Source: an uncultured Gammaproteobacteria bacterium (lineage in GTDB: Bacteria; Patescibacteriota; Patescibacteriia; CAZSQN01). From it: DNA of 64,000 nucleotides. The notes under the pieces were generated by a model. That model did not search any database. It saw only the letters and a program-made list of their open reading frames with translations, and was not told the DNA's origin. How positions within the stretch are numbered: position 1 is the first letter of the stretch; the number at the start of each line of letters is the position of its first letter. Location: assembly GCA_964609095.1 (NCBI GenBank), contig CAZSQN010000002.1, positions 152,066 through 216,065 of the forward strand. The letters are read 5' to 3'. The translations under genes were made by a program, and so were the position numbers. This document shows positions 1 to 64,000 of this stretch, piece after piece.

Positions 1-457
1 CATCGCCCGAAATCTGCCGGCGGCGCTCCGACCCCGCCGCCTGTTTTTGTCCCAATTCCCGAGCTTCTATATATATAGGAGCATGGCCGGAGGAGCTGAC
101 GCGCCGCAATTTCTCCTCATATCGTTTTTCAGAAACAATATATTTCGGCTTTACCTTCTGCAGCTCTAACCGCAAGGACTCATCCGAAATATTGGGGGGG
201 ATGAGCAGAGCCGCGGTTCCGGCTTTAAGAACGCCAAAATAGCTCCAAATAAATTCCGGGGAATTCTGCAATAAAATCGCCACCGCCTCGCCCTTATCGG
301 CGTTGGCGGCAAAAAAACCGGCCAGCCGATCGCTCCTTTCGCCTATCTGCCCGTAAGTATATTCCTGATTCTCAAAAATCAGGGCGGTTTTATGAGGAAT
401 GCGCTCGGCCGCCTTATCAAGAAAATCGCAAATTGTGCCGTATGAATCAGAATTCAT
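1..457 (-). CDS. AMP-dependent synthetase/ligase (adenylate-forming enzyme), 5' part only; gene runs off window start
   Basis: Reverse-strand translation from ATG at 457 gives MNSDSYGTICDFLDKAAERIPHKTALIFENQEYTYGQIGERSDRLAGFF, typical N-terminus of acyl/aminoacyl-AMP ligases. Its ATG overlaps the ACP stop (ATGA). Not in the ORF track because it is truncated. Confidence 0.5.
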   Translation of the reverse strand, partial: MNSDSYGTICDFLDKAAERIPHKTALIFENQEYTYGQIGERSDRLAGFFAANADKGEAVAILLQNSPEFIWSYFGVLKAGTAALLIPPNISDESLRLELQKVKPKYIVSEKRYEEKLRRVSSSGHAPIYIEARELGQKQAAGSERRRQISGD

Positions 458-708
458 TGTATATTTTTCTTCTTTTTAAGAAGGTCAACGAACCCCTGCG
501 GCGTTTCCACGTCGACAATTTCGCCAATCTCAAAACGCACGCCAAAAACATTCTCCATTTCCGAAACCAATTGCATATGCGCGAGCGAATCCCAATTTTC
601 AAACTCGCGCCTCAATGTGCCCAAACTGAATTTATCTTCGGACAGATTCTGAAAAATCTCAAAAAATATTTTCTTGACTCCGTCTTCTATTTGCATATTA
701 TCAGACAT
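454..708 (-). CDS. acyl carrier protein
   Basis: 84 aa with DSLAHMQLV phosphopantetheine-attachment motif (DSL). Sits next to AcpS. Confidence 0.8.
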   Translation of the reverse strand: MSDNMQIEDGVKKIFFEIFQNLSEDKFSLGTLRREFENWDSLAHMQLVSEMENVFGVRFEIGEIVDVETPQGFVDLLKKKKNIQ

Positions 709-1078
709 ATTTTTTTAAAGTCAGGCAAAATGCCTGCGCGTATTCTTTAGTATGGCTTAAACTTATGATGGTTTTATATTTTTTATTTATTTTCTTATCC
801 AAATAGCGGACCGAGGGCGAACCGTCGGGATGGCTGCCGATTTCTATCCGGTTAAATCTTAAATTCTCCTTAACGCTTTTACGAACCGCTTCTTTGGCGG
901 CAAAACGCGCCGCCAAAGTTTGCGCCCGATTAGCGCGTCCGGAAACAAATTTCAGCTCGCGCGCGGTAAATATGTTTTTTGCCAATCTGCTCTCCGCCTT
1001 AAAATCAACAAATCTCGCCACTTCCTCCAAATCAGTTCCCAAGGAGACGTTATTAAAATCAAATTCCGCGGACTTCAT
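701..1078 (-). CDS. acpS: holo-ACP synthase (4'-phosphopantetheinyl transferase)
   Basis: GTDLEEVARF and FAAKEAVRK motifs typical of AcpS. Start taken at internal Met (MKSAEF) because the longer ORF overlaps the upstream gene. Confidence 0.7.
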   Translation of the reverse strand: MKSAEFDFNNVSLGTDLEEVARFVDFKAESRLAKNIFTARELKFVSGRANRAQTLAARFAAKEAVRKSVKENLRFNRIEIGSHPDGSPSVRYLDKKINKKYKTIISLSHTKEYAQAFCLTLKKYV

Positions 1079-1080
1079 AA

Positions 1081-2139
1081 TTAAAAAGACAAAGAAACGG
1101 GCAGATTTCCGTTTTTTAACGACTGGTCGCACGCTTCCAAAATCTTAACCGTTTCGTATCCATGATAGCCGTCAATGATTGACGGGAGCGGCTCTTTTAT
1201 TCTTTTTAAGAAATGCTCCAGAGCGCCTTTAAGCGCTTCTTCCTCGTCAAGTTTGGGAATATAAACATCGCCCCGGCGATAAAAAGGCATGGCCGGAGTT
1301 TCTTTGGAAAAATCAAGTTCGGCGCCGCTGTCATGCACTCTTACTTTTTCCGAAACCTCAATATCGTCATAAACAACCATTTTTTTATCTCCGCCGAGCA
1401 GGATTTTGCGCATTTTAACCGGCGAAAGCCAGCTTGTATGAATATGCGCCAAAAATCCCGAAGGATAATCAAGCATCATGTGGGCTACCTCCTCCACGCG
1501 CGTGGAATTTGCCGTAACATACGATTTGCCAATGGCCGTAACGCGATTCGGCCGCTCGGCCGTCAGATAATTTAAAATGGAAACATCATGAGCGGCCAGA
1601 TCGTAAATCACGTTGACATCGCTTTGGATTAAGCCGAGATTGATCCGCGAAGAATCAAAATACCTTAAACGGCCAAGTTCTCCGATGTCAATCAATTCCT
1701 TGATTTTTCTGACGGCGCCGGTAAAAAGAAAAGTATGGTCAACGGCTAAAATCAGATTTTTTTCTTTGGCCAGCTCGTGAAGCGCGAGCGCGTCCGCCGA
1801 ACTTATCGCCAGCGGCTTTTCAACAAAACAATGCTTGCCCGAAGAAAGCGCGGCGCGGACAATTTCAAAATGAGAGCTCGGGGGCGTAGCTACGAGCACG
1901 GCTTCAATTTCGGCGTCGGCAATTACTTCCTGCCAATCGCCGCTCGCGCGCAAATGAGGATAATGGGCGCGCATCCATTCAACCCTTGACGGATCGCGGT
2001 CGCAGATAATCTGGAGCGCGCCGTCCTTTTGCGCCAGCGCGTTTCGCGCCAGATTTTTGCCCCAATAACCGGCTCCTATTAAAGCAAGACGAAGCATAGA
2101 AACGTTAAATAACTTACCAAAAAAATCTCTCCGCGTCAA
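1081..2139 (-). CDS. Gfo/Idh/MocA family NAD(P)-dependent sugar oxidoreductase
   Basis: N-terminal Rossmann LALIGAGYWGKN. Family is typical of UDP-sugar 3-dehydrogenases in glycan loci. Start may instead be the Met at 2097. Confidence 0.75.
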   Translation of the reverse strand: MTRRDFFGKLFNVSMLRLALIGAGYWGKNLARNALAQKDGALQIICDRDPSRVEWMRAHYPHLRASGDWQEVIADAEIEAVLVATPPSSHFEIVRAALSSGKHCFVEKPLAISSADALALHELAKEKNLILAVDHTFLFTGAVRKIKELIDIGELGRLRYFDSSRINLGLIQSDVNVIYDLAAHDVSILNYLTAERPNRVTAIGKSYVTANSTRVEEVAHMMLDYPSGFLAHIHTSWLSPVKMRKILLGGDKKMVVYDDIEVSEKVRVHDSGAELDFSKETPAMPFYRRGDVYIPKLDEEEALKGALEHFLKRIKEPLPSIIDGYHGYETVKILEACDQSLKNGNLPVSLSF

Positions 2140-3536
2140 CCGTTCTTTCGGCGCGCAAAGACGGAAAATCCGTATCCGGCTAAAATAAAGATGAAAGGAT
2201 TAACGGGGTAACGAAAACGCGAATAGCTGCCTATGCCGCTTCCAAGCGCGAAATAAAAAATTACCGCCGCAAAAAGGAGAGTGAGGGAAAACGCCCGTTT
2301 TTTAACTAAGGCCGTTGCCAATCCTAAAACCATAAAAGCCGTAATCGTAAGCCAGATTAGTTTGCCTCCCCAAAAAACAGCCGCGCCCAATCCGATTCTT
2401 CCTCTTAAAAATGAAAGCAGTTGGACGGGATTGCCGTTCCAGTCCGTAATGACGCGGGACGCGGATAAATCCGGAAAGATAACGGAAAGTGAAATTTGCA
2501 GCCCGTCTCCCAAAAAAAACGGAATAAAACTCGCCGAAATAATCTTTATAAAAGTTAAAGGATATTTTCTTATATAAATCCCGGCCAGCCGTTTTTCCGC
2601 TTCCGACGACAAAAGCTGGTTGGAGCTTTTAAGGTTTACGGCATCGGCCGCGAGCCGCTTCATCTCCTCCGTCATAGGCGCGTCCGGCAGAGCCGCGCGG
2701 ATAGCCGCGCCGTACTTGCCCATGCCCACATCGCCGGAGGCCGATGACATATCCGCGACTCCGAACAAAAATCTATTGCGAAGATACCACGGCGCCAAAA
2801 GCGCGGCTCCGGTTATAAAAAATACCAGACAGGCAAGCAAAGCCCGCGAAAATTTTATTTTTTTTATAATCGCCAAAAAAATTAAAAGCAGGACGGCGAG
2901 CGGCGGCAGAAGATAGGTTGAAACAGGCCGGATGTAAGCGCTGGCGGCAAGAAAGGCCGCCGCCAGCGTCAAATGGCGATAGCGAAAATCGTCCAGCGCT
3001 TTCCCAAGAAAATAAACGGCAAAAAAAAGCAGGGTTGCAAACAAGGTTTCGGAAAGAAGCTGGTTGTTCCAATAGATTCCGGTGGGGTCAAAGGAAAAAA
3101 GCGCGGCGGCCGCGAGCCCGGCAATTTTCCCGAATTTCAAACCCAATCTGTAAATAAATACGGCCAAAAAACCGGCGATTATATTCTGCGCCAATATCAC
3201 GGCCGCGATCGCGCCGGTGGCGCCGTAAAAAATGCTGACAAATAACGGATAGCCGGGCGTGCGAAAAGCGTCAGGAGCAAACGGCTCCGCCGCGCTTATG
3301 GAAAAAACGCCGCGGCGCAATAAATTTATGGCCAGCCGCAGATAGCCCTCGCTATCGTCGTTTATCGGCGGGGCAAAACCGATTTCTCCGTATCTCCAAA
3401 ATATCAGATGAAAAAATACCAATCTGGCCGCAAAAGCAAGGCAAAAAATAATAATCTCCGTCCGATGATTCCGAACAAACAGCCGTCCGGCAAGCAAAAA
3501 TCTAACGCAAAAAATTTTTAATTTAACTACACACAT
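2136..3536 (-). CDS. polytopic membrane glycosyltransferase, GT39/PMT_2 (ArnT-like) family
   Basis: Multi-TM protein with RTPGYPLF and DDSEGY motifs seen in PMT_2/ArnT-type transferases. The first 7 codons of the tool ORF (MCWIKQF) are an in-frame readthrough of the upstream repeat, so start set at the second Met. Confidence 0.5.
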   Translation of the reverse strand: MCVVKLKIFCVRFLLAGRLFVRNHRTEIIIFCLAFAARLVFFHLIFWRYGEIGFAPPINDDSEGYLRLAINLLRRGVFSISAAEPFAPDAFRTPGYPLFVSIFYGATGAIAAVILAQNIIAGFLAVFIYRLGLKFGKIAGLAAAALFSFDPTGIYWNNQLLSETLFATLLFFAVYFLGKALDDFRYRHLTLAAAFLAASAYIRPVSTYLLPPLAVLLLIFLAIIKKIKFSRALLACLVFFITGAALLAPWYLRNRFLFGVADMSSASGDVGMGKYGAAIRAALPDAPMTEEMKRLAADAVNLKSSNQLLSSEAEKRLAGIYIRKYPLTFIKIISASFIPFFLGDGLQISLSVIFPDLSASRVITDWNGNPVQLLSFLRGRIGLGAAVFWGGKLIWLTITAFMVLGLATALVKKRAFSLTLLFAAVIFYFALGSGIGSYSRFRYPVNPFIFILAGYGFSVFARRKNG

Positions 3537-3550
3537 AAATTGTTTAATCC

Positions 3551-3594
3551 AGCACATAACATAACATAATTTATGTTATGTTATGTGCTGGATT
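3551..3594. repeat. near-perfect 21-bp-arm hairpin (ccagcacataacataacataa / ttatgttatgttatgtgctgg)
   Basis: Inverted repeat seen directly. Variant of the CCCCGCACATAA unit. Overlaps the stop codon of the GT4 gene at 3581. Confidence 0.7.
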
Positions 3595-4738
3595 TAGCCC
3601 ACTCCCCAATTATATACCGGCCGCGAGATAGCCAAGAATATTTTTCCGCAATAGCCCTCCCTGCCCCGCCATAACGGCGGCGTAAATCTTCATTGTCAAG
3701 AAGAAGACGCAGAGCGCGCCCCATTGCCGCGGCGTCTCCCGCCGGAACAAGGCAAGCGGATTCGGCATTCACCACTTCGCGCACCGAAGGCAAATCAGTG
3801 GCAATCACCGGCCTGCCGCTGGCCAAGTATTCAAATAGCTTAAGCGGAGAAGTCCAGCGCAAAAAAAACGCTGAAGATGCGGGCGTTGGCATTAAAAGCG
3901 CGTCCGCGGCCGCGAGCCAGTCGGGGATTTCCGCGTATGGCCTCTGGCCGGCAAAAATAACAGCGCCGGACGGAAGCCCCAAATCGTTTAAATATTGTTT
4001 ATAAGCGGCTATAGCGCTCTCCGGCCCGCCGACTATGGCCAGAACAATATTTTTATTCCCATTCTTATACGCCTGCCCAAACGCTTCCAGCATCAGATAG
4101 ATGCCTTTTTCCATACCCATGGCCTCTAACCTGCCGACATACATGGCTATTTTCGCTTCAACCGGCAAAGAAAGTTTTTTCCGCGCTTCTTCTTGGCTCA
4201 AAGACGAGCTAAAACGTCTTAAGTCCGCTCCGTCGTGGGCGACAATTATTCTGGCCCCGCTCCTTAAAAACGGTTTGGCGTCTTGCGCCAAGGCGGCGGT
4301 TGTGGCGACCACTAACGATTTGGCATTAATAAATCTCAGCCATTTCCCGTAGGAAGGCAAACGGTGCAGTTCTAAGATAAACGGCTTTTGAAATAAGCTG
4401 AAAATCAAAGCCAGCCACTCGTCGCGCAGATATAAAATATCAGCGCGAGCGCGCCGCGACGCCAAAAGCGCGCCCGCGGCAAAACTTAATCCTTCAAGCG
4501 CCAAAGTAAAGATATTCGGGAAACGGCTTAAAAAATCAATGACCGGCAAGGTCTGCCACTTAAATGTCTGCTTAAAACCATAGGCGGAAAAAGGGTCGCC
4601 GCCATTTCCCCACCGTCTCGGGCTTACAAGCAAAACCTCGTGCCCCTGCTCCGCCAAGGCCGAGCACATTGACATAATTTGTATTCCATGCGCTTTTTCC
4701 GTCGGAAGCCGCGCGTTTACGGCATAAAATATTTTCAT
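3581..4738 (-). CDS. glycosyltransferase family 4
   Basis: GT4-like N-terminus MKIFYAV and C-terminal Glycos_transf_1-like region. Tool ORF prefix MRG is a repeat readthrough; real ATG at 4738 is immediately preceded by TTATGTGCGGGGT. Confidence 0.75.
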   Translation of the reverse strand: MKIFYAVNARLPTEKAHGIQIMSMCSALAEQGHEVLLVSPRRWGNGGDPFSAYGFKQTFKWQTLPVIDFLSRFPNIFTLALEGLSFAAGALLASRRARADILYLRDEWLALIFSLFQKPFILELHRLPSYGKWLRFINAKSLVVATTAALAQDAKPFLRSGARIIVAHDGADLRRFSSSLSQEEARKKLSLPVEAKIAMYVGRLEAMGMEKGIYLMLEAFGQAYKNGNKNIVLAIVGGPESAIAAYKQYLNDLGLPSGAVIFAGQRPYAEIPDWLAAADALLMPTPASSAFFLRWTSPLKLFEYLASGRPVIATDLPSVREVVNAESACLVPAGDAAAMGRALRLLLDNEDLRRRYGGAGRAIAEKYSWLSRGRYIIGEWAKSST

Positions 4739-4739
4739 A

Positions 4740-4835
4740 CCCCGCACATAAATCTATTTAATAATTAAATAGATGACATTATAATTTTTTTATTTTCCCG
4801 CATCCTATTCGTACTAAATAAATTTATGTGCGGGG
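4740..4835. repeat. 96-bp intergenic cassette bounded by 12-bp inverted repeats CCCCGCACATAA...TTATGTGCGGGG, containing a TATAAT box
   Basis: Seen directly. About 80% identical to the copy at 59068-59167. On the minus strand the TAA of its 5' arm is the asnB stop codon and its 3' arm is followed by T then the ATG of the next gene. Confidence 0.75.
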
Positions 4836-6674
4836 TTTCAAATATAAATTATGCCAGACCTGAAATGTCATCAGCGCCCAGATTGTGTTCAAACCGTAAA
4901 CTCTCATTTCCTTATGGTCATCCAAGATTTTAGAAATCGCCGCAAAATCAAAATACGCGTCCGTGCCGGCAGTATATGACGGACTCAAAATTTCTCCGGC
5001 AAACTGATATAATTCCCCTCTTATCCATTTGGCGGCGGGAGAAAAAAATCCCCGTTTTTTTTCTTTAGCCACGAAATCCGGAATCAGGCCGCCGATGGCT
5101 TGACGAAATATCTTTTTACCCAATATCCGCGATTCCAGCTTGTATTTTGACGGGATAGAAAAAGCAAGCTCCGCGAGCCGATAGTCCAATATCGGCACGC
5201 GCTCTTCAAGCGCGAAAGCCATAGACAGCTTGTCTGAACGGATAAGCGACTCGTCAGTAAGCCATGTTTTCACATCCGCCATCATCATCTGATTGGTAAA
5301 ATCTTTTTCTATGTTTTCAAAATATGGAGCAAATGCCCGCGCGGCGGCTTCGGGGCGGCTAACGTCTTTCTTTAAAAATTTTCCGACTTTTTCTTCTTTC
5401 TGCGCCATAAAAGAAAAAAACCTGTCCAAGCCCTGTTTTGCCTGAACCTTTTCCAAAAACGTCGTTCTGCCGGTAATGTTTCCCAAAAATGAAAGCAGCA
5501 TGGGATTAAGAAGCGGCGCCGGCAAAGACCCGATCTTATCAATGACCGAATTATAATAATATCTGTCATAGCCGCCGAAAAGCTCGTCGCCGCCGTCTCC
5601 GCCTAAAACAACATCAACCTTCTTTTTGGCAAACTGCGAAAGCAGATAGGTGGCCGGCTGAATGTGGTTGCTTACCGGCTCATCCATATGATAAATAACT
5701 TTTTCAAAACAATCCCGCGTGCCATTCGCGGAAATTTTTAAAGAATAGTGGTCGGTTCCAAAATGTTTGGCGATTCTCTCCGCCAGATAAAAATCGGCGT
5801 TGTATCTTTCCTCCTGAATGTCAATATCAAAGCCGACCGAAAATGTTTTAATCTTTCCGGGAATTATTTCCGCCATCGCGCCCAACACCGCGGTAGAATC
5901 AATGCCGCCGGAAAGAAAAACGCCCAAAGGACGGTCCGAAATCAGCTGTCTTTTAACCGCGTCCCTGAAAAGAGCAAGAATCTGCTCTTGCGCCTCGCCT
6001 CTCCCAAGCTCTTTTCCGCTTTTTAACTCCCAATACGGAGCCGTCTTCAAATCCCCATTTTTCAAAACCGCGAAATTGCCGGCGGGCAATTTAAAAATAT
6101 TTTTCCAGATAGTTTTGGGCGCGGGAACGTAAAGAAAGCGGAAATAAACGTTTAAGGAATCCAAATCAATTTCTCGCGGCACATTATGGCGAAGAATGGC
6201 TTTTATCTCGGAAGCAAAAATAAATTTCTTTCCGTCCCAGTAATAATAAAGCGGCTTTACTCCCAGATGGTCGCGCGCCAAAAAAAGCTCATTTCGTTCT
6301 TTGTCCCAAACGGCAAACGCGAAAATGCCGTTTAATTTTTTTATTGATTCTTTGCCCCACTCCGCGTAAGCGGCGAGCAATGCTTCCGTATCGCTTTTGG
6401 ATTTAAACGAATGTCCTTTTTTCTCTAATTCCTCTTTCAATTCCTGAAAATTGTAAATCTCGCCGTTAAAAGTGATAGTATATCGCCCGTTCGCGTAACT
6501 CATCGGCTGATGCCCCAGAGGCGAGAGGTCAATAATGGAAAGACGGTTATGACCCAAAGAAATTCCGGGCGCGCTAAAAGTTCCGGCGTCGTCAGGCCCG
6601 CGGTGATTTTGAATCGCAATCATCGCTTTTAATTTTTCTTCATCCTGAAAATTAAATCCGGAAATTCCACACAT
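4824..6674 (-). CDS. asnB: asparagine synthase (glutamine-hydrolysing), AsnB/WbpS-type amidotransferase
   Basis: MCGI N-terminal Cys nucleophile and SGGIDS PP-loop. Confidence 0.85.
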   Translation of the reverse strand: MCGISGFNFQDEEKLKAMIAIQNHRGPDDAGTFSAPGISLGHNRLSIIDLSPLGHQPMSYANGRYTITFNGEIYNFQELKEELEKKGHSFKSKSDTEALLAAYAEWGKESIKKLNGIFAFAVWDKERNELFLARDHLGVKPLYYYWDGKKFIFASEIKAILRHNVPREIDLDSLNVYFRFLYVPAPKTIWKNIFKLPAGNFAVLKNGDLKTAPYWELKSGKELGRGEAQEQILALFRDAVKRQLISDRPLGVFLSGGIDSTAVLGAMAEIIPGKIKTFSVGFDIDIQEERYNADFYLAERIAKHFGTDHYSLKISANGTRDCFEKVIYHMDEPVSNHIQPATYLLSQFAKKKVDVVLGGDGGDELFGGYDRYYYNSVIDKIGSLPAPLLNPMLLSFLGNITGRTTFLEKVQAKQGLDRFFSFMAQKEEKVGKFLKKDVSRPEAAARAFAPYFENIEKDFTNQMMMADVKTWLTDESLIRSDKLSMAFALEERVPILDYRLAELAFSIPSKYKLESRILGKKIFRQAIGGLIPDFVAKEKKRGFFSPAAKWIRGELYQFAGEILSPSYTAGTDAYFDFAAISKILDDHKEMRVYGLNTIWALMTFQVWHNLYLKPRT

Positions 6675-6854
6675 AATACAAATATATTGACTTTTTAATC
6701 TGTAACAATTAGCAGGGGGAACAAATTTTTTGCAGACGTTGCTGTCCGAGGCAAGCCGAGAAGCCCGGCGTTAGATTAAGGATGAGGGCTTCGAGGCCGG
6801 TCGAGCGTCAGCGAGAGCCAAGTTCAATGGCAAAAAAATTTGATTCCACGAGCG

Positions 6855-7997
6855 CTAAAAGCTTGTAATGGCTTTCGCGACCGCAAGAGTTACGTTCTTA
6901 TCAAAGATGTTCGGCAAAATCATGTCGGTTTTGGGTTCTGCCACGCAGGCGGCCAGATTCTCCGCCGCCGCTATAAGCATTTCATCAGTGATTTGTTTAA
7001 TTCCGTTATCCAGCGCGCCCCTGAAAATGCCGGGGAAAGCTAAAACATTGTTTAGTTGATTGGGGAAATCCGACCGCCCGGTAGCAACAATAGCCGCGCC
7101 GGCTTCTTTCGCCAAGTCCGGCATTATTTCCGGAACGGGATTGGCCAGAGCAAAAATAACCGGCTCTTTGTTCATTTTCTTAATCATTTCTCCGCTTAAC
7201 GCTCCGGCTTTGCTCACGCCGACAAAAACATCCGCTCCAGAAAGTACCGCGCCCAAATTGCCGGAAACGCGGCCGAGATTGGTTATCTTCGCCATTTCCT
7301 TCTTAGATTCGTTTAAATCCGCGCGGCCTTCATATATAGGGCCTTTGCTGTCGCACAAAATCAAATTTTTAAAACCGTATTTTAAAAGCAGTTTAGAGAC
7401 GGCGATGCCGGCCGCTCCGGCTCCATTCATAACAATCTTCACATTTTCTTTGGAAACGGCTTTGACCTTCAAAGCATTTATCAACGCGGCCAAAACAACG
7501 GTCGCCGTGCCATGCTGGTCATCATGCATAACCGGAATATCCAGCTCTGTTTTCAGCCGCTCTTCAATTTCAAAACAGCGCGGCGCGGAAATATCTTCCA
7601 AATTAATGCCGCCAAAAACAGGCGCGATATATTTGACCGCTTTGATTATTTCTTCCGCGTCCTGCGTGTCCAGACAAATGGGAAAGGCGTCTATATTGGC
7701 AAATTCCTTAAACAGCGCGGCTTTGCCTTCCATCACGGGAATGGCCGCTTCCGGGCCCAGATTGCCCAGTCCCAAAATGGCCGAGCCGTCCGACACCACC
7801 GCCACCGTGTTCTTTTTAATCGTGTATTCGTAAGCCAAATTTTTATCTCTGCCTATTTCCGCGCTCACGGCTCCCACACCCGGAGTATAAGCCAGAGACA
7901 AATCCGCCTTATTTTTAATAAGAACTTTGTTCGCGATTTCTATTTTGCCTCTATGCTTTTTGTGCAGTTCCAATGAATCCAAATAAACTTTGTCCAT
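6855..7997 (-). CDS. NAD(P)-dependent malic enzyme (short form)
   Basis: 380 aa with malic-enzyme signatures (AYTPGVG, GAGAAG NAD-binding). Confidence 0.8.
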   Translation of the reverse strand: MDKVYLDSLELHKKHRGKIEIANKVLIKNKADLSLAYTPGVGAVSAEIGRDKNLAYEYTIKKNTVAVVSDGSAILGLGNLGPEAAIPVMEGKAALFKEFANIDAFPICLDTQDAEEIIKAVKYIAPVFGGINLEDISAPRCFEIEERLKTELDIPVMHDDQHGTATVVLAALINALKVKAVSKENVKIVMNGAGAAGIAVSKLLLKYGFKNLILCDSKGPIYEGRADLNESKKEMAKITNLGRVSGNLGAVLSGADVFVGVSKAGALSGEMIKKMNKEPVIFALANPVPEIMPDLAKEAGAAIVATGRSDFPNQLNNVLAFPGIFRGALDNGIKQITDEMLIAAAENLAACVAEPKTDMILPNIFDKNVTLAVAKAITSF

Positions 7998-8041
7998 GTA
8001 TCAGAATTATGAATTAAAAATCAAGAATTATGAATAAAAAT

Positions 8042-9058
8042 CTAATTTCCAGCTCGGATATATTTTCCCATTTTTTCCACCAAACCGCTCAAGCTGTGAT
8101 TTTCCCTCACTATTTTTTTAAGATATTCGCCGTCCTCTGTTTTCATATCTTTTATATAAGCCGCCACTTCTTCCGGCGAATCATCTTTTGGTGCATTGGG
8201 AAACCCTATGGCTTTGGCGTGTCCTGGAGTTACAATCGGTGTTGCGCCGCAATACATCGCCTCAAGCACTGTTTTATCAATCGTATCCGGAACCATATTT
8301 ATCAGCACGCGATAACGGGGATAAATTTTTTTAAGTTCGGGCATCGGCACCGAACCCATAAAACGGACGCGGCCTTTTAGTTCCGGCAAATCCGCCAATT
8401 TTTTAATCTCGGCTTCATATTCGGGGTCTATTCTCGGATCCAGCGGGCGCCCGTAATGGGTAAGCGTGTATTCTTTTGGCAGAAGCGCCAGCGCTTTTAA
8501 GACAATATCTATTCTTTTTGATTTGGAGATCCGATGAACCGCCAATAGATTCGTCATCGGTTCGCGGAGATTCTCCGCCGCCTCCGGAACATTCCAAAAA
8601 TCTGTGTCAATCCCATGTCCGGTCACAACTTTGCGAGAATTCCCATTATATTGCGGCAGGCAGTCATTTGTGGCCGCAAACATCCGTTTAACTATCTTAT
8701 CGCCGATTTTTAAGGAAAGCGGGCGCGTGTAATGCGTATACCAAAGATATGTCGGGATGCGGCGCAAAGCCCAATACCATGCTCCGGCAGCCAACCACCT
8801 CGGATTCATATGCGCGAACACGCGGTCGTGCGGAACGGTTAAAATCAATTTCTGGAATCGCAAAAAAGCGCGCCAGTTAGGCAGCCCTTCTTCTTTGCCC
8901 AGAGAATAAACAGGAAACGGAAGAGAGTGCTTGCCTTTTTCCAGACAAATCACTGTTACCTCAAATCCTTGGCGCGCAAATTCCTTGGCCCATAAAGACG
9001 TAAAGGCAAAGTCGTCATCATCCTCTTTTATTTTTGGAGTAATAAAAAGCAGCCGCAT
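8042..9058 (-). CDS. glycosyltransferase (GT4-like)
   Basis: C-terminal Glycos_transf_1-like segment (VLEAMYCGATPIV). Confidence 0.6.
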   Translation of the reverse strand: MRLLFITPKIKEDDDDFAFTSLWAKEFARQGFEVTVICLEKGKHSLPFPVYSLGKEEGLPNWRAFLRFQKLILTVPHDRVFAHMNPRWLAAGAWYWALRRIPTYLWYTHYTRPLSLKIGDKIVKRMFAATNDCLPQYNGNSRKVVTGHGIDTDFWNVPEAAENLREPMTNLLAVHRISKSKRIDIVLKALALLPKEYTLTHYGRPLDPRIDPEYEAEIKKLADLPELKGRVRFMGSVPMPELKKIYPRYRVLINMVPDTIDKTVLEAMYCGATPIVTPGHAKAIGFPNAPKDDSPEEVAAYIKDMKTEDGEYLKKIVRENHSLSGLVEKMGKYIRAGN

Positions 9059-10185
9059 TATTTTGATAACTCTTTATGCAAAATTTCAATGATTCTTTCC
9101 GCCGCATGGCCGTCCCAATTTTCAATTTCCCGCGAATGTTTCCATTTACCCTGCATTATTTTTTCTATACTCTCTTTTATTTTCTGCTCGTCTAAGCCAA
9201 CTATTTCATTGGTTCCCTTCTCTACTGTTATCGGCCGTTCTGTTTCATTTCTTAAAGTAAGGCAAGGCACGCCTAAAATCGTTGTTTCTTCCTGAATGCC
9301 TCCGGAATCAGTTAATACAAACTTGGCATTTTTCATCAATTGAAGAAAATCAATATAACTTAAAGGTTCAATAAAATTTAATCTTTGTTTGCGCTCTTCC
9401 CAGCCCTGTTTCCCCCACGCGGTTATTATCTCTTTCTTTGTTCTGGGGTGAATAGGGAAAATTACCGGTAAATCTTTGCTTGCGCTCTCCAATACTCTAA
9501 GGGCCATACCCAAATTTTTTCCGAGATTTTCCGCTCTATGAAGCGTGATTAAAATAAAATTATCCGACTTCAGTTTCAAAGCATTCAATATATATGATTT
9601 TTCTTCAGCCAAAGGAAGAAAGCGTTTCAAAGTATCTATCATTACATTTCCGACTAAATACTTTTTACCCTTAACTTTTTCTTCTTCCAAATTCTTTAAT
9701 CCGTCCGGTTCCGAAGCAAACAAATAATCGGCAATTTTATCCGTTTCTGTGCGGTTATGTTCTTCCGACATTTTATTGTTAAAACTTCGCAGTCCCGCTT
9801 CTACGTGCGCGACGGAAATACCTGCCGCTTTTGCCGCTTCCGCTCCGGCCAAAGTGGAAGTGACATCCCCGACCACCGCAACAACATCAAATTTTTGTTC
9901 TCTAAAAATCTTTGCCAATTTCTCTTTTATTTCCCTCTTTTGCTCTTCGGCATTCTTGCCGCCGACTTCCAAATTATAATCCGGATGCGGCAGACCGAGC
10001 TCGTCAAAAAATACTTGCGACATTTTGTCGTCATAATGCTGGCCGGTATGAATCAGAGTATATTCAATATCATTAAATTCCTTTCCATTTTCATCGTGCT
10101 CTTTGTTGTGTGTTTCACACGCCTCTATAAGCGCGGCCACTTTCATAAAATTCGGCCTGGCTCCGGCAATAAAGCAAATTCTCAT
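9058..10185 (-). CDS. wecB: UDP-N-acetylglucosamine 2-epimerase (non-hydrolysing)
   Basis: ARPNFMK, HVEAGLRS and DSGGIQEE motifs. Confidence 0.8.
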   Translation of the reverse strand: MRICFIAGARPNFMKVAALIEACETHNKEHDENGKEFNDIEYTLIHTGQHYDDKMSQVFFDELGLPHPDYNLEVGGKNAEEQKREIKEKLAKIFREQKFDVVAVVGDVTSTLAGAEAAKAAGISVAHVEAGLRSFNNKMSEEHNRTETDKIADYLFASEPDGLKNLEEEKVKGKKYLVGNVMIDTLKRFLPLAEEKSYILNALKLKSDNFILITLHRAENLGKNLGMALRVLESASKDLPVIFPIHPRTKKEIITAWGKQGWEERKQRLNFIEPLSYIDFLQLMKNAKFVLTDSGGIQEETTILGVPCLTLRNETERPITVEKGTNEIVGLDEQKIKESIEKIMQGKWKHSREIENWDGHAAERIIEILHKELSK

Positions 10186-10187
10186 AC

Positions 10188-10931
10188 TTAATTATTCTTT
10201 TCACAGACCGCGATAAGCCGGCGGCATTTTCTAAGCGGCGCGCGATTAAAAAATTTCGGCCACAGGCGGCTGTTGTACCGGGAAGCCGCGCCTTTTAACG
10301 TCCAAAAACGGTTATCCAAAAATTTATACAAAAAATTCAGAATATGAAATCCGGCTTTGTCCTGCCCCAGCATTTCTTCAACTCTAAAATGAGCCGCCAA
10401 TCCAGTTTGCAGAGAAGCGGGCGTAAAATGCTGATAATGTTTGTGATGCAAAGATATGGGCATCCCAGTTGAAGGAACGGTTATGATCAGCCGACCGTTA
10501 TCCTTTAGGACGCGCTTGAGATTATCTAAAACCATCGGTATTTTCTCCGGCGCAATATGCTCCAAGGTTTCTATAAAAAAAATAACATCAAAATATTTTT
10601 CTGGAAAAGGCAGGGCCTGCGTTAAATCGGCTTGAACAAGTTCGGCCGCCGGCGCCAATATCTTGGCAAAAGAAAGGGCTCTTTCGGAATAATCCGCTCC
10701 AAAAATCTCACTTGCGCCGCCTTCTTTCAAGAAGCTCAAAAACCTGCCGTCGCCGCAGCCGGCGTCAAGCGCTCTCGGCGATTCCCGGCCATTAAGATAT
10801 TTTTTTAAAAACTCCAAACAGATTGAAAGGTAGCCAAAATAAACCCGCCCGTTAAAAGTATCCGGGCGCATAGACCAATGATACGGAATTTTATATTCGT
10901 CTTCCTGAACTTTTTGCCTGGCGTTAAACAT
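10188..10931 (-). CDS. class I SAM-dependent methyltransferase
   Basis: LDAGCGDGRF motif I. Confidence 0.7.
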   Translation of the reverse strand: MFNARQKVQEDEYKIPYHWSMRPDTFNGRVYFGYLSICLEFLKKYLNGRESPRALDAGCGDGRFLSFLKEGGASEIFGADYSERALSFAKILAPAAELVQADLTQALPFPEKYFDVIFFIETLEHIAPEKIPMVLDNLKRVLKDNGRLIITVPSTGMPISLHHKHYQHFTPASLQTGLAAHFRVEEMLGQDKAGFHILNFLYKFLDNRFWTLKGAASRYNSRLWPKFFNRAPLRKCRRLIAVCEKNN

Positions 10932-10937
10932 AAAAAA

Positions 10938-11639
10938 CTAACGGCGTCCGACGGTATTAAAATAAATAATCGCGCCTATTGCTTTAATGCCGTCCTTCCA
11001 GTTTATTTTTTTCCCTTCTTTATAAGTGCGCCCCCTGTAAGAAATGCCCACTTCATAAATGCGCGATTGATTAGCCGCAAGGCGCGCCGTGATCTCCGGC
11101 TCAAAACCAAAACGGTCTGATTTAAGCGACGGCGCTATCTTCCGGATAACTTCGCCGGCAAACGCCTTATAGCAGGTTTCCATATCCGTGAGATTTAAGT
11201 TGGTAAACATATTGGAAAGGGTGGTCAGGACCCTATTGCCCAAAGCGTGCCAATAATACAAAACGCGGTGCGGATGCGAGCCCAGGAAACGCGAACCGTA
11301 AACAACATCGGCGTCTCCGTTCACAATCGGCTTTATAATCCAGGAAAACTCGGCCGGATTGTATTCCAAATCCGCGTCTTGGATAATCACCACGTCGCCA
11401 GTGGTCCCTCCAAAACCGATTCTTAACGCCGCGCCCTTTCCCATATTTCTGGTCTGATAAACAATCTTGTGCCGTCCCTCGTATTCTTTAAGAATATCCC
11501 TCGTTCCGTCCGTTGAGCAGTCGTCCACAATCACGATTTCTTTTTCAATGCCGCCGATATCAGCATCCTCCACGCGGCGCAAAATTTCGCGAATGGTATT
11601 TTTTTCGTTAAAAACAGGTATGACAACGGATAATTTCAT
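10938..11639 (-). CDS. GT2 glycosyltransferase, polyprenol-phosphate sugar synthase (DPM1-like)
   Basis: [10 protein letters not shown] ... [10 protein letters not shown]2 signature; size and layout like Dol-P-Man/polyprenol-P-sugar synthases. Confidence 0.75.
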
Positions 11640-12571
11640 ATTCTCTTTCTAAAGTCCTCTATCGTTTTCTTTAACCCGTCCTTAAGGGGCACCTCCGGCG
11701 CCCAATTTAATTTTTCCCCGGCCAAAGAAATATCGGGCTGGCGCTGGCGCGGGTCATCGGCGGGAAGGGGTTTGTATTCAACCTTGCTTCGCGACCCTGT
11801 TTCTTCAATAATCATCTGCGCTATATCTTTTATCTTATATTCCTCCGGATTGCCCATATTAAACGGCCCGGTAAAGCGCTCTTTGAGCAGATTTATCATG
11901 CCTCGCGTAAGGTCATCCACATATTGAAAGCTGCGCGTCTGGCTGCCGTCTCCGTAAATGGTGATGGGCTCGCCGCGAAGCGCCTGCACCACAAAGTTTG
12001 ACACGACCCTGCCGTCGTTAACGGCCATGCGAGGGCCGTAGGTATTAAAAATCCTGATTATCCGCGCGTCGGTTCCGTATTGACGGTTGTAATCCATGCA
12101 CAATGTTTCCGCGCATCTTTTTCCCTCATCATAACAGGCGCGCGGGCCGATTGGATTGACATTGCCGCGATAGCTCTCTTTTTGCGGGTGCTCCACCGGA
12201 TCGCCGTAAACCTCGGAGGTAGAGGCCTGGATCATGGGAATTTTCAGCCGCTTTGCGAGTTCAAGCATATTAGCGGTGCCCAAAACATTGGTTCTTATTG
12301 TTTTCACGGGGTCAAACTGATAATGGACCGGCGAGGCCGGACAAGCAAGATGAAAAATGGCGCCGACTTCCAGATTTATCGGCTCGGTAACATCATGGCG
12401 TATCAGTTCAAAGCGGTCCGAAGGAAGAAGGTGGCGGATATTATCCTTTGAACCGGTAAAAAAGTTATCTAAACACGCTACTTCATGACCAAGGGAAAGA
12501 AGCTTATCGCAAAGATGAGAGCCGATAAATCCGGCTCCGCCGGTTACAAGTATGGTTAAACGGTTTTCCAT
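11636..12571 (-). CDS. UDP-glucuronate decarboxylase (UXS-like) SDR
   Basis: [34 protein letters not shown], very UXS-like. Confidence 0.75.
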
Positions 12572-14811
12572 AAGCTGTTCATTTTATCCGCTATTGCCTT
12601 GCTTGACAAGCCCGACACGGAAATCCTCCCTGCTTCGGCCAATCTCTTGCGCAAATCCTCTTGAAGAGCCATTTTCATTAAGGCCTGCCGCATCGCCTCG
12701 CTATTTCCAAAAGGAACAACAAGCGCGTTTTCTCCGTCTTTAAGGAAATCATGCGCCGCGCCAACTTCGGAAGTGGCAACTACGGGGCAGCCGCGCTGCA
12801 ACGCTTCCACAATAACCCTGCCCCACGACTCCTGCCGCGAAGGCAGAACCAAAAAGTCAGCCGTACGGTATTCGTTATCCAATAACGCTTCCGAAACCGT
12901 TCCGACAAAATCAATTCTAGAATCCATATCTAAATCTTTTGTCAGCCCCTTAATCGTTTCGGCTTCCATCCCGTCGCCGACCACGCGCAAATACAAAGGA
13001 ATTTGTTTTGCCGCGGCCGCGAAAACAGGCAAAAACCAATCAAGGCCTTTTTCCTTGGTTAATCTGCCGACAAATAAGGCGCGGATAGCGCCTTCCGGAT
13101 ATTTATCCGCGCTCTTTACAGGCGGTTCGGACTTAATCTCGCCGGAAACTACCGGAAACACTTCTATGTGTTTTGATTTTAACGCTAAAAATTTATTCAA
13201 CATTCCTTCCTTCGCTTTTTGGCTCACAATCCTGATGGCGTCCGCTCGCCGCAAAATCCGGCCGGCGATTAAATTACGGAACAAATGAGGATGCAATCTT
13301 TTATCTTTTGGCCAAAAATCGCCGTGAAGTTCGGCTATTAATTTGGCCTTATTTTTTTTCGCCAAATACCTTGCCAAAAAACCGGTAAAAAACGGGTCCT
13401 GCGCGGATATGATATGCGGCCTAAAACTTTTGACGAGTTTCTTGCCGCCAAAAAACGTATTTACAAACGCGCTGATTTTATTGCTTCCGCCAAATCTATG
13501 AACATATAAATTGGTTCCTAACATATGTTTCTCGCTTCCGGCGCCTAAAACTAAAACAACTAAGCCGTTAGCGCCGAGAGCGTAATTTAACATTCTCCTG
13601 AAACTGGGCGAATCGCTCTCCAAAACAGAGGCGTCCAAACTTATAATCATCGCTCTTTTGCTTAGCAAAACCGCGCCTAACGCCGTTTCTGTTTCCTTAA
13701 AAGTTCTTTCTTCCGTAAAACCTCTTGCTTTCTCTTGCGCGCGCTCCGCCATGCTCTCGGCAAATTTATCATCCGTGAGAAGTTTGACCATCGCCTCTTT
13801 AATCGCTCCAACATCGTTAACGGCAAAAACAACCGCATTTTCTCCGTCAGAGACAAGCTCGGCGTTTCCGCCCGCGCAAGTAGTGGCCAAAGGAAGTCCG
13901 GCGGCCATAACCTCAATCAGCTGATGGGAAAATCCCTCATAGGCGGTATTTAGGACAAAGGCGCGGGAAGTAAGATACAGTTCCGGCAATTCGTTATGCG
14001 GTATCTTGCCCGGCAAATGCGCTGTACCCTCAAGGCCCAACTCTAAAACAAGATTCTCAAGTTTGGCGCGTTCCGGCCCGTCACCCGCGATAACAAGCTG
14101 AGCGTCCGGAATTATTTCCTTGACTTCGCGCATGGCAAAAATCAATTCTTCAAATCCTTTCCACGGAACAAGGCGGCCGGCGGAAAGAATTGTTTTTGGC
14201 TTGCCGCGCACAGTCGGTTTGGGATAAACGGCTCCCAAAACGGCGTTATAAATAACTTTGACATTGAAAGGATATACTCCCCAGCCCAAAACTATTTTTT
14301 GAAGATACTTGCTGGGAACTATCACCAGCTCCGCGGAGCTGGCAACATATTTTTCAATCTTTTTCAAAATCTCAATCTTCAATCCGTATTTTTTTGTCTG
14401 AAAATCGTCCAACGCGTCCCTTATCCCGTATTTTCCCTGCGCCTGCTCCCAGGCGTAATCACCGACCATTTTAAGCGCAAAATATTTTCGCGCGAGTTTG
14501 GCGGCCAGAAGCGCCGGCAATCCCGAAGAAACGGAATCCTGCGCGAAAATAATGTCGCCGCTTCTTCCCGCGCGCCAGACCTTAAGAAAATAAAAAAAGT
14601 GGCGCAATACCGGCGCGGGACGCCTGCTTACTTTATAAATTTCCGCTTCAGGATTGTCTTTGCCTTCGCCGTAAGAAACAACGACAACTTCATGCCCGGC
14701 CGCTAAAAGATGCTCGCGCAATTTTTTACTGTATTGCGCCGGGCCTCCGATATCCGGCGGATAGATGCCTGTGGCAATAATGATTTTCATCCCGTTAGAA
14801 ATAGGGTTCAT
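12556..14811 (-). CDS. tandem double-domain glycosyltransferase (two GT4 units fused)
   Basis: 751 aa. GT4 N-terminus [17 protein letters not shown], a second GT4-like unit in the C-terminal half, and two EX7E-like regions. Confidence 0.65.
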
Positions 14812-15950
14812 AAATATCTGTCGTAGAGCGAACTTACCTGTTCGGTGATTTTATCCCATGAGAAATTTTTAATTCTTTCCTTGGCGGCGGCAACCATCCG
14901 TTTGGCAAGTTCGTCATCGCTCCATATTCTTTTGATTGCTTCGGCAATGGCCTGCGGGTCTTTGGGCGGAACAAGCAACCCGGTCACTTCGTTTTCCACC
15001 GCGTCAGGTATGCCCCCGACATAAGTGCCGACTACCGGCACTCCCAAGGCCTGCGCTTCCAAAAAAACAATCCCCAACCCTTCGGCCAGCGACGGACCGA
15101 CAAAAATTTCCGCGGTCGCGGCTTCGCTCATGGCGCGGCCGTGCGGCAGGGCTCCGCGGAAAAAGACGCATCCTCCAAGATCAAGCGCGCGGACAAGATT
15201 TCTAAGTTTTTCTTCTTCGGCGCCGGAACCGACAATTACCAGATGCGCGTCTCCAAAATGCGCGCGAATTATGGGCATGGCCGAAATCAGATACTCATGG
15301 CCTTTTTCCCAGCTAAGCCGCCCCACGCTGACGATTCTTTTTGGAATTTTGGCGCGCTGATGCGAGAGAAGCGGCTGTATTTCCGTTAAATCCACCCCGT
15401 TGGGGATTTTGGAAATCCTGCTTTCGCTAACGCCAAGACGCGCCGCGCGCTCCTTCAGATAACGGCTGATGGCGGTTATGTGCGAGGGAGAAATATGAAT
15501 CAATTTCCATAAAAAATACGGGATTTTTCTTTGTTTTTTCGCGTCGTCCAAATCTCCGCTCTGCAGCGTCAATATTGTCGGGGTTTTCCACCGGAGAAAC
15601 CGATAAAACATCAAGGCCATGCCGGCATAGGATTCCATAATGGCGTGCGCCAAATCCGGCTTTAATGAAAACGCCGCCACGGGCGCCAAAAACGGAAACA
15701 GCCACTTATCAAATTTCACGCCCAGGCCAAGGCGCACTAATTTTCCGTGACGCAAATTTTCCCGTTTGGGCATCTTGCGGGAATTGCGGGTGGTAAAAAG
15801 CACAAAGTGGTAGCGCTCTCCGAGACGGTCTACCACTTCTCTTACAAATCTTTCCGCTCCGCTCTCCCACGGCATATAAAATGCCGAGAAGATGGCGATA
15901 GTTGGTTTATCGGAGGTATGCTTCATATGTCTTTTTGAGTCCTTCTTCAA
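14808..15950 (-). CDS. glycosyltransferase family 4
   Basis: Typical GT4 body (GxGxxxE / Glycos_transf_1 region). Start may be the internal Met at 15926. Confidence 0.7.
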   Translation of the reverse strand: MKKDSKRHMKHTSDKPTIAIFSAFYMPWESGAERFVREVVDRLGERYHFVLFTTRNSRKMPKRENLRHGKLVRLGLGVKFDKWLFPFLAPVAAFSLKPDLAHAIMESYAGMALMFYRFLRWKTPTILTLQSGDLDDAKKQRKIPYFLWKLIHISPSHITAISRYLKERAARLGVSESRISKIPNGVDLTEIQPLLSHQRAKIPKRIVSVGRLSWEKGHEYLISAMPIIRAHFGDAHLVIVGSGAEEEKLRNLVRALDLGGCVFFRGALPHGRAMSEAATAEIFVGPSLAEGLGIVFLEAQALGVPVVGTYVGGIPDAVENEVTGLLVPPKDPQAIAEAIKRIWSDDELAKRMVAAAKERIKNFSWDKITEQVSSLYDRYL

Positions 15951-16851
15951 GCCCGACGCGCGGCGTAAAGTCCAGACATTGCCGCATCTTGCTTATCTGC
16001 GGCCAACGATGCCAGACCTCAATTTTCCGCGGCGGCAAAAATTCCGGTTTTATACTTTTCCCGGAAATGGAAATTATTTTTTCAGCCAGTTCCAGGACGG
16101 TTGTCGGCCGTCCGGTGCCGATATTTATCACCTGCCCGTTGGCTTCATCGCGAGTGAGCGCGCAAATCGCGGCTTCCACATTATCATCAACAAAGACAAA
16201 ATCCCTTGTCTGGGTTCCGTCGCCAAAAATTGTCGGAGATTTTCCTTCCAAAACCTGATTGATGAATACGCCGACCACAAAACCGTACTCGCTTCCCTCC
16301 TGCCGCGGCCCGTAAACGTTAAAAAAGCGCAAAGCAACGGTTGGAAGTTTTCTTTTTTCCCAATACGCCCGCAGAAGATTTTCTCCCGCGAGTTTTACCA
16401 CCGCGTAGGGCATTTTGGCGTTAACGGCGCCGTCTTCGCGTTCGGGCAGCTCAAGAGGGTTGCCGTATACTTCGGATGAGGAAGAAAAAACTATTTTTTT
16501 AACTCCCGCGCGCTCGGAGCACTCCAGAATGTTGTTTATACCGGCAATGTCAGCCATCACCTCAAGCGGCGATTCCAAGGTTCTTTTTACTCCCACGATG
16601 GCCGCGTAATGAAACACAAAATCTATCTTGAACTGGGAAAATGCCGCGGCAAGCTCCGTCTTGTTATTGGCGTCTCCTTTAATAAAATAAAAATTGCCGT
16701 TTGTTTTAAGATGTTCAATGTTTGATTCGCGGCCGGTGGAAAGATTGTCAAAACAAACAACAGCCGAGCCCATTTTAAGCAGACGTTCGCACAAATGAGA
16801 GCCGATAAACCCGGCTCCGCCGGTAACTAATGAGATTTTTCCTTCAAGCAT
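15907..16851 (-). CDS. NAD-dependent nucleotide-sugar epimerase/dehydratase (SDR)
   Basis: [19 protein letters not shown]; YxxxK SDR architecture. Tool ORF prefix MCWIKQIMCGVCPAHNLNYVRG is in-frame translation of the upstream REP cluster; real ATG at 16851. Confidence 0.8.
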   Translation of the reverse strand: MLEGKISLVTGGAGFIGSHLCERLLKMGSAVVCFDNLSTGRESNIEHLKTNGNFYFIKGDANNKTELAAAFSQFKIDFVFHYAAIVGVKRTLESPLEVMADIAGINNILECSERAGVKKIVFSSSSEVYGNPLELPEREDGAVNAKMPYAVVKLAGENLLRAYWEKRKLPTVALRFFNVYGPRQEGSEYGFVVGVFINQVLEGKSPTIFGDGTQTRDFVFVDDNVEAAICALTRDEANGQVINIGTGRPTTVLELAEKIISISGKSIKPEFLPPRKIEVWHRWPQISKMRQCLDFTPRVGLEEGLKKTYEAYLR

Positions 16852-16852
16852 A

Positions 16853-17176
16853 CCCCGCACATAATTTAGGTTATGTGCGGGGCATACCCCGCACATAATT
16901 TGCTTAATCCAACACATAATTCAGATTATATGTTGAATCTGATAATTAGATAATATACCTCCCCGCATTCTTACAAACAAACTGAATTATGTGCGGGGTG
17001 ATAAACTTCCTCTCATTATGGGCGCAAAAGTACGAATTGTCAATGCGGTTAAAATGTCTTATAGTTAAACGAACAGTATGCCCCGCACATAACTTTGCCT
17101 ATTATAGCGTGGTGCGGGAAAGTAAAAAGATTAAAATATTGTTTGTCTGATTTTATTAAGTAAATTATGTGCGGGG
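16853..17176. repeat. divergent-promoter intergenic region packed with six copies of the 12-mer unit CCCCGCACATAA/TTATGTGCGGGG
   Basis: Copies at 16853 (C form), 16871 (G form), 16887 (C), 16987 (G), 17081 (C), 17165 (G). 16853-16882 is a perfect 12-bp-stem hairpin. 17081-17176 is a 96-bp cassette resembling the 4740-4835 element. Both flanking start codons abut a unit. Confidence 0.75.
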
Positions 17177-17177
17177 T

Positions 17178-18344
17178 ATGAATAAGCCCAAAATACTTTA
17201 TCTCATTACTCAAGCCGAATGGGGCGGCGCCCAACGTTATGTTTTTGATTTGGCAATCGCTTTTAAAACGGAATTTGACGTGTCTATCGCGGCTGGAGCC
17301 GAAAATGGCGACGATTCGCTTTTAAGGCGATCCCGAGACAACGGAATACGCACAGTTGAAATTTCAAACCTGCATAGAGAGATACGGCCAATTGAAGATA
17401 TCCGCGCGCTTTTAAAAATACGTTCACTGCTTAAAGAACTTAAGCCGCAAATACTTCATCTAAACAGCGCCAAAGCAGCCGTCCTCGGAACTTTGGCCGC
17501 GGCTTGGACAGGAATAAAAATAGTTTATACGGTGCACGGCTGGTCGTTTCTCGAACCGCTTTCAATATGGAAAAAGGCGGCCTATCTTATTTTTGAAAAA
17601 ATATCTTGTTCGTTTGGCCGCGAGGCCACCATACTTTTAAGCCAAAAAGAATTGGCGGCCGCCAAAAAATACGGATTGAATTGCGGCGAAACAGAAATTA
17701 TTTTTCATGGAATTGCTCCGCCGGCATTTTTGGACAAGGAAACCGCCTTGCAAAAATTAAACGAACATCTGCAAAAACCTCTGCCCAAAAATGCCCTTTT
17801 AATAGGCACCGTCGCCAACCTTTATGAAACAAAAGATATCGCCAACCTCATCGAGGCGTTAAAAGGCGTAAATGAAAATTTTATTTCAATCGTCATCGGA
17901 ACAGGGCCTTTATTTGGCCGCCTTAAAACATTGATTGAAGAGGAAAAACTTTCAAACCGCGTTATTTTGGCCGGAAAAATCATACCGGCAACGGAGATAT
18001 TAAAATCCTTTGATATTTTTGTCCTGCCATCGGCCAAAGAGGGTTTCCCCTACGCGATTTTGGAAGCCATGGCCGCCGGACTGCCTATTGCCGCCACTTC
18101 CGTCGGAGCCATTCCGGAAATGATTGAAGATAAAAAAAGCGGCCTTATAGCGCCGCCTAAAAACCCGGGCGCGCTTAAAACCGCGATTGAATCGCTTTTG
18201 AAAGATGAAAATCTTCGTTCCTTGCTCGGCCAGACAGCCGCAAATGAATTCAAAATCCGTTTTTCAAAAGATAAAATGGTTCAAGCGACAAAAGAAATCT
18301 ATTTAAAGTTTCTTTCTGATTCGTCAAAAAGCAGGGAAATCTGA
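17178..18344 (+). CDS. glycosyltransferase family 4
   Basis: MNKPKILYLITQAEWGGAQRY GT4 N-terminus. Tool start (GTG at 17169) lies inside the repeat; ATG at 17178 preferred. Confidence 0.8.
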   Translation: MNKPKILYLITQAEWGGAQRYVFDLAIAFKTEFDVSIAAGAENGDDSLLRRSRDNGIRTVEISNLHREIRPIEDIRALLKIRSLLKELKPQILHLNSAKAAVLGTLAAAWTGIKIVYTVHGWSFLEPLSIWKKAAYLIFEKISCSFGREATILLSQKELAAAKKYGLNCGETEIIFHGIAPPAFLDKETALQKLNEHLQKPLPKNALLIGTVANLYETKDIANLIEALKGVNENFISIVIGTGPLFGRLKTLIEEEKLSNRVILAGKIIPATEILKSFDIFVLPSAKEGFPYAILEAMAAGLPIAATSVGAIPEMIEDKKSGLIAPPKNPGALKTAIESLLKDENLRSLLGQTAANEFKIRFSKDKMVQATKEIYLKFLSDSSKSREI

Positions 18345-20734
18345 GCCATAAATGTCGGATTCTTGCGGACATTTCTATCGGGATATGCGCGATAAATCGC
18401 GGCTATAATCTCCCGCGCCTTTTCCCGCTCGCCGCGATTTAAAAATATTCTGCTTAGCAAAACAGAAGTGTATGGTTCAGATTTAACCTGCGCCGCGTAA
18501 CGTTCCACCCACGATGGATCTTTTACCGGATTGCCGGTTTTGTCCGCCAAATTCATAAACAAAACCATTTGCTCGTAAATAACCGGAGTAAAACCGCCGT
18601 CTAAAGATTTTTTCATTGCCTTATAAGCGGCCGAATCGTCGCCTTTAGCGGCCAATCCGATTCCTTCCCACCACAATGCTTCAACCTCGTCATTGTTTTG
18701 CCTTGCCAACGAAATATAAAGCTCCATCTCCTGCGGCATCCAGAGCGCAAACGGCGAACCGTAATCGTAACGGAGCGCGCTTCGCATTTCCTTATACGCG
18801 TCTTTGGGAAAATTCGCCCTGGCAAGCGCTTCGCCGTAGCGCCAGCGCGCTTCGGGCACGCGCTCATATAATTCCACCGCCTGCCTGCCCAGCTCTACTG
18901 CGTTTTCCGTCTGGCCTTTAATCAAGTAAAGCCGCATCAAAGTAAAATAAATCTGCTGCCGCTTGGGAGAAAGCTCTTTGGCTTTAAGCAAGGACTCTTC
19001 CGCTTCAAGATAATATGAGGGACCCAGAACCGAGGCCATCAACATGCTCCAGCGCGCCAAATTCATCATATAATAAGTATCGTTCTGGTGCGCCGCCGAG
19101 CTTTTTTTATACTCGCCATAAACATCATTAATCATCTTTTCGGCGTCGCCGCGGCTCAAATTTGACGCACCCTGGAGAATGGCCACGACCAATTTGGAAA
19201 GTTCGTCGCGGCTTTCCTGCCGGTAAGGGCTTGGTTTTTGAAGCGCGTCATAAATTTTGTCGTAAGAGGCCCGCGGATTTTGCGCAAAATTAACGCCGGC
19301 GGAGATGGTCGCGGCCGAAACGGAAAAAGGAATAACATTTATAAAAATTGACAAAATCAGCAGACCCAAGGCGCCGCCCATGGCCATGGCAATGCGCGCG
19401 GGCGGCTCCAGCCGCAAAAAAGCCGGCTGCTTTTCTGATGCCTTTTTTGGAGCCGTATCTTGCGCCGCCAGAATATGGGCATAACCCAAAAAAGCATACA
19501 GCGTAATCCAAATGCCCAGGGTGTCAAAAGCGAAAAGATTCTGCACGAAATAACCGAGCAGAGCCGCGAGCATTACGGCGCTAGGCCATTTTTGCTCCGG
19601 ACGCCGGCTTTCGCGGAAAAATTCCCGCGCGGCAAAAACAAATACGGATAAATAAGCAGCCAGTCCCAAAATGCCGCTGTCATTAAGCTTGTCAATTAAA
19701 AAATTGTGAGAATGGTCCTGCCAGGTCTCGTAAGAGCCGTAAGCGTAAAATTTCGGATCATAATATCTGTTAAATCCGTAATAATAATTTTCCGGCCCCC
19801 AGCCCAAAATCGGCCTGTGCGCCCAAGCGCGAAGCCCGACTTTCCAATTCATCAGCCGCGTCTGGGCGGTATTGGTGCGCAGATTTAACTCGGCCACCTG
19901 ATGCAAAAATTTGCTGTTCTGCGCCAAGCGCGTGCCGGAAATTAAAAAAACAAAAGCGACTAAAACTAAGGGCAGCGCGGCCGCCGCCAAAGAAACGCGG
20001 GGGCGCGCCTTAAAATTTTTTGCCGCCCGGAAAAGAAAGATGAAAACAAGAGAAACGACGATGGCAATAAGCGCGCCTCTGGTCTTGGCCCAGGAAAAAG
20101 CGACGAATTCAAGTCCAAGCAATCCCAATAACGCCAATTTCAAACCGATTTTTTTCTCGCCGGCGATATACCACGCGAGCAGATACATCTGCATCAAAAG
20201 ATAAGCGGAAAGGTAAATGGCGTTTCCAAAAGTGCTGTAAATGCGCCCGCCTTTGGTTTCGTGAAGAAACGAGGGGGAAAAATATTGAATAAATCCTATA
20301 AGCGTCACCGCGGCTCCGGCAACAATGGCATAAGCAAATAATTTCCGCCATTCATCCTTTGTTCTGTAAATGCTTACGGCCATAAGCGCGAAAAGCGCCA
20401 CATGCGCGTACATAAAAAGCCCCATCATCCGCTCATGATTGCCCCAAAAACTGCGCAAAGGGTCAATGGAAAAAATAGTGGCGAACGTCTCTATAATCAA
20501 AAGAGCGATGATGGAAATAAGAATTTTGGTTTTCCGCGGACGATAAGCCGGGGCCGTCAGCATCAGATACAAATACGGAATCGCCAGCAGTTCCACTAAA
20601 AATCTGAAGGCCAGAGATTTCGGGAAAATAAAAGGAAATATCGTTGCCGAGGTATAGATAAGCGGAACAAAAAATACCAGCCCCACGCCAACGCGCAAAA
20701 ATTTAACTATGATTGTTTCTATTTTATTATTCAT
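18299..20734 (-). CDS. Wzy_C (O-antigen ligase/O-oligosaccharyltransferase-like) polytopic membrane protein with C-terminal TPR repeats, paralog 1
   Basis: About 12 TM helices, LGWGPENYYYGF and WQDHSHNFL motifs of the Wzy_C family, C-terminal TPR-like repeats. Its 3' end overlaps the convergent GT4 gene by 46 nt. Confidence 0.7.
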   Translation of the reverse strand: MNNKIETIIVKFLRVGVGLVFFVPLIYTSATIFPFIFPKSLAFRFLVELLAIPYLYLMLTAPAYRPRKTKILISIIALLIIETFATIFSIDPLRSFWGNHERMMGLFMYAHVALFALMAVSIYRTKDEWRKLFAYAIVAGAAVTLIGFIQYFSPSFLHETKGGRIYSTFGNAIYLSAYLLMQMYLLAWYIAGEKKIGLKLALLGLLGLEFVAFSWAKTRGALIAIVVSLVFIFLFRAAKNFKARPRVSLAAAALPLVLVAFVFLISGTRLAQNSKFLHQVAELNLRTNTAQTRLMNWKVGLRAWAHRPILGWGPENYYYGFNRYYDPKFYAYGSYETWQDHSHNFLIDKLNDSGILGLAAYLSVFVFAAREFFRESRRPEQKWPSAVMLAALLGYFVQNLFAFDTLGIWITLYAFLGYAHILAAQDTAPKKASEKQPAFLRLEPPARIAMAMGGALGLLILSIFINVIPFSVSAATISAGVNFAQNPRASYDKIYDALQKPSPYRQESRDELSKLVVAILQGASNLSRGDAEKMINDVYGEYKKSSAAHQNDTYYMMNLARWSMLMASVLGPSYYLEAEESLLKAKELSPKRQQIYFTLMRLYLIKGQTENAVELGRQAVELYERVPEARWRYGEALARANFPKDAYKEMRSALRYDYGSPFALWMPQEMELYISLARQNNDEVEALWWEGIGLAAKGDDSAAYKAMKKSLDGGFTPVIYEQMVLFMNLADKTGNPVKDPSWVERYAAQVKSEPYTSVLLSRIFLNRGEREKAREIIAAIYRAYPDRNVRKNPTFMAQISLLFDESERNFK

Positions 20735-23015
20735 TGTTGTTGTTTAATTTCTCATTTTCGCGGCGGCTGATTTCCTCCAAAAAAGCTTGCGCTTCGGCCG
20801 CGTAACTTGAATCCAAGCGAACCGCTTCCGCCGCGGCTTTCCGCGCCTTGCCAAATTCGCCAAGTTCAAGCTCAACTACGGCAAGCTGGCCAAAATAATT
20901 TACATCGTCATCTTCCAGCTTGATGTCGGCCAAAAGCAAAACGCGCAAAAGCTCATAATCGCGCTCTTGTGCCGCCAGATCAGCCGCGAACTTTCTTTCT
21001 TTGGAAAGAAGGGGCAGATAATTAAATTTGTCTTTATCAACCAAAACTCCGTCAATCAAATCGTAATCAATGGTTTTTAACTCTTTGCCCAAAAGCGCTT
21101 GCCGCCATTCGCGAAGCGCTTTGCCGTTTTCCCCATTATAAGCATAAGCAATGCCCAGCCGCCAGCGCGCTTGGCCGATGTCGGGATTAAAACTTATTGC
21201 TTTCTCCAACAGCGATACGGCTTCGCCTATTTGCCGTTTTAGATATTTTACCGACGCCAGCTGGAAAAAAAGCGCTTGCCGCCGAGGCGAGTATGGCTCG
21301 GCCGCCGCGTAGGCCTCTTCGGCGGCGTTAAGGTCCTCCGGACCGAAAAGGATCGCGCGCTCAAGATACAAATTTCCCAATTCATAGCGATAGGCAAAGT
21401 CGTTTGGCGCCTCATTGATGTTTTGTTTCATTTCCAAAATAGCGCGGTCCAATAAAACCCTGGCGTCTTCTTTAGTCATGGAATCCGCGTCTTCAAACAC
21501 TTTGTTGGCCAGCCGCAAACGAAAATCGCGGATTAAAGAGGGCTTAAAACCGCTTGCTTGCTCAAACAAAACCAGCCCTTCTCGCGCCGCAAGAGGCGGC
21601 AGCAGTTCAAAAGCAAACATTCTCTTGGCGGCTCGCGCGTTCGCGAGCGTGGGCGCAATGGCCAAAACGGCGAGAAGGCAGCCCAAAATCAAACCCGGAT
21701 AATAGCCCCCTTTTGGTTCTGCTTGTTTTTCCGTCTCTCCGCCGGCTGGCAGAGCATACGCGGAAGAAATATACGCCAAAACAAACATCAAATAAATCAA
21801 GCTGGTCGGCGAATCAAAAGCGAAAAAATTCTGCGCGGCATAAGCGGCAAGCAAAGAGGCCAGAATCGCGCCCTCATTTTTGCTTTGATTTTTATTCTTC
21901 ACGCTTTTGATGATGGCCAAAATCGCGGCGACAAAAATGCCCAGATAGGCCAAAAATCCCAGAACGCCGCCCATAACCAGCATATCCAAATAAGTATTAT
22001 GGCTTCTGTCAGACCATGTTTCCGACACGCCGAATTTGAGCAGAGCCGGGTCATATTCTTTGTCAAAAGCGTAATCAAAATTTTCCCAGCCCCAGCCCAA
22101 AGCTGGCCGCTCGCCAAAAGCGCGAAGCGCCGTGCCGTATATCAGCAATCTCTGATTTGAACTGGCTTCTTGCAGGCCAAGATTTGTAAAACGTCTGACC
22201 GTATTGATTGTCGTTTGGTTGCCGGCGGCGTAAAGAATAATAACTAACATCAGCATTGCCGCGACAATAGAACCGATTTTTAAAACCGCGGACTTGCGTC
22301 GCTCTTTCGGCTGCAAGATTGTGAAAGAAACAAGAGTGAAAAGCGCGCCGGCAAGAAATCCAAAAAACGCGCCGCGGCTCTGGGCAAAAAGCAAAGCGAC
22401 AAAAATCAAAATGGAGGAAGCCAAAAACAAAAAACGGTTTCTTTTCCGGGCGGATAAAAATAACTTGGCTGAAATAAAAAGCGGGAAAAGAAGATAACCG
22501 CCGTAAAATATGGGATTGCCCAAAGTTCCCCCGACGCGGCTGCCGCCTGTTCGCGCGTATTCCCCTATGCCCAACATGGCCATTAACACTCCGACGGCAA
22601 CAGCTAATAACAAAAGCTGTTTTTTTGCCGCCACAGAACGGCTAAAAGCGAAAAAAAAGATAAAATACGCGGCCAGATAATGAAAAAAATTAAAAAGCCC
22701 CAGAACGCGGTTGTCGCTTCCCCAAAAACTCTGATAAAAATCAATTCCCGTTATCGCCGTAATCGCCAAAACAGCGACAAAAATCAATAAAGCCGCCGCG
22801 ACGGGATTATTTCTTATGATTCGCTCGCGCCGGCGCCAAAAAAATACGGCTCCGAGCGCGGGCAAAAGCAGGGCGATAATAATCTGAATAATCACGGCCT
22901 TGCCCAAAACATCGGGATAAAGAACCCTTGGCAAGACATAAAACGGCGCGAGCAAAAGCAAACACGCTCCGACAAACGTTATTTTTTCTAAAATCTGATA
23001 TTTGGATTTTAACAT
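20727..23015 (-). CDS. Wzy_C + TPR membrane protein, paralog 2
   Basis: LGWGWENFDYAF, WSDRSHNTYL; same architecture as neighbours. Confidence 0.7.
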   Translation of the reverse strand: MLKSKYQILEKITFVGACLLLLAPFYVLPRVLYPDVLGKAVIIQIIIALLLPALGAVFFWRRRERIIRNNPVAAALLIFVAVLAITAITGIDFYQSFWGSDNRVLGLFNFFHYLAAYFIFFFAFSRSVAAKKQLLLLAVAVGVLMAMLGIGEYARTGGSRVGGTLGNPIFYGGYLLFPLFISAKLFLSARKRNRFLFLASSILIFVALLFAQSRGAFFGFLAGALFTLVSFTILQPKERRKSAVLKIGSIVAAMLMLVIILYAAGNQTTINTVRRFTNLGLQEASSNQRLLIYGTALRAFGERPALGWGWENFDYAFDKEYDPALLKFGVSETWSDRSHNTYLDMLVMGGVLGFLAYLGIFVAAILAIIKSVKNKNQSKNEGAILASLLAAYAAQNFFAFDSPTSLIYLMFVLAYISSAYALPAGGETEKQAEPKGGYYPGLILGCLLAVLAIAPTLANARAAKRMFAFELLPPLAAREGLVLFEQASGFKPSLIRDFRLRLANKVFEDADSMTKEDARVLLDRAILEMKQNINEAPNDFAYRYELGNLYLERAILFGPEDLNAAEEAYAAAEPYSPRRQALFFQLASVKYLKRQIGEAVSLLEKAISFNPDIGQARWRLGIAYAYNGENGKALREWRQALLGKELKTIDYDLIDGVLVDKDKFNYLPLLSKERKFAADLAAQERDYELLRVLLLADIKLEDDDVNYFGQLAVVELELGEFGKARKAAAEAVRLDSSYAAEAQAFLEEISRRENEKLNNNNE

Positions 23016-23021
23016 TTGGAT

Positions 23022-25256
23022 TTATTTGTTCTCCATCGTCTTCAAAAACAATTCCGCCTCGTCTCTGTAAGACGGGTCCAATTTTGCCGCCAAAAGCGCC
23101 TCTTCGCGCGCGTCCTCCCAGCGTCCGATTTCTTTGTAAACAACGGCTAATTGGGCGTGGATGTCGGCCCGCTCCGGCGCCGCCTCCAGCGCGGCTTCCA
23201 AATAAAGCTGGACTCCGAAATAATTTTTTTCTCTGGCCATTAAGGTGGCGAGAATCAAACGATTTTCAACCTCGTGCGGAATAAATTTTTTCCTTGCCGC
23301 TTCCAAAAGCTCTCTGTCCGCGCTAACAATATCTCCCGTTTCGCGTAGCATTGCCCCGTAATACCAATGCGCTTCCCCCACCTCCGGCTCCAATTCCACC
23401 ATCTTGCGGTAAATCTCCTTGGCGTCTGGAAGCCGCCCTTGCAACACCCGCAATTTAGCCAGGCCGAACCATGTTTGCTGGCGCTTGGGCGAAAGGGCAA
23501 TAGCCGCCTCAAATTCTTTCTCCGCTTCATCATTAAAAGACGGGTCATAGTTAAGCGCTTCAGTGTATAATCTGGCCAGCAGATAGTGATAATAAACGTG
23601 CAACGGGTGGCGGGCGATGTTTGCCTCAAGCGCGCGCCGGGCAAAATCAAAATAATCCTGAAACTGTTCCGGCGGTATTGATTTTTTGATTAAAACGCCC
23701 ACCACAATCTGCGCCGCCTGCGTCCGCGTTTCCTCCTTATATGGAGTCGGCAATTTTAACGCTTCGCGAAAAAGAGGAATGCTGCGAACATCGCTGTAAT
23801 CAGTCGCGTAAACAGTTGATTGCAGCATGGCGTCGGAGGCGACCATCGGCTGCCAGTTTAATTTGTAAATCATAATTCCAGACGCCAAAAGCAATATGGG
23901 GAGAAGAAATTTGGAGTTTTGAGTTTTGAGTTTTGAGTTTGTTTCGGATTTCGGGCTTCGGATTTCGGGTTTAAATTCTCCCATCTTCGAACTTCCAACT
24001 TCCGCCCTCTGGTTCACTCCGGAGAGCAAAAACAGAAACAGAAAAAATGAGGCGGGGGAATCAAAAGCAAACAGATTTTGGATAAAATACATCAGAAGCC
24101 CTATAGAAAAAATCCGGCCTGTCAAAGCGCCCCGCCAGAGCCGATAAAACGCGTAGCCCAAAAGCGTGAGATAGGAAATAAGTCCGAGAACTCCGGAATG
24201 AATCAATGTCTCCAAAACAATATTGTGCGGCCTGTCCCACCATGTTTCATAATATGAAAAGCGCAAAAGAGACGGATTGTAATACTGATTAAAGGCGATG
24301 GGAAAATTCTCCTGGCCCCAGCCCAAAAGAGGCCTCGCGGCAATGCCCTTAAGCGCGACCTGCCATCCCAAAAAACGGGTGGTAATAGTCACTTCTTTTA
24401 AGGAGGTGACGGAAAAACGCCGCAAAGCCGGAATTGACTGAAAAGAAACCGGACCTTTGCTTAAAGATAAAAACAAAGCCATTGCCAAAATAAAAACGCC
24501 GGAGGCAACCGCGGCTATTTTTAGCCGGCGCGAAATCCTTGTTAAAACAAGGGCAACAAGCGAAAATACCAAACCGGCTGCAAGAGCTATAAGCGCGCCG
24601 CGCGTCTTGGTGGCCAAAATCATAATGATAAAAAAAGCCGCGGCCAAAAAAGCAAACCATCGGCGCCATCCGCTTTTTCTAAAAGCCAAATACAAGGCAA
24701 ACGGCAGATACAGAATAAAGGCGGCGGCAAGAAAAATAGGATTACCCAAAGTGCCGGCAAGGCGAAATCCCAAATCAACGCCGAAAATAAGAATGTTCCA
24801 CAAGCGCAAAAGAGCGACAATGCCCAAGGCAATACCTCCAAGCACGGCAATAAAATACGCGCGCTCCTTCCATTTTTGCTCGCCAAAAACAGAACGCGCC
24901 ATTAAAAAAAATACAATCGCGTGCAGCTGGGTGATAAGTCCCATGCCTCTTTCTTCCGTTCCCCAAAAACTGCGCAGAGAGTCAACTCCTAATACTCCCG
25001 CCAAAACGCTCACGGCAAAATAAGCCAGTAAAAGTTTAGAGAGAGTGTCAAACTTCGGCCTGTATTCCGGCGCGCCGACTATCAAAACTATAAATAACGC
25101 CAAAAATAATTCAACCGTTGCTTGCAAAAAAACAATCTTGCCGAAAACAAACGGATAAATTGTCCAGGGGGTTACGGCAAGCGGCAGGAAAAAAATAACA
25201 AACAAAAGCCCCCAGCGCAAAATGCTCAAAATTAAATTTTGATTGGATTTTGTCAT
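23022..25256 (-). CDS. Wzy_C + TPR membrane protein, paralog 3
   Basis: LGWGQENFPIAF, WWDRPHNIVL; low-complexity linker encoded by short tandem DNA repeats around 23915-24000. Confidence 0.7.
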   Translation of the reverse strand: MTKSNQNLILSILRWGLLFVIFFLPLAVTPWTIYPFVFGKIVFLQATVELFLALFIVLIVGAPEYRPKFDTLSKLLLAYFAVSVLAGVLGVDSLRSFWGTEERGMGLITQLHAIVFFLMARSVFGEQKWKERAYFIAVLGGIALGIVALLRLWNILIFGVDLGFRLAGTLGNPIFLAAAFILYLPFALYLAFRKSGWRRWFAFLAAAFFIIMILATKTRGALIALAAGLVFSLVALVLTRISRRLKIAAVASGVFILAMALFLSLSKGPVSFQSIPALRRFSVTSLKEVTITTRFLGWQVALKGIAARPLLGWGQENFPIAFNQYYNPSLLRFSYYETWWDRPHNIVLETLIHSGVLGLISYLTLLGYAFYRLWRGALTGRIFSIGLLMYFIQNLFAFDSPASFFLFLFLLSGVNQRAEVGSSKMGEFKPEIRSPKSETNSKLKTQNSKFLLPILLLASGIMIYKLNWQPMVASDAMLQSTVYATDYSDVRSIPLFREALKLPTPYKEETRTQAAQIVVGVLIKKSIPPEQFQDYFDFARRALEANIARHPLHVYYHYLLARLYTEALNYDPSFNDEAEKEFEAAIALSPKRQQTWFGLAKLRVLQGRLPDAKEIYRKMVELEPEVGEAHWYYGAMLRETGDIVSADRELLEAARKKFIPHEVENRLILATLMAREKNYFGVQLYLEAALEAAPERADIHAQLAVVYKEIGRWEDAREEALLAAKLDPSYRDEAELFLKTMENK

Positions 25257-27494
25257 TGCCGGTTGGAAAGGTCCTCCACCGCGCCTATAAATTCTTCCAC
25301 ATCGGCGCGCCTTCCCGGATCAAGCGTAATTGCCTTAAACGCCTCGGCTCTGGCTTCGTCAAATCTGCCTACGCTGGCGTAAACCGCCGCCAGCCGCAGA
25401 TGCAGGCCCGCGTCATTTGGCTCGGCTAGAGAGAGCCGTTCCAAAATCGGAATTATTTTTTCATACTTCCCGCGCGAGGCGTAAAAATCAACCACAAAAT
25501 TAATGCGGCGGATAACGCTCGCGCGAACATCTTGAAGATTGGAAACATAATTAGTCGCCGCCGCCTTGTCAAAGGCCACTTCAGCCGCGTCATATTCTCC
25601 GGCGGCAACAAGCGCCATGCCATACATCCAATATGACTCGCCGTGCTCGGGATTGGCAAGCGACAGAGCTTTAGCGCGCGCCACCGCTTCCGCCGCATTC
25701 CCGCGAGCCAATTCCATTTGCACGCGCATAATGGCTGTTGTCTGCCTGCCGGGCGCCAGCGCTTCGGCGCGATTAAACATTTCTTCTGATTTTTGGAAAT
25801 ACGCGCCGTCAAGATATTCGCCGGCAAGAGAAAAAATCTGCGCCGAACGGTAAACAAGAGGATAAACTTGCGGATGCGCGTTGGCGGATTTCTCCAGATA
25901 AGCCGCAAACTCCGGAAGAATTGATTTGGTTACGGGAACCGGAATAACTCCGGCCGCGTCGCCTTTTAAGATATCATCGGCAAAAATCTTGGCAATCTCA
26001 TCGTGAAGCGCCGTTTGCGTCCGCAGAGCCGATAAAAAATCTTTTTTGAATTTTTCAAAATCCCGCTGTACAACGTCTTTTTCCGCGCGAATGGCGTAAT
26101 AAGAGGCCTTAACGGGCAAAATCGCTCCGGCCCAAAGGAGCCATAAAATAACAAAAAAACTTAAATACCGTCCGGCTCTTCCCAGAACAAAACCAGGTGC
26201 CGCGGCGCTTTGCTCCGAAAAAATTTGAACATCAATAAAGGCAAGCATGGCCGCAAAAAGAATAAGCGCGCCAAAAGTGTCAAAAAGAAAAAATCCCTGT
26301 CCCAAATAACCCATAAGCCCGCCGGCTAAAAGCCCGGCCTCGCTTATGGGAAGCTGGAAGCTGGAATCCGGAAGCTGGGATATTTTACGGCGGCAAATGA
26401 GCCAAATTGGAATTGCAAAAAGAGCGATAAAAGAAATAAGCCCGACAATGCCGCTACTGCCCGCGATTTCCAAAACAAGATTATGCGGCCGGTCTGACCA
26501 CGTTTCGGAATAAGAGTATTTTAACAATTCCGGCCGATAAAACCGCGAGAACATTATCTCATAATTTTCCGGTCCCCATCCCAGCAGAGGTCGCGCCTTA
26601 AATCCGTCCAGCGCGATTTGCCAGTTGATGATTCTGGTTTCGGCCGTTCCTTCGCGCAGGAGCGAGCCCAGCGCTTTTCCAGGCGCGCTCTCGCGGCCTA
26701 AACCAAAATAGATAAACAATGAAGCGGCAATAAGGACAATCGGCAAAACAACGCCGGCAATGCCTAAAATCCGCGCGAAACGCCGACGCGAAAAGATAAG
26801 CAAAATCAAACCGGTTGTGAGCGCGCCCAAAAACAGTCCCATTATGGCGCCGCGGCTTCCGGCGGCAAAAAGCGCCGCGGTTTCGGCAACAATAACAACC
26901 GTCAAAAAAATTTTAATCTTGCGGCCCCTCTCCCGAGAGAAAAGCAGGGCGGTGAAAAAAATAATTAAAACAAGATAGCCGGCAAAAAAGCTGGGATTGC
27001 CGAAAGAACCGAAAAACCAATCGCCCGAAGAGCCAAAAAGGCGCGAGCCGGCGCCGGTGAATTTTTGCGCAAAACCGATAATCGTTCCCAGGCCTCCGGA
27101 GACGGCTATCATTCGCAAAAATTGAAGCTGTTTGCCGCGGCTTAAAAGCGCCTGCCTTAAAAGCAGAAAAAACAAAAAAAGAAAAATAAAAAAAATCGTG
27201 CCGGTTCCGCGCATTTGGTCGCCCCAAAAACTTTTCTCCGGATTCTCTCCCAAAAAGCCGGTAAAAAGCCGGATTAAAATATAAGCGCCAAAAACATAAA
27301 AAACAGCCGTAATGTTTAATCTAAACCCGCTCCCGGAAAAAACAAAAACAAGAAAAGACAAACCAATGATTGTCTCAAAAATGGCTTCCTTGCCCGAGAG
27401 ATGGGGAAAAAGCACGCCCGGAGTAATAATAAGCGGCAGGAAAAATACGGCTAAAAGCGCGCCACGGATTGCTTTTTCAATTTTCTGCTGATTC
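25253..27494 (-). CDS. Wzy_C + TPR membrane protein, paralog 4
   Basis: LGWGPENYEIMF, WSDRPHNLVL. Start set at MNQQKIEK; the longer tool ORF extends into the MITE-like element. Confidence 0.7.
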
Positions 27495-27500
27495 ATAAAT

Positions 27501-27663
27501 ATAACTGATATTAGGTTTATGAAGAATTGTTTTATAAATTTAGCCAAAAATTTAGGTTTAAACTTTGCCAGTTATTTGTCATTCCCGCGAAAGCGGGAAT
27601 CTACGGGTTCAAATTCTGGATTCCCGCTTTCGCGGGAATGACATAAAAAACCCAATATCAGTT
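27501..27663. mobile_element. MITE-like 163-bp element, copy 1, 16-bp terminal inverted repeats AACTGATATTAGGTTT / AAACCCAATATCAGTT
   Basis: Seen directly. More than 95% identical to 37319-37478. Contains the palindromic core GTCATTCCCGCGAAAGCGGGAAT...ATTCCCGCTTTCGCGGGAATGAC (two GAAA/TTTC tetraloop hairpins). Lies 6 nt upstream of the start codon of the gene at 25253..27494. Confidence 0.75.
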
Positions 27664-27720
27664 ATGTCGGCATTTATAATATATTTTGTTAACCCGCTCG
27701 TCAATGGCTGATAGCCCAAA

Positions 27721-27756
27721 TTCAAACCCCCACGCCAATTATTGGCGTGGGGGTTT
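27721..27756. terminator. hairpin cccccacgccaat/attggcgtggggg followed by TTTT
   Basis: 13-bp stem plus T-tract on plus strand; lies downstream of the large surface-protein gene (minus) and could act bidirectionally. Confidence 0.4.
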
Positions 27757-27852
27757 TGCGAAGAAGCGTCTTTATCACGCCTCCCGGCATCCTGCTAAAT
27801 AATTAGTCCTTCGACTTTCACTCAGGACAAACCCTGAGCTATGCCGAATGGG

Positions 27853-30800
27853 TTAGTAGGAGAGCGTCTTACCGACAAGCGGCAAGCTGTCAACATCAGT
27901 CAGGTTGGTGATGTATTCATCAGACCACTGAACTGGCGACTGACCGCCGGTCGCGCCTGTCTGGATGCCCACCGACAAGGTGTCGTTGGCTCCAATGTCG
28001 CTGTTGGAAGTATCCAAAGTGACAATGACGGTGCGAGAGCTATTACCCGCGATTTCAAGGTCAGTGAGGTTTCCTTCAGTAAGCTGCGTGTCCTGGGCAA
28101 ATCCTCCGCCTGTGTGGTTCATCGTTGTGGTGGCAAGCAGGTTAGCCGCGTCAACTGTCTCTTTATAGATATTCATTACTGCTCTTGTGCCGCCAATCGG
28201 GAGCGAGATGCCGGATGAGTTCACATCAAGGTTCAACTGCTTCAAGGTGATAGTGTAACCGCCCGGACTGGTGTTAGTGAACACAAACTTGGCAACCGTT
28301 GCTTCAGAGCTCTTGGTCTGGAGTCCTGATGGAGCGTCAGAGGCGTGAGCAACCGTGAGCTTGGACTTGAGCACATCAAACACAACCGCTTTAGCTCCGC
28401 CGCCGGTAGTACCGGTTGTAGGACCGATTATCAAACCGGCAGTGGCTGTGGCTCCGCCTTGAGTAATCTTAATGCCCGAGCCCTTGCCTGTTGCTTCTAC
28501 CGCATCATTGAAGCCGGACGTCGCACAATCCCAGTCACCGGTTGAACCAACTGTTGCGTCGCCAGCGAGAGTTCTGCCGCATGGAGAACCTTCCGCAGCG
28601 CTGTCATGAACAGTGGTAGAAGCGCCACCCATCACAAAGAGACGGTGAGTAGAAGATGACTGTCCGCCGTCCGCAAATGGGGTAAGGTCAGCTTTAACCG
28701 TAAGGGTCAGGTTGCCTCCCTTTGGCACTATTAGTCCGCCGCCGGAAAGACCGGTAAGGTCAAATACCGCGAGCGGCACGCTGGTGTTGTAGGTTGTGGT
28801 ATCCAGCGAGGCAAGCGAGCCCAAAAGCGTTGAGCCGTTCCACAGCTTCACGTTCTTAAGAGTACCAGTGGAGTTAAACGGCACCGCGGTGTTAGTGGTC
28901 ATATCATCGGCAACCACAAGCTTGGTGACCAAGATGTCTTCAGCGTTGGACTCTTCAGCCAGTTTGAACTTGGCAAATACCTGTTCGGAAGAGCCAAGCG
29001 TTAGCTGGGAAGCGGCCGGATCGCCGGAAACAGAAGTCACGCGCAGCATTCCCTTAGTGGCAATGAAGAGATCCTGGAGCGAAACATCAGTGGTATAGCT
29101 TGTATCAGTTGAAGTGGTAACGCCGGTGGCAGTCACTTTGTCCGCGATAACTTCGCCGTTTACGTCATCAGTATTCACATTAGAAACAGCCGCCGTGGTG
29201 CTCTTAATGTCAGCATAGACATCAATAACTATTTGTTCACCAATGCCAACGCGAAGCGACGGCGATACGGTAAACTCGTAAGTTGTTGAGTCGGTGTCCG
29301 TAAGAGTGCCGACTGTTGTGCCGAGCTGGGTAGTGCCCTTCTTCAATTTCATATTGATGAAGTAGTCGGCAAGGGTCACAGTGTCGCTTGTTGTATCAAC
29401 GTCATCCTTCAAAGTAACGCCGGTGATATCCGATTCTTCAGCTCCGCCGGTAATGACAAACGAGCCAATGCGCACGCCGGTCAAGCCGGGCACGCCAAGA
29501 GGCCTGGCGGATGTGTAGCTGGCCAAGCTGGTATTCTTAGTGACAGTCAGAAGGCCAGAACCAACCGTTACTGTTCTGCCGGAAACCGCGGAAGTGCTAA
29601 TGGCCGTAAGCGAAGTGCGTCCTTTGGCGTTGGACGAACCAGCTACCAAAGCGGCGCTTAATGTTTCGCCGCCGGCAACTGTCGCGTCTGTCAAGTCAGC
29701 CCTGTATTCAAGCACTTTGGTTGTCCCGGCCGCAATGGTAAAGGTGTTGCCAAAGCTGAAGTCAGTGCCGGTTTCGCTCGTGTCATCGCAGTCATCAGTT
29801 GATTGCGTAGTGCCGACCTGCGAACCGCCAAGGGTAAGCTTGATGTTGTCAAGGTTGTTAGTGGTGTCAGAGCTGTTGCAGGAAGTGTCCAAAGTATCAA
29901 CTTGAACGTCTTCGCCGGCAGCAGTCAAATTCCACTTAGCCAAAAGCACATTGGTCGCTCCGTCAGGCACATTGCCGGCTGGAGCGTCCGGATGAATTTG
30001 GATGGTGAGCGAGCCAGTGTTGATGGTGGTCGCGCCTCCGGCTTGAGTTACGGTAAAAGCGGCGGAATCGCTGGCAAGCACGGTCTCAACATTGTAGTTG
30101 AGGTCCCAAGCCACAATATCGGTTGTGTTCTGCACCGAGAAGCGATAAGTGCGATTTGTTCCGCCTTTAATGTCGCCGCGAAGCGATAACTGCTTGGTTG
30201 TGCCCGAAAGCATCTTCAAGCCGCCATCAGCCATTCCGGAGAGATCAAGCGCAAGCTTGCCGTCGCCCAATTGCGCGGCTGTCGCGCCCAACTGCGTGGC
30301 GCCGTCCATCAGCTTGATGTTCTGAAGGTCGTCAGAATCAACCGAGCCAACATTGGTCAAGGTTACGCGCTTAACAAGCATGTTCTGGTCGTTGGCATCA
30401 AACTTAAAGCGCCAGAGCTCAAAGTTGTCTTGCGGGTCAACAGTTGTTGCCGCGCCCGGAGAAACGTTGGCAACTTCAACATAGCCAAGGTCAGTGACCG
30501 AAGCCACGGTGAATTGATTGCCGACTGCCGAGCCGGAAACCGATGAAGCGTCAGAAGTAACATCTGCCGAAGCCAAGCTCCAGGCAACTGTTTTTCCGGA
30601 AGTGGTGTTATTGTCAATATCCATCTTCAAGGTTACATCCTTTGAACCGCCAGCCGGAACAGTAAAGAGTCCGGAAGTATTTTCAAAGGTGGCTACCCCT
30701 TGAGAAAGCGACTGGTTTTGCGTCAGACGAGTGTCGCCGTCATAGAGGTAGAGCGCGTCAATGTCAGAATCGGCCGTAATGCCGGTCCTGCGAACCAAAA

Positions 30801-31533
30801 GTTTGGTGACTTTTGCCGCCGCGCCGCTTGAAGCAAAGCGCATCTTTAACACTACGGCTCTCTGCGAGCTGCCATTGGTGTCATTGTCAGAGTCAGCGAC
30901 AATGGAACCGCCGGCCGGACTGTCAGACGCCGCGCTCACTTGAAGCGCTCCGCCGCCAGCTCCGCCTTCGGCAAGTCCCTTGTCAGAGTTAATGGTTGTC
31001 GCAGAATCCATTTGCGCCGCTTTATCAAAATCGGATGCTGAACTAACCGCCGAACCAACAGTGTAGTTGGTGAAGAAAGCATCCGGTACATCGTCAATTT
31101 GCGTATTCCAATTCGCTCCGTAAAGCGAAGTAGCGACTGCCTCGGAGGCAACATGCCTCAAGACGCCGCCTTTTGCCACCGCGTAAACCTTGGGGTCAGT
31201 GGTGATTTTCACCATTTTGACGCCCGGGCGATAGGTGGCATTGCCGCCAATGGTGACCGCGGCCAATTCCGCATCGGTTACTGTTTTCACCGTGGAAAAG
31301 TCCGAGTACCATGTCTTGTATGTTTTTTCATTCGGGAATACGTAGCGCTTGCCATCCCCGCCGTAGTAATAAACGGCCGGGAGCGAGGCCTTAATCAAAT
31401 CACCGGAAGAAAGAGCAGCCGCTTTTGCCGTTAAAGGCACGATAAAAGTGGCAAGCCCAATTGACCAGGCAATGGTTGATACGGCCACGCCGATGTGGAG
31501 CGCCCGTTTCCCAATCTGTAACGTGTTAGTCAT
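27853..31533 (-). CDS. large secreted cell-surface protein, Ser/Thr/Gly/Asn-rich with repeated beta-sandwich-like modules (S-layer/adhesin-like)
   Basis: 1226 aa, N-terminal signal peptide (hydrophobic stretch ending TAKA/AA). Recurring module ..V.KLLV....DSDD...L.DG.TQLG. appears at least 5 times. Roughly 20 N-x-S/T sequons, very high T/S content. Confidence 0.65.
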   Translation of the reverse strand: MTNTLQIGKRALHIGVAVSTIAWSIGLATFIVPLTAKAAALSSGDLIKASLPAVYYYGGDGKRYVFPNEKTYKTWYSDFSTVKTVTDAELAAVTIGGNATYRPGVKMVKITTDPKVYAVAKGGVLRHVASEAVATSLYGANWNTQIDDVPDAFFTNYTVGSAVSSASDFDKAAQMDSATTINSDKGLAEGGAGGGALQVSAASDSPAGGSIVADSDNDTNGSSQRAVVLKMRFASSGAAAKVTKLLVRRTGITADSDIDALYLYDGDTRLTQNQSLSQGVATFENTSGLFTVPAGGSKDVTLKMDIDNNTTSGKTVAWSLASADVTSDASSVSGSAVGNQFTVASVTDLGYVEVANVSPGAATTVDPQDNFELWRFKFDANDQNMLVKRVTLTNVGSVDSDDLQNIKLMDGATQLGATAAQLGDGKLALDLSGMADGGLKMLSGTTKQLSLRGDIKGGTNRTYRFSVQNTTDIVAWDLNYNVETVLASDSAAFTVTQAGGATTINTGSLTIQIHPDAPAGNVPDGATNVLLAKWNLTAAGEDVQVDTLDTSCNSSDTTNNLDNIKLTLGGSQVGTTQSTDDCDDTSETGTDFSFGNTFTIAAGTTKVLEYRADLTDATVAGGETLSAALVAGSSNAKGRTSLTAISTSAVSGRTVTVGSGLLTVTKNTSLASYTSARPLGVPGLTGVRIGSFVITGGAEESDITGVTLKDDVDTTSDTVTLADYFINMKLKKGTTQLGTTVGTLTDTDSTTYEFTVSPSLRVGIGEQIVIDVYADIKSTTAAVSNVNTDDVNGEVIADKVTATGVTTSTDTSYTTDVSLQDLFIATKGMLRVTSVSGDPAASQLTLGSSEQVFAKFKLAEESNAEDILVTKLVVADDMTTNTAVPFNSTGTLKNVKLWNGSTLLGSLASLDTTTYNTSVPLAVFDLTGLSGGGLIVPKGGNLTLTVKADLTPFADGGQSSSTHRLFVMGGASTTVHDSAAEGSPCGRTLAGDATVGSTGDWDCATSGFNDAVEATGKGSGIKITQGGATATAGLIIGPTTGTTGGGAKAVVFDVLKSKLTVAHASDAPSGLQTKSSEATVAKFVFTNTSPGGYTITLKQLNLDVNSSGISLPIGGTRAVMNIYKETVDAANLLATTTMNHTGGGFAQDTQLTEGNLTDLEIAGNSSRTVIVTLDTSNSDIGANDTLSVGIQTGATGGQSPVQWSDEYITNLTDVDSLPLVGKTLSY

Positions 31534-31654
31534 AAATTATTATTGGGTTGTTTTTTATGAGAAGGTTAATTCCCTCTCATTTTTATTATCCGCGGAGCCG
31601 TCTTGGTTTCCCAAACGCCGACCTTTCTGCGCCTGCGGCTTATTAATAATTAAC

Positions 31655-31726
31655 AGCTGTTAGCTGTTAGCTTTTAGCTGTTAGAAGTTTTAAGCCCCTA
31701 AAAGCTATAAGCTACAAGCTAAAAGC
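31655..31726. repeat. tandem-heptamer hairpin, family B copy 1 (AGCTGTT/AGCTTTT arms vs AAAAGCT/ATAAGCT arms)
   Basis: agctgttagctgttagcttttagctgttag ... ctaaaagctataagctacaagctaaaagct; related copies at 38391 and 48287. Confidence 0.75.
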
Positions 31727-32899
31727 TTACGGGTTAATAATTCTTGGCGTTGAACTGGATTCGTCTGTTTTTATTTCATCAAAATTTTGCATTTGGAAAC
31801 TGGATGTAGCGCTTCCGTCTTGGCTTTGCGCCCGCACCTTAACTCCGTCTAAATTCAAGCCGCTTCCCTGGCCGGACGAACCTGAACCGGTCAGCGCCGG
31901 AGTTGAAGAATTGCCGCCGGAAGTAAGCGTAACCGTAACCGCCGTTACCGCGCGCACCAATTCCGTGCTTTCTTTAATCTTGCTTAAAGCCGAAACAAAA
32001 TCCCCTTCGGAAATCGCCTCGCGCGCTTCGCCGATAGCTGTTTTAACTTGAGCGGCAGATGACGGGGTTGAAGTGGCGGAAGAATTATCAACCATCTGCT
32101 CCGCTCTTTTTTCTATATCGTTGATTTTATTGGTTACCGAATCCTGGACCTCTTCCATTGATAAAACCGTGGAGCTGGAAGAAGTGTGCGCCACCACCAT
32201 TACTTCAACCGCCTTCACGCTCGCGTCTTCGGCAACTTCTTTTGCTCCCTGCACCATGCCCAGGGCCTCGCCTTCAGAAACCTTTTTTTCAACTTCTCCC
32301 AAAATCTGCTGGTGAACCTCGCTTTTAGCGTCAATTATTTTTGCCATCTGCACGACTTTTTCCGGCTCGCTTTTCGGGTCATCCAGATACTGGCTGGCTG
32401 TTTCCATTTCCTGTTTAAAGTCCTTCACGGCCTTGGCAATCCGGCTTACATTGTTTCCGGAATTGGAATCAGTAATTTTGGAAACCTCCTGCACGCGCCG
32501 GCCGGCAAACTCAATATGAAGTTCGGCTTTGGCCTCGGCATTGCTTGTAAGCCGCACCTGCGCCTCTTCGGTTATTCTTTTAAGGGGATAAAGCAGGTCG
32601 CCCGGAACGCTGTTAAGAGAAGCGGAAACAGTGGTCACGCTGCTGCCAAAAACAATGCCCCCGACAAGCACAATCACGGAAGCAACGCGACCGGCCACGC
32701 GCATATCGTCAATTGGCGCGAACGCGGCAACAACTTCTTTGGCGCGTTCAAGATATGAGAGAGGCCGCGGATTTGGTTCCACGGTATTTTTTACCTGCAT
32801 CATCAAAGTGCTTCTGGACGCCTCAACCCACTCTTTATTCGGCATTCCTAAATCACTTTTTCGCAGGTTCTTAAATTGTTCTTTTAACGCGTCTTTCAT
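31727..32899 (-). CDS. hypothetical membrane-anchored protein, probable anti-sigma factor partner of the upstream ECF sigma
   Basis: ATGA overlap with the ECF sigma gene; single predicted TM segment around residues 60-90; no recognisable catalytic motif. Confidence 0.4.
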   Translation of the reverse strand: MKDALKEQFKNLRKSDLGMPNKEWVEASRSTLMMQVKNTVEPNPRPLSYLERAKEVVAAFAPIDDMRVAGRVASVIVLVGGIVFGSSVTTVSASLNSVPGDLLYPLKRITEEAQVRLTSNAEAKAELHIEFAGRRVQEVSKITDSNSGNNVSRIAKAVKDFKQEMETASQYLDDPKSEPEKVVQMAKIIDAKSEVHQQILGEVEKKVSEGEALGMVQGAKEVAEDASVKAVEVMVVAHTSSSSTVLSMEEVQDSVTNKINDIEKRAEQMVDNSSATSTPSSAAQVKTAIGEAREAISEGDFVSALSKIKESTELVRAVTAVTVTLTSGGNSSTPALTGSGSSGQGSGLNLDGVKVRAQSQDGSATSSFQMQNFDEIKTDESSSTPRIINP

Positions 32900-33444
32900 G
32901 ATTTGTTCATTAATTCGCGCAATGTTTTTGAAGCGCGGTGCAATGTTACCCTTACGGCGCCTCTATTTTTATCAAGAATATCCGCTATCTCTCCTACGGA
33001 AAGTCCGTCTATATATTTAAGCTGAACAACTTCCCGATATTCTTCTTTCATCTTGTTCATTGCCGCAAGCAAAAGTCCGAAATCGTGTTTTGTTTCAATC
33101 TCCTTACCCTGCCTGCCTTCGTCTCCAAACATCGCCGCCGGTAATTCCGATTCCGTTAAAACGGACATCGCCTTTTTTCTGTAATGGTCAATCACTAAAT
33201 TGCGCGCGATTTTATAAAGAAAAGACGAAAGCTGTTTTATCTGCTTACCTTCCTGCAAATACTGCCAGGCCCGCAAAAATGTTTCCGAAACCAGATCGCG
33301 CGCCTCTTCCTCTCCCGAAACCTTAAAATAAATAAACCGATAGATTCGGTTTACGTATTCATCATAGACCTTTCCATACGCCTCCGGGTCCTTGCGGCTC
33401 GTTATGCGGAAAAGCAGGAGTTTTTCTTTTATATACTTGTTCAT
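32896..33444 (-). CDS. RNA polymerase ECF-type sigma factor (sigma-70 family, regions 2 and 4)
   Basis: 182 aa; region-2-like YRFIYFKV..ARDLVSETFLRAW and region-4 HTH LSVGEIADIL..GAVRVTLHRA. Confidence 0.75.
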   Translation of the reverse strand: MNKYIKEKLLLFRITSRKDPEAYGKVYDEYVNRIYRFIYFKVSGEEEARDLVSETFLRAWQYLQEGKQIKQLSSFLYKIARNLVIDHYRKKAMSVLTESELPAAMFGDEGRQGKEIETKHDFGLLLAAMNKMKEEYREVVQLKYIDGLSVGEIADILDKNRGAVRVTLHRASKTLRELMNKS

Positions 33445-33657
33445 GTATTAAGACGGAAAAAATTGATAAACGTTACAGCGGTTAAAGGCATTAGACATTA
33501 TATTGCTATATATAAAGCCATTTGCCGGATAAAATCAAGATGTTGATAAAAGATATCCGGCTGATTCTGAATGATTTATCTATATGTGGATAAATATGAT
33601 TTGCCAATTCCCATATTATTTGTATATACTAATATATACAAATAATAAATACTACTT

Positions 33658-33951
33658 ATGAACCAACCCGATAATGTAATAAGATTATCAATCAGCGAAG
33701 CAGGCCGGATTTTTGGTGTTAATCCGCAAACAATAAGACGGGCGATTAAAGCGCGGGAAGTGACTTATGTTGTGGTAAGGGGGCGCTATAAACTCAATTT
33801 TGAAAGTATTCTTAAATGGTCGCAAAAGCATGCCGGGGTTAAAAACAAACTGCAAAACCGCGGCATTGGGCAATTTGTTTCCGGTTGGAAAATAAACAAT
33901 CCCTTATACTCGCCAAATCCGGCTATTTTTAAAAAAACAAATGACAAATAA
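33658..33951 (+). CDS. excisionase-family helix-turn-helix DNA-binding protein
   Basis: LSISEAGRIFGVNPQTIRRAIKAREVTYVVVRGRY matches Xis/MerR-type HTH (TIGR01764-like) layout. Confidence 0.5.
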   Translation: MNQPDNVIRLSISEAGRIFGVNPQTIRRAIKAREVTYVVVRGRYKLNFESILKWSQKHAGVKNKLQNRGIGQFVSGWKINNPLYSPNPAIFKKTNDK

Positions 33952-34072
33952 AAAACGCTTGAGAGGTCTGGCATATAAACCAAAAAGAGGAGGAGGACTT
34001 CTTGGCAATACACCAAACCAATCAAGCGTTTTTTGTTAGTTTGACCTTACTATAAAAATCTATATTCGTCAA

Positions 34073-34226
34073 CCCCGCACATAACCCTGAACTCATTTAG
34101 GATTTCGCCAATTGTCATTCCCGCGAAAGCGGGAATCCACAATTGGCAAATTAATAATTTGAGCGCCTGGATTCCCGTTTACACGGGAATGACAGGCCAA
34201 AGTTTTTGTCAATTTTATGTGCGGGG
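34073..34226. repeat. REP-unit-bounded element (CCCCGCACATAA ... TTATGTGCGGGG) enclosing a copy of the ATTCCCGC palindromic core
   Basis: C form at 34073-34084, G form at 34215-34226, internal gtcattcccgcgaaagcgggaat...attcccgtttacacgggaatgac at 34114-34193. Lies between convergent genes. Confidence 0.7.
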
Positions 34227-35294
34227 TCAAGGCCGTGCTTTTAAGGTAATTTCTTTTGTTTCTTCGCGGCCGTCTTTGCGGCGGATGGCAAAACGCGCTG
34301 ACGCTCCGACGGGATATTCCGCGATCCGTTCTGACAAACTTATTTTCGCGGTTAGCTCGTCATCATCAATTTTTAAGATAACATCTCCGTCTTCCAATCC
34401 CGCGAGCTGCGCCGGGCCTCCTCTAACCGCTCCGCGGCGGCCGCCTGACGAAGCAATCAACGCTCCGCGCTCGCCATCCTCGCGCTTTGACAAAGTCGCT
34501 CCGAGGTCAATATAATTTACGCCCAAGAAAGGACGGGCTATCTTCCCCTGGCGCAAAAGCTCTCTAAATGCCGGCGACAGGTATTCAAAAGGAATGGCTG
34601 TCCCCCGCAAGGGATCGGTTAGCACGCCGACAAGATTGCTTTTTTCGTCAAACAACGGGCCGCCGGGCAGATTAATATCTTTTGTTCCCGAAACAAAAAC
34701 TGATTTTTTTGTTTTTTCGGATGATTGAATTTCATTTGCCTCGCCATTGATATAATTGATTCCTAAAAATTTAGGGCGATAGACATTCTTGAGATAATCA
34801 ACCGCCAGAAGTTCCGCGCCGGGGGAAAGCTCCCTGCTACTGCCGCCGCCGACTGCCGCGAATCTTTCTCCTTTAATGCGGAGAAAGGCCGCGTCAGTTG
34901 CCGTATCATAAATAATTGATTCAACCTGATGCGGCGCCCTATCCCCGGTCACGGCCAAAATTTTAGCCGTTCCCAAACGCGCGACTTTGGAAGTGGTAAC
35001 AGCCCAGCCGTCGGAAGTAAGCATGGCGCCATAGCCAAGCTGGTCATCATAGGTCGGCGGCGCCTTGCCGCGATTCACGTAAAAGGTGACGAGGCCAAGG
35101 TTAGCTCTTTCAATCTTGTCATTTTCTTTTTCCAATCCGCCGCGGTCAACCGGAGGCCTTAAAAAACTTTCTTTAATCCCGTAAACAGGCGCGTAAACGC
35201 CGGCGATAATAAGGCCGCCCAAAATGCCGGAGATTAAACCGAAAACAGAGGAAAGAAAAATAATTTTTAAAATTTTCCACCTAAATTGGGGCAT
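34227..35294 (-). CDS. HtrA/DegP-like trypsin-fold protein with C-terminal PDZ domain, catalytic His and Ser not conserved (probable pseudo-protease)
   Basis: Trypsin-fold plus PDZ layout (GDVILKIDDDEL). The expected TNAHV and GNSGGP motifs read TTSKV and LPGGPL here. N-terminal TM anchor. Real ATG preceded by TTGTGTGCGGGGT. Confidence 0.55.
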   Translation of the reverse strand: MPQFRWKILKIIFLSSVFGLISGILGGLIIAGVYAPVYGIKESFLRPPVDRGGLEKENDKIERANLGLVTFYVNRGKAPPTYDDQLGYGAMLTSDGWAVTTSKVARLGTAKILAVTGDRAPHQVESIIYDTATDAAFLRIKGERFAAVGGGSSRELSPGAELLAVDYLKNVYRPKFLGINYINGEANEIQSSEKTKKSVFVSGTKDINLPGGPLFDEKSNLVGVLTDPLRGTAIPFEYLSPAFRELLRQGKIARPFLGVNYIDLGATLSKREDGERGALIASSGGRRGAVRGGPAQLAGLEDGDVILKIDDDELTAKISLSERIAEYPVGASARFAIRRKDGREETKEITLKARP

Positions 35295-35295
35295 A

Positions 35296-35427
35296 CCCCG
35301 CACACAACTTGTTTAATCCAATCATATCACGAATGATATGCATTTAATTAACCAAGCCATGTTAATGATTTTTGTTTCTCATTAAGAAGAACATAAAATA
35401 TAAGCTATAAGCAGGTTGTGTGCGGGG
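35296..35427. repeat. REP-unit-bounded 132-bp element (variant arms CCCCGCACACAA / TTGTGTGCGGGG)
   Basis: Seen directly. Internal palindrome catatcattcgtgatatg. The 3' arm abuts the ATG of the HtrA-like gene. Confidence 0.65.
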
Positions 35428-35494
35428 CATATCCGTCTAAATTTTTCGCTTTAATTTTAATTAAAATTGTTCCGCCCGCCTAAGAGCGAAAAAC

Positions 35495-36265
35495 TTAGGC
35501 GGGCCACTCCGCGCTTGCGGCAACAAGCGCCAGCGCCAGAGCCGCGAAAAATAAATTTCTCGCAAATATCCTCTTATCCAAACGCCCTTCCGTCTTTAAC
35601 CGGTAAAGATTCAAAAAAACAGCCAGGGGAATCGCCGTAAACGCGCCGTTAACCGCGAGCGAGGTCGGCAGGCCGTAAACGGCGATAAATATCTGCGGAG
35701 CAAAAAGAGCCAGCCAAAACGACCTAAAAGCAATATCACCCGCCGTAAGCTGGTCCCCCGCCGTCAAGGCGCTGCCTAAAAAAGCGCGATGAAAAAACAG
35801 CGACACCAAAAATATTATTGCCAAAAGAGGCGGCAGAGGAGCGTTCAAGAATATCTTTAAGCCAAACATGGCGGCGCTGGCCCAAAACACCGTGGCCGCG
35901 TAAGACAAAATAATAAATCCGGAAATCGCGCCAGGCTCTTTTTCCTTGCCGGTTGCCTTAAGAAAACGCAGCTGCTCAACCATAAAAACCAGCATGCCGG
36001 AGAGAGCCGCGGCCATCAAATGGCGCGGCGCCGTCCTTTCGGTAAAAAGAAGAAAGCCAAAAGCCGAGGCAATAAGCAATATCTGGCTTAAAAGCACAAT
36101 CCGCAATTGCCCTGACCATTTTCTCTCATAAATTCCCCAAAGAGAAAAGGCCGTTGCCAAAAGCAGAAGCAAAAACGCCGGTATAAAAAAGATCGGCCTT
36201 CGAGCCGCCGCCTCCACGCTTAGAAAAGCGAAAATCCCGACCAAATACGGCAATAGCTGGCGCAT
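35495..36265 (-). CDS. hypothetical polytopic membrane protein
   Basis: 256 aa, about 7 hydrophobic helices, no recognisable motif. Confidence 0.45.
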   Translation of the reverse strand: MRQLLPYLVGIFAFLSVEAAARRPIFFIPAFLLLLLATAFSLWGIYERKWSGQLRIVLLSQILLIASAFGFLLFTERTAPRHLMAAALSGMLVFMVEQLRFLKATGKEKEPGAISGFIILSYAATVFWASAAMFGLKIFLNAPLPPLLAIIFLVSLFFHRAFLGSALTAGDQLTAGDIAFRSFWLALFAPQIFIAVYGLPTSLAVNGAFTAIPLAVFLNLYRLKTEGRLDKRIFARNLFFAALALALVAASAEWPA

Positions 36266-36269
36266 ATTG

Positions 36270-37316
36270 CTAAACGCTATTAGTCATGCCGCGATACTTG
36301 CTTGGAAAAAGCTCGGAAATAAGCGCGTCCAAGGCGGTGACAACCGGGATGGCAAAAAGAACGCCCATTATTCCGGCAAGCCGCGCGCCAACAAGCACGG
36401 CTATGACGGAAATCACCGGATTGATGCCAACCGCTTTTTGCATTACCTTTGGCACCAGGATGTTATTTTCAACCTGCTGAATAACAAAATAAAGAATAAT
36501 AACCAGCATTGCTTTAAGAGGCGATACGGAAAAAGCCAGAAGAACCGCCGGAATGGCCGAAACAATAGGCCCGATATAAGGTATAAACTCAAGCAGGCCG
36601 GCCAACAGCCCCAGGACCAGCGCGTAGTTTACGCCAAGGATAAGCAGGCCGATATAAGCCATCAAACCTATAATCAAAGACAAAATAATCTGGCCGCGCA
36701 GCCATGACCCGACTTTCTTTTGTATTTTCAAAAGAAGCTGTGAAAGCAGGACATGATACTGCTCCGGCGCGATAGCCCGCGCCATTCTCTTTAACGCGCC
36801 CTCTTCAACCACTAAATAGAAAGAAATGACCAGGAACACTATCAGGGAAACAAGGCCGGAGACCGCGCCGGAAATCGTGCTAAACACGCCGCCCGCCGCC
36901 CTTGCCAGACCTGATTCAACGGCTGAAATTCCGCTTTCAATATTTTCTAAAATTCCGTATTTTTGCCCAAACTCCCTGATGCTGCCGGCCTGGTCAAGCA
37001 ATCTTTCCAGAAGACGCGCCAAACTGGCGACAAATTCGCGCATCTGGTCAAAAAGCGGAGGAACAAGAAGAGTGACCACAAGCACCAGCGCTCCCAAAAG
37101 GCCGGCGTAAATAGCCAGTACGCCCAAAGCCCTTGGTATGCGCTTTCTCTCGCACCAATCAGCCGCCGGATCCATTACCGCCGCCAGAATAAGCGAGGCA
37201 AAAAGAATGGCTATAATGTCCCTGATGACATATAAAAACCAAAAAAACAACAAAACCGCGGCGATCTGAAACAATGTCCCTGTTTTTATGCCAATGTAAG
37301 TTTTTCCGTCAGCCAT
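36270..37316 (-). CDS. AI-2E family transporter (UPF0118/PerM-like)
   Basis: 348 aa, 8-TM layout and sequence texture of the AI-2E family. Confidence 0.7.
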   Translation of the reverse strand: MADGKTYIGIKTGTLFQIAAVLLFFWFLYVIRDIIAILFASLILAAVMDPAADWCERKRIPRALGVLAIYAGLLGALVLVVTLLVPPLFDQMREFVASLARLLERLLDQAGSIREFGQKYGILENIESGISAVESGLARAAGGVFSTISGAVSGLVSLIVFLVISFYLVVEEGALKRMARAIAPEQYHVLLSQLLLKIQKKVGSWLRGQIILSLIIGLMAYIGLLILGVNYALVLGLLAGLLEFIPYIGPIVSAIPAVLLAFSVSPLKAMLVIILYFVIQQVENNILVPKVMQKAVGINPVISVIAVLVGARLAGIMGVLFAIPVVTALDALISELFPSKYRGMTNSV

Positions 37317-37318
37317 AT

Positions 37319-37478
37319 AGCTGGTATTAGGTTTATAAAAAATTGTTTATAAATTTAGCCAAAAATTTAGGTTTAAACTTTGCCAGTTATCTGTCATTCC
37401 CGCGAAAGCGGGAATCTACGGGTTCAAATTCTGGATTCCCGCTTTCGCGGGAATGACAATGGAAACCTAATATCAGTT
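37319..37478. mobile_element. MITE-like 160-bp element, copy 2 (left TIR degenerate AGCTGGTATTAGGTTT, right TIR AAACCTAATATCAGTT)
   Basis: More than 95% identical to copy 1 over the interior. Begins 2 nt after the start codon of the AI-2E gene (on its upstream side). Interior has TTGGCT-N18-TTATAA promoter-like spacing facing that gene. Confidence 0.75.
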
Positions 37479-37546
37479 AATAATAATTTAATGATACCAA
37501 AAATCAACTATTAGTCAAACGGTTTCCAACTTGCTATAACAGATAT

Positions 37547-37993
37547 ATGAACGATCTGGCAACAAACAAAAACGCGAGTTATGATTATGAAATCTTGGAA
37601 CGGTTTGAGGCGGGTTTAATATTGTTCGGCCACGAGGTCAAATCAGCCAAAGGCGGCGGAGCATCGCTTAAAGGGTCTTATGTCATCATCCGGGGCAACA
37701 AGGCGTCTCTTATAGGCAGCCACATAGCCAGATGGAAACCAGCCGGAGTTATCCCTGGTTATGACCCGGAACGCTCCCGCGAACTTCTTTTGCGCAAAAA
37801 GGAGTTAAAATACCTCCTGGGAAAAACCGCTGAAAAAGGCTTGACGGCGGTGCCGCTTAGGATGTATACTAAATCGGGCAAAATAAAGCTTGAATTTGCC
37901 CTTGCCCGCCATAAAAAGAAATATGAAAAGCGGGAGAAAATAAAAGAAAGAGAAGTTAAAAGAATTATCGGAAGCGCCGTAAGGCGCACCTAA
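37547..37993 (+). CDS. smpB: SsrA-binding protein SmpB
   Basis: YDYEILERFEAGLILFGHEVKSAK... canonical SmpB. Confidence 0.9.
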   Translation: MNDLATNKNASYDYEILERFEAGLILFGHEVKSAKGGGASLKGSYVIIRGNKASLIGSHIARWKPAGVIPGYDPERSRELLLRKKELKYLLGKTAEKGLTAVPLRMYTKSGKIKLEFALARHKKKYEKREKIKEREVKRIIGSAVRRT

Positions 37994-37995
37994 TG

Positions 37996-38383
37996 GGGGG
38001 ATGCAGGGTTTCGATCAGGAAGTTCCTTTAAACAATCACGTCGGGGGCCATACCCCGTTATAAATAGGAATCTATTACGTGCAAACGTATTTTCTAGAGT
38101 GAAGAGCGCGTTGGCGAAAGCTTTTGCGACTCCTTCGCTCGTTATGGTCGCGGCCTAAAACCGCTTCCCATCCGCCCTGTTGACGTCCGATAAATAGGGG
38201 CCGGGTGTCATATTTCGGGCCTTTGCGCAAAGCATCCTCGTATGCGAATCGTAGATTAGAGGATCGGACGCGATGAACTCTGTCCGCCTTTATCATCGCG
38301 TTCAAAATTGAGACGGACTAACGTGCAGTATTGTTTAAATTCTCTTCTTGAGACGCGGGTTCAACTCCCGCCATCTCCACCAA
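37996..38383 (+). ncRNA. ssrA: tmRNA (ssrA)
   Basis: 5' GGGGGGATGCAGGGTTTCGA..., 3' tRNA-like end ...GCGGGTTCAACTCCCGCCATCTCCACCA. Internal in-frame tag reading frame from GCA AAC ... ending ...LVMVAA then TAA. Immediately downstream of smpB. Confidence 0.85.
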
Positions 38384-38390
38384 AATAACG

Positions 38391-38450
38391 AGCTTTTAGC
38401 TGTTAGCTTATAGAATTTCCTATAAGCTATAAGCTATAAGCTATAAGCTA
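38391..38450. repeat. tandem-heptamer hairpin, family B copy 2
   Basis: agcttttagctgttagcttatag ... ctataagctataagctataagctataagct between tmRNA and infC. Confidence 0.7.
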
Positions 38451-38456
38451 AGTTTA

Positions 38457-39008
38457 ATGAGAATTTCCAGAAGAAAACGATTTGTAAAACCGGATGTTCC
38501 GCACTATCGCGTCAATGAGCAGCTGCGGCTAATACCCGAAGTGCGGATAATTGATGAAAATGGCGTTCACATTGGAGTAATGCCAACCGACCAAGCGCTA
38601 AAACTGGCATTAGAGCGCGGATATGATTTGGTTGAAGTTTCGCCAAAAGAAACCCCTCCCATCGCCAGATTGCTTGACTTCGGACAATTCAAATACGAAA
38701 AAGAAAAAGAAGCGCGCAAGCAGAAAGCGCGTTCGCACAATGTGGAGGTTAAAGGCGTGCGGCTTTCTTTGCGCATCGGTGCCCACGATATGGAAGTGCG
38801 GCGCGAACAAGCCAAGCGATTTTTGGAAAAAGGAGACAAGGTTCAGATAGAGATTGTCTTGCGCGGACGCGAACGGCAATTTACCGACATAGCCAAGGGG
38901 GTTATGGACAAATTCATGGAATTGGTTAAAAATGATTTTGACATTGCGGTTGAGCAGCCGTTTGCCAAACAAGGCGGCCGGCTGACAATGGTCATCGGAA
39001 GGAAATAA
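38457..39008 (+). CDS. infC: translation initiation factor IF-3
   Basis: IF3 N- and C-domain motifs (RVNEQLR..VRIID..G...GVM; KVQIEIVLRGRE). True start may be a non-ATG codon nearby. Confidence 0.85.
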   Translation: MRISRRKRFVKPDVPHYRVNEQLRLIPEVRIIDENGVHIGVMPTDQALKLALERGYDLVEVSPKETPPIARLLDFGQFKYEKEKEARKQKARSHNVEVKGVRLSLRIGAHDMEVRREQAKRFLEKGDKVQIEIVLRGRERQFTDIAKGVMDKFMELVKNDFDIAVEQPFAKQGGRLTMVIGRK

Positions 39009-39010
39009 AT

Positions 39011-39084
39011 ATAGGGTATAGGGTTTAGCGTTTAGGGTTTAGAAAAATTCACTGAACGCTATACGCTAACCGCTGAACGCTAAA
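39011..39084. repeat. tandem-heptamer hairpin, family C copy 1 (GTTTAGC/GTTTAGG arms)
   Basis: gggtttagcgtttagggtttag ... cgctatacgctaaccgctgaacgctaa; fills the infC-rpmI intercistronic gap. Confidence 0.7.
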
Positions 39085-39088
39085 ATCT

Positions 39089-39283
39089 ATGAAACTAAAA
39101 ACCCAAAAAACCGTTGCTAAAAGATACAGAATCACCAAAAGCGGGAAGATTATGCGCAAAACCTCCGGGCAGGACCATTTTAACGCGCGCGAATCAGGCA
39201 ATGTAACGCGGGCCAAACGTTCCGACGCTCCCGCGCACCAAACAGATTTGAAATCAATTAAACAATATATACCGTATCGGTAA
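39089..39283 (+). CDS. rpmI: 50S ribosomal protein L35
   Basis: MKLKTQKTVAKRYRITKSGKIMRK... Confidence 0.85.
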   Translation: MKLKTQKTVAKRYRITKSGKIMRKTSGQDHFNARESGNVTRAKRSDAPAHQTDLKSIKQYIPYR

Positions 39284-39287
39284 TTAA

Positions 39288-39356
39288 AGGGTAGAGGGTT
39301 TAGCGTTTAGGGTTTAGGCAAAAAAATCTAACCGCTAAACGCTAACCGCTAAACGC
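39288..39356. repeat. tandem-heptamer hairpin, family C copy 2
   Basis: gggtttagcgtttagggtttagg ... ctaaccgctaaacgctaaccgctaaacgc; fills the rpmI-rplT gap. Confidence 0.7.
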
Positions 39357-39364
39357 TATTATTT

Positions 39365-39709
39365 ATGCCGCGAGTCAAACGAGGAACGCATAGGATAAAA
39401 AGACGCAAAAACATCTTAAAACGGGTAAAGGGCTACCGCTGGGGCAGAAAGAGCAAAATCACCCTGGCCAAAACTGCGGCGCTTAAAGCCGGCCGCTATG
39501 CTTATCGCGACCGTCGGCGTCTAAAGCGCGACAAGCGCTCTCTTTGGATTGTCCGGCTTAACGCCGCCTTGCGCGAACAGGGAACGCACTACGCGCCGTT
39601 TATCCATCAGCTTAAAACCGCCAATGTGCTTTTGGACAGAAAAATCCTTTCCGAACTTGCGGCGCATTACGGTCCGGTATTCAATGAGATATTAAAACGG
39701 GTAAAATAA
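39365..39709 (+). CDS. rplT: 50S ribosomal protein L20
   Basis: MPRVKRGTHRIKRRKNILK... Confidence 0.9.
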   Translation: MPRVKRGTHRIKRRKNILKRVKGYRWGRKSKITLAKTAALKAGRYAYRDRRRLKRDKRSLWIVRLNAALREQGTHYAPFIHQLKTANVLLDRKILSELAAHYGPVFNEILKRVK

Positions 39710-39851
39710 AGCGTCCATCCCGCCGTCGCGGGATGGCATCTGGGCGCTTTTCCGCGCAATGTGTCGGCTCCGCCGACTGTATTTATAAGGCCTTTTATCC
39801 ACTGCCTTACGACCGCGAATAAAAGACATCGCGGTAAACAAATAAAAAAAT

Positions 39852-39885
39852 CCCCTCCGAACTTATTCGGAGGGGTTTTGTTTTA
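39852..39885. terminator. bidirectional intrinsic terminator cccctccgaa-ctta-ttcggagggg flanked by A/T runs
   Basis: 10-bp GC stem; T-tract TTTTGTTTT on plus, A-tract upstream. Between convergent rplT and protease genes. Confidence 0.65.
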
Positions 39886-40650
39886 AAGAGCCGGAGGGCT
39901 GGCATGGACGCCGCGCCTGTTAACGCGGGGGGCTTGTCTGTTTAACCTGTTTCGCAGCAGTCCTTCGGCCGCCCTTTCTATAGGCACGGCAAAAGTGACC
40001 AAATCAACAGCCACGCTTCTTGGCGGGGATGAGGTGACTATGCCCACAAGCCGCCCCCGCTCGTCAACCACCGGGCCGCCGGAAGCGCCTCCCCGCACAG
40101 GCATCAGAATCTCCATTCTGTTAGACGCCATTTCCGAAAAGGGATTGACGAGCGCTCCGGCCGTCCAACCGGTATCGTCCATGCCCACCCGCCAGAGCAG
40201 GTCGCCCCGTTCTATTTCATTCATATTTCCCAAACGGAAAAATTTCGTTTCAGTCCGCCTTTTAAGGCGCAGGAGCGCCAAATCATTTGGCGGATCACGG
40301 GCCACAAGCTCGGCCTCTTCTTTTTCGCCGCACTTGATCGCGCTATGTTCCGCTTCCAGAACGCATCTATGAACATAGACGGCCGCAAACTGTCCGCCCA
40401 AAACATGATTGGCGGTAAGAATTAAACCGTTGCCGGAGACAAAAGCTCCGGTTCCTTTATTGGTAAAAGTTCCGGAAGTATTGCCCAAAGAAACAACTTC
40501 AATCATTGCCGAACGTTCAACCGCTGACGCCAAAAAAGCATTGCCGTTATCGTCAAACGGGTATCTGTCAAGCCAACGGATATTGGCGCGCGAGGCGCAG
40601 CAGGAAGAGATAAAAATTAAAAACAACCAAAGTCCTTTGCCATACCTCAC
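39883..40650 (-). CDS. secreted trypsin-like serine protease (S1 family)
   Basis: Signal peptide; catalytic triad motifs TANHV, DLALLRL, GGASGGPVV. Confidence 0.7.
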   Translation of the reverse strand: MRYGKGLWLFLIFISSCCASRANIRWLDRYPFDDNGNAFLASAVERSAMIEVVSLGNTSGTFTNKGTGAFVSGNGLILTANHVLGGQFAAVYVHRCVLEAEHSAIKCGEKEEAELVARDPPNDLALLRLKRRTETKFFRLGNMNEIERGDLLWRVGMDDTGWTAGALVNPFSEMASNRMEILMPVRGGASGGPVVDERGRLVGIVTSSPPRSVAVDLVTFAVPIERAAEGLLRNRLNRQAPRVNRRGVHASPPAL

Positions 40651-40974
40651 TTTTTTCTCCTTGCCCCGAGCGCTTTGAGGGGCTTTGTCAATGTACTACC
40701 CAGACATTAACAAAAAACTCTATTAAAATCAATCAGCATCGCGCTAGCGCGCAATTGAGGAAAACAAAAAACAGATTAAAAAACAAACTGGTCCGATCGG
40801 ACCAAAGTATTATCTGTAAAAAAATTTTAATATTTAAAATATGAAATTAATTGTATTCCCAATCCCCTATTACTTGCTATAGCAAGTAATAGGGGACAGA
40901 TGATATCTTTCCTTCCAAAATTAAAAACGCCCGCCTCTCCGAAGAGAAGCGGACGCAAAGAGCTAATGAGAAAG

Positions 40975-41382
40975 CTAATTGGCGGAAATGTCCGCGCCGC
41001 GGCGCCTGGATGGCGCAAAATGCGTCTTTGTTTCCGCCACATACTTCCGGTGTCGTTCCAAGCGCGAACGCAGTTCGCAAATTTCCGCTGAAACGCCGCT
41101 TCGCTCCTGAATCTTTTGCGCCAACTCGCGGCGGCCGGCTTCTCCGCGCTTCAGGCTAAGCATGGAGATTTCCGCGTCCAAAGCGGCATAGCGCAAACTG
41201 CGCTGGCGAAGCACCGCGCGAAGCGCTTTGCCGCGAAGCTCCAGCTCGCGGAGGTAATCATCCGGACGGAGCAGCTTCGCGCGCCGCTTTTCCCGCCGTT
41301 CCATCAAGTAGACGGCGAGAAAAAGCAAGCCGCAAAAGATGATGAGAACAAACGTGTACGTGTGCCAGTTCTGCCAGACCAT
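40975..41382 (-). CDS. hypothetical membrane-anchored coiled-coil protein (GC-rich island)
   Basis: N-terminal TM helix then Arg/Glu/Leu-rich heptad-like region; high GC3. Confidence 0.35.
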   Translation of the reverse strand: MVWQNWHTYTFVLIIFCGLLFLAVYLMERREKRRAKLLRPDDYLRELELRGKALRAVLRQRSLRYAALDAEISMLSLKRGEAGRRELAQKIQERSGVSAEICELRSRLERHRKYVAETKTHFAPSRRRGADISAN

Positions 41383-41410
41383 TTGGTCCTCCTTTGGTTA
41401 TTGGAAGGAA

Positions 41411-42097
41411 CTACCAGTTCTCGCAGTTCAACGCGCGCTGTCCCGGCGTCAAACGATTGCCGTCGCACATGAGCTTGGTAATCTGCTCCACGCCCTGGCG
41501 CGGATTGCCAGCAACCAGAGCGCAAGACCCGTAGTCCTCTGCGTGCTCCGAAGGAGTTACCACAATGAAGTGGTCGCCGGTTCCGCTCAAGTCGGAGCAG
41601 AGCTCGGCGCCTAAATCAATGCACTCCTCCAGCCCGCTATCGCTCTGCAGCGGCTCGTCTGTGAAAAGAACGATGACGCGCTCGGCTTCCTCGTCCCAAG
41701 TGAACGGAAGTTCGCCAGTAGCCAGATCGGAAACCGCCTCGAAAGTCGGCTCCGTTCTGAAACCGCGCCATTCACGTGTGGCAGATCGGAAAGAGAAGGC
41801 AAAATCAGTGAAAGCAACGAGTTCCGAGTAAATTGACGGGTTGAAATCCGTCTTGCCCTCTTGCGAGACCGTCACGATTCCCATGCGGACGGACTCGTCC
41901 GCGAAAATCCACCAGCGCGACGCATAGGCGTCTTCGATGGCGTTGTGCGTTCTCTCCATGGAAGGACTTGTGTCCACGACGAATACGATGTTGTATGCTG
42001 GCTGGACACACTGCTCGCCATAGGCCGCCTGCGCCAAAGGCGCAAACGAGAAAACGACACACACGGCCACGAACAAACGAATGTTCCAGAGTTTCAT
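41411..42097 (-). CDS. secreted von Willebrand factor type A (vWA) domain protein
   Basis: Signal peptide ending AQAA; MIDAS-type DxSxS motif VVDTSPSM early in the mature chain. Confidence 0.55.
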   Translation of the reverse strand: MKLWNIRLFVAVCVVFSFAPLAQAAYGEQCVQPAYNIVFVVDTSPSMERTHNAIEDAYASRWWIFADESVRMGIVTVSQEGKTDFNPSIYSELVAFTDFAFSFRSATREWRGFRTEPTFEAVSDLATGELPFTWDEEAERVIVLFTDEPLQSDSGLEECIDLGAELCSDLSGTGDHFIVVTPSEHAEDYGSCALVAGNPRQGVEQITKLMCDGNRLTPGQRALNCENW

Positions 42098-42210
42098 CTG
42101 CTTTTCTCCTTGTTTGTCGAAGGTCTAAGCTCATCACACCTATTGTGATGGCCTTAGATTTCGGGGCGAGTGATTTTTAAGCACTCGCCCTGGGTCAAAA
42201 GAACTTGTTG

Positions 42211-42489
42211 TTACTTTTCGTCACAGTGGCAACAATGTACAACACCGTCGCCATCGCAGTGAAAACAGAGATCATCGGAGGCACCGCTGTTGGTGCTGAA
42301 AACGCCGTTACCTGCGCAATCGGGGCAAATGATATACCCCTTATCGTTGCAGAGACGGCAGCTCACTGCCCGTTCTCGGCAGAAATTTGCGCACCATCCA
42401 TTCAAATTCTTCTCGCCGCCGCACTTGGAGCAGCGATCGGCAGTGAAGATGCGCTGGCCGATCTCCAAACCGTGTTCACAGGCCGCCAT
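42211..42489 (-). CDS. small cysteine-rich protein with four CxxCxGxG motifs (DnaJ-type zinc-finger-like)
   Basis: CSKCGGEK, CRLCNDKG, CPDCAGNG, CFHCDGDG plus terminal HCCHCDE. Chosen over the antisense 299-aa plus-strand ORF because of this motif periodicity. Confidence 0.5.
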   Translation of the reverse strand: MAACEHGLEIGQRIFTADRCSKCGGEKNLNGWCANFCRERAVSCRLCNDKGYIICPDCAGNGVFSTNSGASDDLCFHCDGDGVVHCCHCDEK

Positions 42490-42501
42490 TGTCTTCTCCT
42501 T

Positions 42502-42981
42502 TCATGGCAAAATTATTTCGCATCCCGGAGCATGGACGAGGTGGGGCATATCGTCAATGATCTGGACGCCGGTAATTCCCAGCGCCTCAAAATCCTTGGC
42601 GAGCTTAAACCTCTCCTCATCTTCTCCGTTTACTACCACCGTAAAAGTTTGAATGACCTTGTTCGGAGGATTCAAGATCAGCCGCGGACGCGGCAAGGAA
42701 GCGAAACGACCCTTCTCAAAGAAGAAATCTCGCGCTCCCGCCGGATTCCAGGTCTGGATGATGAACGGCTCCTCGGCCAGAAACTCGTGAAGCAACTTGC
42801 CGCAGAGCCAATCGCGGCCAGTCCATCCGTTGTCGTCGGAAATGGTCTGGTCAAAATCAATGAAGCGGCGGACGCTTCCGATGATCTCACGGACTTGCTC
42901 GCCCGTGAGCGTGGCCGGATTCGGCCAGGCCACGAAATCAAGCAAATCGTGATCAGAGAACATGATTTTTTCCTTTTTCAA
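42502..42981 (-). CDS. hypothetical protein (GC-rich island)
   Basis: 159 aa, no recognisable motif; co-oriented and tightly spaced with neighbours. Confidence 0.35.
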   Translation of the reverse strand: MKKEKIMFSDHDLLDFVAWPNPATLTGEQVREIIGSVRRFIDFDQTISDDNGWTGRDWLCGKLLHEFLAEEPFIIQTWNPAGARDFFFEKGRFASLPRPRLILNPPNKVIQTFTVVVNGEDEERFKLAKDFEALGITGVQIIDDMPHLVHAPGCEIILP

Positions 42982-43074
42982 AGATTCCTCTTAATCCCCC
43001 TCCGCAGAATTGCAGAGAGGAACTTAGTGGGAACCCCGACAAAGAAATATGTCGGGGAGTTGGAAAGAACATTT

Positions 43075-43476
43075 TCAGCGACGGGAAGCGTAGGCGAAGC
43101 TTGAACGCTGCCGGATGGCCGTGTAGCCGTTCACGATGACGAGGGGCTTGCGCATTGCCTCTTCCAGAATCTGGCGGATGCGCCCTTCGTTGCGGCTGGA
43201 AAGCCGCGGGGCGATGACCGTCACCTTGACGGTGGTGGCGCCTGGATGTGGAAGAACATCCACGAAGAGCTCGAAACGCGGAAGAATCCGCGCAAGCTCA
43301 TCGCGCACCGCAACCGCGTAGGTTTGGGCGACCACGCGGCCACCGGTGACCACCTGAACCTCGTGATGCAAGGGCTCGGCATCGGCCTCGCTAATGAAAG
43401 CGAAGAAAGCCGCGGCCAAGAGGGCTCCGAGCGCGAACGCGAACAACAATTTGCTCTTCATCTCTTTCCTCCTCAT
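43075..43476 (-). CDS. hypothetical secreted protein (signal peptide)
   Basis: Signal-peptide-like N-terminus (hydrophobic stretch ending ADAE); ATGA overlap with the upstream gene. Confidence 0.35.
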   Translation of the reverse strand: MRRKEMKSKLLFAFALGALLAAAFFAFISEADAEPLHHEVQVVTGGRVVAQTYAVAVRDELARILPRFELFVDVLPHPGATTVKVTVIAPRLSSRNEGRIRQILEEAMRKPLVIVNGYTAIRQRSSFAYASRR

Positions 43477-43976
43477 CTTGCGTTGTTTGTTCTCTGAACT
43501 CGCGCCGTTCTCAAAACGATGACGCGAGCAAGATGTTCCTCTTGCGGAACGGCCTTGTTCGCGTTTCCGCCGGCCTTCTCTTCCGCGAGAAAGTTGAACT
43601 TTGCTCGCAAAGAGTCCTGCCAGGAAAGAAGCCGACCCATTCCGTCTGAAGGCAGGTTTTCGCCCTCGTTCTTGGCGGCGGAGAAGATGCTGATGAGCCG
43701 AGAAACACGGAGCATCTCCCCAAAGATTTCGTCCATTTGCCTTTCTCTCTCTTCCCTTTTGAGGTCAGAGAGCAGGACCGACGCGGAAGGCGGGTTGAAC
43801 GCAACCGACCACACCTCGCGCTTTCGGAACCGAACGGCCGGCGTAGTGAAAGCTTTCACCGTCAGCACGAAACAAAACCCGATTGCAAACAGCGCGTACA
43901 TGCAGTAGACCACTTTATCCTCCTTGCCCCCAACGAAGTCGAGGGGCTTGTTGTTGAATGTCCTATGAGCTCCCAA
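43473..43976 (-). CDS. hypothetical membrane-anchored protein; first gene of island operon
   Basis: TM helix (YALFAIGFCFVLTV) then charged region; start uncertain (the Met at 43901 is equally plausible). Confidence 0.35.
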   Translation of the reverse strand: MGAHRTFNNKPLDFVGGKEDKVVYCMYALFAIGFCFVLTVKAFTTPAVRFRKREVWSVAFNPPSASVLLSDLKREERERQMDEIFGEMLRVSRLISIFSAAKNEGENLPSDGMGRLLSWQDSLRAKFNFLAEEKAGGNANKAVPQEEHLARVIVLRTARVQRTNNAR

Positions 43977-44067
43977 TCACCATGATTGATTTCTCAATTG
44001 GATTTCCAAATGTTTTTAACATACACACATTTGGCAGATTTTTTAATAACTGTTATATTATATTTAT

Positions 44068-44433
44068 ATGAACAATGAGCCAACAACCAATGAAGTTCTT
44101 GAAGCAATCAACACTCTGTCAACTCATATTGATGAACGTTTTACGCGAGTTGAAAATGATATCACTGGCATAAAAGGTGATATCACTGGCATAAAAGGTG
44201 ATATCACTGGCATAAAAGGTGAGATTATCGAAATCAAGGCCACCATGGTTACTAAGGATTATCTTGATGACAAACTTGCAGATTTGCGAGGCGACCTTGT
44301 GGTCTTGATGCGCAAGGAAGACAAAAAGGTTCAGAGTTTGGTGGAATTGCTTCACTCTAAAAAAGTCATTTCCGAAGAAGAAGCCAAGCGCATTCTCTCC
44401 ATGGATCTTTTTCCGCAAGTTTCTCTGCGATAA
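44068..44433 (+). CDS. hypothetical protein containing three perfect tandem DITGIKG heptapeptide repeats
   Basis: Perfect 21-bp x3 DNA tandem repeat at 44157-44219 (gatatcactggcataaaaggt); remainder predicted helical/coiled-coil; AT-rich. Confidence 0.45.
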   Translation: MNNEPTTNEVLEAINTLSTHIDERFTRVENDITGIKGDITGIKGDITGIKGEIIEIKATMVTKDYLDDKLADLRGDLVVLMRKEDKKVQSLVELLHSKKVISEEEAKRILSMDLFPQVSLR

Positions 44434-44460
44434 TTACTTGCAGAAAAGATTTTACTTTTG

Positions 44461-44490
44461 CGCCCCGCGTAGGCGGGGTGTTTTTATTTT
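44461..44490 (+). terminator. intrinsic terminator cgccccgcgtaggcggggtg + TTTTTATTTT
   Basis: 8-bp GC stem, T-tract; 28 nt after the 44068..44433 stop. Confidence 0.65.
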
Positions 44491-44826
44491 CTTTCCTTTC
44501 CTCCTTATTCTCCTAGTCGTGCGACTAAGCGACTATTTGAATGTCCGCTCGCCAGTTCGGCGAGCGGTCGCTGATGTAGCGACCGAATCTCGCAGACCGC
44601 TACGCACCATGCGTAACGACCTATGAATTCGCCCCCACAACCAATTTTCATTGGTGTGAGGGGTAAAGGGCGAGTGGTTTTACAACCATTTCAATTGCCT
44701 CATAAAGAGCTTTATTTGTATTTATTACTATAGCACACTGGGGATAAGTTGTCAAGGACATATAGACGATTTTAGAGTGAAATAGTCATTTTAAGCCATT
44801 TTTTATGTTAAAAATACCTAACAAAA

Positions 44827-44850
44827 TACCCTCTTATCAGAGGGTATAAC
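44827..44850 (-). terminator. intrinsic terminator for thrC (taccctc-ttatcag-agggta then U-tract on minus strand)
   Basis: Hairpin directly after thrC stop; minus-strand downstream sequence ttttgtt. Confidence 0.5.
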
Positions 44851-46128
44851 TTAAAGAACTTTTTTCAGCTCATCCAAAGTCGGCTCAATCACCACCGATC
44901 TATTGGCCAAAGGCGAATCTGATTCGTGGAAATTCAGAGTTGCCGTCTGGTCTTTTAAGAAATGTCCGGTCAAAATACAGACAACAAAATCGCTCTCCTC
45001 TATAATTCCGCTCGCCCGCAGTTTCAGAAGTCCGGCCAAAGTGGCGCAGCTTGCCGGTTCCGCGCCAACGCCTTCGCGGTCAAGCAGGGCTTTGGCCTCC
45101 ATAATCTCCTCATCGCTTACTTTTTCCACCACGCCTCTGGTAAACCTGATGGCTTGCGCCGCTTTACTATGATTTATCGGAACGCCTATTTCAATGGCCG
45201 AGGCGATTGTTTTCGCCTCCGGCAGAACAAAGCGCATAGTGAAATTTTCCCTAAACGCTCTATAAAACGGATTGGCGCCCTTGGCCTGGATTACGGCAAG
45301 GCGCGGCATTTGCGAATAATCTATCACGCCCGCAAGAAATATCTCCCTAAGGGCTTTGCCAAAAGCGGAAACATTTCCCAAATTGCCGCCCGGCAGAATA
45401 ATCCAATTTGGCAACTGCCAATGCAGCTGCTCCAGCAGTTCCCAGATAATCGTCTTCTGCCCTTCCAAACGGACGGGATTAATGGAATTCACAACATGCA
45501 GTCCCAGTTCCGAACCGTGAGCGGCCACCAGCTTCATGCAGGCGTCAAAGTTGCCGCGCACTTTGATAACGCGGGCGCCATAAGCAATTGCTTGCGAGAC
45601 CTTGCCCAAAGCCACACGTTCGCTGGGCATCAGGATATAAGCGCGCATTCCCGCGGCGCGGGCATAGCTTGCGACAGAGGCCGCCGTATTGCCGGTGCTG
45701 GCGCATAGAAGCGCGCGGCTGCCAAGATGCTTTGCCCAAGAAACAACAACAGTCATGCCGCGATCCTTAAAGGAGCCGGTCGGATTCTCGCCTTCATGCT
45801 TAAACATCAATTTGCGCACGGCCGCCATCTCCGCCAGCTTGGAAAATTCATAGACGCGCGTATTGCCTTCCGCTCTTGAAATAATTTTTTCGTCCGGAAA
45901 TCCGGGCAGAATAAGATCGCGATAACGCCAAACGCCGGAGGAGTCCGGCAAATTTTTAGCTCCCCATCTGCGCTCCAAAATCCGCATCCAGTTCTGCCAT
46001 CTCAATTGAGCCAATACTTCGCTATGGTCAACTTCCAAGAGCCCGCCGCATTCGCAGAGATTGCGTCCGGAAAGCAAGGGGTATTTCCGCTCGCAAGAAC
46101 TTTGAACGCACTTCAAAACCGATTTCAT
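44851..46128 (-). CDS. thrC: threonine synthase
   Basis: PLP-lysine motif FKDRGM, 425 aa, ThrC N-terminal Cys cluster. Confidence 0.85.
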   Translation of the reverse strand: MKSVLKCVQSSCERKYPLLSGRNLCECGGLLEVDHSEVLAQLRWQNWMRILERRWGAKNLPDSSGVWRYRDLILPGFPDEKIISRAEGNTRVYEFSKLAEMAAVRKLMFKHEGENPTGSFKDRGMTVVVSWAKHLGSRALLCASTGNTAASVASYARAAGMRAYILMPSERVALGKVSQAIAYGARVIKVRGNFDACMKLVAAHGSELGLHVVNSINPVRLEGQKTIIWELLEQLHWQLPNWIILPGGNLGNVSAFGKALREIFLAGVIDYSQMPRLAVIQAKGANPFYRAFRENFTMRFVLPEAKTIASAIEIGVPINHSKAAQAIRFTRGVVEKVSDEEIMEAKALLDREGVGAEPASCATLAGLLKLRASGIIEESDFVVCILTGHFLKDQTATLNFHESDSPLANRSVVIEPTLDELKKVL

Positions 46129-46162
46129 TTCTCTTCTCCTTTTTTCACGGTTTTCTCAAAAA

Positions 46163-47179
46163 TTATTCCGCTCCAAGCAGTTTCGCCCCGGCTGAACTGA
46201 ATTGGCTCCCATAGGCGTTTCCTCTGCCAAAGGCAGAAGCCATCGCCGCCGCGATCATCAGCGCTTGGTGATAGCTTTCCGCAACCACAAATAACGACGG
46301 TCCGGCTCCTGATAATCCAATGGCGGCTTTTGCGCCAAGATGCTTTGCCGCGCTTTTGGCAACGGCAACGGCCTTGGCATATATTCTCTTTCCGTAAAAT
46401 TCAAACCGTTTTGGCGTCACCAACTCATCGCTTTCAACAATGGAAACAAACTCGTCAAAATCACGATGAGAGATCGCCTCAATCAGGCCAAGAGATGCTT
46501 TGGCTGACCTTTCGCGAACTTCAAACCAAAATCCAATATCTTGAGGCAAAATCTCGCGGCTGGACTTAGTTGATTCCTTGGAAAACGGCGGCGTAAAAAC
46601 CGCTATACCCCAATCAGGCAAGTCGTGGATAAACTTAGCGCGCACGTTTTTATCATCTTCGCTGATTATTGATGTAAATCCGCCCAAAAGAGAAGCCGCC
46701 GCATTATCATAATGAGCAACTCCGGAAGAAACGGCCTCAACACCTCCGGCAAGTTTAACGGCCTCTGAAAGACGAAATCCGGCGTTTAACTTCTTATTAA
46801 ATGCCTGATTCTTCCCGACAAGGGCTGAGGCGCTGACTAGTCCGGCAACTGCCGAAGCCGCTGATGAGCCAAGCCCGTATCCCGCCGGCACGCCTTTCCA
46901 AACCCCGACTTCAATGCCGATTGATTTTTCCCAATCAGGCGCGAGCGCGTCTAAAGCAACTTTAACCGCGATGGACGCGATGTTTTCTGCCGGATTGTCC
47001 GAGGTTCCCAAAAGCAAACTGTCTTTGGATAAGACAACGCCGCGAAGGCGGCTGTTTGCTTTTACGGAAACAACATCCCAAAAATACGGAAAAGACAAAC
47101 CCACTCTGTCAAAACCAGGTCCAAGATTGGCGATGGAAGCCGGCGCCTTTGCGCGCGCTTCGCTGTATTCCAATTTCAT
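46163..47179 (-). CDS. thrB: homoserine kinase (GHMP kinase)
   Basis: PASIANLGPGFDRVGLS GHMP motif. Confidence 0.8.
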   Translation of the reverse strand: MKLEYSEARAKAPASIANLGPGFDRVGLSFPYFWDVVSVKANSRLRGVVLSKDSLLLGTSDNPAENIASIAVKVALDALAPDWEKSIGIEVGVWKGVPAGYGLGSSAASAVAGLVSASALVGKNQAFNKKLNAGFRLSEAVKLAGGVEAVSSGVAHYDNAAASLLGGFTSIISEDDKNVRAKFIHDLPDWGIAVFTPPFSKESTKSSREILPQDIGFWFEVRERSAKASLGLIEAISHRDFDEFVSIVESDELVTPKRFEFYGKRIYAKAVAVAKSAAKHLGAKAAIGLSGAGPSLFVVAESYHQALMIAAAMASAFGRGNAYGSQFSSAGAKLLGAE

Positions 47180-47224
47180 TCTAATTCTCCTTTGTAAAAG
47201 AACAAGATAACTTTAATGGAAAAA

Positions 47225-48280
47225 TCACCTTCTTGGCAAGAGTCCTTTTGCCGCCAGCAGTTCCGCGTTTAATATTGAACCTCCGGCCGCGCCGCGAATG
47301 GTATTATGAACCAAAAGCGTGAATTTGTAATCCAAAACATTATCCGGCCGCAAACGGCCGATAACCACGCTCATCCCATCGCCCTCATTCCTGTCTTTTC
47401 GCGGCTGAGGCCGGTCATCCTCTTGGCGCAAAACAAGACAATGCTTTGGCGCGCTTGGCAGATTAAGTCCGAAAATAGACGGAACAAATTCAGAAAACGC
47501 GCGGCGCGCTTCTTCTATGGTCGCTTTGCGCTCAAATTCCGCGCTGACGCATTCCGTATGCCCGTCGCGCACGGCCACGCGATTGCAGTGCGCCGATATT
47601 CTAAACTCCGCCGGAATAAATCCTGAAGGCGACAATCCGCCCAAAATTTTTCTTGGCTCCGATTCCACTTTTTCTTCTTCGCCGCCGATATAAGGAATGA
47701 CATTATCCAGAATATCCATAGAGGCCACGCCCGGATAACCGGCGCCGGAAAGCGCCTGCATCGTCGTGACTATAACTTTTGTTATTTTAAAATTATCGTG
47801 CAGCGGCTTTAACGCCATAACCAGACCGGTTGTGGTGCAGTTGGGATTGGTAATGATAAACCCGGACGAGCCGCGGCGCTGCTTTTGCAATTCCAATATC
47901 TCCAAATGCTCCGGATTAACCTCCGGCACAAGCAGAGGCGCATCAACATCCATCCTGTGATTTTTTGAATTTGAAAGCACGGCATATCCGGCTTGCGCGA
48001 ATCTTTCTTCAATCTCTCCGGCAACGGAGGCGTCTAAGGCGGAAAAAAGCGCGTCGCAGGGAAGATTGGAATAAACATCGCTTACGGCCATGCCTTTAAC
48101 TTGCTCCGGCATTGGCTCGTCCAATACCCATTTTGTCGCTTCGGCATAAGATTTTCCGGCCGAGCGTTCAGATGCGGCAAGAGCGGTTAACTCAAACCAA
48201 GGATGATTTGACAATAATTGGACAAACCGCTGTCCGACTGCGCCGGTCGCGCCTAAAATTCCGACACGATACTTTTGCAT
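47225..48280 (-). CDS. asd: aspartate-semialdehyde dehydrogenase
   Basis: VGILGATGAVGQRF Rossmann, active-site Cys context SGAGYPG..CTTT. Confidence 0.85.
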   Translation of the reverse strand: MQKYRVGILGATGAVGQRFVQLLSNHPWFELTALAASERSAGKSYAEATKWVLDEPMPEQVKGMAVSDVYSNLPCDALFSALDASVAGEIEERFAQAGYAVLSNSKNHRMDVDAPLLVPEVNPEHLEILELQKQRRGSSGFIITNPNCTTTGLVMALKPLHDNFKITKVIVTTMQALSGAGYPGVASMDILDNVIPYIGGEEEKVESEPRKILGGLSPSGFIPAEFRISAHCNRVAVRDGHTECVSAEFERKATIEEARRAFSEFVPSIFGLNLPSAPKHCLVLRQEDDRPQPRKDRNEGDGMSVVIGRLRPDNVLDYKFTLLVHNTIRGAAGGSILNAELLAAKGLLPRR

Positions 48281-48286
48281 AAACTA

Positions 48287-48351
48287 AGCTGTTAGCTGTT
48301 AGCTTTTAGCTGTTAGAAGTTTCGTGACCCCTAAAAGCTATAAGCTAAAAG
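48287..48351. repeat. tandem-heptamer hairpin, family B copy 3, occupying the entire hom-asd intercistronic space
   Basis: agctgttagctgttagcttttagctgttag ... ctaaaagctataagctaaaagctaaag; begins 6 nt from asd ATG and ends at the hom stop. Confidence 0.75.
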
Positions 48352-49386
48352 CTAAAGTGCGCCCAGCAGCCGAAGAATGTCTCCCATCATCCCCTGCGCC
48401 GTCACTTCCGCTCCGGCTCCGGGCCCGCGGATAATGAGCGGATGGCGAAAATATCTTTTGGTGCGGATAACGGCCATATTTTCCGGGCCGGAAAGAGTGG
48501 CGAGCGGATCGCCGGAGGCGAGCGGCTCTATGGCGACGCGCGCGCCAAAGGGAGTGGCTGTCACCGCATATCCCAGTTTTTCATTGCGTTTGTATTTATA
48601 ATCCTCTTCCCGCAGATTTTCCAAAAATTCTTTTATCGGCGCTTCTTTAAGCCCATCCGGAACAAGCGATTCGGATTGAACCAGTTCGGAAGGCAGTTCC
48701 GCGCCAAGCGCGCGCGCCAAAATCAGCGCTTTTCTTTTCACATCGGCTCCGGAGAGGTCATCGCGCGGATCCGGCTCGGTATATCCGAGCTTGTGCGCCT
48801 CGCTTACGGCTTCGGAAAAAAGTTTTCCGGAAGAAACTTCGTTCATTATATATGAAAGCGTACCGGAAAGCAGTCCGCGAATATCAATAATCTCATCGCC
48901 GGAAGCGCGCAAACGTTTGATGGTTGAAATAATCGGCAATCCGCCGCCCACCGTCGCCTCATAACGAAAGTTGCGCGTCAAATAAAATTTCTTGCATTCC
49001 TCATACGGACCGGCCAGCGGCTTTTTGTTGGCCGTCACAACCGCCGCGCCGCCGTCAATAATTTTGTTCCAAAATAAACCAGTTTCGCCTGCCGTGGCAT
49101 CAACGATAAGAAGGTTGTTTTGATTAAGCGACAAAACGCTCTTGGCCAATTCTCCCAAATCTTTATTCGGCAAACTTTGCGGATGCGATGATAAACTGCG
49201 TTTTAGAACAATCTTTTGATAATCTTGCAGAGAAGTTTGCTCGTCTAAAATATAATTCTTGCTGTCGGCAATTCCAGCCAATCTGAACTTAATATCCGAA
49301 CCAAGGCCCGAGAGCTGTTTAAGAAAAGAGTTCCCCACGCCGCCAATGCCCAACAAAAATAAACTTGCGCCGTTCATACGGGGCAT
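48352..49386 (-). CDS. hom: homoserine dehydrogenase
   Basis: LLGIGGVGNSFLKQL NAD-binding N-terminus; HDH catalytic-domain texture. Confidence 0.8.
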   Translation of the reverse strand: MPRMNGASLFLLGIGGVGNSFLKQLSGLGSDIKFRLAGIADSKNYILDEQTSLQDYQKIVLKRSLSSHPQSLPNKDLGELAKSVLSLNQNNLLIVDATAGETGLFWNKIIDGGAAVVTANKKPLAGPYEECKKFYLTRNFRYEATVGGGLPIISTIKRLRASGDEIIDIRGLLSGTLSYIMNEVSSGKLFSEAVSEAHKLGYTEPDPRDDLSGADVKRKALILARALGAELPSELVQSESLVPDGLKEAPIKEFLENLREEDYKYKRNEKLGYAVTATPFGARVAIEPLASGDPLATLSGPENMAVIRTKRYFRHPLIIRGPGAGAEVTAQGMMGDILRLLGAL

Positions 49387-50762
49387 ATAAAAGCATTATG
49401 AATGGCTTTTACCGCCGCCTCCGCGTCGCTTGCGGCCACGGCAAAAGATATGTTCAGTTCCGATGAACCTTGGGCAATGGCCAAGATGTTTACTCCGGCA
49501 CCGGCCGCCGCGGAAAACGTTTTGCCGGCAATGCCCGGCGTGCCAGCCATACCCGCGCCAACTACCGACACGATGGACACGTTTTCATCCAAAATCGCTC
49601 CTTCAACCGATTTCATTTTTATTTCATTGGCAAAAGCGCGCTCCAAGGCGGCTTTAAGGCGCAGCCCGTCGGCGCGGTCAACAATCATGCAAATGCTCTG
49701 CTCCGACGACGCTTGAGTAATCATAATGATATTAGCCCGCTCGCGGGAAGCAACTTCAAAAACGGCTGCCGCAAAGCCGACGCGGCCGCGAAGCCCCAAA
49801 CCGGAAACGGTTATCAAAGATACTTTTGAAATGGCCGTGACTACTTTCACGCCTTTTCCGTTGCCGTAAGCGTTTTTGCTGATTCTCGTGCCCGATGAAT
49901 TGGGGCGAAAAGTATTTTTAATGATAATGGGAATGCCCGCGCCAAAGGCCGGAAGCATTGTTTTGGGATGGATTACTTTCGCGCCAAAATAACTCATTTC
50001 AATCGCTTCGGCGTAACTTACTTCCGATAAAATCTTCGCGTTTGGCACAATCTTTGGGTCAGCGGAAAGAATCCCGTCAACATCGGTCCAAATCTGGATT
50101 TCTTCCGCTCCAAGCGCGGCTCCGAGGATGGCGGCGGTATAATCGCTTCCGCCGCGGCCAAGCGTGGTGGTGGCGCCGTCATGGCTTCTGGCGATAAAAC
50201 CGGTAACTACGGGTATGATATTAGCCCGAAGCAGCGGCAAAATAAGGGCTCGCAGCCGTTCGTTTGTTTTTGTAAAATCCACTTCTGCCGATGTGTACGA
50301 ATCATCAGTAATAATGCCGTCGCGCGAGTCAATAGCCGCGGCGGAAACGCCGACGGAAGATACATAAGCGGCAAGAATGGGGGCGGCCATCCGCTCGCCG
50401 CATGAAGCGATTAAATCCAGCGAACGCGCCGTTAGCTCGCGCAAAAGAATCAGTCCGGAGAGCACCTGCTTTAATTCCAAAAAAATCGCGTCCAGCTCCG
50501 CTATTACTTTTTCTCTTGCTTCAAAAGAAGCCGGGACGGCCTCATAATGCTTTTTCTTCAAAGCGTCAAAACGAGACGCTGCCTCGCCGGAGGAACCGGA
50601 GGCGGCCAAACGGGCAAGTTTCAAAAGCTCGTCAGTCGCTCCGCTCATGGCGGAAGTGACGACAATCGGATGTTTCTCCCGTTTGGCAAAAACAATATCT
50701 GCCGCCTGCCTCATGGCTTCCAATGTTCCAACCGAAGTGCCTCCAAATTTCATGACTATCAT
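49374..50762 (-). CDS. lysC: aspartate kinase
   Basis: MIVMKFGGTSVG kinase N-terminus; C-terminal ACT-like region; first ATG at 50762 (tool start at 50777 is TTG). Confidence 0.8.
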   Translation of the reverse strand: MIVMKFGGTSVGTLEAMRQAADIVFAKREKHPIVVTSAMSGATDELLKLARLAASGSSGEAASRFDALKKKHYEAVPASFEAREKVIAELDAIFLELKQVLSGLILLRELTARSLDLIASCGERMAAPILAAYVSSVGVSAAAIDSRDGIITDDSYTSAEVDFTKTNERLRALILPLLRANIIPVVTGFIARSHDGATTTLGRGGSDYTAAILGAALGAEEIQIWTDVDGILSADPKIVPNAKILSEVSYAEAIEMSYFGAKVIHPKTMLPAFGAGIPIIIKNTFRPNSSGTRISKNAYGNGKGVKVVTAISKVSLITVSGLGLRGRVGFAAAVFEVASRERANIIMITQASSEQSICMIVDRADGLRLKAALERAFANEIKMKSVEGAILDENVSIVSVVGAGMAGTPGIAGKTFSAAAGAGVNILAIAQGSSELNISFAVAASDAEAAVKAIHNAFICPV

Positions 50763-50872
50763 AAAACGAAGAACCAACGGCTATGAGGCCGTTGGTTTTG
50801 TTTTTAATTCCAACCTGCCTCACTCTAAAGAGAGGTAGCTGTCGTGGTAGTGATTAAAACAAACATTTCCAT
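50763..50872 (-). promoter_or_regulatory. threonine-operon leader peptide and transcription attenuator
   Basis: 15-aa ORF MEMFVLITTTTATSL (50825..50872, minus) with ACT ACC ACG ACA in a row. Downstream hairpin aaccaacggc/gccgttggtt (50772-50797) followed by UUUU 10 nt before the ask ATG. Segment gagtgaggcaggttgg (50808-50823) is complementary to ccaacggcctca of the hairpin (antiterminator). Confidence 0.6.
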
Positions 50873-50922
50873 AAATTTATGGTATCCCAACGGATAAAGA
50901 CAGTCAAAAATAAAATGTGGAT

Positions 50923-50951
50923 AATAAAAAAACCCCGCCAATCCAACGGGG
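50923..50951 (-). terminator. intrinsic terminator of sigma-factor gene (ggcaaaccccgttggattggcggggttttttt on minus strand)
   Basis: GC stem plus 7-U tract immediately after the stop at 50960. Confidence 0.7.
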
Positions 50952-50959
50952 TTTGCCAA

Positions 50960-51973
50960 TTACGGAGCAACAAGAGCATTCTTTAACTTTTGGAGCGCGC
51001 CTGCTTCAATTTGGCGAATGCGCTCGCGAGAAAGCGGCTCTGTACGCCCTTCCTGAACGGAAGCGACAAAACCGCGTTGTCCGATTTCCTGCAAAGTCAG
51101 CCCGCCATTAAACCTTAGCTCCAGCACGGCGCGTTCCCTGTCGCTAAGCACGCGTTCCATAGCCAATCGCAACCGGACAATATCTTCCTTTTTGCCGATT
51201 TCATCATCGGGAGATGATTCTTCCGGAGCAACGAGGAAATCAAGATACTCATCATTATGAGCGGGAGCAGAGTCGCTTTCCCTAACTTTACGGTTTAAAG
51301 ACATAACGGAAACTTGATTTTTCTGCGCATTTTCAATATCAGTTGGCTTGCAATCGGCCAGTTGGGCCAATTCAGCAACGGTCGGATTTCGCCCGTGTTT
51401 TGCGTAAAACCTATTAACAAGACGCCTGAGAGTTATCTGCCTCTCCACCATATGAATCGGCGTGCGCACCGTCGGACCCAAATCGTGCGAGGCCCGCGAA
51501 ATATAATGTCTGATCCACCAGGAGGCGTAGGTTGAAAAACGCAATTTTCTTTTTGGGTCAAAACGCAGTATGGCCTGAAAGAGCCCCTCAATGCCAAAAC
51601 CAACCTGGTCGGCCTTAGTTACGGCGCCGAAACTGCTAAAGCGATTGGCGATGGAGATGACCAGACGGATGTTCCTCACCACCATCGCGTCAAAAGCCCG
51701 GCGGGCTTTGCCGCTGAATTTACGAAGTAATTCGCGCTTATCAATCTCCTGCCAAAGTATGGGGCGGCTTGGAGAAATCCTTAGAATCCGGCGAATCTCG
51801 CGGTCAATAATTCCGGCATAGGCCAGCTCCTCATCCGGAGTCGGCACCGCGCGCGCCTGGATTTCTTTTAAGAAAGCCGGGCTTAAATCCGCTCCGAATC
51901 CGGCGTTGGCAAAACCGCTAAAATTATTGCGTCTTCCGGTTCTGGGCTTTTGCGCAAATTTCTTTTTTCCCAT
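50960..51973 (-). CDS. RNA polymerase sigma factor, RpoD-family (short primary-like sigma)
   Basis: Region 2 TYASWWIRHYISRA and RpoD-box-like VRTPIHMVE; region 4 HTH LTLQEIGQ. Confidence 0.8.
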   Translation of the reverse strand: MGKKKFAQKPRTGRRNNFSGFANAGFGADLSPAFLKEIQARAVPTPDEELAYAGIIDREIRRILRISPSRPILWQEIDKRELLRKFSGKARRAFDAMVVRNIRLVISIANRFSSFGAVTKADQVGFGIEGLFQAILRFDPKRKLRFSTYASWWIRHYISRASHDLGPTVRTPIHMVERQITLRRLVNRFYAKHGRNPTVAELAQLADCKPTDIENAQKNQVSVMSLNRKVRESDSAPAHNDEYLDFLVAPEESSPDDEIGKKEDIVRLRLAMERVLSDRERAVLELRFNGGLTLQEIGQRGFVASVQEGRTEPLSRERIRQIEAGALQKLKNALVAP

Positions 51974-52108
51974 TATTTGCTCCTCTCCTCTTGTAAAAGA
52001 CCTTCACGGCACCTTAACAAAAAAGGATATCGGCGTCAAGGCGCATCTCTTGCCGAAAAGCAAACTTTATGATAAAAAAATAACGGCCCTTTACAACGAG
52101 GTGAAAAA

Positions 52109-53152
52109 ATGGCGATGGAAACAAGCAATGATTCTCGGATAAAGATCGCGCTGGTTACGGGCGCTTGCGGATTTATGGGTCCGCATATGGTTGATATTCT
52201 CCGCGAACATGGCTGGTTCGTTATTGCCACCGACATTGTCGCCCCGACCGGCTACAAGCCGCCTTGGCACAAGTTCCATCTTGCCGATCTGGCTAACCAA
52301 GAAGAAGTTCTGGAACTTGCCAGTTTCATCAAAAAGCAGAGCGCGTTCCTTAATGCCGTCTTTGATGTCAAAGGATTATTTGATTATTCCAGTCCGATTG
52401 AAGCTCTGCGCCGGGCAAACGTGCGGGGGTCGCAAAACCTCTACGATATGCTCGCGGAATTTTTCCCAGGCACCAAAGTCGTGCTCTGGAGCGCGGCCGG
52501 AATCTATGGGGACTTTCCCCAAGTACCGGCGCGCGAAGACGCGCCGAAAAATCCAAAGGCCGCCTATCTTGTCTCCAAGCTGGAGCAGGAAGAAATGGCT
52601 TTTGCCGACTACAAGAACGACCTCTGCGTGAGCTCGCTTCGCCCGGCCGGAGTCTACGGACCCCGGGCTCGCTATGGCGTAGCCATGTCCATTATGCTCG
52701 CAAGTCGCGGCATGATGGGTCCGGTTTTCATGGGCTCGGGCAAAAACAGGGTGAGCATGGTGCACGGACGCGATGTCTGCAACGCGGCACTCTTCCTCGC
52801 CAACCAACCCTGGCCGGCTGTGCATTGCCAGCCATTCAACGTGGGCGACAACTCTGCTTATACGATTGAAGAGCTTTCGCGATTCATCGCCCGGGAAGTC
52901 GGTTTCCCCTTTGCTCCCTGGCTTCGCCTGCCCTTCTCTGTGATGGTCAAGACAACCCAGGGGCAAATGAAACAGGCGGAAAAGAAGAAATTAGTTTCCC
53001 TTCTGAACGAAGAAATGCTTGATCTCCTGAAGCTGGAAGCGTTCCTGGATCTCTCCAAAATCCGCGCTCTTGGCTGGACCCCGGAATTTCCGGATTCATT
53101 CCAAGGACTTCGCAAAACCATCCAAGCGTACCGTGAGGAGGGCTGGCTATGA
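52109..53152 (+). CDS. NAD-dependent epimerase/dehydratase family SDR
   Basis: ALVTGACGFMGPHMV glycine-rich Rossmann; GC-rich codon usage. Confidence 0.7.
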   Translation: MAMETSNDSRIKIALVTGACGFMGPHMVDILREHGWFVIATDIVAPTGYKPPWHKFHLADLANQEEVLELASFIKKQSAFLNAVFDVKGLFDYSSPIEALRRANVRGSQNLYDMLAEFFPGTKVVLWSAAGIYGDFPQVPAREDAPKNPKAAYLVSKLEQEEMAFADYKNDLCVSSLRPAGVYGPRARYGVAMSIMLASRGMMGPVFMGSGKNRVSMVHGRDVCNAALFLANQPWPAVHCQPFNVGDNSAYTIEELSRFIAREVGFPFAPWLRLPFSVMVKTTQGQMKQAEKKKLVSLLNEEMLDLLKLEAFLDLSKIRALGWTPEFPDSFQGLRKTIQAYREEGWL

Positions 53153-53655
53153 TTGCTCTAACGATTGCCTTTTTCTTTTTCGCTCTGCTTTGCGGGTTGG
53201 CTATGCGCCAAGAACCGCAAAAAGGCACGGTCTTGAACACGCTGGTCTTCGACCCTCTGATTCTGATTGTTTCCGGACTTGCCCTGGTTTTTGCGCTACT
53301 GCGGATTGCTCCGGCTAAAAATGGCCCCGCATTCAGAAAGAGACGGACGGTCATCAGAATCGTCTGCCTTGGCTTCATGGTCGCCTTCTGGACCGGCGCG
53401 GCCATGTACTATTTCGGAGTTTTGGAAAGTCCCTACCACACTCCGGGCAATGACTTTGCCTGGAACGGTTACCTGGATCTTCTGGGCCTCAAGGTCATGG
53501 ATACGGATACGCCCACCTATTACTCGTGGTGGAAGAACATCATCGCCCTGCTCCTTTTCGCAGTTCAGCCCGCTTTCTTTTGGCTTGGCTACCGCCTTGG
53601 TTTCACCATTGGCGGATTCCGGGACTTCTCGCTTTGGACTCGCCCGAAGAGATAA
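53149..53655 (+). CDS. hypothetical integral membrane protein
   Basis: 4-5 hydrophobic helices, ATGA-coupled to upstream SDR gene; last 14 codons lie inside direct repeat DR1. Confidence 0.45.
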   Translation: MIALTIAFFFFALLCGLAMRQEPQKGTVLNTLVFDPLILIVSGLALVFALLRIAPAKNGPAFRKRRTVIRIVCLGFMVAFWTGAAMYYFGVLESPYHTPGNDFAWNGYLDLLGLKVMDTDTPTYYSWWKNIIALLLFAVQPAFFWLGYRLGFTIGGFRDFSLWTRPKR

Positions 53656-53745
53656 AAATGAAAACCCCTCCGATGGACATCGGAGGGGTATTTTGTTGGC
53701 GGGATTTATTCTTGGATGTAGCGCTCTCTCCAAGCGGACACATCT
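53612..53745. repeat. 134-bp direct repeat DR1 (identical copy at 56084-56217)
   Basis: Verified by eye over its full length. Contains the bidirectional terminator cccctccgatggacatcggagggg plus the 3' ends of both flanking convergent genes. Confidence 0.85.
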
Positions 53746-53783
53746 TGATATTATCGTTAAGTAATAGTACAATAGCATAAAAT

Positions 53784-54383
53784 ATGCAACAAATATTAAT
53801 CGCAACAAAAAACCCGCATAAACAGAAAAAACTATCAGAGATAGTAAACGATTTTTTTATTCCCGAAATAAAAAATAATTTACAAAGCATCGAGGAAAGG
53901 GGTGATAATTTTTTAGAAATTGCGGAGAACAAGGCCATGGAATATTCCAAAATATATAATTGTTTAGCAATAGCAACGGATGGCGGAGCGGTAATACCCG
54001 CGCTCAAAGGCAAATGGGATCCAATAAAAACAAGAAGATTTGCGGAAACTGACAGAAAAAGGATAGAACAGCTTTTAAGAATGATGGGGGGAGTAAAAAA
54101 TAGAACGGAAGAATGGTATGAAGCAATGGCGGTAGCAGATAAAGGAAAGATGATATTTTCTGCGAAAGCGAGAGCGATGGACAGCGTAATCGACAAAACA
54201 TTTAACCCAAAATTTTATCAGGAAGGCATTTGGCTGTGTTCTATAACTTCTTTTCCTCAATTTGGCGGCAGAAATTTTTTTGAATTAACCGACAAAGAAA
54301 AAACGGCGACGGAAGATTCGTGGAATAAATTAAAAAAATCATTCGCAGAATTCATGCAAAAAAAAACACCGTCCAATAGATGA
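53784..54383 (+). CDS. Ham1/RdgB-family non-canonical NTP pyrophosphatase-like protein (divergent)
   Basis: ILIATKNPHK vs ATGNxGK, AIATDGGA vs ADDSGL, FELTDKEK vs FAELSPEEK of ITPase. The GFGYDP loop is not conserved, so activity is uncertain. Confidence 0.55.
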   Translation: MQQILIATKNPHKQKKLSEIVNDFFIPEIKNNLQSIEERGDNFLEIAENKAMEYSKIYNCLAIATDGGAVIPALKGKWDPIKTRRFAETDRKRIEQLLRMMGGVKNRTEEWYEAMAVADKGKMIFSAKARAMDSVIDKTFNPKFYQEGIWLCSITSFPQFGGRNFFELTDKEKTATEDSWNKLKKSFAEFMQKKTPSNR

Positions 54384-54393
54384 TGCTTTTGCA

Positions 54394-55929
54394 CTAATCT
54401 TTAAAATAAATTACGCCATCCTTCAGTTCCGGCAAAGGTTCAAGCGTGCTTTTTCTGATTATAACATCAAAAACATCCATAGCCGGCAACAGTTCAAATG
54501 TTGGATGCGTGCTTTTGACCTCGCCGCTATATCCGGATTTTTCCAAACTTCTTTTTGTCGTGGCTTGCCAAACCACGCGATTGTCTATTTTAATCGGCGT
54601 AAAGTAATGTCGCAATTCTTTAAGACAAAGAACTTTATCCAATCCTCCAGCTATCGTAGTGGCTTTGGTTTTTGAATAAGTCGGCATCGTCCGCGTAAAA
54701 AGCGCTTCCATGCCCTTCTGTCTGTAATATCTCCTGACCAATGCGTCCATCATCGAAACAGAATTTAGCGGCGAACCAGGGAGATTATACATCCGCGTCA
54801 GTTCAACGGCTTTGTCGGGGTTTATTCCATGAGCCAACAATGCTTTTCTTTTATATATTCTGGCAAGTTTGCCGAATTCAGCGGTTTCTATGGCCCAAGG
54901 ATATTTATCGCCCTTAAAATAAAAAGCAAAAATATCGCCGGAATCCCTGCCCTGATGAATATAGTGCAATGTCTCAGTGAAAAGCTTGATGGTTTTATCA
55001 GATGTATCAGCGACTTTGAATTCAACCTCAAATTTTCTGCCATCGCCCACAGCATATAACTGCCCTTTTTCTCTTACGAGTTTTAACCTGTATGCGACAT
55101 TCAGGTCCGGATAAAATTTTTTCAACCCGCGAAAAAGATATGATAACTCATCATGGGACATTGCTCTTAGTAATCTGTCTCGAACTATGGCGTACTGATC
55201 TTCCACTGCGCTGACGATGTCTGACGAGGTTATCTTACCAGGACTAATAGTTGTAAGGTAAAATAATGCCTGATGCTCCAAATCTTGGGAGTCAAAAGGA
55301 ATATCAGACGATATCATTTTCTTATCCACTAAATCAGCGACTTCGGCTCGCAACTTATTTATCAGCCAATGTGAGTGCCAAAGAGCATCAGTATCAATTT
55401 TTACTACCCGCAGATTTAGTCGCCGTTGCTCATCAAGCAAAGACGTTTTATTTTGGACATTATTGATTATGTTGATTAGAACCTCAACCGATTTCTCTAA
55501 TGATGAATCCTTGATGAGGATGAATGGCGCCGATAGTCGCCTAGCCAGATCAATCGCGCGTCTTTTAGATTTCAACTGCTCGTCCATCACAACGCTCTCA
55601 TCTAAGCATCTTTGGCGATTCTTATCCTGCCTGCGTCTTTTTATTATTTCTTCCGCCGATTCTTCCAAAAAACATATTGCCACGGTATCTTCTTCTTTGT
55701 AGATATCAAACAAGTCATTTGTGCCGATCTCTAAATGCTCGTCAATGAGCACCAATTTATCATTTAATGGCGTCAAATCTTCCGACCATTTTATATTTGC
55801 TTCATCTCCATATTGATCAAGATATTGGCCAAAACTCATGTGCCTAATTTCAGGCATCAGGGAAATGACCTTTTCGATCAAGGTTGTTTTTCCTATACCA
55901 GAAATGCCCACTATTTTGATCGTTTGCAC
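54394..55929 (-). CDS. P-loop NTPase / nucleotide-kinase-like domain fused to about 350-aa uncharacterised C-terminal domain
   Basis: Walker A GISGIGKTTL, Walker-B-like LVLIDEH, Arg-rich lid KRRRQDKNRQR within the first 160 aa; remainder has no motif I can place. Confidence 0.55.
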   Translation of the reverse strand: MQTIKIVGISGIGKTTLIEKVISLMPEIRHMSFGQYLDQYGDEANIKWSEDLTPLNDKLVLIDEHLEIGTNDLFDIYKEEDTVAICFLEESAEEIIKRRRQDKNRQRCLDESVVMDEQLKSKRRAIDLARRLSAPFILIKDSSLEKSVEVLINIINNVQNKTSLLDEQRRLNLRVVKIDTDALWHSHWLINKLRAEVADLVDKKMISSDIPFDSQDLEHQALFYLTTISPGKITSSDIVSAVEDQYAIVRDRLLRAMSHDELSYLFRGLKKFYPDLNVAYRLKLVREKGQLYAVGDGRKFEVEFKVADTSDKTIKLFTETLHYIHQGRDSGDIFAFYFKGDKYPWAIETAEFGKLARIYKRKALLAHGINPDKAVELTRMYNLPGSPLNSVSMMDALVRRYYRQKGMEALFTRTMPTYSKTKATTIAGGLDKVLCLKELRHYFTPIKIDNRVVWQATTKRSLEKSGYSGEVKSTHPTFELLPAMDVFDVIIRKSTLEPLPELKDGVIYFKD

Positions 55930-56083
55930 GATGTTTCTCCTTTGTTATGTTTTTAACGAACTGCTTCTGCTCTCGATTTATCATGATTTCACCTTGCTGT
56001 CAATATTTCTAAATGTTTCCACATATTGCGCCGGAGATATTTTAGTTCAAAGAAGTACGCATGACGAATAAAATGCAGTTTTA

Positions 56084-56217
56084 GCGGATTCCGGGACTTC
56101 TCGCTTTGGACTCGCCCGAAGAGATAAAAATGAAAACCCCTCCGATGGACATCGGAGGGGTATTTTGTTGGCGGGATTTATTCTTGGATGTAGCGCTCTC
56201 TCCAAGCGGACACATCT
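56084..56217. repeat. 134-bp direct repeat DR2
   Basis: Identical to DR1; overlaps the last 13 codons and stop of the metzincin gene at 56178. Confidence 0.85.
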
Positions 56218-57275
56218 GCGTCTGAAACGCAGGTTCGCCTGGTAAGCGACGGGTTCATTACCGCCTCGCCGCAAAAGAACGGAACATGGTCAACGCCCTG
56301 AGTGTGGGCGAGTTCGTGGCTGGCTACGGCAGTCATCCACTCCTCGGCTGCCGCGGGCTCCTCCGGCATGCAGTCAAGATTAAACTCAACCGCATAACGG
56401 CCGTCCAAACCGTCATAATCGCGGTAAGTAAAGCCCGCGACGCCGCAGCGTTCGGACTTGTACTCGCGCACGACCACTTCGGCGTCTTCACGCGAGCTGG
56501 CGCGAACGCAAGAAGCATGCACCGGCGTCCACCACGAGCAGCCAGAAAGCACCTGCTCGCTCCATGCTAGAAGCTCCGGCTCAAACCAGACGCTGATGGC
56601 AATGGTTTCTCCGCCAGTTTCGGAAGCGCAGCTCATCGGCTCTTCGTCAGGTGGCGCGGGCTCTGGCGGAGGCGCAACATCGTCGCCGCAGTCCAGAACC
56701 GCCTCGCCCGAATCCAGCAGAGACGAAGTGTGGTAGCGCTCGGTAAAAGCCAAGCGGTCACCCTCGCTAATGGCGGAAAGCAGCGTGAACGGCTGATGTC
56801 GCTCAATCGCCGGGTTCATCACCGCGTTGCCGCAGAAGGCAGGCACATCGGAAATTCCGAACAAGTGTCCGATCTCATGAGCAACCAAGTGAGTGAACCA
56901 CGGCCTGATATCCGACGGAAGGCAAGGATAGGCGGAGTTAATCCAAACGCCTCTTTTCCTGTCGTGGTAATCGCCAAGCGCGCCGACAAAGCCGTCTTCG
57001 CGGCAATCCCAATCAGAGTAGAAGTCAACGTAAATGTCCGCTTCCTCCACCGTTTCCGCAAGAGAGCAAGAAACACCCACCGTCTCCCACATCTTGCAGC
57101 CCGCGAGAGCTGCCTCGTTCGAGGCCTCCTGCCCGCCCCAAGGCGGGTCAAAAACGGCAATGGCAAGCTGAACGGTCTCGTTCAGCGGTTCGGACTTGCC
57201 GCAAACAGGCGGCAGCGGCTCGCGCCAAACACAGCCAAAACAAGCAAAACCCAGAGCAAAAATCGCGTTTTTCAT
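56178..57275 (-). CDS. lipoprotein with two metzincin-type zinc-protease modules
   Basis: Lipobox-like LGFACFGC; HEIGHLFGISD and HELAHTQGVDH (HExxHxxGxxD/H) each followed by a Met-containing turn (AVMNP). Confidence 0.6.
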   Translation of the reverse strand: MKNAIFALGFACFGCVWREPLPPVCGKSEPLNETVQLAIAVFDPPWGGQEASNEAALAGCKMWETVGVSCSLAETVEEADIYVDFYSDWDCREDGFVGALGDYHDRKRGVWINSAYPCLPSDIRPWFTHLVAHEIGHLFGISDVPAFCGNAVMNPAIERHQPFTLLSAISEGDRLAFTERYHTSSLLDSGEAVLDCGDDVAPPPEPAPPDEEPMSCASETGGETIAISVWFEPELLAWSEQVLSGCSWWTPVHASCVRASSREDAEVVVREYKSERCGVAGFTYRDYDGLDGRYAVEFNLDCMPEEPAAAEEWMTAVASHELAHTQGVDHVPFFCGEAVMNPSLTRRTCVSDADVSAWRERYIQE

Positions 57276-57382
57276 CTCTTTTTCCTTTCTTTTGTTTTCA
57301 AAGACCTAACAAAATAGCATAACACAAAACACCTATTTTGTCAATACAAAATCCCCTTTCGGAGTTAACAGAAAGGGGATAT

Positions 57383-57946
57383 TTAATCAGTACACGGTTC
57401 CGCGCACCAAGGTATCAGAAACGGCGATTTGGCTTCCAGCACGCTTCTTGCCCGATCGCGCGCGATCCAGCCCCTTATGTCTTCCTGCCGCAAACATTGA
57501 TGCGCGCGGCGCATAATCGGGCTCATTACCGAATCGGTGTCTTGGTCCGTATGGCGCACTCCCAGCTGGTGTCCAATCTCGTGAGCGGTGATGTTTATAA
57601 GCTTCATGTCGTCTTTAGAAAGACACTCGGTAAAAATATCTATTCTCCCGCCCCTGTAGGCATGGCCGAGAAGGGAGCTCCCGTTAGCGCGCCGGCAAGA
57701 CGGCGTTCTATTGGCGCAGACGCTCACATCCCGGCAAAATTCATCAGCGGCCAGCACGCAATTTACTCCGACAACCCTCCAAAAATTACAGCCGATAAGC
57801 AACGTTTCCGGCGCCAAATCGCTGTCAGGATAAACATACAGTTTAAGCGTCCACCTTTGGCGGATTTTGTAACGGCCGCATTCCGCATCTTCGCCGCGGC
57901 AGGCCGAAAATAAAAAAAGAACGGCAAATAACATTTTCCTTTTCAC
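57383..57946 (-). CDS. metzincin-like zinc metalloprotease lipoprotein (single module)
   Basis: Lipobox LFSAC; HEIGHQLGVRH ... SVM Met-turn. Confidence 0.6.
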   Translation of the reverse strand: MKRKMLFAVLFLFSACRGEDAECGRYKIRQRWTLKLYVYPDSDLAPETLLIGCNFWRVVGVNCVLAADEFCRDVSVCANRTPSCRRANGSSLLGHAYRGGRIDIFTECLSKDDMKLINITAHEIGHQLGVRHTDQDTDSVMSPIMRRAHQCLRQEDIRGWIARDRARSVLEAKSPFLIPWCAEPCTD

Positions 57947-57976
57947 CTTTCTCTCCTTTTTTACTTACAAAAAACT

Positions 57977-58420
57977 TTATTCCTCTTTATCTTGATTTAA
58001 TCTCGCGGCAAGGCGAAACTCCAGTTTCCTCAAACCCCACAAAATCAAAAGCGTTAAAATAACGCTGGCTATGGCAATGGAATAAAGGCGCAGACCCACG
58101 GCCGCTCCGATGGCGGCCGTAATCCATAGGCCGGCGGCGGTGGTCAGCCCGCGCACCTTGCCGCCCTGGACAATAATCAAGCCGGCGCCAATAAAACCAA
58201 CGCCGACAACAATCTGCGAGAGCACGCGCGAAGGGTCAAAATAAGGAGAAGTAGAAAACGCCTCCGACAGAACGGAAAAAAGGCAAGCCCCCAAGGCCAC
58301 TAGGGCGTAAGTGCGCAGCCCGGCTGATTTGCCGGTCCATTCGCGTTCAAAACCGATAATACCGCCGAGCAGAGCGGCGATAACAAGCTGTCCTATGATT
58401 TGGTAATCGGGAAAAAACAT
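57977..58420 (-). CDS. MgtC/SapB family membrane protein
   Basis: QLVIAALLGGIIGFEREW signature of the MgtC family. Confidence 0.8.
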   Translation of the reverse strand: MFFPDYQIIGQLVIAALLGGIIGFEREWTGKSAGLRTYALVALGACLFSVLSEAFSTSPYFDPSRVLSQIVVGVGFIGAGLIIVQGGKVRGLTTAAGLWITAAIGAAVGLRLYSIAIASVILTLLILWGLRKLEFRLAARLNQDKEE

Positions 58421-58427
58421 ATTTTTA

Positions 58428-59066
58428 TTATATCAACCCGTAAACAAAATTTACAAATCCTCTAAAGAGCAAACTGAATATGCCAAGCCCAAAAAAAGAA
58501 TCAAGCAAAATTATTGCCAAAAGAATCAGCGGGCCTCTTGTCTCCATCGACAGCATCATTGGCGCGTACTTTGGAGAAGAAAGAACCGCAAAAAGAAGCT
58601 TTGACCCGTCAAGAGGCGGCACGGGAATCAGATTAAAAAGCAGCAGAATGAGATTGATGGTCAAAAATAAAAATAAAAACTGGATTAAAAGATTGGAAAC
58701 GGACAAATCGGTTGTCAGCCGCAAAGTTTTTAAAACCAGCACTGAGATGCCGGCAAAAAAAAGATTTGCCGCCGGGCCGGCAAGCCCCACCAGCGCCGGT
58801 CCCCATCTTTTGACTGAAAGATTATAAGGATTAAACGGCACCGGCTTGCCCCAGCCAAAACCGACAAAAATAAGCGCCAAAAATCCAAGAAGGTCTATAT
58901 GCGCCAAAGGATTAAGAGTGAGGCGGCCGGAGTTCCTGGCCGTAGAATCGCCCAAAACAGTGCTGGCGAGCGCGTGCGAGAATTCATGAACCGTCAGCGC
59001 CGTCAAAATGGCAATGACCCAGACGACAAAACCAAGCGGACTTTCCATTAAAAGATTAAAAGGCAT
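58428..59066 (-). CDS. site-2 protease family (M50) zinc metalloprotease
   Basis: HEFSHAL HExxH in TM helix plus NLIPVPPLDG (LDG motif). Tool ORF's 29-aa prefix is repeat readthrough; real ATG at 59066 is preceded by TTATGTGCGGGGT. Confidence 0.75.
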   Translation of the reverse strand: MPFNLLMESPLGFVVWVIAILTALTVHEFSHALASTVLGDSTARNSGRLTLNPLAHIDLLGFLALIFVGFGWGKPVPFNPYNLSVKRWGPALVGLAGPAANLFFAGISVLVLKTLRLTTDLSVSNLLIQFLFLFLTINLILLLFNLIPVPPLDGSKLLFAVLSSPKYAPMMLSMETRGPLILLAIILLDSFFGLGIFSLLFRGFVNFVYGLI

Positions 59067-59067
59067 A

Positions 59068-59167
59068 CCCCGCACATAAATTTGTTTAATAATTATACAG
59101 ACAGCATTATAATTTCTCTTTTTATTTTCCCGCACCCCGTTTACAATAAACAAATTTATGTGCGGGG
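59068..59167. repeat. 100-bp cassette bounded by CCCCGCACATAA ... TTATGTGCGGGG, paralog of 4740-4835
   Basis: Shares TIRs, the conserved core tgcgggaaaataaaaa and an attataatg box with the other copy, in the same orientation relative to the downstream start codon. Confidence 0.75.
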
Positions 59168-59236
59168 CATAACATTGACATTATATCACAGCTTTGGTAA
59201 GCTAATCCCATAATTTATCTTGATATATCTATCCTT

Positions 59237-59413
59237 ATGGCCCGAATTTGCGAACATTGCGGCCGCCGTCCGCTTAAAGCGGTTTCCAGATCGCATTCAA
59301 ACATCGCCACCAAACGCAGGCAAATGCTTAATCTCCAGTGGAAAAGATTAGATGGTGAACGAGTGCGCATTTGCGCTAATTGCATTAAAACAATGAATCG
59401 CGTCAGAATCTAA
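59237..59413 (+). CDS. rpmB: 50S ribosomal protein L28
   Basis: MARICEHCGRRPLKAVSRSHSNIATKRRQMLNLQ... (58 aa; below the ORF-track length cutoff). Confidence 0.8.
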   Translation: MARICEHCGRRPLKAVSRSHSNIATKRRQMLNLQWKRLDGERVRICANCIKTMNRVRI

Positions 59414-59436
59414 TCCCTCGGCCGCGGGATAAACAG

Positions 59437-59460
59437 CCCCTCTTTTTAAGAGGGGTTTTA
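59437..59460. terminator. bidirectional intrinsic terminator cccctcttttt aagagggg + TTTT
   Basis: Between convergent rpmB (+) and dsbB-like (-) genes. Confidence 0.65.
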
Positions 59461-59461
59461 G

Positions 59462-60031
59462 TTACTGCTTTTCGTCCCGAAATGATTTTTTATGCGCGGC
59501 CATTAAAAGAATGATAAGCAAAAAAGCCGTAAGCATCATCATCGGAATAGTCACATAACCAAATTCCAATGTCAGGCGCTGGGAACATGAAACGGCGTTC
59601 GCGGAACACGAAAAAAGCGAATGTCCTCCAAATTGGAGATATTGATGATAGGCGGAAAAAATCGCGCCAATGCCGGAGAGAGCGATAGAATAATTAGCAA
59701 CCCCGCTATCCTCTTTGCGCAAAGCCATTCCCAAAATAATCACTTGCGGATAAATAAAAATCCGCTGTATCCAGCACAATTTGCACGGCGCAAAACCGAC
59801 AATCTCAGAATAATATAAGCTGCCGGCAACTGACGCAAGCGCGATTAAAAAAGAAAAAAGAACGGCGTTTTTGCCCAAAAAACGAAGAGCTTCACGGCCG
59901 TCCTTAAAATAATTCGCGTCTTGCTTAAAATATAAAATTATAAAAACAACCAAAAACGCGACAATTAAAATATCTCCGGCAACAGTGAGGGAGGACAATA
60001 TCTTGGTGGTGGTTTGCGCGGCTCCGTCCAT
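59462..60031 (-). CDS. DsbB/BdbC-family disulfide bond formation protein
   Basis: CKLCWIQR motif in first extracytoplasmic loop, 4-TM layout, second Cys pair CS..C. Confidence 0.7.
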   Translation of the reverse strand: MDGAAQTTTKILSSLTVAGDILIVAFLVVFIILYFKQDANYFKDGREALRFLGKNAVLFSFLIALASVAGSLYYSEIVGFAPCKLCWIQRIFIYPQVIILGMALRKEDSGVANYSIALSGIGAIFSAYHQYLQFGGHSLFSCSANAVSCSQRLTLEFGYVTIPMMMLTAFLLIILLMAAHKKSFRDEKQ

Positions 60032-60037
60032 AAATCA

Positions 60038-60424
60038 TTATTTTTTCTCGGGAAGAGCGCAGCCGGTTTTCTCGCTTAATTTTTCCAAAGAAACCTCACC
60101 GCCCAATCTGCCGCCGTCGCTAAATTCCCAAGTGGGATAACCGTCTATATTTTTTTCTTTGCAAATTTCTTTTTGACCGCGGCCATCCGGAGTGGAACAT
60201 TCAACATACGGCAAAAACTTTTCCGATTTTCCAAACATCTTTTTCTGATTCTGGCAATGCGGGCACCAAAACGCGCCGTAAAAAACCGCCGATTTGTCTT
60301 TAAGACATTGGCTAAAACCATCCAATTCTCCAGGACGGCTTCCCGCGTATGCCCATAAACCGACCGCGGCGGCAAAAATAATTGCCACAGATACCCAAGT
60401 TAGAATTTTTTTATTAGAGTTCAT
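60038..60424 (-). CDS. membrane-anchored thioredoxin-fold thiol-disulfide oxidoreductase (DsbA-like partner)
   Basis: N-terminal TM anchor, WCPHC active site. Confidence 0.7.
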   Translation of the reverse strand: MNSNKKILTWVSVAIIFAAAVGLWAYAGSRPGELDGFSQCLKDKSAVFYGAFWCPHCQNQKKMFGKSEKFLPYVECSTPDGRGQKEICKEKNIDGYPTWEFSDGGRLGGEVSLEKLSEKTGCALPEKK

Positions 60425-60431
60425 AGTTAGA

Positions 60432-60506
60432 TTGGTCGGGCCGCGGGGAATCGAACCCCGGCTGCAAGACCCCCAGCCTCGCGTACTACCATTATACTAC
60501 GGCCCG
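60432..60506 (-). tRNA. tRNA-Pro (anticodon GGG), CCA encoded
   Basis: Reverse-strand CGGGCCG...acceptor, T-arm CGGGGTTCGATTCCCCG, anticodon stem cgagg/tcttg (with GU pairs), loop CTGGGGG. Confidence 0.75.
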
Positions 60507-60873
60507 ATGAGTGAGAGGAAAACAAAACATTTTTGCTTTCCCGAACGAAGATGGGCCGAATCAAGTGAAGCGCAGATACGGCCCGCAATTATAAAACTTG
60601 CTTATTTTAACAAAAAATTGCCCATTAGGCAACTGAAATAGCTTCATCGCAATTAACCGACAATGGTTCTGGCTTATACCCAAGTGGGTGCCCTCATCCG
60701 CATTTCCACAGAAATACGGCGATATAAGGCGTTCCGCCCGAGGCGGAACACTCCGCGCCGCCTAATGCCTCGCCGAAGCGTTGAACATTAAGCAACAAAC
60801 GGAGCTCCCATTATATTTGGTTGTCCCAAAACCAAACACCGGAATTGCCAATGAAGCCAATTTCATTATACCC

Positions 60874-61578
60874 CTATTCAGCCACTCTGACCATGTCCGC
60901 AAATTTTTTCATTATTGTCTCAGCTTCTGGCGAGGGCGCGAGGGTATCCGCCCACTCCGGTTGGCCGCTGTCTTTGAAACGGTATTTTAAAATTTCTTCG
61001 TAATCCTCCTTGCTTCGCTCGGGATGAAATTGTACGCCGTAAACATTAGCGCCAATCCTACATGCCTGCACGGGGCATAATCTGCTTTTGATTAAAATTT
61101 CCGCGCCGGATGGCAGAGCTTCCACTCGGTCATGATGCGCCGATTGCGCGTTAAATTTTTCCGGCAGATGGCCGAATAAAGGATCGTTTTTGGCCGCGGG
61201 CAAAAGTTTCATCTCGCGCGTTCCATATTCTTTTGACGCGTCATCGCGGATAACTTCTCCGCCGCAAACACGGGTAAGCAATTGGTGGCCGAAACAGATT
61301 CCCAAAATAGGAATATTTTTTGCCAGTGCGACTTTAATAATTTTAACAAGTTCTTCCAATTTTGGAACCATAAGTCCTGAATCATTTTTAGCCACTCCGT
61401 ATTTGCTCCCGCCGATAATCAGCGCATCAGCTGACGCGACGCCATCTTTTGTTCCATCGGCAAAAAAATCAATTGATGCCAGTTCTTCCGCAGATATTCC
61501 CAAAGAGCGCAAAAACGACTTGCGTTCAAAATCAAGTTCCTTTTTTTCTTCTCGTATTTGCAGCAAACAGATTTTCAT
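60874..61578 (-). CDS. class I glutamine amidotransferase-like protein
   Basis: GICFGHQLL catalytic Cys and GVQFHPE His motifs. Confidence 0.8.
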   Translation of the reverse strand: MKICLLQIREEKKELDFERKSFLRSLGISAEELASIDFFADGTKDGVASADALIIGGSKYGVAKNDSGLMVPKLEELVKIIKVALAKNIPILGICFGHQLLTRVCGGEVIRDDASKEYGTREMKLLPAAKNDPLFGHLPEKFNAQSAHHDRVEALPSGAEILIKSRLCPVQACRIGANVYGVQFHPERSKEDYEEILKYRFKDSGQPEWADTLAPSPEAETIMKKFADMVRVAE

Positions 61579-61615
61579 CTCGTTAGAAGTTTAAGTAATA
61601 ATTATCAATTTATTT

Positions 61616-61680
61616 GTCATTCCCGCGAAAGCGGGAATCTGCGGGTTCAAATTTTGGATTCCCGCTTTCGCGGGAATGAC
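61616..61680. mobile_element. degenerate copy of the MITE-like element core (ATTCCCGC double-hairpin), TIRs eroded
   Basis: gtcattcccgcgaaagcgggaatctgcgggttcaaattttggattcccgctttcgcgggaatgac with a partial right-end match aaaaaacctaag; 38 nt upstream of the GATase start codon. Confidence 0.65.
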
Positions 61681-61739
61681 ATAAAAAACCTAAGTTCTTT
61701 CAAATCTTGATATTATTCCTTTTTTAAAAAAAAGAAAAG

Positions 61740-61773
61740 CCCCGCGCATAACTTACTTAAATTATGTGCGGGG
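61740..61773 (-). terminator. intrinsic terminator built from a REP pair (ccccgcacataa-loop-ttatgcgcgggg then cuuuucuuuuuuuu on minus strand)
   Basis: 12-bp stem with one mismatch, 10-nt loop, long U-tract; directly after the ATP-grasp gene stop. Confidence 0.65.
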
Positions 61774-61789
61774 TTGTATTCATTTTGAA

Positions 61790-63019
61790 TTATTTTTTGG
61801 TGGCTTCAACAGCGGATTCAAACAAGAATGCCGCTTCTTCCGCTCCCTCGGCCACGCACATAAGGCCGCACTTTGGTTCGGCAAGCGACAGGCACCGCAC
61901 GTTAAAAGGCAAAATGCCGTACTGGCCGTCAAAAAGATCGGGTTCCAATTTTGCCCGAAGCTCGGCAAAATTCCGCGCGTTTTCCGGATGCAGATTCTGC
62001 ATATGCACGGCCCAGGGCTTATGGCCGCGTTCCGCTTCAATCTGCCGCGCCAGTCCGTAGGCGTAAACCGTAGCCGTAATCCGTCCGTTGCACTCAAGGC
62101 AGAAAATATTTCCCGAGCGCGTTTTCATAAAATCAAAACCGCATATTCCGCGAAAGCCGCGCTCCCGCAAGGCCTTGGCGAGCAATGAAGATTTTTCAAC
62201 CAACTGCCCGCCATCCGCCACGGAGACCTCCGGCGGAAGCCCGGAAGAAATGATGTTGCCTTGATGGACAAAGCGCTCATCAACAAGCTGGCGGGACACA
62301 ATCAGCGGCTTCTCATCATCGCTTTCAATGTTCCAAAGAACGGAAAGAGAAAGATGTTCGTAGCCGGCTTCAAGAATGAGTTCGCGCGCCTCGCCGTACT
62401 TGGAAAAATAACTTTCCACCTGCGCCTTAAGCAACCCCGGGTTATCCGTGCGCAGTTTGACCAGTCCCAGCCCGGAGGCCAGATCGGGCCTTTTCAAAAC
62501 AATAAAATCCGGCTCTGCTTCTTTTTGCAGCATCTCTACCCCCGCAAGCGCTTCCGCCCTCTTTCGGCAGAAAACATGCGCCGGGAACAAGCCGGTTAAG
62601 CCAAGCTCCATCGCCAGTTTGCGGAGCGCGGCCTTGTTGTCAGCCAAAGCGGAAATCTCCGCCGGCGCCGAAATCGTGTCCTCCCAGCCAAGCCCCAATT
62701 GCTGAAGAAACATCTCTTCCCGCGCCGTGGAATTGAAAAACTGCAATTTTCCCCCGCCCAAAACAAAACAGTGAACAGCCGAACGCAGCTCTCCGCTCTC
62801 AAGAATGCCTTGGAAAAGGTCATCTTCGGGAACCTGAACAACGATTTCCGCGCCAATACCGATGTCATTAAGAAAACGGCGGTAATCATGAACCTCTTCT
62901 CCGGCTCGCACAAAAACAACGCCGGGAAGAAGCATGGCCCTGTCGGCGTAACGCTCTTTTCCCGGAAGCGGCAATTCCGGATAATTTGGCAGATGAATTC
63001 TTAGCGCCATCTTCTTCAC
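61790..63019 (-). CDS. ATP-grasp family ligase-like protein
   Basis: VLKRPDLASGLGLVKL and GICGFDFM...CLECNGRI resemble ATP-grasp B/C motifs; N-terminal region unassigned. Confidence 0.5.
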   Translation of the reverse strand: MKKMALRIHLPNYPELPLPGKERYADRAMLLPGVVFVRAGEEVHDYRRFLNDIGIGAEIVVQVPEDDLFQGILESGELRSAVHCFVLGGGKLQFFNSTAREEMFLQQLGLGWEDTISAPAEISALADNKAALRKLAMELGLTGLFPAHVFCRKRAEALAGVEMLQKEAEPDFIVLKRPDLASGLGLVKLRTDNPGLLKAQVESYFSKYGEARELILEAGYEHLSLSVLWNIESDDEKPLIVSRQLVDERFVHQGNIISSGLPPEVSVADGGQLVEKSSLLAKALRERGFRGICGFDFMKTRSGNIFCLECNGRITATVYAYGLARQIEAERGHKPWAVHMQNLHPENARNFAELRAKLEPDLFDGQYGILPFNVRCLSLAEPKCGLMCVAEGAEEAAFLFESAVEATKK

Positions 63020-63109
63020 GCTTCGCCTCCTTGTTAAAGAACGAAAAGACGCTCTGGTGGCAGAGCGCCCAATTATTTAAATTGTAATATAACTAAAAAA
63101 ATCTGTCAA

Positions 63110-63234
63110 CCCCGCACATAATTCTTGGATTAAAATACGCAAGGTTCAATCCTAATGACAAATTATTAAATAAAAACATTTCGTAAATCAACAAAAACGA
63201 AAAATCAATTTCGCGCCAAGAATTATGTGCGGGG
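63110..63234. repeat. REP-unit-bounded 125-bp element between ndk and the ATP-grasp gene
   Basis: C form at 63110-63121, G form at 63223-63234 (abuts the ndk stop). Confidence 0.7.
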
Positions 63235-63729
63235 CTAAAGCGTGTGCCCTTCATGCGCAAGCTTGTAATCAGACAATTCGTCTTCGTTAAACCAAAGCCA
63301 AACCTCGCGTTCGGCGTCATTTTTATCAGCAGAAGCGTGAATCAAGTTCTCCACCACCTTGCCCTGTTCATCGGCGTGGGAAAAACTTACATGAGAAAAA
63401 TCTCCGCGGATTGTTCCGGGCGCGGCTGATTTTGGTTCGGTGGCGCCAACTATCTTGCGCACATTCTCTATGGCGTTCACGCCCTCAACCGCAAAAGCCA
63501 GCACCGGACCGCTTTTTAGAAAATCAACAAGCATTGTCCGCACGCGCTCCCCGCGGCGGACGGTGATATCTTCCGTGTAATGCTTAAGCGCGTGTTCTTC
63601 CGGCACATTCCTCATTTTCATTCCCACGATCTTCATCCCGGCGTCTTCAAAACGGGACAGGATGCGGCCCATAAGCCCGCGCTTCACGCCGTCCGGTTTT
63701 ATTAAAACTAACGTCTTTTCTAAAGCCAT
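63235..63729 (-). CDS. ndk: nucleoside diphosphate kinase
   Basis: LEKTLVLIKPDGVKRGLMGRILSRFE... NDK signature and His active-site region. Confidence 0.9.
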   Translation of the reverse strand: MALEKTLVLIKPDGVKRGLMGRILSRFEDAGMKIVGMKMRNVPEEHALKHYTEDITVRRGERVRTMLVDFLKSGPVLAFAVEGVNAIENVRKIVGATEPKSAAPGTIRGDFSHVSFSHADEQGKVVENLIHASADKNDAEREVWLWFNEDELSDYKLAHEGHTL

Positions 63730-63754
63730 ATTTTTATTTTCTATTTACTATTTT

Positions 63755-64000
63755 CTAATTTCTACACAAGAGCCATTTTAGCACAGGGATTTTTATTTTA
63801 CAAGGCGCGCTCCTCGCGTTCTCAGGCCATACCTCCCAAGTTCTGCCGTCGCCATGCGCCGTAACAGTTCCGTCAGTATCCGTCCGATACACTGCCGCGG
63901 CGGCGCGCGAGAGCGTGCGCAAGGTGCGGAAATGCGGATGGCCGTACTTATTGCCGGCTCCGGAAGAGATGACCGCGTAGGCCGGCGAAACCTCTTTTAC
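63755..64000 (-). CDS. C-terminal end of a ComEC/Rec2-like MBL-fold protein (gene continues beyond window end)
   Basis: Reverse translation from the window edge gives ..VISSGAGNKYGHPH..VYRTDTDGTVTAHGDGRTWEV, a layout typical of ComEC metallo-beta-lactamase domain C-termini; stop at 63755. Confidence 0.45.
   Translation of the reverse strand, partial: VKEVSPAYAVISSGAGNKYGHPHFRTLRTLSRAAAAVYRTDTDGTVTAHGDGRTWEVWPENARSAPCKIKIPVLKWLLCRN

Follow-up and report, generated by a model that had tools for sequence, protein, structure and literature searches.

Among described systems, the slg loci of Paenibacillus alvei and Geobacillus stearothermophilus are some of the closest to the locus analysed here. 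In P. alvei, WsfB joins a Wzy_C domain to C-terminal TPR repeats and is the predicted S-layer O-oligosaccharyltransferase, and the same locus encodes the AsnB homologue WsfA and the TagF-like glycerophosphotransferase WsfC, while locus maps of Geobacillus and Paenibacillus include the S-layer genes sgsE and spaA (PMC2943079). O-oligosaccharyltransferases are usually encoded beside their targets, and 21 of 31 pglL genes adjoin pilin genes (PMC3643930). CPR genomes are reported to be without lipid A/LPS genes (PMC5220378), which removes the usual acceptor of another Wzy_C-type enzyme, WaaL.

The locus lies in a stretch of 64,000 nucleotides (the window) whose source genome is that of Candidatus Uhrbacteria (CPR/Patescibacteria); its 1226-aa secreted protein matches the Candidatus Uhrbacteria entry HYT45_02150 at 100%. 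Taken as a whole, the locus is best read as a surface-coat module of this genome, a reading on which we place belief and doubt in about equal measure. By analogy with WsfB, its Wzy_C-TPR enzymes could quite plausibly O-glycosylate the adjacent surface protein, and here too we stand midway between acceptance and doubt.

A module centered on a large secreted protein

The core of the locus comprises the following features.

33658..33951, plus strand: HTH_17-type small DNA-binding protein (Pfam HTH_17 24.8 bits, slightly below the cut-off of 27)
33451..33477, minus strand: ECF-type promoter motif TGTAAC-N16-CGTCT, read from the sequence
32896..33444, minus strand: ECF-family sigma factor, 182 aa (Sigma70_r2, Sigma70_r4_2, Sigma70_ECF)
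31727..32899, minus strand: DUF5667 single-pass membrane protein, 390 aa (Pfam DUF5667 61.8 bits)
31650..31727, minus strand: imperfect, AGCT-rich hairpin separating the DUF5667 and large genes (RNA folding energy -31.7 kcal/mol, z = -3.8)
27853..31533, minus strand: large secreted protein, 1226 aa (signal peptide, N-terminal domain, Ig-like domains)
27724..27756, minus strand: intrinsic-terminator-like hairpin about 100 nt past the large-gene stop codon (15-bp perfect stem, then UUUGAAUUU)
27676..27704, minus strand: sigma-70-like promoter match TTGACG-17-TATTAT ahead of the Wzy_C-TPR operon (10/12 consensus positions; consensus match only)
25253..27496, minus strand: paralog T4, Wzy_C+TPR, 747 aa, first gene after the large gene (Wzy_C 66 bits)
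23022..25256, minus strand: paralog T3, Wzy_C+TPR, 744 aa (Wzy_C 69 bits and several TPR families)
20727..23015, minus strand: paralog T2, Wzy_C+TPR, 762 aa (Wzy_C 72 bits and TPR)
18299..20734, minus strand: paralog T1, Wzy_C+TPR, 811 aa (Wzy_C 71 bits and TPR)

The large protein carries a signal peptide with predicted cleavage after a conserved A-x-A, followed by a conserved, unclassified alpha/beta domain (about aa 40-190) that is its most conserved part, some seven beta-sandwich domains of Ig-like type and, at the C-terminus, a conserved LPLxGKTLxY; the AF2 model has a mean pLDDT of 85.4. Neither Pfam nor NCBIfam matches the ORF, the N-terminal domain has no sequence match in Pfam or PDB, and domain searches found neither SLH nor CWB2 nor any other known anchor domain, while Foldseek against the PDB returned multi-Ig proteins (PrgB, alpha-2-macroglobulin, integrin legs). 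The original prediction of a secreted, Ser/Thr-rich protein with beta-sandwich-like modules is thereby borne out, with Ser+Thr at 23.4% as against 7-11% in neighbouring enzymes. It had also pointed to some 20 N-x-S/T sequons; 25 are present, versus 13 +/- 3 in shuffles. Sequons of this kind have no bearing on Wzy_C-type enzymes, which form O-linkages, and the locus encodes no STT3/PglB-type enzyme. More than 1199 homologues align over their full length at 35-73% identity, those with a named source are all from Patescibacteria or unclassified bacteria, and 440 species-level genomes hold relatives; length across the family is tightly held at about 1170-1330 aa. The protein is thus a candidate surface-coat (S-layer-like) protein whose N-terminal domain probably anchors it to the wall, and its signal peptide, Ser/Thr content and conserved length are acceptor-like traits in the proposed glycan acceptor.

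Upstream of the large gene, the ECF-type motif ends 6 nt ahead of the sigma-gene ATG, which, read from the sequence, implies autoregulation and a nearly leaderless mRNA. Of 68 distinct related loci, 45 have a GTAAC-N15-18-CGT(C/A) motif no more than 200 nt upstream of where the sigma gene is estimated to start, mostly at a distance of 26-45 nt, and it is often the sole match on that strand within the locus of about 20 kb. In nearly all related loci the sigma gene is found 1-2.5 kb ahead of the large gene, with the DUF5667 gene kept between them, and the HTH_17 gene, a member of the conserved module, is divergent from the sigma gene, the equivalent position being held by an HTH_17 gene in L003, L087, L088 and L089. 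The DUF5667 protein is predicted to have a 71-aa cytoplasmic N-terminus, one transmembrane (TM) helix (72-90) and an external portion of 300 aa. Domain searches revealed no anti-sigma domain in its 390 aa, and it is because of its gene position that an anti-sigma or sensor role alongside the ECF sigma factor is suggested. The hairpin behind its gene may act as terminator or attenuator for the sigma operon. The large gene itself seems to be served by a promoter and terminator of its own, the downstream hairpin folding at -29.2 kcal/mol (z = -5.4).

Four ancient Wzy_C-TPR paralogs

All four paralogs score well above the Pfam Wzy_C cut-off (66-72 against 31.7 bits), and the shared core proposed for them holds, LGWG.EN and ETW.D(R/H).HN being invariant in 4/4. 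Their mutual identity is 24-28% and, by their sequences, they are ancient. The T4 ORF spans 25253-27547, with a probable start at 27496 (747 aa, NCBI annotation). Its AF2 model (pLDDT 91.2, pTM 0.90) has WaaL (7tpg) as best PDB fold match, with a TM-score of 0.62 on the target, and WaaL 7tpg is also the best profile match of the Wzy_C+TPR enzyme (E = 5e-17). Every paralog keeps an Arg/Arg/His set (R215, R288 and H338 in T4) that aligns with WaaL and corresponds to the triad that E. coli WaaL requires and PglL conserves. T4 has 13 TM helices, and positive-inside charges place its TPR domain outside, on the catalytic-loop side; the TPR domains of the paralogs are hence predicted to be extracytoplasmic. 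The PglL-specific motif (PglL_A, PF15864) is absent even at E <= 1, and no curated NCBIfam subfamily cut-off is reached, the RfaL model giving 17-35 bits in T2, T3 and T4 and no match in T1, against a cut-off of 277.

The same order recurs across Patescibacteria: HTH_17, ECF sigma, DUF5667 membrane protein, a protein of about 1200 aa and one to four Wzy_C(+TPR) genes. The order from sigma factor to Wzy_C genes is observed at 37-52% identity of the large protein, and adjacency, order and orientation are kept down to about 35%. Among the 26 full-length relatives whose sequence extends 5 kb or more downstream, 24 have Wzy_C genes on that side, as do 39 of 55 loci overall, the other 16 having none within 10 kb downstream; a Wzy_C gene upstream is seen in 0 of 60 loci, and 80 of 84 copies are on the large-gene strand. 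Position is conserved as well, since the first gene after the large gene is a T4-like orthologue in most related loci, the second position holds T3-like orthologues, the third, in the closest clade (L006-L008), T2-like copies, and the last T1-like orthologues. In L087 and L089 the core is kept though glycosyltransferase genes are absent or different; the Wzy_C genes therefore track the large protein and not a particular glycan, which is the pattern of O-oligosaccharyltransferases encoded beside their targets. The functional tie between the Wzy_C+TPR array and the adjacent protein that was originally proposed thus gains support.

Variable glycan-assembly genes within and beyond the window

Next to the core lie genes assigned from Pfam matches unless another source is given.

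17169..18344, plus strand: GT4 glycosyltransferase, convergent with T1 (46-bp 3' overlap)
17043-17015, minus strand: promoter-like TTGACA-17-CATAAT for the variable operon
1081..16917, minus strand: variable glycan-assembly operon (Pfam and NCBIfam), with the next thirteen genes
15907-16917, minus strand: SDR epimerase
14808-15950, minus strand: GT4
12556-14811, minus strand: double GT4
11636-12571, minus strand: UXS-like SDR
10938-11639, minus strand: GT2, polyprenyl-phosphate sugar synthase-like (Pfam, NCBIfam)
10188-10931, minus strand: methyltransferase
9058-10185, minus strand: WecB-type 2-epimerase
8042-9058, minus strand: GT4
6855-7997, minus strand: NADP-malic enzyme (Pfam, NCBIfam), which rules this gene out as a sugar enzyme
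4824-6674, minus strand: AsnB-type amidotransferase
3581-4747, minus strand: GT4
2136-3557, minus strand: PMT_2 GT-C enzyme (35 bits, cut-off 26.1)
1081-2139, minus strand: Gfo/Idh/MocA
701-1078, minus strand: phosphopantetheinyl transferase (gene calls on the same NCBI contig, L085)
454-696, minus strand: acyl carrier protein (gene calls, L085; PP-binding match)
1-457, minus strand: AMP-dependent ligase, start of gene (gene calls, L085)

Pfam confirms every gene class named in the original prediction at its position, and thus the observation as such. The block does not begin at 2136, as had been thought, but continues through 1..1078 and at least 19 kb beyond the left window edge, and it is co-oriented for the most part only, because the GT4 at 17169-18344 sits on the plus strand; an opposite-strand GT4 also follows the Wzy_C genes in L001, L002 and L003. 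The gene content of the 1081..16917 operon varies among related loci. Beyond the left edge lie genes for Fe-ADH, LuxE, LuxC, a hexapeptide acyltransferase, a DegT aminotransferase, GT2, a methyltransferase, three TagF-like proteins, a Wzx-like Polysacc_synt_3 protein, radical SAM/SPASM, a second WecB, PAPS_reduct and SDR. A missing Wzx flippase had been taken to argue against a conventional cluster. It is indeed missing inside the window, but this is a window-edge artefact, because the Polysacc_synt_3 protein is encoded 9.3-10.6 kb to the left on the same contig, and the argument falls. In the approximately 83 kb examined, no initiating phosphoglycosyltransferase was found and no LCP-family ligase was seen.

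Proposed protein glycosylation and its alternatives

If the adjacent protein is O-glycosylated, the autoregulated ECF sigma factor and its DUF5667 membrane partner, preceding the large-protein gene, would form the first part of the module. The variable GT4/GT2 and sugar-modifying genes would build glycans on a polyprenyl-diphosphate carrier, the putative donor, and the Wzx-like MOP protein of the cluster would flip the carrier-linked glycans. Outside the membrane, the Wzy_C enzymes would move them en bloc onto hydroxyl groups of Ser/Thr/Tyr in the large protein, which the TPR domain may hold as acceptor; the four paralogs may split the work by glycan or acceptor region, or one may be a polymerase.

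Several observations are counted against this reading, namely the absent PglL_A motif, the unmet NCBIfam cut-offs, the initiating phosphoglycosyltransferase not found in about 83 kb, the 16 of 55 loci with no Wzy_C gene within 10 kb downstream and the lack of a known anchor domain. TPR domains, in addition, also scaffold polysaccharide export. The three TagF-like glycerophosphotransferases and two WecB-type UDP-GlcNAc 2-epimerases are typical of teichoic-acid-like wall polymers and, with the Wzx-like flippase, suggest another product: a teichoic-acid-like or secondary wall glycopolymer made by a Wzx/Wzy-type route, with the Wzy_C-TPR proteins polymerising repeat units and/or ligating glycan to a non-protein acceptor. 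This polymer would then be the wall receptor for the N-terminal domain of the large protein, the best conserved part and of the kind that usually anchors coat proteins, and the synteny would stem from a coat protein being coupled to its anchor instead of from protein glycosylation; in Firmicutes, S-layer protein genes often adjoin wall-polymer loci. Moreover, Pfam Wzy_C spans polymerases and ligases, the paralogs match Wzy_EPS and glyco_rpt_poly weakly, below the curated Wzy cut-offs, and distant Wzy_C-TPR family members occur in ordinary Wzx plus phosphoglycosyltransferase (Bac_transf) clusters with no large protein nearby, which is also counted against O-glycosylation. Nevertheless, polymerases are normally repeat-unit-specific and travel with glycosyltransferase genes, whereas here the Wzy_C genes adjoin the protein gene even where those genes are missing or different. 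The WaaL/PglL-type His kept in all four paralogs, the lack of an LCP-family ligase in the region examined and the unusual number of four polymerase/ligase paralogs for one polymer also speak against a wall polymer, which we regard as unlikely, though a serious contender.

Direct glycosylation by the GT-C enzyme, alongside or instead of the Wzy_C route, appears improbable. The GT2 would make a polyprenyl-phosphate sugar and PMT_2 would move single sugars to the secreted protein, like actinobacterial Ppm1/Pmt, the O-mannosylation logic of the original prediction. PMT_2 exceeds its cut-off, the GT2 best matches polyprenyl-phosphate sugar synthases in NCBIfam (AglJ, ArnC, PgfS, PpgS), and both genes share one operon-like string. 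However, they lie about 7 kb apart, tblastn finds PMT_2 in no related locus and the GT2 in only a few, and the GT2 scores far under curated cut-offs (e.g. AglJ 115 vs 325); such a pair is equally typical of polysaccharide side-chain glycosylation in Gtr-type systems. It is likewise hard to believe that the large protein, as an adhesin or some other kind of surface protein, merely sits beside a generic exopolysaccharide or capsule locus, as the loci with no nearby Wzy_C gene and the generic Ig-like fold matches, typical of adhesins too, might suggest, since chance hardly explains order, strand and adjacency kept across deep divergence (0/60 upstream) or the positional orthology of the paralogs, and the steady length and full-length alignment are unlike repeat-variable adhesins.

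O-glycosylation of the adjacent protein remains the best reading. The originally proposed interpretation thus survives in its link between Wzy_C enzymes and protein, and loses its arguments from Wzx, O-mannosylation and sequons. The recurring gene order offers a testable candidate for how ultra-small CPR bacteria build and sugar-coat their surface.

Comparison with known systems

Wzy repeat-unit polymerases are likewise polytopic and belong to the same Pfam family, the cluster analysed here includes a Wzx-like flippase, and distant Wzy_C-TPR relatives share the genomic setting of such polymerases, but scores to the curated Wzy models lie below their cut-offs here and the genes travel with a protein gene, not with glycosyltransferase genes. 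WaaL is the best fold and profile match, with the catalytic-loop Arg/Arg/His aligned; in contrast to WaaL, the paralogs score far below the RfaL cut-off and add a TM helix and a TPR domain, and lipid A is reported missing from CPR genomes, so that the WaaL acceptor should not exist (PMC5220378). PglL/PilO/TfpO O-oligosaccharyltransferases share the Wzy_C core, the Arg/Arg/His and a gene beside the presumed protein target. They differ in having PglL_A and a pilin target, whereas here the presumed target is a 1200-aa Ig-repeat protein, the host is reported in the literature to be without LPS, and a large TPR domain (about 280 aa) follows an extra 13th TM helix. The slg loci, with WsfB (likened here by its published description) and WsaB, have a surface-protein gene in common with this locus; WsfB, a Wzy_C enzyme with C-terminal TPR as here, is predicted to pass a lipid-linked glycan to a surface-layer protein, and the AsnB and TagF-like genes of P. 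alvei are present here too. Unlike them, this locus yielded no WsaP/WsfP-type initiating transferase in the sequence examined, and its candidate acceptor is from a Patescibacteria-wide, unclassified family that lacks SLH and other known anchor domains; it has four ancient tandem Wzy_C-TPR paralogs in place of one, and its module is linked with a pair of ECF sigma and DUF5667 genes.

Conserved synteny across Patescibacteria

Comparative genomics provides the strongest evidence on this locus. The 1226-aa secreted, Ser/Thr-rich product of 27853-31533, hereafter the large protein, is 100% identical to the hypothetical protein HYT45_02150 on a 313-kb contig (JACOZF010000008.1, GCA_016181485.1) of a Candidatus Uhrbacteria MAG, which places the organism in the CPR/Patescibacteria. 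More than 1199 homologues are found in the database; of the best 120, almost all measure 1170-1330 aa, and most align over their full length at 35-73% identity. Where named, the sources of the homologues are Patescibacteria (Uhr-, Falkow-, Magasanik- and Parcubacteria) or unclassified bacteria, and a scan with one genome per species found relatives in 440 species-level genomes. A common gene order recurs around these relatives: a divergent HTH_17 gene, an ECF sigma factor gene, a gene for a single-pass DUF5667 membrane protein, the large gene and, on the strand of the large gene, between one and four Wzy_C(+TPR) genes. In the present locus, the module from the sigma factor onward comprises:

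32896-33444, minus: ECF sigma factor
31727-32899, minus: DUF5667 protein
27853-31533, minus: large protein
25253-27496, minus: Wzy_C+TPR paralog T4 (start probably at 27496, giving a product of 747 aa)
23022-25256, minus: Wzy_C+TPR paralog T3
20727-23015, minus: Wzy_C+TPR paralog T2
18299-20734, minus: Wzy_C+TPR paralog T1

All ORFs of 81 distinct loci were searched with an HMM of the Wzy_C core. A Wzy_C ORF lies downstream of the large gene in 39/55 of all loci with at least 5 kb downstream, and in 24 of the 26 such loci with a full-length relative, while none of the 60 loci with at least 5 kb upstream has one on that side. The downstream copies share the strand of the large gene in 80 of 84 cases, and the paralogs show positional orthology, with a T4-like gene first, a T3-like gene second and a T1-like gene last. 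Past the Wzy_C genes, the glycosyltransferase genes vary or are missing (as at the related loci L087 and L089). Since the glycosyltransferase genes are variable or absent while the Wzy_C genes stay, the latter track the large protein and not a particular glycan. This conclusion is tempered by a reciprocal test, in which two distant Wzy_C-TPR relatives were found in ordinary clusters of Wzx, Bac_transf and glycosyltransferase genes with no large-protein relative nearby. The large protein is the putative target of the adjoining Wzy_C enzymes.

Two side observations concern the related loci. In L087, which represents a clade at about 52% identity, an additional gene (13727-15385) separates the large gene from the first Wzy_C gene; its 552-aa product has weak Big_1/Invasin_D3 (Ig-like) matches and is a possible second surface protein or acceptor. 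A matching gap of ~1.7 kb makes this insertion probable in L006-L008 as well. In addition, many MAGs in which this Patescibacteria-specific module occurs have the title "uncultured Gammaproteobacteria bacterium" or "Candidatus Saccharibacteria" (binchicken co-assemblies; L007-L012, L020, L027 and others), and the names Thermoplasmata archaeon, Methylomirabilis and Acutalibacteraceae occur once each. Mislabelling or contamination of the bins is the probable cause.

The Wzy_C+TPR paralogs

All four paralogs match Wzy_C (PF04932) at 66-72 bits against a cut-off of 31.7. Their identity to one another is only 24-28%, and they are therefore ancient paralogs, not recent duplicates. The AF2 model, built for T4 alone of the four (pLDDT 91.2, pTM 0.90), has the WaaL O-antigen ligase as its top Foldseek match in the PDB (7tpg_B, E = 3.3e-6, TM-score 0.62 on the target), and the Wzy_C family profile also retrieves 7tpg by sequence (E = 5e-17). 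Among 36 family sequences R288 and H338 are invariant and R215 nearly so; all three are invariant in the four paralogs, and the HMM alignment pairs them with the R/R/H of 7tpg WaaL. WaaL of E. coli depends on this Arg/Arg/His triad of the external loop, and the triad is also conserved in PglL (PMC3643930). Reading the helices of the T4 model by the positive-inside rule yields 13 TM helices and a cytoplasmic N-terminus, and in this topology the ~280-aa TPR domain would lie outside, on the catalytic-loop side of the membrane.

Neither PglL_A (PF15864), the motif that tells PglL from WaaL and whose model derives from proteobacterial PglL only, nor Wzy_C_2 matched any paralog at E <= 1, and filing the paralogs under PglL was dropped for lack of a PglL_A match; PglL and WaaL are not separable by overall homology (PMC3643930). 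All matches to the curated NCBIfam subfamilies (PEP_O_lig_1, IctB, RfaL, Wzy_EPS, glyco_rpt_poly) are far under their cut-offs, and the paralogs were assigned to none of them: RfaL (NF012031) scores 17-35 bits in T2, T3 and T4 against 277 and does not match T1, and the polymerase models reach 24.7 against 670 (Wzy_EPS) and 16-22 against 40 (glyco_rpt_poly). An IctB-like transporter role was rejected as unsupported on the same grounds. Lipid A/LPS genes are reported absent from CPR genomes (PMC5220378), so a WaaL-type enzyme would need a different acceptor.

The large secreted protein

The large protein has a single N-terminal hydrophobic segment with a conserved A-x-A cleavage motif, and is net acidic with 23.4% Ser+Thr. 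The original prediction also argued from its N-x-S/T sequons, of which there are 25 against 13 +/- 3 in shuffles; this enrichment is real, but was set aside as evidence because no N-oligosaccharyltransferase is present. The AF2 model (pLDDT 85.4) comprises an N-terminal alpha/beta domain and then about seven beta-sandwich domains, and Foldseek against the PDB returned generic multi-Ig proteins only. Conservation is highest in the N-terminal ~150 residues. For the N-terminal domain, neither a profile search of PDB sequences nor a relaxed Pfam scan rose above noise. No S-layer or anchor domain of known type was detected in Pfam and PDB-sequence searches. The tightly conserved length of the large protein and its alignability from end to end speak for a structural role in a coat and against an adhesin with variable repeats. 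At the other end, the C-terminus SLPLxGKTLxY-COOH (27853-27885) is nearly invariant among homologues (P1218, T1223, Y1226), with no transmembrane segment or LPXTG motif after it; it could form the closing strand of the terminal domain or act as a sorting/assembly signal.

Gene content of the glycan cluster

Between 33444 and the left edge of the window, nearly all genes lie on the minus strand. All gene classes that the original prediction named are present by Pfam and NCBIfam, and its co-oriented block stands for the most part, broken by one GT4 gene on the plus strand. The sugar genes encode a Gfo/Idh/MocA protein, a PMT_2 GT-C protein, an AsnB, a WecB-type 2-epimerase, a methyltransferase, two SDR enzymes and a 233-aa GT2 whose top NCBIfam matches are polyprenyl-phosphate sugar synthases, together with five GT4 genes (one double GT4). 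The window also encodes the four Wzy_C+TPR proteins and the 1226-aa protein, which has no family match in Pfam or NCBIfam. The cluster extends past the left edge of the window on the same contig (stretch L085), and a second stretch, L092, 100% identical to L085 across the shared 11 kb, reaches further out. Read set SRR12113430 yields a contig that matches the window's NCBI contig at 100% across 11 kb common to both. The features singled out here are:

17169-18344, plus: GT4 glycosyltransferase
6855-7997, minus: NADP-malic enzyme, 380 aa (NCBIfam 353 bits to the N-terminal part of PRK12861)
1-1078 and, beyond the left edge, L085 11062-18502 / L092 1088-8528: phosphopantetheinyl transferase, acyl carrier protein, AMP-dependent ligase, Fe-ADH, LuxE, LuxC, hexapeptide acyltransferase and DegT aminotransferase

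The malic enzyme gene sits inside the glycan-assembly operon, with a GT4 gene on one side and the AsnB-type gene on the other. The acyl-carrier/LuxE/LuxC/DegT sub-cluster suggests that the glycan holds an unusual N-acylated amino sugar. The cluster as a whole would fit a glycan with HexNAc/ManNAc, glycerol phosphate, N-acylated amino sugar and methyl groups. Also encoded beyond the left edge (L085/L092) are a GT2, methyltransferases, three TagF-like glycerophosphotransferases, a radical SAM/SPASM protein, a second WecB, a PAPS-reductase-like protein and an SDR. Moreover, 9.3-10.6 kb left of the window, the same cluster encodes a 445-aa Polysacc_synt_3 protein (47.8 bits against a cut-off of 23), which is a Wzx-like MOP flippase; the absence of Wzx, on which the original prediction had relied, was thus an artefact of the window's edge. 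The accompanying absence of an initiating phosphoglycosyltransferase held up: no Bac_transf, Glycos_transf_4 or WsaP/WsfP-like gene was found in the window and the 19 kb past its left edge, and the same ~83 kb contain no LCP ligase and no ABC transporter/exporter.

Regulation, hairpins and repeats

The sigma factor matches Sigma70_r2, Sigma70_r4_2 and Sigma70_ECF and consists of regions 2 and 4 only. Its DUF5667 partner, with one TM helix and no recognised anti-sigma domain, is a putative anti-sigma protein. A motif, TGTAAC-N16-CGTCT (33477-33451, minus), ends 6 nt ahead of the sigma-gene ATG, and in 45 of 68 distinct loci GTAAC-N15-18-CGT(C/A) occurs no more than 200 nt ahead of the estimated start of the sigma gene, for the most part at 26-45 nt. 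It is often the sole match in its locus, and we estimate the chance expectation at about 0.007 per such stretch. The motif is typical of an autoregulated ECF promoter, and its position so close to the ATG in the window implies autoregulation and a nearly leaderless transcript. Ahead of the large gene there is instead a sigma-70-like promoter match; an ECF-type motif was found there in one of the 68 loci (L022, a weak match), and direct control of the large gene by the sigma factor is therefore unsupported.

Two hairpins flank the large gene. Between the DUF5667 gene and the large gene (31650-31727) lies an AGCT-rich imperfect palindrome with the repeats AGCTTTTAGCT / AGCTAAAAGCT (-31.7 kcal/mol, z = -3.8), which could be a terminator, attenuator or operator. 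Past the stop codon of the large gene, a perfect 15-bp stem is followed by a U-rich tract (-29.2 kcal/mol, z = -5.4). Separately, an intergenic palindrome of ~65 nt is dispersed over the window (27578-27643, 34117-34190, 37396-37454 and 61619-61677), both of its 25-nt arms containing ATTCCCGCGAAAGCGGGAAT (8 matches against 0.01 expected). The copy at 27578-27643 is located in the spacer between the large gene and the T4 gene and has a folding energy of -47.7 kcal/mol (z = -10.6). The palindrome looks like a REP- or MITE-like repeat.

Other features of the window

A full aspartate-to-threonine gene string (44851-50777, minus) encodes an aspartokinase with ACT domains, homoserine dehydrogenase, aspartate-semialdehyde dehydrogenase, a GHMP kinase (homoserine-kinase-like) and a PLP-dependent threonine-synthase-like enzyme. 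It is unusual because CPR genomes generally lack amino-acid biosynthesis, and curious given a surface protein with 14% Thr. In addition, GC content dips to 0.40 at 54001-56000, against about 0.47-0.53 elsewhere, over a 511-aa ORF (54394-55929) with a weak AAA_17 match only; this stretch may be foreign DNA.

Proposed mechanism and significance

All functional statements on the locus are predictions. Most likely, the conserved enzyme set modifies or anchors the large protein. In the mechanism that we favour, to which we give about an even chance, the variable cluster would build lipid-linked glycans, the Wzx-like protein would flip them, and the Wzy_C-TPR enzymes would hand them to the adjoining coat-like protein, with the external TPR domain holding this acceptor. 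WsfB is the predicted oligosaccharyl:S-layer-protein transferase of Paenibacillus alvei (PMC2943079), and it is this precedent, together with the reported lack of lipid A/LPS in CPR, that favours a protein-glycosylation route.

The main rival holds that the cluster makes a teichoic-acid-like wall polymer, which the Wzy_C proteins polymerise or ligate and the N-terminal domain of the large protein binds. The three TagF-like genes and the two WecB genes fit such a polymer, and we regard this explanation as possible though rather unlikely. Weaker still are the remaining two. The O-mannosylation of the Ppm1/Pmt kind envisaged in the original prediction, from the pairing of a DPM1-like with a PMT-like enzyme, has little chance of being right, and a coincidental association of the large gene with the Wzy_C array is just as improbable. 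PMT_2 is missing from every one of the related loci, and GT2 is present in only a few.

Protein glycosylation by the Wzy_C-TPR enzymes can also be extended from this locus to the radiation. The ~1200-aa protein might be the S-layer or coat of much of Patescibacteria, and the HTH_17/ECF sigma/DUF5667/coat module with its two to four Wzy_C-TPR genes a radiation-wide system of coat biogenesis, in which several specialised O-oligosaccharyltransferases of ancient divergence, each with its own external TPR domain for binding the acceptor, serve different regions or glycans and the ECF/DUF5667 pair senses the state of the coat. We consider this extension unlikely. If true, it would represent the first defined CPR envelope-assembly pathway and a multi-transferase form of protein O-glycosylation described nowhere else. 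If the four enzymes are protein O-oligosaccharyltransferases of differing specificity, they would also be of interest to glycoengineers.

Cryo-EM work has reportedly shown a surface layer on CPR/Patescibacteria cells, and we know of no defined CPR coat protein or coat assembly pathway. The envelope of these bacteria is still described as unclear (PMC5220378), and a 2024 preprint reports S-layer proteins in Patescibacteria with the family unnamed in its main text. Our full-text literature search found no paper mentioning DUF5667 and none joining "candidate phyla radiation" with "O-antigen ligase". A Wzy_C oligosaccharyltransferase beside its surface-protein target is of an already known kind. 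What is new is the CPR setting, the phylum-wide conserved module with its ECF sigma/DUF5667 pair, and the arrangement in tandem of between two and four TPR-bearing paralogs that diverged long ago. The locus offers a candidate coat protein family spread over those 440 species-level genomes, together with an ECF regulator of its own whose promoter is recognisable.

Comparison with known systems

The actinobacterial Ppm1/Pmt system combines a GT39/PMT GT-C enzyme with a polyprenyl-phosphate mannose synthase and acts on secreted proteins; here PMT_2 scores 35 bits versus a cut-off of 26.1, whereas the GT2 resembles polyprenyl-phosphate sugar synthases with every score under cut-off. The WaaL O-antigen ligase has a curated model and a lipid A-core acceptor, in contrast to the present enzymes, which are under the RfaL cut-off and belong to a radiation reported to lack lipid A (PMC5220378). 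Genes of PglL-type enzymes adjoin their glycoprotein target; the genes here adjoin the large gene, whose product is the presumed target.

The closest described system is the S-layer glycosylation (slg) locus of Paenibacillus alvei. While slg loci have a WsaP/WsfP-like initiating phosphoglycosyltransferase, none is found here in the window and 19 kb beyond its left edge. Their export step (ABC transporter or flippase) corresponds to the Polysacc_synt_3 protein, located in the cluster outside the window. The position of their adjoining S-layer gene is taken here by the gene for a secreted ~1200-aa protein of Ig-like domains, length-conserved and widespread, in which no known S-layer or anchor domain was detected. 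The Paenibacillus alvei locus also contains an AsnB homologue and a TagF-like gene, and its WsfB is a Wzy_C protein with C-terminal TPR, as are all four paralogs here (PMC2943079).

Follow-up and report, generated by a model that had tools for sequence, protein, structure and literature searches.

Paired 12-mers at start and stop codons of a Patescibacteria contig: probable ends of small insertion elements shared with GIY-YIG nuclease cassettes

Introduction

In the 64-kb stretch of Candidatus Uhrbacteria DNA analysed here, called the window throughout, a 12-mer, CCCCGCACATAA/TTATGTGCGGGG, stands between genes and repeatedly runs up against start or stop codons, which raises the question of whether it is a signal of the host or the trace of something mobile. 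Genomes of CPR/Patescibacteria are small and often described as poor in mobile DNA, and yet short insertions of unexplained origin abound in their rRNA genes. A first-pass annotation of this locus had read the repeat as a REP-like palindromic unit with a regulatory role.

A paired intergenic repeat

Allowing at most one mismatch, the window holds 20 matches to CCCCGCACATAA/TTATGTGCGGGG against 0.40 expected; none of 100 shuffles reached this number, the largest count being two, and no other 12-mer of the 64 kb is as over-represented. Eighteen of these copies are arranged as nine convergent pairs, 30-154 bp in extent, every one of them intergenic and in constant orientation, i.e. with the CCCC... 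arm on the left and the ...GGGG arm on the right. The two remaining copies, single and with one mismatch (15476 and 61852), fall within ORFs and look like chance matches. Spacing between paired units is 6 bp in one of the nine pairs and 10-130 bp in the others. Taken singly, the unit CCCCGCACATAA is not self-complementary and lacks GTAG, hairpins arising from paired units only.

The elements so delimited (Table 1) carry terminal inverted repeats (TIRs) of 12-24 bp and are small and non-coding, as MITEs are; neither a significant ORF nor GIY-YIG similarity was found in the interiors of the window elements. Since the predicted divergent promoters at 17015-17065 sit in the gap between two elements, these elements would lie in 5' leaders.

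Rescanning the window returned all 18 unit coordinates of the first-pass annotation. Its placement of the repeat outside coding sequence holds for the nine pairs, and its palindromic unit is indeed a dispersed, intergenic, palindrome-forming repeat, except that only pairs fold. Regarding 61740-61773, described as a textbook terminator, the stem followed by CTTTTCTTTTTTTT is terminator-like by eye, but a terminator consensus scan passed over it, probably owing to an internal A-C mismatch. Among the supposed degenerate relatives, that at 3551-3594 is a real hairpin (3549-3591) in a second dialect of the unit, whereas 6675-6690 holds no unit and was rejected, being the ATG-TGT-GGA (Met-Cys-Gly) start of asnB.

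Table 1. Elements and associated features in the window.
Feature	Position	Strand	Remarks
Second-dialect hairpin	3549-3591	-	CCAGCACATAA...TTATGTGCTGG; gene 3581-4738 ends on its TAA; other arm holds the ORF-finder start of gene 2136-3557
GT4 gene start	4738		+2 from unit of element 4740-4835
96-nt ORF-less element	4740-4835	-	Ends are the 12-mer pair; stem to ~24 bp on - strand
Solo hairpin (30 nt)	16853-16882	-	12 + 6 + 12 nt; CATA on both sides; epimerase ATG 16851 at +2
112-nt element	16887-16998	-	In tandem with solo hairpin 16853-16882; second-dialect half unit CCAACACATAA at 16909; lies between promoter/SD-like GAGAGGAAG region and epimerase start
Divergent sigma-70-like promoters	17015-17065	both	Consensus scan only; TTGACA-17-CATAAT (- strand), TTGTCA-17-TATAGT (+ strand); 82-bp gap between two elements
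96-nt element	17081-17176	+	Inverted orientation; same family as 4740 and 59068; flanked by TATG (17077-17080, 17177-17180); GT gene ATG 17178
154-nt element	34073-34226	-	Directly after serine-protease TGA; TCAA on both sides; a member of an unrelated palindrome family, ATTCCCGCGAAAGCGGGAAT, is nested inside
132-nt element	35296-35427	-	CATA on both sides; serine-protease ATG 35294 at +2; matching variant (ACAA/TTGT) in both arms, CCCCGCACACAA / TTGTGTGCGGGG
100-nt element	59068-59167	-	21-bp stem; CATA on both sides; M50 protease ATG 59066 at +2
Solo hairpin (34 nt)	61740-61773	-	12 + 10 + 12 nt, one mismatch, then CTTTTCTTTTTTTT; 16 nt after stop at 61790; relative L131 has a native terminator hairpin there
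125-nt element	63110-63234	-	Between NDK stop TAG 63235-63237 and the next gene's -35 TTGACA

Start and stop codons

Five genes have their ATG at +2 from a unit (4738, 16851, 17178, 35294 and 59066), a unit-adjacent start being present in only five of the ~53 genes of the window. The public NCBI annotation places exactly the same five starts, and the length of M50 protease homologs (212-213 aa) agrees with a start at 59066. In other Patescibacteria, start codons lie at +38 to +46 from the unit, as opposed to +2 in the window. Besides, three stop codons of the window fall in or against a unit: the asnB TAA (4824-4826) is inside the unit 4824-4835, and TGA 34227-34229 and TAG 63235-63237 abut units.

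With five ATGs at +2, the unusually tight link between unit and start codon reported at first is real, although the text then counted seven genes, of which five were listed and five are confirmed. Of the two genes said to take their TAA from the unit, asnB does so; the GT4 gene (3581) takes it from the second-dialect hairpin instead. Spurious N-terminal extensions had been noted as well, GTG extensions ('MRGM...') being seen both in the ORF-finder list and in the public gene call of NDK in L132; the units thereby lead to systematic errors in start-codon annotation. Assemblies also seem to break close to the repeats.

Filled and empty orthologous sites

In L132, a syntenic relative, an exact CCCCGCACATAA/TTATGTGCGGGG pair sits at the NDK start codon and encloses the gene of an 85-aa GIY-YIG nuclease. 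This filled site reads AAAAATATG, then CCCC...GGGG, then TATGGCC, and the window has the empty form AAAAATATGGC. At the MBL-NDK junction, L132 has the insert, and the window, L131 and L127 do not, a presence/absence pattern of a nuclease ORF between orthologous genes like that of free-standing homing genes. At the M50 start, the NDK stop and the terminator, the window has an insert whereas the corresponding sites of L131, L132 and L133 are empty. No unit was found at the orthologous junctions of the syntenic L131 and L133, in the 4-20 kb searched of L127, L129 and L130, or, for the element site 63110-63234, in the relatives L131 and L127. Unit positions are thus not conserved in the very comparison with sister genomes by which the regulatory reading was to be judged, and that reading is not supported.

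Neither the empty NDK start nor the empty M50 start contains any hairpin; the whole CCCC...GGGG unit arrives with the insert. At both of these starts, the filled form has TATG on either side of the insert, a target duplication of the kind known from MITEs, for which the empty sites are at hand. In the window, 4-nt direct repeats flank five of the nine elements (chance 1/256 each); such a duplication is absent from the other four, from most cassettes of other lineages and from the RNase P and 23S insertions. The window elements are insertions that some orthologous sites carry and others lack. Within this lineage, insertion occurs on T-ATG or directly on a stop codon and duplicates 4 nt, so that the host codon is restored and the element ends up flush with it; given the filled site of L132 and the empty site of the window at NDK, the link with start codons is accordingly due to insertion that duplicates TATG. 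Some positions, e.g. the S3-L16 junction, are filled in several species, which could also reflect vertical retention.

GIY-YIG cassettes across Patescibacteria

The exact pair CCCCGCACATAA/TTATGTGCGGGG was met in 31 loci of numerous other Patescibacteria MAGs, with unrelated interiors. At L033 (5275-5529) and L019 (4654-4907), two contigs of one MAG, it encloses a 74-aa ORF matching PF01541 GIY-YIG, and the same MAG has at least five ORF-less copies; the 100-nt element of L030 has clearly arisen from the GIY-YIG ORF by deletion (z = 8.7). Coding partners with identical TIRs are available in L132, L033, L019 and L042-L044, their product being a GIY-YIG nuclease. This minigene has at least 399 homologs, mostly of 74-76 aa, and of 80 metagenomic GIY-YIG minigenes (74-85 aa), 77 lie between inverted repeats that are 10 nt or longer, reach right up to the start and the stop codon and have the consensus ACC..GCAC(A/T)(T/C)AA. 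The cassettes span 253-271 nt in 47 of 54 cases and are co-oriented with neighbour genes (54:3 upstream, 51:3 downstream).

Cassettes also reside within structural RNAs, namely in a 23S helix (L013, at model positions about 275-290), in P12 and P3 of RNase P (L023) and in 16S (L114, L109, L107), and L108 has two of them in a single RNase P gene. Hairpin-bounded inserts at an rRNA helix, typical of intervening sequences (IVSs), are accordingly found in the related loci L013, L114, L109 and L107; the window has no rRNA gene. Elsewhere, units flank the 23S processing stem, sit between 23S and 5S or enclose a tRNA.

Because the interiors of the window elements do not resemble the GIY-YIG cassette significantly (z at most 1.2), their derivation from it is argued from common ends only. 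There is no GIY-YIG gene in the 64-kb window or 5 kb beyond, and no Y1 transposase match among the proteins scanned.

Pairing of the arms

Compensatory variation changed both sides in 13 of 18 pairs, and 152 compensatory cells were counted against 55 in shuffles (0 of 500 reaching the observed value), a count that leans towards pairing because the arms were chosen for complementarity. As the repeat arms co-vary, pairing is maintained. The strand asymmetry to be expected of an RNA stem is only modest (11 G-U vs. 4 A-C; 8:6 by folding energy) and becomes strong only in a subfamily found mainly in or beside rRNA genes, in which the sense strand folds far better. Judged from their length, stems of 12-24 bp would in principle suffice for RNase III excision.

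Origin and possible mobility of the elements

The 12-mers are probably the terminal inverted repeats of small, non-coding, palindrome-ended insertion elements (30-154 bp), the ends of which are common to GIY-YIG cassettes spread over the Patescibacteria. That the pair is instead a conserved processing or translation signal kept by the host for gene expression, e.g. an RNase III or Mini-III stem cutting polycistronic RNA at the start codon and leaving near-leaderless mRNAs, would account for the fixed offsets of start codons in the window and in other Patescibacteria, for the co-varying arms, for units flanking the 23S processing stem, lying between 23S and 5S and enclosing a tRNA, and for the far better sense-strand folding of the rRNA-associated subfamily. 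It is nonetheless an unlikely explanation, since syntenic relatives lack units at orthologous junctions and yet have the same start codons, few window genes have a unit, the same repeat brackets the nuclease ORF in 77 of 80 cases and interiors are unrelated between genomes. Hairpins could also have been there before the nuclease, as targets: a GIY-YIG homing gene would enter the loops of native terminators or REP-like palindromes, the 100-nt forms being decayed inserts. While solo hairpins (16853-16882, 61740-61773, and 12832-12860 in L132), the native CCCCG...CGGGG terminator of L131 at the site of a window unit hairpin, and RNase P and rRNA inserts in G+C-rich helices, whose consensus stems also read CCCC...GGGG, would suit this order of events, we give it little credence: the empty NDK and M50 start sites contain no hairpin, solo hairpins are rare (two short ones, of 28 and 40 nt, vs. 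54 cassette pairs in ~200 kb) and the identical 12-mer stands in unrelated contexts in many genomes.

The E. coli dif site is GGTGCGCATAA-TGTATA-TTATGTTAAAT. The 12-mer resembles it and 16853-16882 has a 12-6-12 architecture, hence the thought of a Xer/dif-like or other tyrosine-recombinase site, in which the 12-mer would be a recombinase arm and 16853-16882 a complete 11-6-11 site. This is very improbable, as seven of the nine pairs are 72-130 bp apart instead of the 6-8 bp of a recombinase site, nine pairs per 64 kb are too many copies for such a site, the arms bracket a GIY-YIG ORF and not modules beside recombinase genes, and single units have no conserved second XerD-like arm beside them. 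Scarcely credible, lastly, is a DNA uptake sequence serving natural competence in CPR bacteria, like the Neisseria DUS pairs that double as terminators; the rank of the 12-mer among window words, the ability of inverted pairs to form a terminator and the ComEC gene beside the window would be in keeping with it, but the unit comes in convergent pairs and never singly, is essentially missing from coding sequence and from close relatives, and has a patchy density of 0.3 per kb.

Returning to insertion elements, these would have multiplied within this Candidatus Uhrbacteria lineage, the window copies being ORF-less, MITE/REPIN/IVS-like forms that have only their ends in common with related cassettes of about 255-330 bp, in which the same inverted repeat surrounds the gene of a 74-85-aa, single-domain (UPF0213/Slx1-like) GIY-YIG nuclease. 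The ORF-less copies may have been mobilised in trans by this nuclease or copied by break repair. In the transcript of a host gene, the arms could fold into a long stem looping the insert out, possibly to be cut by RNase III in the manner of rRNA IVSs, and the insert would thereby become tolerable between promoter/leader and ATG or inside a structural RNA; some copies may have been co-opted, e.g. 61740-61773 as a terminator. To our knowledge, GIY-YIG enzymes are not known as transposases. The 74-aa protein has no DNA-binding domain, which speaks against nuclease-driven mobility.

Tentatively, and with rather more doubt than conviction, a bolder proposal can be made, that is a palindrome of 12-25 bp and a 74-85-aa single-domain GIY-YIG nuclease (about 255-330 bp) forming a complete autonomous mobile element of a new class: the structure-specific nuclease would work on the hairpin or cruciform formed by its own ends and mobilise REPIN-like ORF-less copies, insertion at a start codon would regenerate the codon and borrow the host translation start, the left ATG copy reading ATG-CCC-CGC-ACA-TAA and ending 4-8 nt short of the nuclease ATG, and the insert would be silent via an RNA stem looped out or cut. 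If true, it would be among the smallest mobile elements known, being neither an IS, nor an intron, nor a classical homing gene, and one would understand how, in the reduced genomes of CPR bacteria, it survives even inside 16S rRNA, 23S rRNA and RNase P RNA. Should the nuclease mobilise the hairpins, they would offer a GIY-YIG counterpart of the REP/RAYT system and a natural case of insertions made harmless by RNA structure, notably at start codons. One element family could link the unexplained short and GIY-YIG-encoding rRNA insertions, the RNase P RNA inserts and the gap-filling intergenic hairpin elements, and would provide a common explanation for them, with ACC..GCAC(A/T)(T/C)AA pairs as their annotation signature.

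Comparison with known systems

The analogy with REP/BIME elements, drawn early for this locus, is apt as regards architecture, the repeat flanking a nuclease gene as REPs flank RAYT genes, but membership fails. As in the REP/BIME/REPIN-RAYT systems of Proteobacteria, short intergenic inverted pairs are dispersed and form hairpins, the same repeats flank a nuclease gene, there are many more non-coding than coding copies, and the repeats are able to act at the 3' ends of mRNAs. Unlike the HUH/Y1 transposase of the REP side, however, the protein is here a 74-85-aa GIY-YIG protein (PF01541); the REP/BIME unit is an imperfect palindrome of 20-40 nt with a 5' GTAG, whereas the present unit has neither property; and here the gene is inside the hairpin, insertion duplicates TATG at start codons, and several diverged cassettes occur per genome, also inside rRNA and RNase P genes.

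The Correia elements of Neisseria are MITEs that can supply promoters or terminators and form a long stem in RNA, where RNase III cuts it. Likeness to MITEs and Correia elements extends to a size of about 100-150 bp, terminal inverted repeats, a short target duplication, gene adjacency and co-transcription. In contrast to them, no IS-type transposase parent is known here, the sole coding relative carrying a GIY-YIG nuclease, insertion takes place at T-ATG or a stop codon instead of TA, and interiors are unrelated between genomes.

IVSs of 23S/16S rRNA are known in Salmonella, Leptospira and Coxiella, that of Coxiella with an S23p ORF (PMC4990558). They too are hairpin-bounded, sporadic inserts at rRNA helix tips that are regarded as selfish, some with a small ORF, and they are considered neutral on account of their excision by RNase III. 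Unlike IVSs, the present elements also occur between protein-coding genes, in RNase P RNA and around a tRNA, their ORF is a GIY-YIG nuclease and the sequence of their ends is conserved across a phylum-level radiation. T4-like phages have free-standing homing endonuclease genes, Seg being GIY-YIG and Mob HNH (PMC2988022), i.e. small nuclease genes between host genes, in host orientation and present or absent at orthologous junctions, as here; Seg proteins, however, have about 200 aa or more with DNA-binding domains, and Seg/Mob genes lack both a bracketing palindrome and a family of non-coding derivatives.

No published account of a hairpin element family with a GIY-YIG minigene was found. Non-intron rRNA insertions encoding GIY-YIG proteins are described in CPR bacteria (PMC11270868, citing its reference 2). 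That paper deals with rRNA genes only and states that these insertions cannot be assigned to either class of intron and 'seem outside the context of homing'; the passages of it that were searched make no mention of inverted repeats or palindromes. These proteins almost certainly belong to the same gene family as the cassette ORF, which is carried by the 16S insertions L114, L109 and L107. Relative to the same passages, what the present cassettes add is the conserved inverted repeat, the ORF-less derivatives and the sites between genes, at start codons and in RNase P RNA.

Paired units in the window

The sequence CCCCGCACATAA is the most over-represented 12-mer of the window, a scan for it and its complement returning 20 matches at no more than one mismatch against 0.40 expected, and the pattern is real and non-random. 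Eighteen of the 20 copies make up nine pairs, the left unit always CCCC... and the right unit always ...GGGG, with spans of 30, 34, 96, 96, 100, 112, 125, 132 and 154 bp. Complementarity of the arms continues beyond the 12-mer, up to ~24 bp, while the sequence of this extension varies between copies, and three copies, at 4740, at 59068 and, in inverted orientation, at 17081, have interiors that agree at 75-83%. Rfam recognised only a tmRNA and a tRNA-Pro in the window and matched none of the elements. As for the two degenerate relatives proposed in the first-pass annotation, the one near 3551-3594 proved to be a hairpin of a related dialect of the repeat (see table), and the one at 6675-6690 is merely the Met-Cys-Gly start of asnB. 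Readings of the 12-mer as a Xer/dif site, an attC site or a DUS were set aside; regarding the latter, no Neisseriaceae DUS dialect occurs in the window and USS-core counts are low.

The close tie of the units to start codons, already pointed out in the first-pass annotation, is genuine: five window genes begin at an ATG one base past a unit, the NCBI annotation has the same five start codons at the unit-flush ATGs, and the homologs of the M50 protease used as a start-codon check measure 212-213 aa. The stop codon of asnB is the TAA of a unit, two more stop codons abut units and another lies 16 nt from one. Identical 4-nt flanks are found at five of the nine elements (CATA/TATG at four, TCAA at one); such duplications are absent from many copies. 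Divergent promoters, as read by a promoter scan from consensus matches only, lie in the 82 bp that separate 16998 from 17081, and the flanking elements would therefore stand in leaders, between promoter and ATG. The spurious N-terminal extensions foreseen from the sequence do arise, the ORFs called at 3581-4747, 17169-18344 and 34227-35303 starting at a unit-internal GTG ('MRGM...'), as does at least one public gene call in the syntenic relative L132 (7504-8007); this start misannotation is systematic and caused by the repeat. Besides, several Logan contigs terminate near the repeats, suggesting breaks in assembly at these places.

Coordinates of the repeats and associated features in the window and at loci from other genomes or metagenomes (L-handles)
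Locus	Position	Feature
Window	3549-3591	Hairpin of related dialect, CCAGCACATAA...TTATGTGCTGG
Window	15476; 61852	Single one-mismatch 12-mer matches within ORFs, probably chance
Window	16853-16882; 16887-16998	Tandem elements, TATG recurring at every joint
Window	34073-34226	12-mer element; nested in it, one copy of the second palindromic family (34111-34195)
Window	35296-35427	Element with a matching change in both arms (ACAA/TTGT)
Window	61740-61773	Hairpin at the position of the native terminator in L131
Window	27522-27664; 37337-37479; 61560-61702	Second palindromic family, ~143 nt
Window	31669-31727; 38391-38449; 48301-48359; 39011-39043; 39282-39363	AGCT-type or TAGGGTTTAGCGTTTAGGG repeats
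L131	after NDK stop	AGCT-type or TAGGGTTTAGCGTTTAGGG repeats
Window	18299-27547 (- strand); 27853-31533	Four tandem paralogous ORFs, 744-811 aa, with adjoining 1226-aa ORF
Window	44157-44225	21-nt unit TGATATCACTGGCATAAAAGG, three in tandem, within ORF 44068-44433
Window	44851-50777	Aspartate kinase, homoserine dehydrogenase, aspartate-semialdehyde dehydrogenase, GHMP kinase, PALP enzyme (threonine synthase-like)
Window	53609-53745; 56081-56217	137-nt direct duplication, 99% identical
L013		Pair ~30 nt upstream of 23S gene
L013		Pair in place of a 23S helix tip
L026		Pair between 23S and 5S
L023		Pair forming an enlarged P12 of RNase P RNA; ORF-less element, 122 nt
L009	6364-6483	tRNA gene within 12-mer pair plus ~10 more complementary bases
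L024	3956-4076	tRNA gene within 12-mer pair plus ~10 more complementary bases
L033	5275-5529	Pair enclosing 74-aa GIY-YIG ORF
L019	4654-4907	Pair enclosing 74-aa GIY-YIG ORF
L107, L109, L114		GIY-YIG cassettes within 16S rRNA genes
L108	1480-2460	RNase P RNA gene with two GIY-YIG cassettes, in P3 and just before the 3' ACAGAACCCGGCUUA strand

Occupied and empty sites in relatives

Syntenic relatives were retrieved via NDK and M50 homologs. No unit occurs at the orthologous junctions of L131, in which M50 is 81% identical and gene order is shared over 20 kb, or of the syntenic relative L133, nor over 4-20 kb of L127, L129 and L130. In L132 (74% identical), an 85-aa GIY-YIG ORF lies between exact CCCCGCACATAA and TTATGTGCGGGG at the start of NDK, reading ...AAAAATATG / CCCC...GGGG / TATGGCCATG, where the window, without insert, reads ...AAAAATATGGCTTTA; the empty-site sequence is AAAAATATGGC. 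At the M50 start, the relatives read ...tttATGCCTTTTAAT and the window ...gttATG / 100-nt element / TATGCCTTTTAAT. On the 3' side of the NDK stop, the window element stands between the TAG and a TTGACA box, at which place L131 has an unrelated 31-nt stretch. The spacing seen in the window recurs unchanged in seven Logan contigs of other sequencing runs, hence no within-population polymorphism.

The pair and the GIY-YIG cassette in other genomes

An exact-pair scan of species-representative genomes returned 31 loci, none from the MAG of the window itself, which is probably absent from that collection. The majority fall in MAGs that carry a Patescibacteria label (Paceibacterota, Harrison-, Lipton- and Colwellbacteria, 'Saccharibacteria'); eight come from a pair of MAGs assigned to Planctomycetota and Bacteroidota, and two from MAGs with no label beyond 'bacterium'. 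From genome to genome, the stretch enclosed by the 12-mers is unrelated, and the lengths cluster at 96-104 nt. Host genes in several of these genomes start 38-46 nt past the unit or stop 38-44 nt before it, since a ~30-nt hairpin intervenes between unit and codon (L033, L019, L022, L030, L027, L028, L032, L005 and L014); its loop is conserved, TCGCTTCGCTC reading outward on both sides, and its stem varies by compensatory changes. Of note, the enclosure of a tRNA gene resembles a processing stem and is kept in two species.

The longer versions of the pair, 254-255 nt, each enclose a 74-aa ORF (MYYVYLLKNN...YIGYT), which begins 2-4 nt past the left unit, finishes just short of the right one and matches the Pfam GIY-YIG domain; the closest solved structures are the UPF0213 proteins 1zg2 and 1ywl, the match to Slx1 being faint. 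Both loci, L019 and L033, come from a single MAG, in which at least five ORF-less copies occur as well. In L018/L030, the 100-nt element retains C-terminal codons of the GIY-YIG ORF (z = 8.7), and ORF-less forms can therefore arise through internal deletion. Regarding the window, the similarity of element interiors to the cassette is not significant, a suggestive MAFFT alignment having been lost under shuffling, and no GIY-YIG gene is present in the window or 5 kb beyond.

The minigene family has at least 399 members, most of 74-76 aa. Among 80 metagenomic ORFs, 77 stand between the arms of an inverted repeat, 10 nt or longer, that abuts start and stop, and the cassette spans 253-271 nt in 47 of 54. 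Across the 80 metagenomic loci, CCGAGCACATAA is the commonest dialect, and CCCAGCACATAA, CCGAGCACTCAA, CCCCTCACATAA and others also occur. Dialect differences are compensatory, both sides being changed in 13 of 18 pairs and the observed covariation being reached in none of 500 shuffles, a count that is biased towards pairing because the arms were chosen for complementarity. Co-divergence of dialect and protein is weak (69.5% identity within a dialect, 63.2% between). Cassettes share the orientation of their neighbours, at 54:3 upstream and 51:3 downstream. Besides those located in structural RNA genes (see table), complementarity of P1/P3 suggests that the GIY-YIG ORF of L023 lies in P3 of RNase P RNA, the gene for which is at 2461-3240.

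Other repeats and genes of the window

The second palindromic family, unrelated to the 12-mer, contains two ATTCCC-N8-GGGAAT hairpins (TGTCATTCCCGCGAAAGCGGGAATC ... GATTCCCGCTTTCGCGGGAATGACA; 8 matches vs. 0.34 expected), and similar GTCATTCC... sequences lie downstream of NDK in L129 and L130. Low-complexity intergenic repeats, of AGCT type (AGCTTTTAGCTGTTAG...AAGCTATAAGCTATAAGCT) or made of TAGGGTTTAGCGTTTAGGG, directly adjoin gene starts and stops; at the site of the window 12-mer element after the NDK stop, L131 reads GCTCTAGGCTTCAGG.... The four tandem paralogues have conserved blocks in common (repeat families D3, D10, D13 and D14) and are adjoined by a 1226-aa ORF annotated as hypothetical. 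The 137-nt duplication carries a terminator-like hairpin, AAAACCCCTCCGATGGACATCGGAGGGGTATTTT, 3' of two different genes. The block at 44851-50777 corresponds to the threonine pathway, unusual in a CPR genome, and is kept in L131.

Discussion

The elements are insertions with conserved, pairing ends, which they have in common with a nuclease cassette of the same lineage, and their landing sites in this lineage are T-ATG or stop codons, of which 4 nt are duplicated so that the host codon is restored. A regulatory role of the units, as proposed in the first-pass annotation, would account for their position at starts, but the relatives are devoid of units at the same genes; the start-codon link is instead the footprint of insertion and no conserved regulatory code. 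The REP-like description is fair as an analogy. As regards a phage vector, there is no sign of one, viral contigs holding no 12-mer pairs and only distant and partial GIY-YIG matches. The siting at start and stop codons could reflect either a preference for T-ATG-like targets or the survival, in a compact genome, of only those insertions that regenerate a codon.

A 2024 survey reported GIY-YIG proteins in CPR rRNA insertions fitting neither intron class, as well as many short rRNA insertions left unexplained; the passages of it that were searched make no mention of inverted repeats or of non-rRNA sites (PMC11270868). A literature search found no mention of the 12-mer or of the assembly accession, and nothing relevant on CPR combined with MITE or inverted repeat. 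Apart from the rRNA-insertion reports, this family of palindrome-bounded GIY-YIG minigenes and their ORF-less derivatives, located at intergenic junctions, within rRNA and RNase P RNA and on both sides of a tRNA, appears to be undescribed.

The predicted GIY-YIG enzyme, from a family of structure-specific Slx1-type nucleases, may mobilise both ORF-carrying and ORF-less elements; alternatively, it could trigger their copying by break repair. Judging from its co-orientation, the cassette would depend on host transcription. Reading from the left ATG copy gives ATG-CCC-CGC-ACA-TAA, with a stop 4-8 nt ahead of the nuclease ATG, so that translation could be coupled. At the RNA level, counts of 11 G-U against 4 A-C lend modest support to a stem; strand asymmetry of folding is mixed (8:6), with a strong sense bias only in the subfamily located mainly in or beside rRNA genes. 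Such a stem may loop the insert out or be cut by RNase III, by analogy with rRNA IVSs and Correia elements, which would explain the tolerance of these insertions in leaders and structural RNAs.

Follow-up and report, generated by a model that had tools for sequence, protein, structure and literature searches.

Three genes in the 64-kb stretch of DNA analysed here (hereafter the window) are each preceded by a cassette of about 97 nt bounded by 12-nt inverted repeats, the 3' arm of which ends 1 nt before the ATG. Why the same cassette should stand in front of genes that have nothing else in common is the question raised by this locus. A preliminary description regarded the cassette as a ready-made promoter/5'-UTR module, spread by transposition or copying rather than arising by convergent evolution. 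Below, the cassettes are compared with each other, with elements that carry the same arms in related Patescibacteria, and with the corresponding unoccupied sites in relatives.

Arm-bounded elements in the window

The three cassettes first described (copies 1, 2 and 3 in Table 1) are all present and have the arm pair CCCCGCACATAA/TTATGTGCGGGG in common. The earlier count of at least three copies holds for cassettes with a homologous interior (4740, 59068 and 17081), while the arms form nine inverted pairs in the window in total. The 12-nt arms are exact in seven of the nine pairs and belong to stems of up to 24 bp, those of copies 1 and 2 exceeding the 12 bp and measuring 21-24 bp. When up to two mismatches are allowed, the arm 12-mer occurs 27 times in the window (6.1 +/- 2.4 in shuffled sequences), and a search for exact arm pairs 70-130 nt apart yields 14 strand-matches where 0.00 are expected. 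The elements are 96-154 nt long and ORF-less, with arm-initiated frames of only 4-35 aa, have fold z-scores of -3.8 to -8.1, and are surrounded by 4-nt direct repeats in five of nine cases and lack them in the other four.

The interiors of copies 4740 and 59068 are 79% identical (55/70 aligned positions), in keeping with the value of about 80% initially reported, and the interior of copy 17081 is 74% identical to that of 59068 and 62% identical to that of 4740. Because the similarity extends into the interiors (62-79% identity), it is not confined to the 12-bp arms, and the copies are more than independent arm pairs. The position of the right arm 1 nt before the ATG is common to all three copies, and each ATG leads in frame into an ORF with a Pfam domain (GT4 in two cases, M50 in one) that starts near residue 1-20. 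The right arm also abuts the ATG of an epimerase gene (16851) and of a trypsin/PDZ gene (35294), bringing the total to five window genes. As originally observed for the first two copies, the downstream genes (GT4, M50, epimerase, protease) are functionally unrelated. The cassettes are reproduced with 0 mismatches in independent assemblies from several sequencing runs and are thus no assembly artefact. A covariance-model scan of the window against Rfam matched only tmRNA and tRNA-Pro, and the cassettes therefore represent no known RNA family.

Table 1. Arm-bounded elements, a related hairpin and a host promoter region in the window
Feature	Coordinates	Strand	Length (nt)	Description
Cassette copy 1	4740..4835	-	96	ORF-less; read as left arm, decayed 3' end of GIY-YIG ORF and right arm; arm-internal TAA is the stop codon of asparagine synthase gene 4824-6674; right arm abuts ATG (4738-4736) of GT4 gene 3581-4738; fold -38.3 kcal/mol, z -7.95
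Cassette copy 2	59068..59167	-	100	4-nt direct repeat CATA (59064-59067, 59168-59171); right arm abuts ATG (59066-59064) of M50 protease gene 58428-59066
Cassette copy 3	17081..17176	+	96	4-nt direct repeat TATG (17077-17080, 17177-17180); right arm abuts ATG (17178) of GT4 gene 17178-18344
Bare arm hairpin	16853..16882	-	30	CATA on both sides; abuts ATG (16851-16849) of epimerase gene 15907-16851
ORF-less arm element	16887..16998	-	112	No detectable ORF remnant
ORF-less arm element	35296..35427	-	132	Arm variant CCCCGCACACAA (CACACAA); CATA on both sides; remnant of GIY-YIG ORF 5' end (z 4.1 against L046 5' end); abuts ATG (35294-35292) of trypsin/PDZ gene 34227-35294
Arm element	34073..34226	.	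154	TCAA on both sides; begins directly after TGA stop of gene 34227-35294; interior taken up by a member of a second repeat family (TGTCATTCCCGCGAAAGCGGGAATC)
Arm element	63110..63234	.	125	Fold z -8.1; fits exactly between TAG stop (63235) of NDK gene and -35 box TTGACA of next gene (compared with L045)
Bare arm hairpin	61740..61773	-	34	Followed by CTTTTCTTTTTT; downstream of gene 61790-63019; resembles intrinsic terminator
Related variant hairpin	3548..3592	-		TCCAGCACATAA...TTATGTGCTGGA; TAA is the stop codon of GT4 gene 3581-4738; candidate ATG of next gene (3557) in other arm
Host divergent promoter region	17015..17065			Outside the elements; + strand TTGTCA-17-TATAGT (17037-17065); - strand TTGACA-17-CATAAT (17043-17015)

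Inverted repeats bracketing an AT-rich segment of about 75 nt upstream of glycosyltransferase and epimerase genes are reminiscent of an inverton, in which a promoter upstream of surface-polysaccharide genes is flipped between recombinase sites. However, the four orientable window copies and the related loci L046 and L129 all have their interior pointing the same way with respect to the downstream gene, a single orientation is present in six independent assemblies, no recombinase is associated with the elements, and elements are also located in RNA genes, so that an inverton is extremely improbable.

Several other candidates were considered and set aside. A CRISPR repeat was ruled out because the arms are inverted rather than direct, and published sequences that match the arms, namely type I-E-like CRISPR repeats sharing CCCCGCACAT and primers, are unrelated. 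Inspection of the ends revealed no RYYYAAC/GTTRRRY core sites of an integron attC, and the flanked genes are housekeeping genes. The start of an Ntn-amidotransferase gene (MCG...) was rejected on account of the short frames opened by the arm-internal ATG in the window.

A GIY-YIG nuclease gene between the same arms

In related Patescibacteria, these arms closely enclose one gene, which encodes a GIY-YIG nuclease of 74-86 aa (UPF0213/SLX1-like). Exact arms of the window type enclose such an ORF in L046 (329 nt), L023 (254 nt), L042 (255 nt) and L129 (301 nt), and the arm variant CCCAGCACATAA of the hairpin at 3548..3592 also flanks a GIY-YIG ORF, in L059. The intact element, which is widespread among the ultra-small CPR bacteria, is 250-330 bp long and consists of perfect terminal inverted repeats (CCCCGCACATAA... 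here, with a family consensus of CCCC-N-CAC...) around one gene. The enclosed ORFs match the Pfam GIY-YIG family (PF01541) above the cut-off, with E-values of 1e-11 to 1e-19, and their nearest solved structures by sequence are the UPF0213 proteins 1zg2 (E 1.2e-10) and 1ywl (E 3.2e-6), followed by SLX1 (E 4e-4 to 1e-2). Across 83 homologues, residues Y3, Y5, Y16, H30, E50, R61 and E62 are 100% conserved, and R26 is conserved in 98%.

Flanking inverted repeats scoring at least 12 are present at 68/84 GIY-YIG loci, compared with 0/84 shuffled controls, and arm positions 4-12 covary, with 3-4 pair types and 60-61 of 61 still paired, both counts being drawn from loci picked for having an inverted repeat, which inflates the paired fractions. 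Direct repeats of exactly 4 nt, the commonest target-site duplication length, flank 17/61 ORF-bearing elements (null about 2%), and direct repeats of at least 3 nt flank 25/61 (null about 5%), while 24/61 have none. Elements are located inside RNase P RNA (L087, L062, L049, L027), inside 16S rRNA (L115) and adjoining tRNAs, and the arms are also found on both sides of a tRNA gene and immediately after stop codons. Some RNase P sites have an element in more than one genome (P3 in L027, L049 and L093; P12 in L027 and L087), and this repeated occupation could reflect homing. Rfam detected no intron at the elements, and the group I intron endonuclease model TIGR01453 (NCBIfam) gave 19-25 bits against a cut-off of 56. 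A tblastn search of the 64-kb window returned no intact GIY-YIG element, the autonomous partner being seen only in related genomes.

Short, extragenic, palindromic repeats that are GC-rich at the stem ends, with a 12-mer recurring across many genomes, also bring to mind REP/REPIN repeats mobilised by RAYT (an IS200/IS605-like tyrosine transposase), or uptake-signal-like sequences piling up as inverted terminator pairs. Bare hairpins followed by T-runs (61740-61773; L048:1068-1095), recognised by eye as GC-rich hairpins with a T-run, do resemble terminators, while a terminator scan of the three cassettes returned none. The elements share with REP/REPIN-RAYT systems the extragenic palindromes, the correlated halves and the non-autonomous copies presumably mobilised in trans by a repeat-flanked single-copy enzyme gene. 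By contrast, the enzyme gene enclosed by the arms encodes a GIY-YIG nuclease (in the four exact-arm cases and in 68/84 family members) and not an HUH Y1 transposase, direct repeats flank the elements, and the arms are not themselves palindromic REP units. In addition, the window has 15 exact arms, every one of them part of a pair and located at or between gene boundaries, with 0 singletons inside coding regions. An origin as REP or uptake sequences is thus very unlikely.

Cassettes as probable remnants of the nuclease gene

The three window cassettes align to the left arm and the last ~85 nt of the intact element L129, retaining both arms and the last ~60-85 nt of the nuclease gene, the rest of which is lost. 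The conserved core TGCGGGAAAATAAAAA and the motif ATTATAATG align with 3' codons (GLRRLKERLKYG) of the GIY-YIG nuclease gene. In local alignments against the 3' end of the L129 ORF, copy 17081 has a z-score of 10.4 and copy 59068 one of 5.5; copy 17081 also has a z-score of about 10 against L046, with a 22/23 match (E 6.5e-6). Copy 4740 has no significant ORF match by itself (z 0.1-1.2) and is linked to the nuclease gene through its identity to copy 59068. No ORF remnant is detectable in the interiors of the elements at 16887, 34073 and 63110. A profile HMM of 83 GIY-YIG proteins gave no significant score against the cassette translations, because the remnants are too short and decayed, and the homology between cassettes and nuclease gene rests on DNA alignment.

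On this alignment, the conserved core and the TATAAT are apparently decayed codons for ...GLRRLKERLKYG..., making the cassettes internal-deletion, MITE-like derivatives. In size (below ~300 bp, with no coding frame of their own), in their terminal inverted repeats, and in their target duplications with empty sites, they have the properties of MITEs, and they share their ends with a longer autonomous element, as L129 and L046 carry the exact arms and the cassette interiors align to their 3' ends. We therefore conclude that the ~97-nt cassettes are most probably non-autonomous, MITE-like deletion derivatives of a very small GIY-YIG-encoding element of Patescibacteria (CPR).

This origin bears directly on the proposal of a portable promoter/5'-UTR module, whose own -10 box and upstream A-rich tract would drive the gene after the right arm. 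All three copies have TATAAT or TAAAAT at the same position, their interiors are oriented alike relative to the downstream gene, and a local promoter would be useful at copy 4740, whose upstream sequence is coding (asnB); moreover, some MITEs, such as Correia elements, create promoters. However, the motif is homologous to the nuclease codons RLKYG, the sole sigma-70-like match in copies 1 and 2 (TTAATA-16-TATAAT) is on the strand opposite to the downstream gene, copy 3 has no such match, and the match counts equal the shuffled expectation of about 1. No -35 box is found at 16-18 nt spacing in the gene-sense orientation, and the host has kept its promoter elements upstream of the inserts, with conservation of these elements at an empty site. 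The same arms also occur within RNase P RNA, on either side of a tRNA gene and behind stop codons, where a promoter would make no sense. Altogether, a promoter module is unlikely.

Filled and empty sites in relatives

The start of the M50 gene is filled in the window and empty in L045, L046 and L048, and the start of GT4 gene 17178 is filled in the window and empty in L140. At the latter site, the host -10 box TATAGT (17060-17065 in the window) lies upstream of the insert and is conserved in the empty site of L140. Reciprocally, the start of the NDK gene is filled with an intact element in L046 and empty in the window and in L045. In these three filled/empty comparisons, insertion occurred exactly at TATG, with the start codon duplicated and kept intact beside the right arm. 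L140 also contains a 96-nt arm element with CATA flanks at the same epimerase start site as that of the window. Excision or insertion polymorphism between strains, a check suggested in the preliminary description, was not observed in six independent assemblies of the same population, all of which carry the cassettes; presence/absence polymorphism occurs only among more distant relatives, and none was found among near-identical populations.

Of the original interpretation, copying or transposition rather than convergent evolution is thus supported, in view of the homologous interior, the flanking 4-nt direct repeats and the empty sites in relatives. The promoter/5'-UTR module finds no support, as the core and TATAAT align with nuclease codons and the host promoter elements lie outside the inserts.

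A further explanation is a host-selected regulatory RNA hairpin controlling translation or mRNA processing, for example through RNase III cleavage at the stem base to give a near-leaderless mRNA, or through sequestering of the start region. This would suit the right arms that abut the ATG of five window genes, the very stable folds, the far greater conservation of the arms than of the interiors, and the leaderless mRNAs suggested by a -10-like box placed 6-12 nt ahead of the ATG in many genes here. Nevertheless, recognition of the arms by the nuclease of the element itself would account for their conservation just as well, the genes that follow have no function in common, and their orthologues in relatives do without the element. 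A host-selected hairpin is therefore distinctly unlikely.

Proposed mechanism and comparison with known systems

For the MITE-like derivatives, the ORF-less copies would be mobilised by a nuclease supplied in trans, possibly one that cuts at the foot of a hairpin or cruciform into which the inverted ends can fold, and the 4-nt duplication would result from staggered cleavage of the target. Since base-pairing in the element extends to its very first and last nucleotides, the element may fold out of whatever transcript contains it and so join its flanks. Such folding out would explain why an insert is tolerated between promoter and start codon, between a stop codon and the gene that follows, and within the helices of RNase P RNA and rRNA. 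Some of the bare hairpins with a T-run behind them may act as terminators.

As for the parents, it is possible, though we hold it only tentatively, that they represent an unrecognised class of prokaryotic transposon. Its sole protein, an ~80-aa UPF0213/SLX1-like GIY-YIG nuclease, would act on the hairpin or cruciform of the element's own ends and bring about insertion with a 4-nt duplication; thanks to its self-folding, it could invade start codons, tRNA 5' ends, RNase P RNA and rRNA in the reduced genomes of CPR bacteria without killing the host, and the window cassettes would be its MITEs. If true, this would assign a function to the widespread UPF0213 family. No GIY-YIG enzyme is known to us to act as a transposase in prokaryotes. 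Alternatively, the palindromic elements may have existed first and been invaded by the nuclease gene, which would then be a passenger.

Among bacterial MITEs, the Correia/NEMIS elements of Neisseria are 100-155 bp long, with terminal inverted repeats and a short target duplication, and are co-transcribed with their neighbours into a hairpin cut by RNase III, sometimes contributing promoter elements. The elements described here are likewise small and ORF-less, with terminal inverted repeats and a short target duplication, and occur in several copies per genome at gene boundaries, with a long hairpin in the transcript. Unlike Correia/NEMIS, they have an identifiable parent, which encodes a GIY-YIG nuclease rather than a DDE transposase; their target duplications, such as TATG and TTGA, comprise 4 nt instead of TA, and a start codon is often duplicated upon insertion; and their arms are common to many CPR lineages while the interiors differ.

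The intervening sequences (IVS) in the 23S rRNA of Salmonella, Leptospira and Coxiella are hairpin inserts in rRNA helices that are excised by RNase III, some of them with a small S23p ORF. Both kinds of insert are self-complementary, extend an RNA helix, may carry one small ORF, and are tolerated in essential structural RNAs, whereas the protein is GIY-YIG here and S23p there, and the present element is also found at many non-rRNA sites with target duplications. The GIY-YIG homing endonucleases (I-TevI type in group I introns; free-standing Seg/Mob of T4) similarly place a GIY-YIG catalytic domain in a selfish element. By contrast, the protein here has only ~80 aa and no DNA-binding extension, no intron is involved, and the element has inverted ends and target duplications, with copies at non-homologous sites. 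UPF0213 (YhbQ-like) proteins and the SLX1 structure-specific endonucleases provide the best sequence matches of the element protein among solved structures. The substrates of SLX1, branched and stem-loop DNA, would suit an element that ends in hairpins, and we know of no mobile-element role described for UPF0213.

GIY-YIG ORFs have been reported in non-intron insertion sequences of CPR rRNA genes (Tsurumaki et al. 2024, PMC11270868). These insertions concern the same host group and the same protein family, and the 16S rRNA element L115 is such a case; the searched text of that paper contains no mention of inverted repeats or hairpins, and the passages retrieved from it do not bring up target duplications, ORF-less derivatives, or inserts at the start codons of protein genes, at tRNA 5' ends or in RNase P RNA. 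Going by that text, it is the closest published description. Literature searches for mobility of UPF0213, or for a published element that combines a GIY-YIG gene, terminal inverted repeats and target duplications, gave nothing specific.

Implications

Calling the cassettes promoters would mis-annotate regulation in CPR genomes, whereas mobile-element debris explains both the shared upstream sequence of unrelated genes and the assembly breaks at cassettes. The system is small (~300 bp, with one 80-aa protein) and hence directly testable, and perhaps usable as a tool. As far as we know, every prokaryotic transposase described belongs to the DDE, HUH, serine, tyrosine or Cas1 enzymes. An element that is based on a GIY-YIG nuclease, has inverted ends and duplicates its target would extend this list by a class, and the UPF0213 proteins would gain a role. 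The elements also illustrate how selfish DNA can persist in very compact genomes, through inserts at gene boundaries and in structured RNAs that regenerate the start codon or the interrupted helix.

Arm pairs in the window

Allowing up to two mismatches, the window has 27 occurrences of the 12-mer CCCCGCACATAA or its complement, compared with 6.1 ± 2.4 in shuffled sequence, and exact convergent pairs of these arms (the short terminal inverted repeats of each element) at 70-130 nt spacing give 14 strand-matches against 0.00 expected. The three cassette copies of the preliminary description were all found again, and its 'at least three' grew to nine inverted pairs. Their stems run past 12 bp through copy-specific complementary sequence, and the elements fold far better than shuffled versions (z -3.8 to -8.1). 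The common interior of the three cassettes is 79% (4740 versus 59068), 74% (17081 versus 59068) and 62% (17081 versus 4740) identical, and the interiors of the remaining six pairs are unrelated. Regions 17081 and 59068 are reproduced with zero mismatches in assemblies of six further sequencing runs; four contigs of these assemblies break off within the cluster of arms at 16880, as is typical of repeats. Bare hairpins followed by T-runs (61740-61773; also comparison locus L048:1068-1095, L-numbers denoting loci from other genomes or metagenomes) look like putative terminators.

Features of the window and of intact elements, with local alignment scores (z) of interiors against intact elements
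Feature	Position	Length or motif	Alignment
Variant hairpin	3548-3592	TCCAGCACATAA...TTATGTGCTGGA	
Cassette copy 1	4740-4835	96 nt	
Bare hairpin	16853-16882	30 nt	
Arm element	16887-16998	112 nt	
Cassette copy 3	17081-17176	96 nt	L129, z 10.4; L046, z 9.6
Arm element containing second repeat family	34073-34226	154 nt	
Arm element, arm variant CACACAA	35296-35427	132 nt	5' end of L046 including ORF start, z 4.1
Cassette copy 2	59068-59167	100 nt	L129, z 5.5
Bare hairpin	61740-61773	34 nt	
Arm element	63110-63234	125 nt	
GT4 gene preceded by arm (T-ATG)	3581-4738		
Epimerase gene preceded by arm (T-ATG)	15907-16851		
GT4 gene preceded by arm (T-ATG)	17178-18344		
Trypsin/PDZ gene preceded by arm (T-ATG)	34227-35294		
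M50 protease gene preceded by arm (T-ATG)	58428-59066		
Promoter match, + strand	82-nt spacer	TTGTCA-17-TATAGT	
Promoter match, - strand	82-nt spacer	TTGACA-17-CATAAT	
Second palindromic family copies	27572-27648, 34111-34195, 37387-37459, 61609-61687		
AT-rich tandem repeats	31669-31727, 38391-38449, 48301-48359; 39011-39043, 39282-39363; upstream of 6855, 8042		
Intact element, exact arms and GIY-YIG ORF	L023	254 nt	
Intact element, exact arms and GIY-YIG ORF	L042	255 nt	
Intact element, exact arms and GIY-YIG ORF	L129	301 nt; TATG-flanked; right arm abuts epimerase ATG	

Intact elements with a GIY-YIG nuclease gene

At L046, whose M50 protein is 74% identical to that of the window, exact arms surround an ORF of 85 aa; the unit, 329 nt long with TATG on both sides, is preceded by a stop codon and followed by the NDK start codon. 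Three further loci have the same organization. The product of the enclosed ORF belongs to the GIY-YIG nucleases (E 1e-11 to 1e-19 for PF01541), with the UPF0213 proteins 1zg2 and 1ywl as the closest solved structures and SLX1 structure-specific endonucleases next. When an alignment of the four nucleases was used to scan metagenomes, at least 522 relatives were confirmed among the 600 stretches listed; 80 loci were kept, and the family set analysed comprises 84 loci. No intact GIY-YIG element is present within the 64-kb window.

A near-perfect inverted repeat (score ≥12), starting 15-60 nt 5' and ending 10-140 nt 3' of the ORF, was found at 68/84 loci, compared with 0/84 for shuffled downstream windows (maximum score 10). 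Most elements measure 280-320 nt, and the arm consensus is CCCC-N-CAC...; arm positions 4-12 show 3-4 base-pair types with pairing kept in 60-61 of 61, a fraction inflated because loci were picked for having an inverted repeat. Flanking direct repeats are exactly 4 nt in 17/61 and at least 3 nt in 25/61 (about 2% and 5% in the permuted control), and by inspection extend to 7-8 nt where the flank looks like the beginning of a tRNA gene. Among 83 proteins the residues of the catalytic core vary little or not at all, which suggests that selection acts on the nuclease ORFs.

Rfam locates elements within RNase P RNA (L087, L062, L049, L027) and 16S rRNA (L115), and adjoining tRNAs in L065, L085 and L126. 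Two RNase P RNA sites, immediately 5' of GAGGAAAGTCC and of GGTAAGGGTGAAA, are occupied in different genomes by differing arm variants, P3 in L027, L049 and L093 and P12 in L027 and L087 (the L027 stretch being 2480-3238), which suggests either homing or long-standing insertions whose arms have co-evolved. Arms CCCCTCAC... mark a sub-family (L052, L055, L110, L114, L119, L116) that appears inserted near tRNA 5' ends, as read from the flanks only, with 7-8 nt duplications (e.g. CCTATAG), and its terminal GGGG seems to restore the tRNA 5' end GGGGCCTATAG....

Cassettes as probable deletion derivatives

Aligned with intact L129 (alignment A3), each of the three cassettes corresponds to the left arm plus the last ~85 nt and lacks the middle of the ORF. 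A blastn match to L046 covers 22/23 positions (E 6.5e-6). Local alignment of the 4740 interior to L129 and L046 is not significant (z 0.1-1.2), and this copy is tied to the nuclease ORF by its identity to 59068; in elements 16887, 34073 and 63110 the same method found no ORF remnant. The 'core' TGCGGGAAAATAAAAA, previously read as part of a promoter, aligns with codons for GLRRLKE of the nuclease gene, and 'ATTATAATG', taken for a -10-like motif, corresponds to GGTTAAAATATGG, codons for RLKYG. The cassettes are most likely what remains, in MITE-like form, of a tiny hairpin element with a GIY-YIG gene.

Arms in other genomes

With one genome scanned per species, an exact arm pair turned up at 44 loci, the majority in Patescibacteria (Saccharibacteria, Paceibacterota, Yanofsky-, Harrison-, Lipton- and Colwellbacteria), with 14 in one MAG labelled 'Planctomycetota' and 3 in one labelled 'Bacteroidota', both labels being nominal bin assignments. 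Interiors are completely different from genome to genome, and the P12 position of RNase P RNA in L027 is the site of an ORF-less arm element. In two genomes (L009:6364-6483, L030:3956-4076), a complete tRNA gene stands between exact arms that additional complementary bases extend, so that leader and trailer would pair; this could reflect either capture of the tRNA by two element ends or a role of the arms as a processing stem.

In several CPR genomes (L006, L015/L020, L033, L041, L036, L035, L005, L008, L024, L017, L023) another conserved module, TGCTCAATTTTATAAC-(small hairpin)-ATAAAATTGGCATG, lies 3' of the right arm; this module may be a second inserted element or part of a composite unit. 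By N-terminal sequence, the genes that follow mostly encode ribosomal proteins, in addition to MreB, PilC, SecY and GlmM, and some are internal to the large ribosomal-protein operon.

The promoter question

The cassette had been proposed to be a ready-made promoter and 5'-UTR module. In a consensus scan, copies 1 and 2 contain TTAATA-16-TATAAT solely on the strand facing away from the downstream gene and copy 3 gives no match; promoter-like matches in the cassettes are as numerous as in shuffled sequence. In region 16800-17250 the good matches sit in the 82-nt spacer separating the elements, and the prediction from this is that the elements form part of the transcribed 5' UTR. Nor would a promoter cassette explain the arms around a tRNA gene (L009/L030) or in RNase P RNA P12 (L027). 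The promoter label is probably wrong, and nothing in the sequence calls for such a role.

Many window genes have a -10-like box (TGATATAAT, TATAAC, TATATT or TATAGT, for example) just 6-12 nt 5' of the ATG and lack a Shine-Dalgarno sequence (upstream of 57977-58420, 37547-37993, 4824-6674, 53784-54383 and 17178-18344), and others have a clear AAGGAG, suggesting a mixture of leaderless or short-leader and SD-led mRNAs.

Insertion at start codons

As described earlier, the right arm ends 1 nt before an ATG: in all three copies it is followed by the T-ATG of a real gene. Five such cases occur in the window, with Pfam domains that start close to the N-terminus. Arms also lie immediately 3' of the TGA stop at 34227 and of the NDK gene's TAG at 63235, and an arm-internal TAA is the stop codon of asparagine synthase (4824-6674) and of GT4 3581-4738. 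The upstream ATG copy joined to the left arm makes a 4-codon frame, ATG CCC CGC ACA TAA. An arm-internal ATG starts another, ATG TGC GGG GTA TGA (4751-4740, 17165-17183), whose TGA overlaps the ATG of the downstream gene (ATGA) in copies 4740 and 17081, a possible termination-reinitiation arrangement, and does not in 59068. The ORF or its remnant runs in the same direction as the gene whose ATG follows in all four orientable window copies, L046 and L129, suggesting an asymmetric target or selection on orientation.

Transposition or copying of the module, also proposed from the sequence, is supported by the homologous interiors, the 4-nt direct repeats and presence/absence between related genomes. 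Intact units and ORF-less derivatives have the same ends. The M50 start reads ...TTATG(element)TATGCCTTTT in the window and ...TTTATGCCTTT, without the element, in relatives L045, L046 and L048. The GT4-17178 start reads TATAGT-taaacgaacag-TATG(element)TATGAAT in the window and TATAGT-tagataac-TATGGAC in the empty L140, which keeps the -10-like box lying upstream of the insert. The NDK start is AAAAATATG(intact element)TATGGCC in L046 and AAAAATATGGCT in the window. These cases fit insertion at TATG with duplication, leaving the start codon intact. Direct, not inverted, 4-nt repeats flank 5/9 window elements (CATA/CATA three times, TATG/TATG and TCAA/TCAA once each). At the NDK-to-next-gene junction, the 125-nt window element exactly occupies the space from the TAG stop to a conserved TTGACA-17-TACAAT promoter; L045 has another short repeat there.

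Other repeats in the window

A second palindromic family, TGTCATTCCCGCGAAAGCGGGAATC ... GATTCCCGCTTTCGCGGGAATGACA, occurs in ~143-nt repeat units (repeat set D1), one copy being nested within arm element 34073-34226, and copies ~79% identical are found in the 'Planctomycetota' MAG loci L034 and L043. Its ATTCCC-N8-GGGAAT motif resembles the dRS3 repeat of Neisseria. AT-rich short repeats in imperfect tandem (AGCTATAAGCT..., TAGGGTTTAGCG..., CATAATTCTTGA...) abut start codons or come after stops, and the same junctions in relatives hold different repeats, e.g. GAAATTAGAAATT (L045/L046) and TAGGCTC (L045). Two 137-nt stretches, 53609-53745 and 56081-56217, are 99% identical (D2) and form a terminator-like hairpin, AAAACCCCTCCGATGGACATCGGAGGGGT, 3' of two different genes. 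Adjoining the glycosyltransferase cluster, 18299-27547 holds four tandem paralogous genes (744-811 aa) with common repeated DNA segments (D3, D10, D13, D14), the first of which (18299-20734) has a Wzy_C domain.

Proposed mechanism and relation to known systems

The nuclease would work on the ends of the element, and its relationship to SLX1 points to branched or hairpin DNA as the substrate. Cutting of the target site with a 4-nt stagger would lead to the duplication, and the nuclease would mobilise ORF-less copies in trans. Because an element pairs from first to last nucleotide, its RNA copy can fold away and draw the two flanks close to each other, which would account for tolerance in RNase P and rRNA helices, in promoter-ATG gaps and between cistrons. 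Leaderless or short leaders may make the start-codon TATG a viable target where intergenic space is scarce.

The cassette behaves as a bacterial MITE, an ordinary kind of object, with the Correia/NEMIS elements as its closest functional analogue. REP/RAYT systems were rejected since the enzyme is a GIY-YIG nuclease and not a RAYT, an intron-borne GIY-YIG homing endonuclease since there is no intron and the score is under the NCBIfam cut-off, and uptake sequences since the exact arms in the window include no singletons; the window elements match no Rfam RNA family. The intact parent is like rRNA intervening sequences, which are hairpins with a small ORF. It also resembles the GIY-YIG-bearing non-intron rRNA insertions reported in CPR bacteria, in an article whose searched text makes no mention of inverted repeats or hairpins (Tsurumaki et al. 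2024, PMC11270868). The literature searched, which covers sources other than subscription journals, describes neither UPF0213 mobility nor any prokaryotic element that combines a GIY-YIG gene, inverted ends and target duplications. The parent family, rather than the cassette, is the interesting part, and may represent a new kind of prokaryotic transposon.
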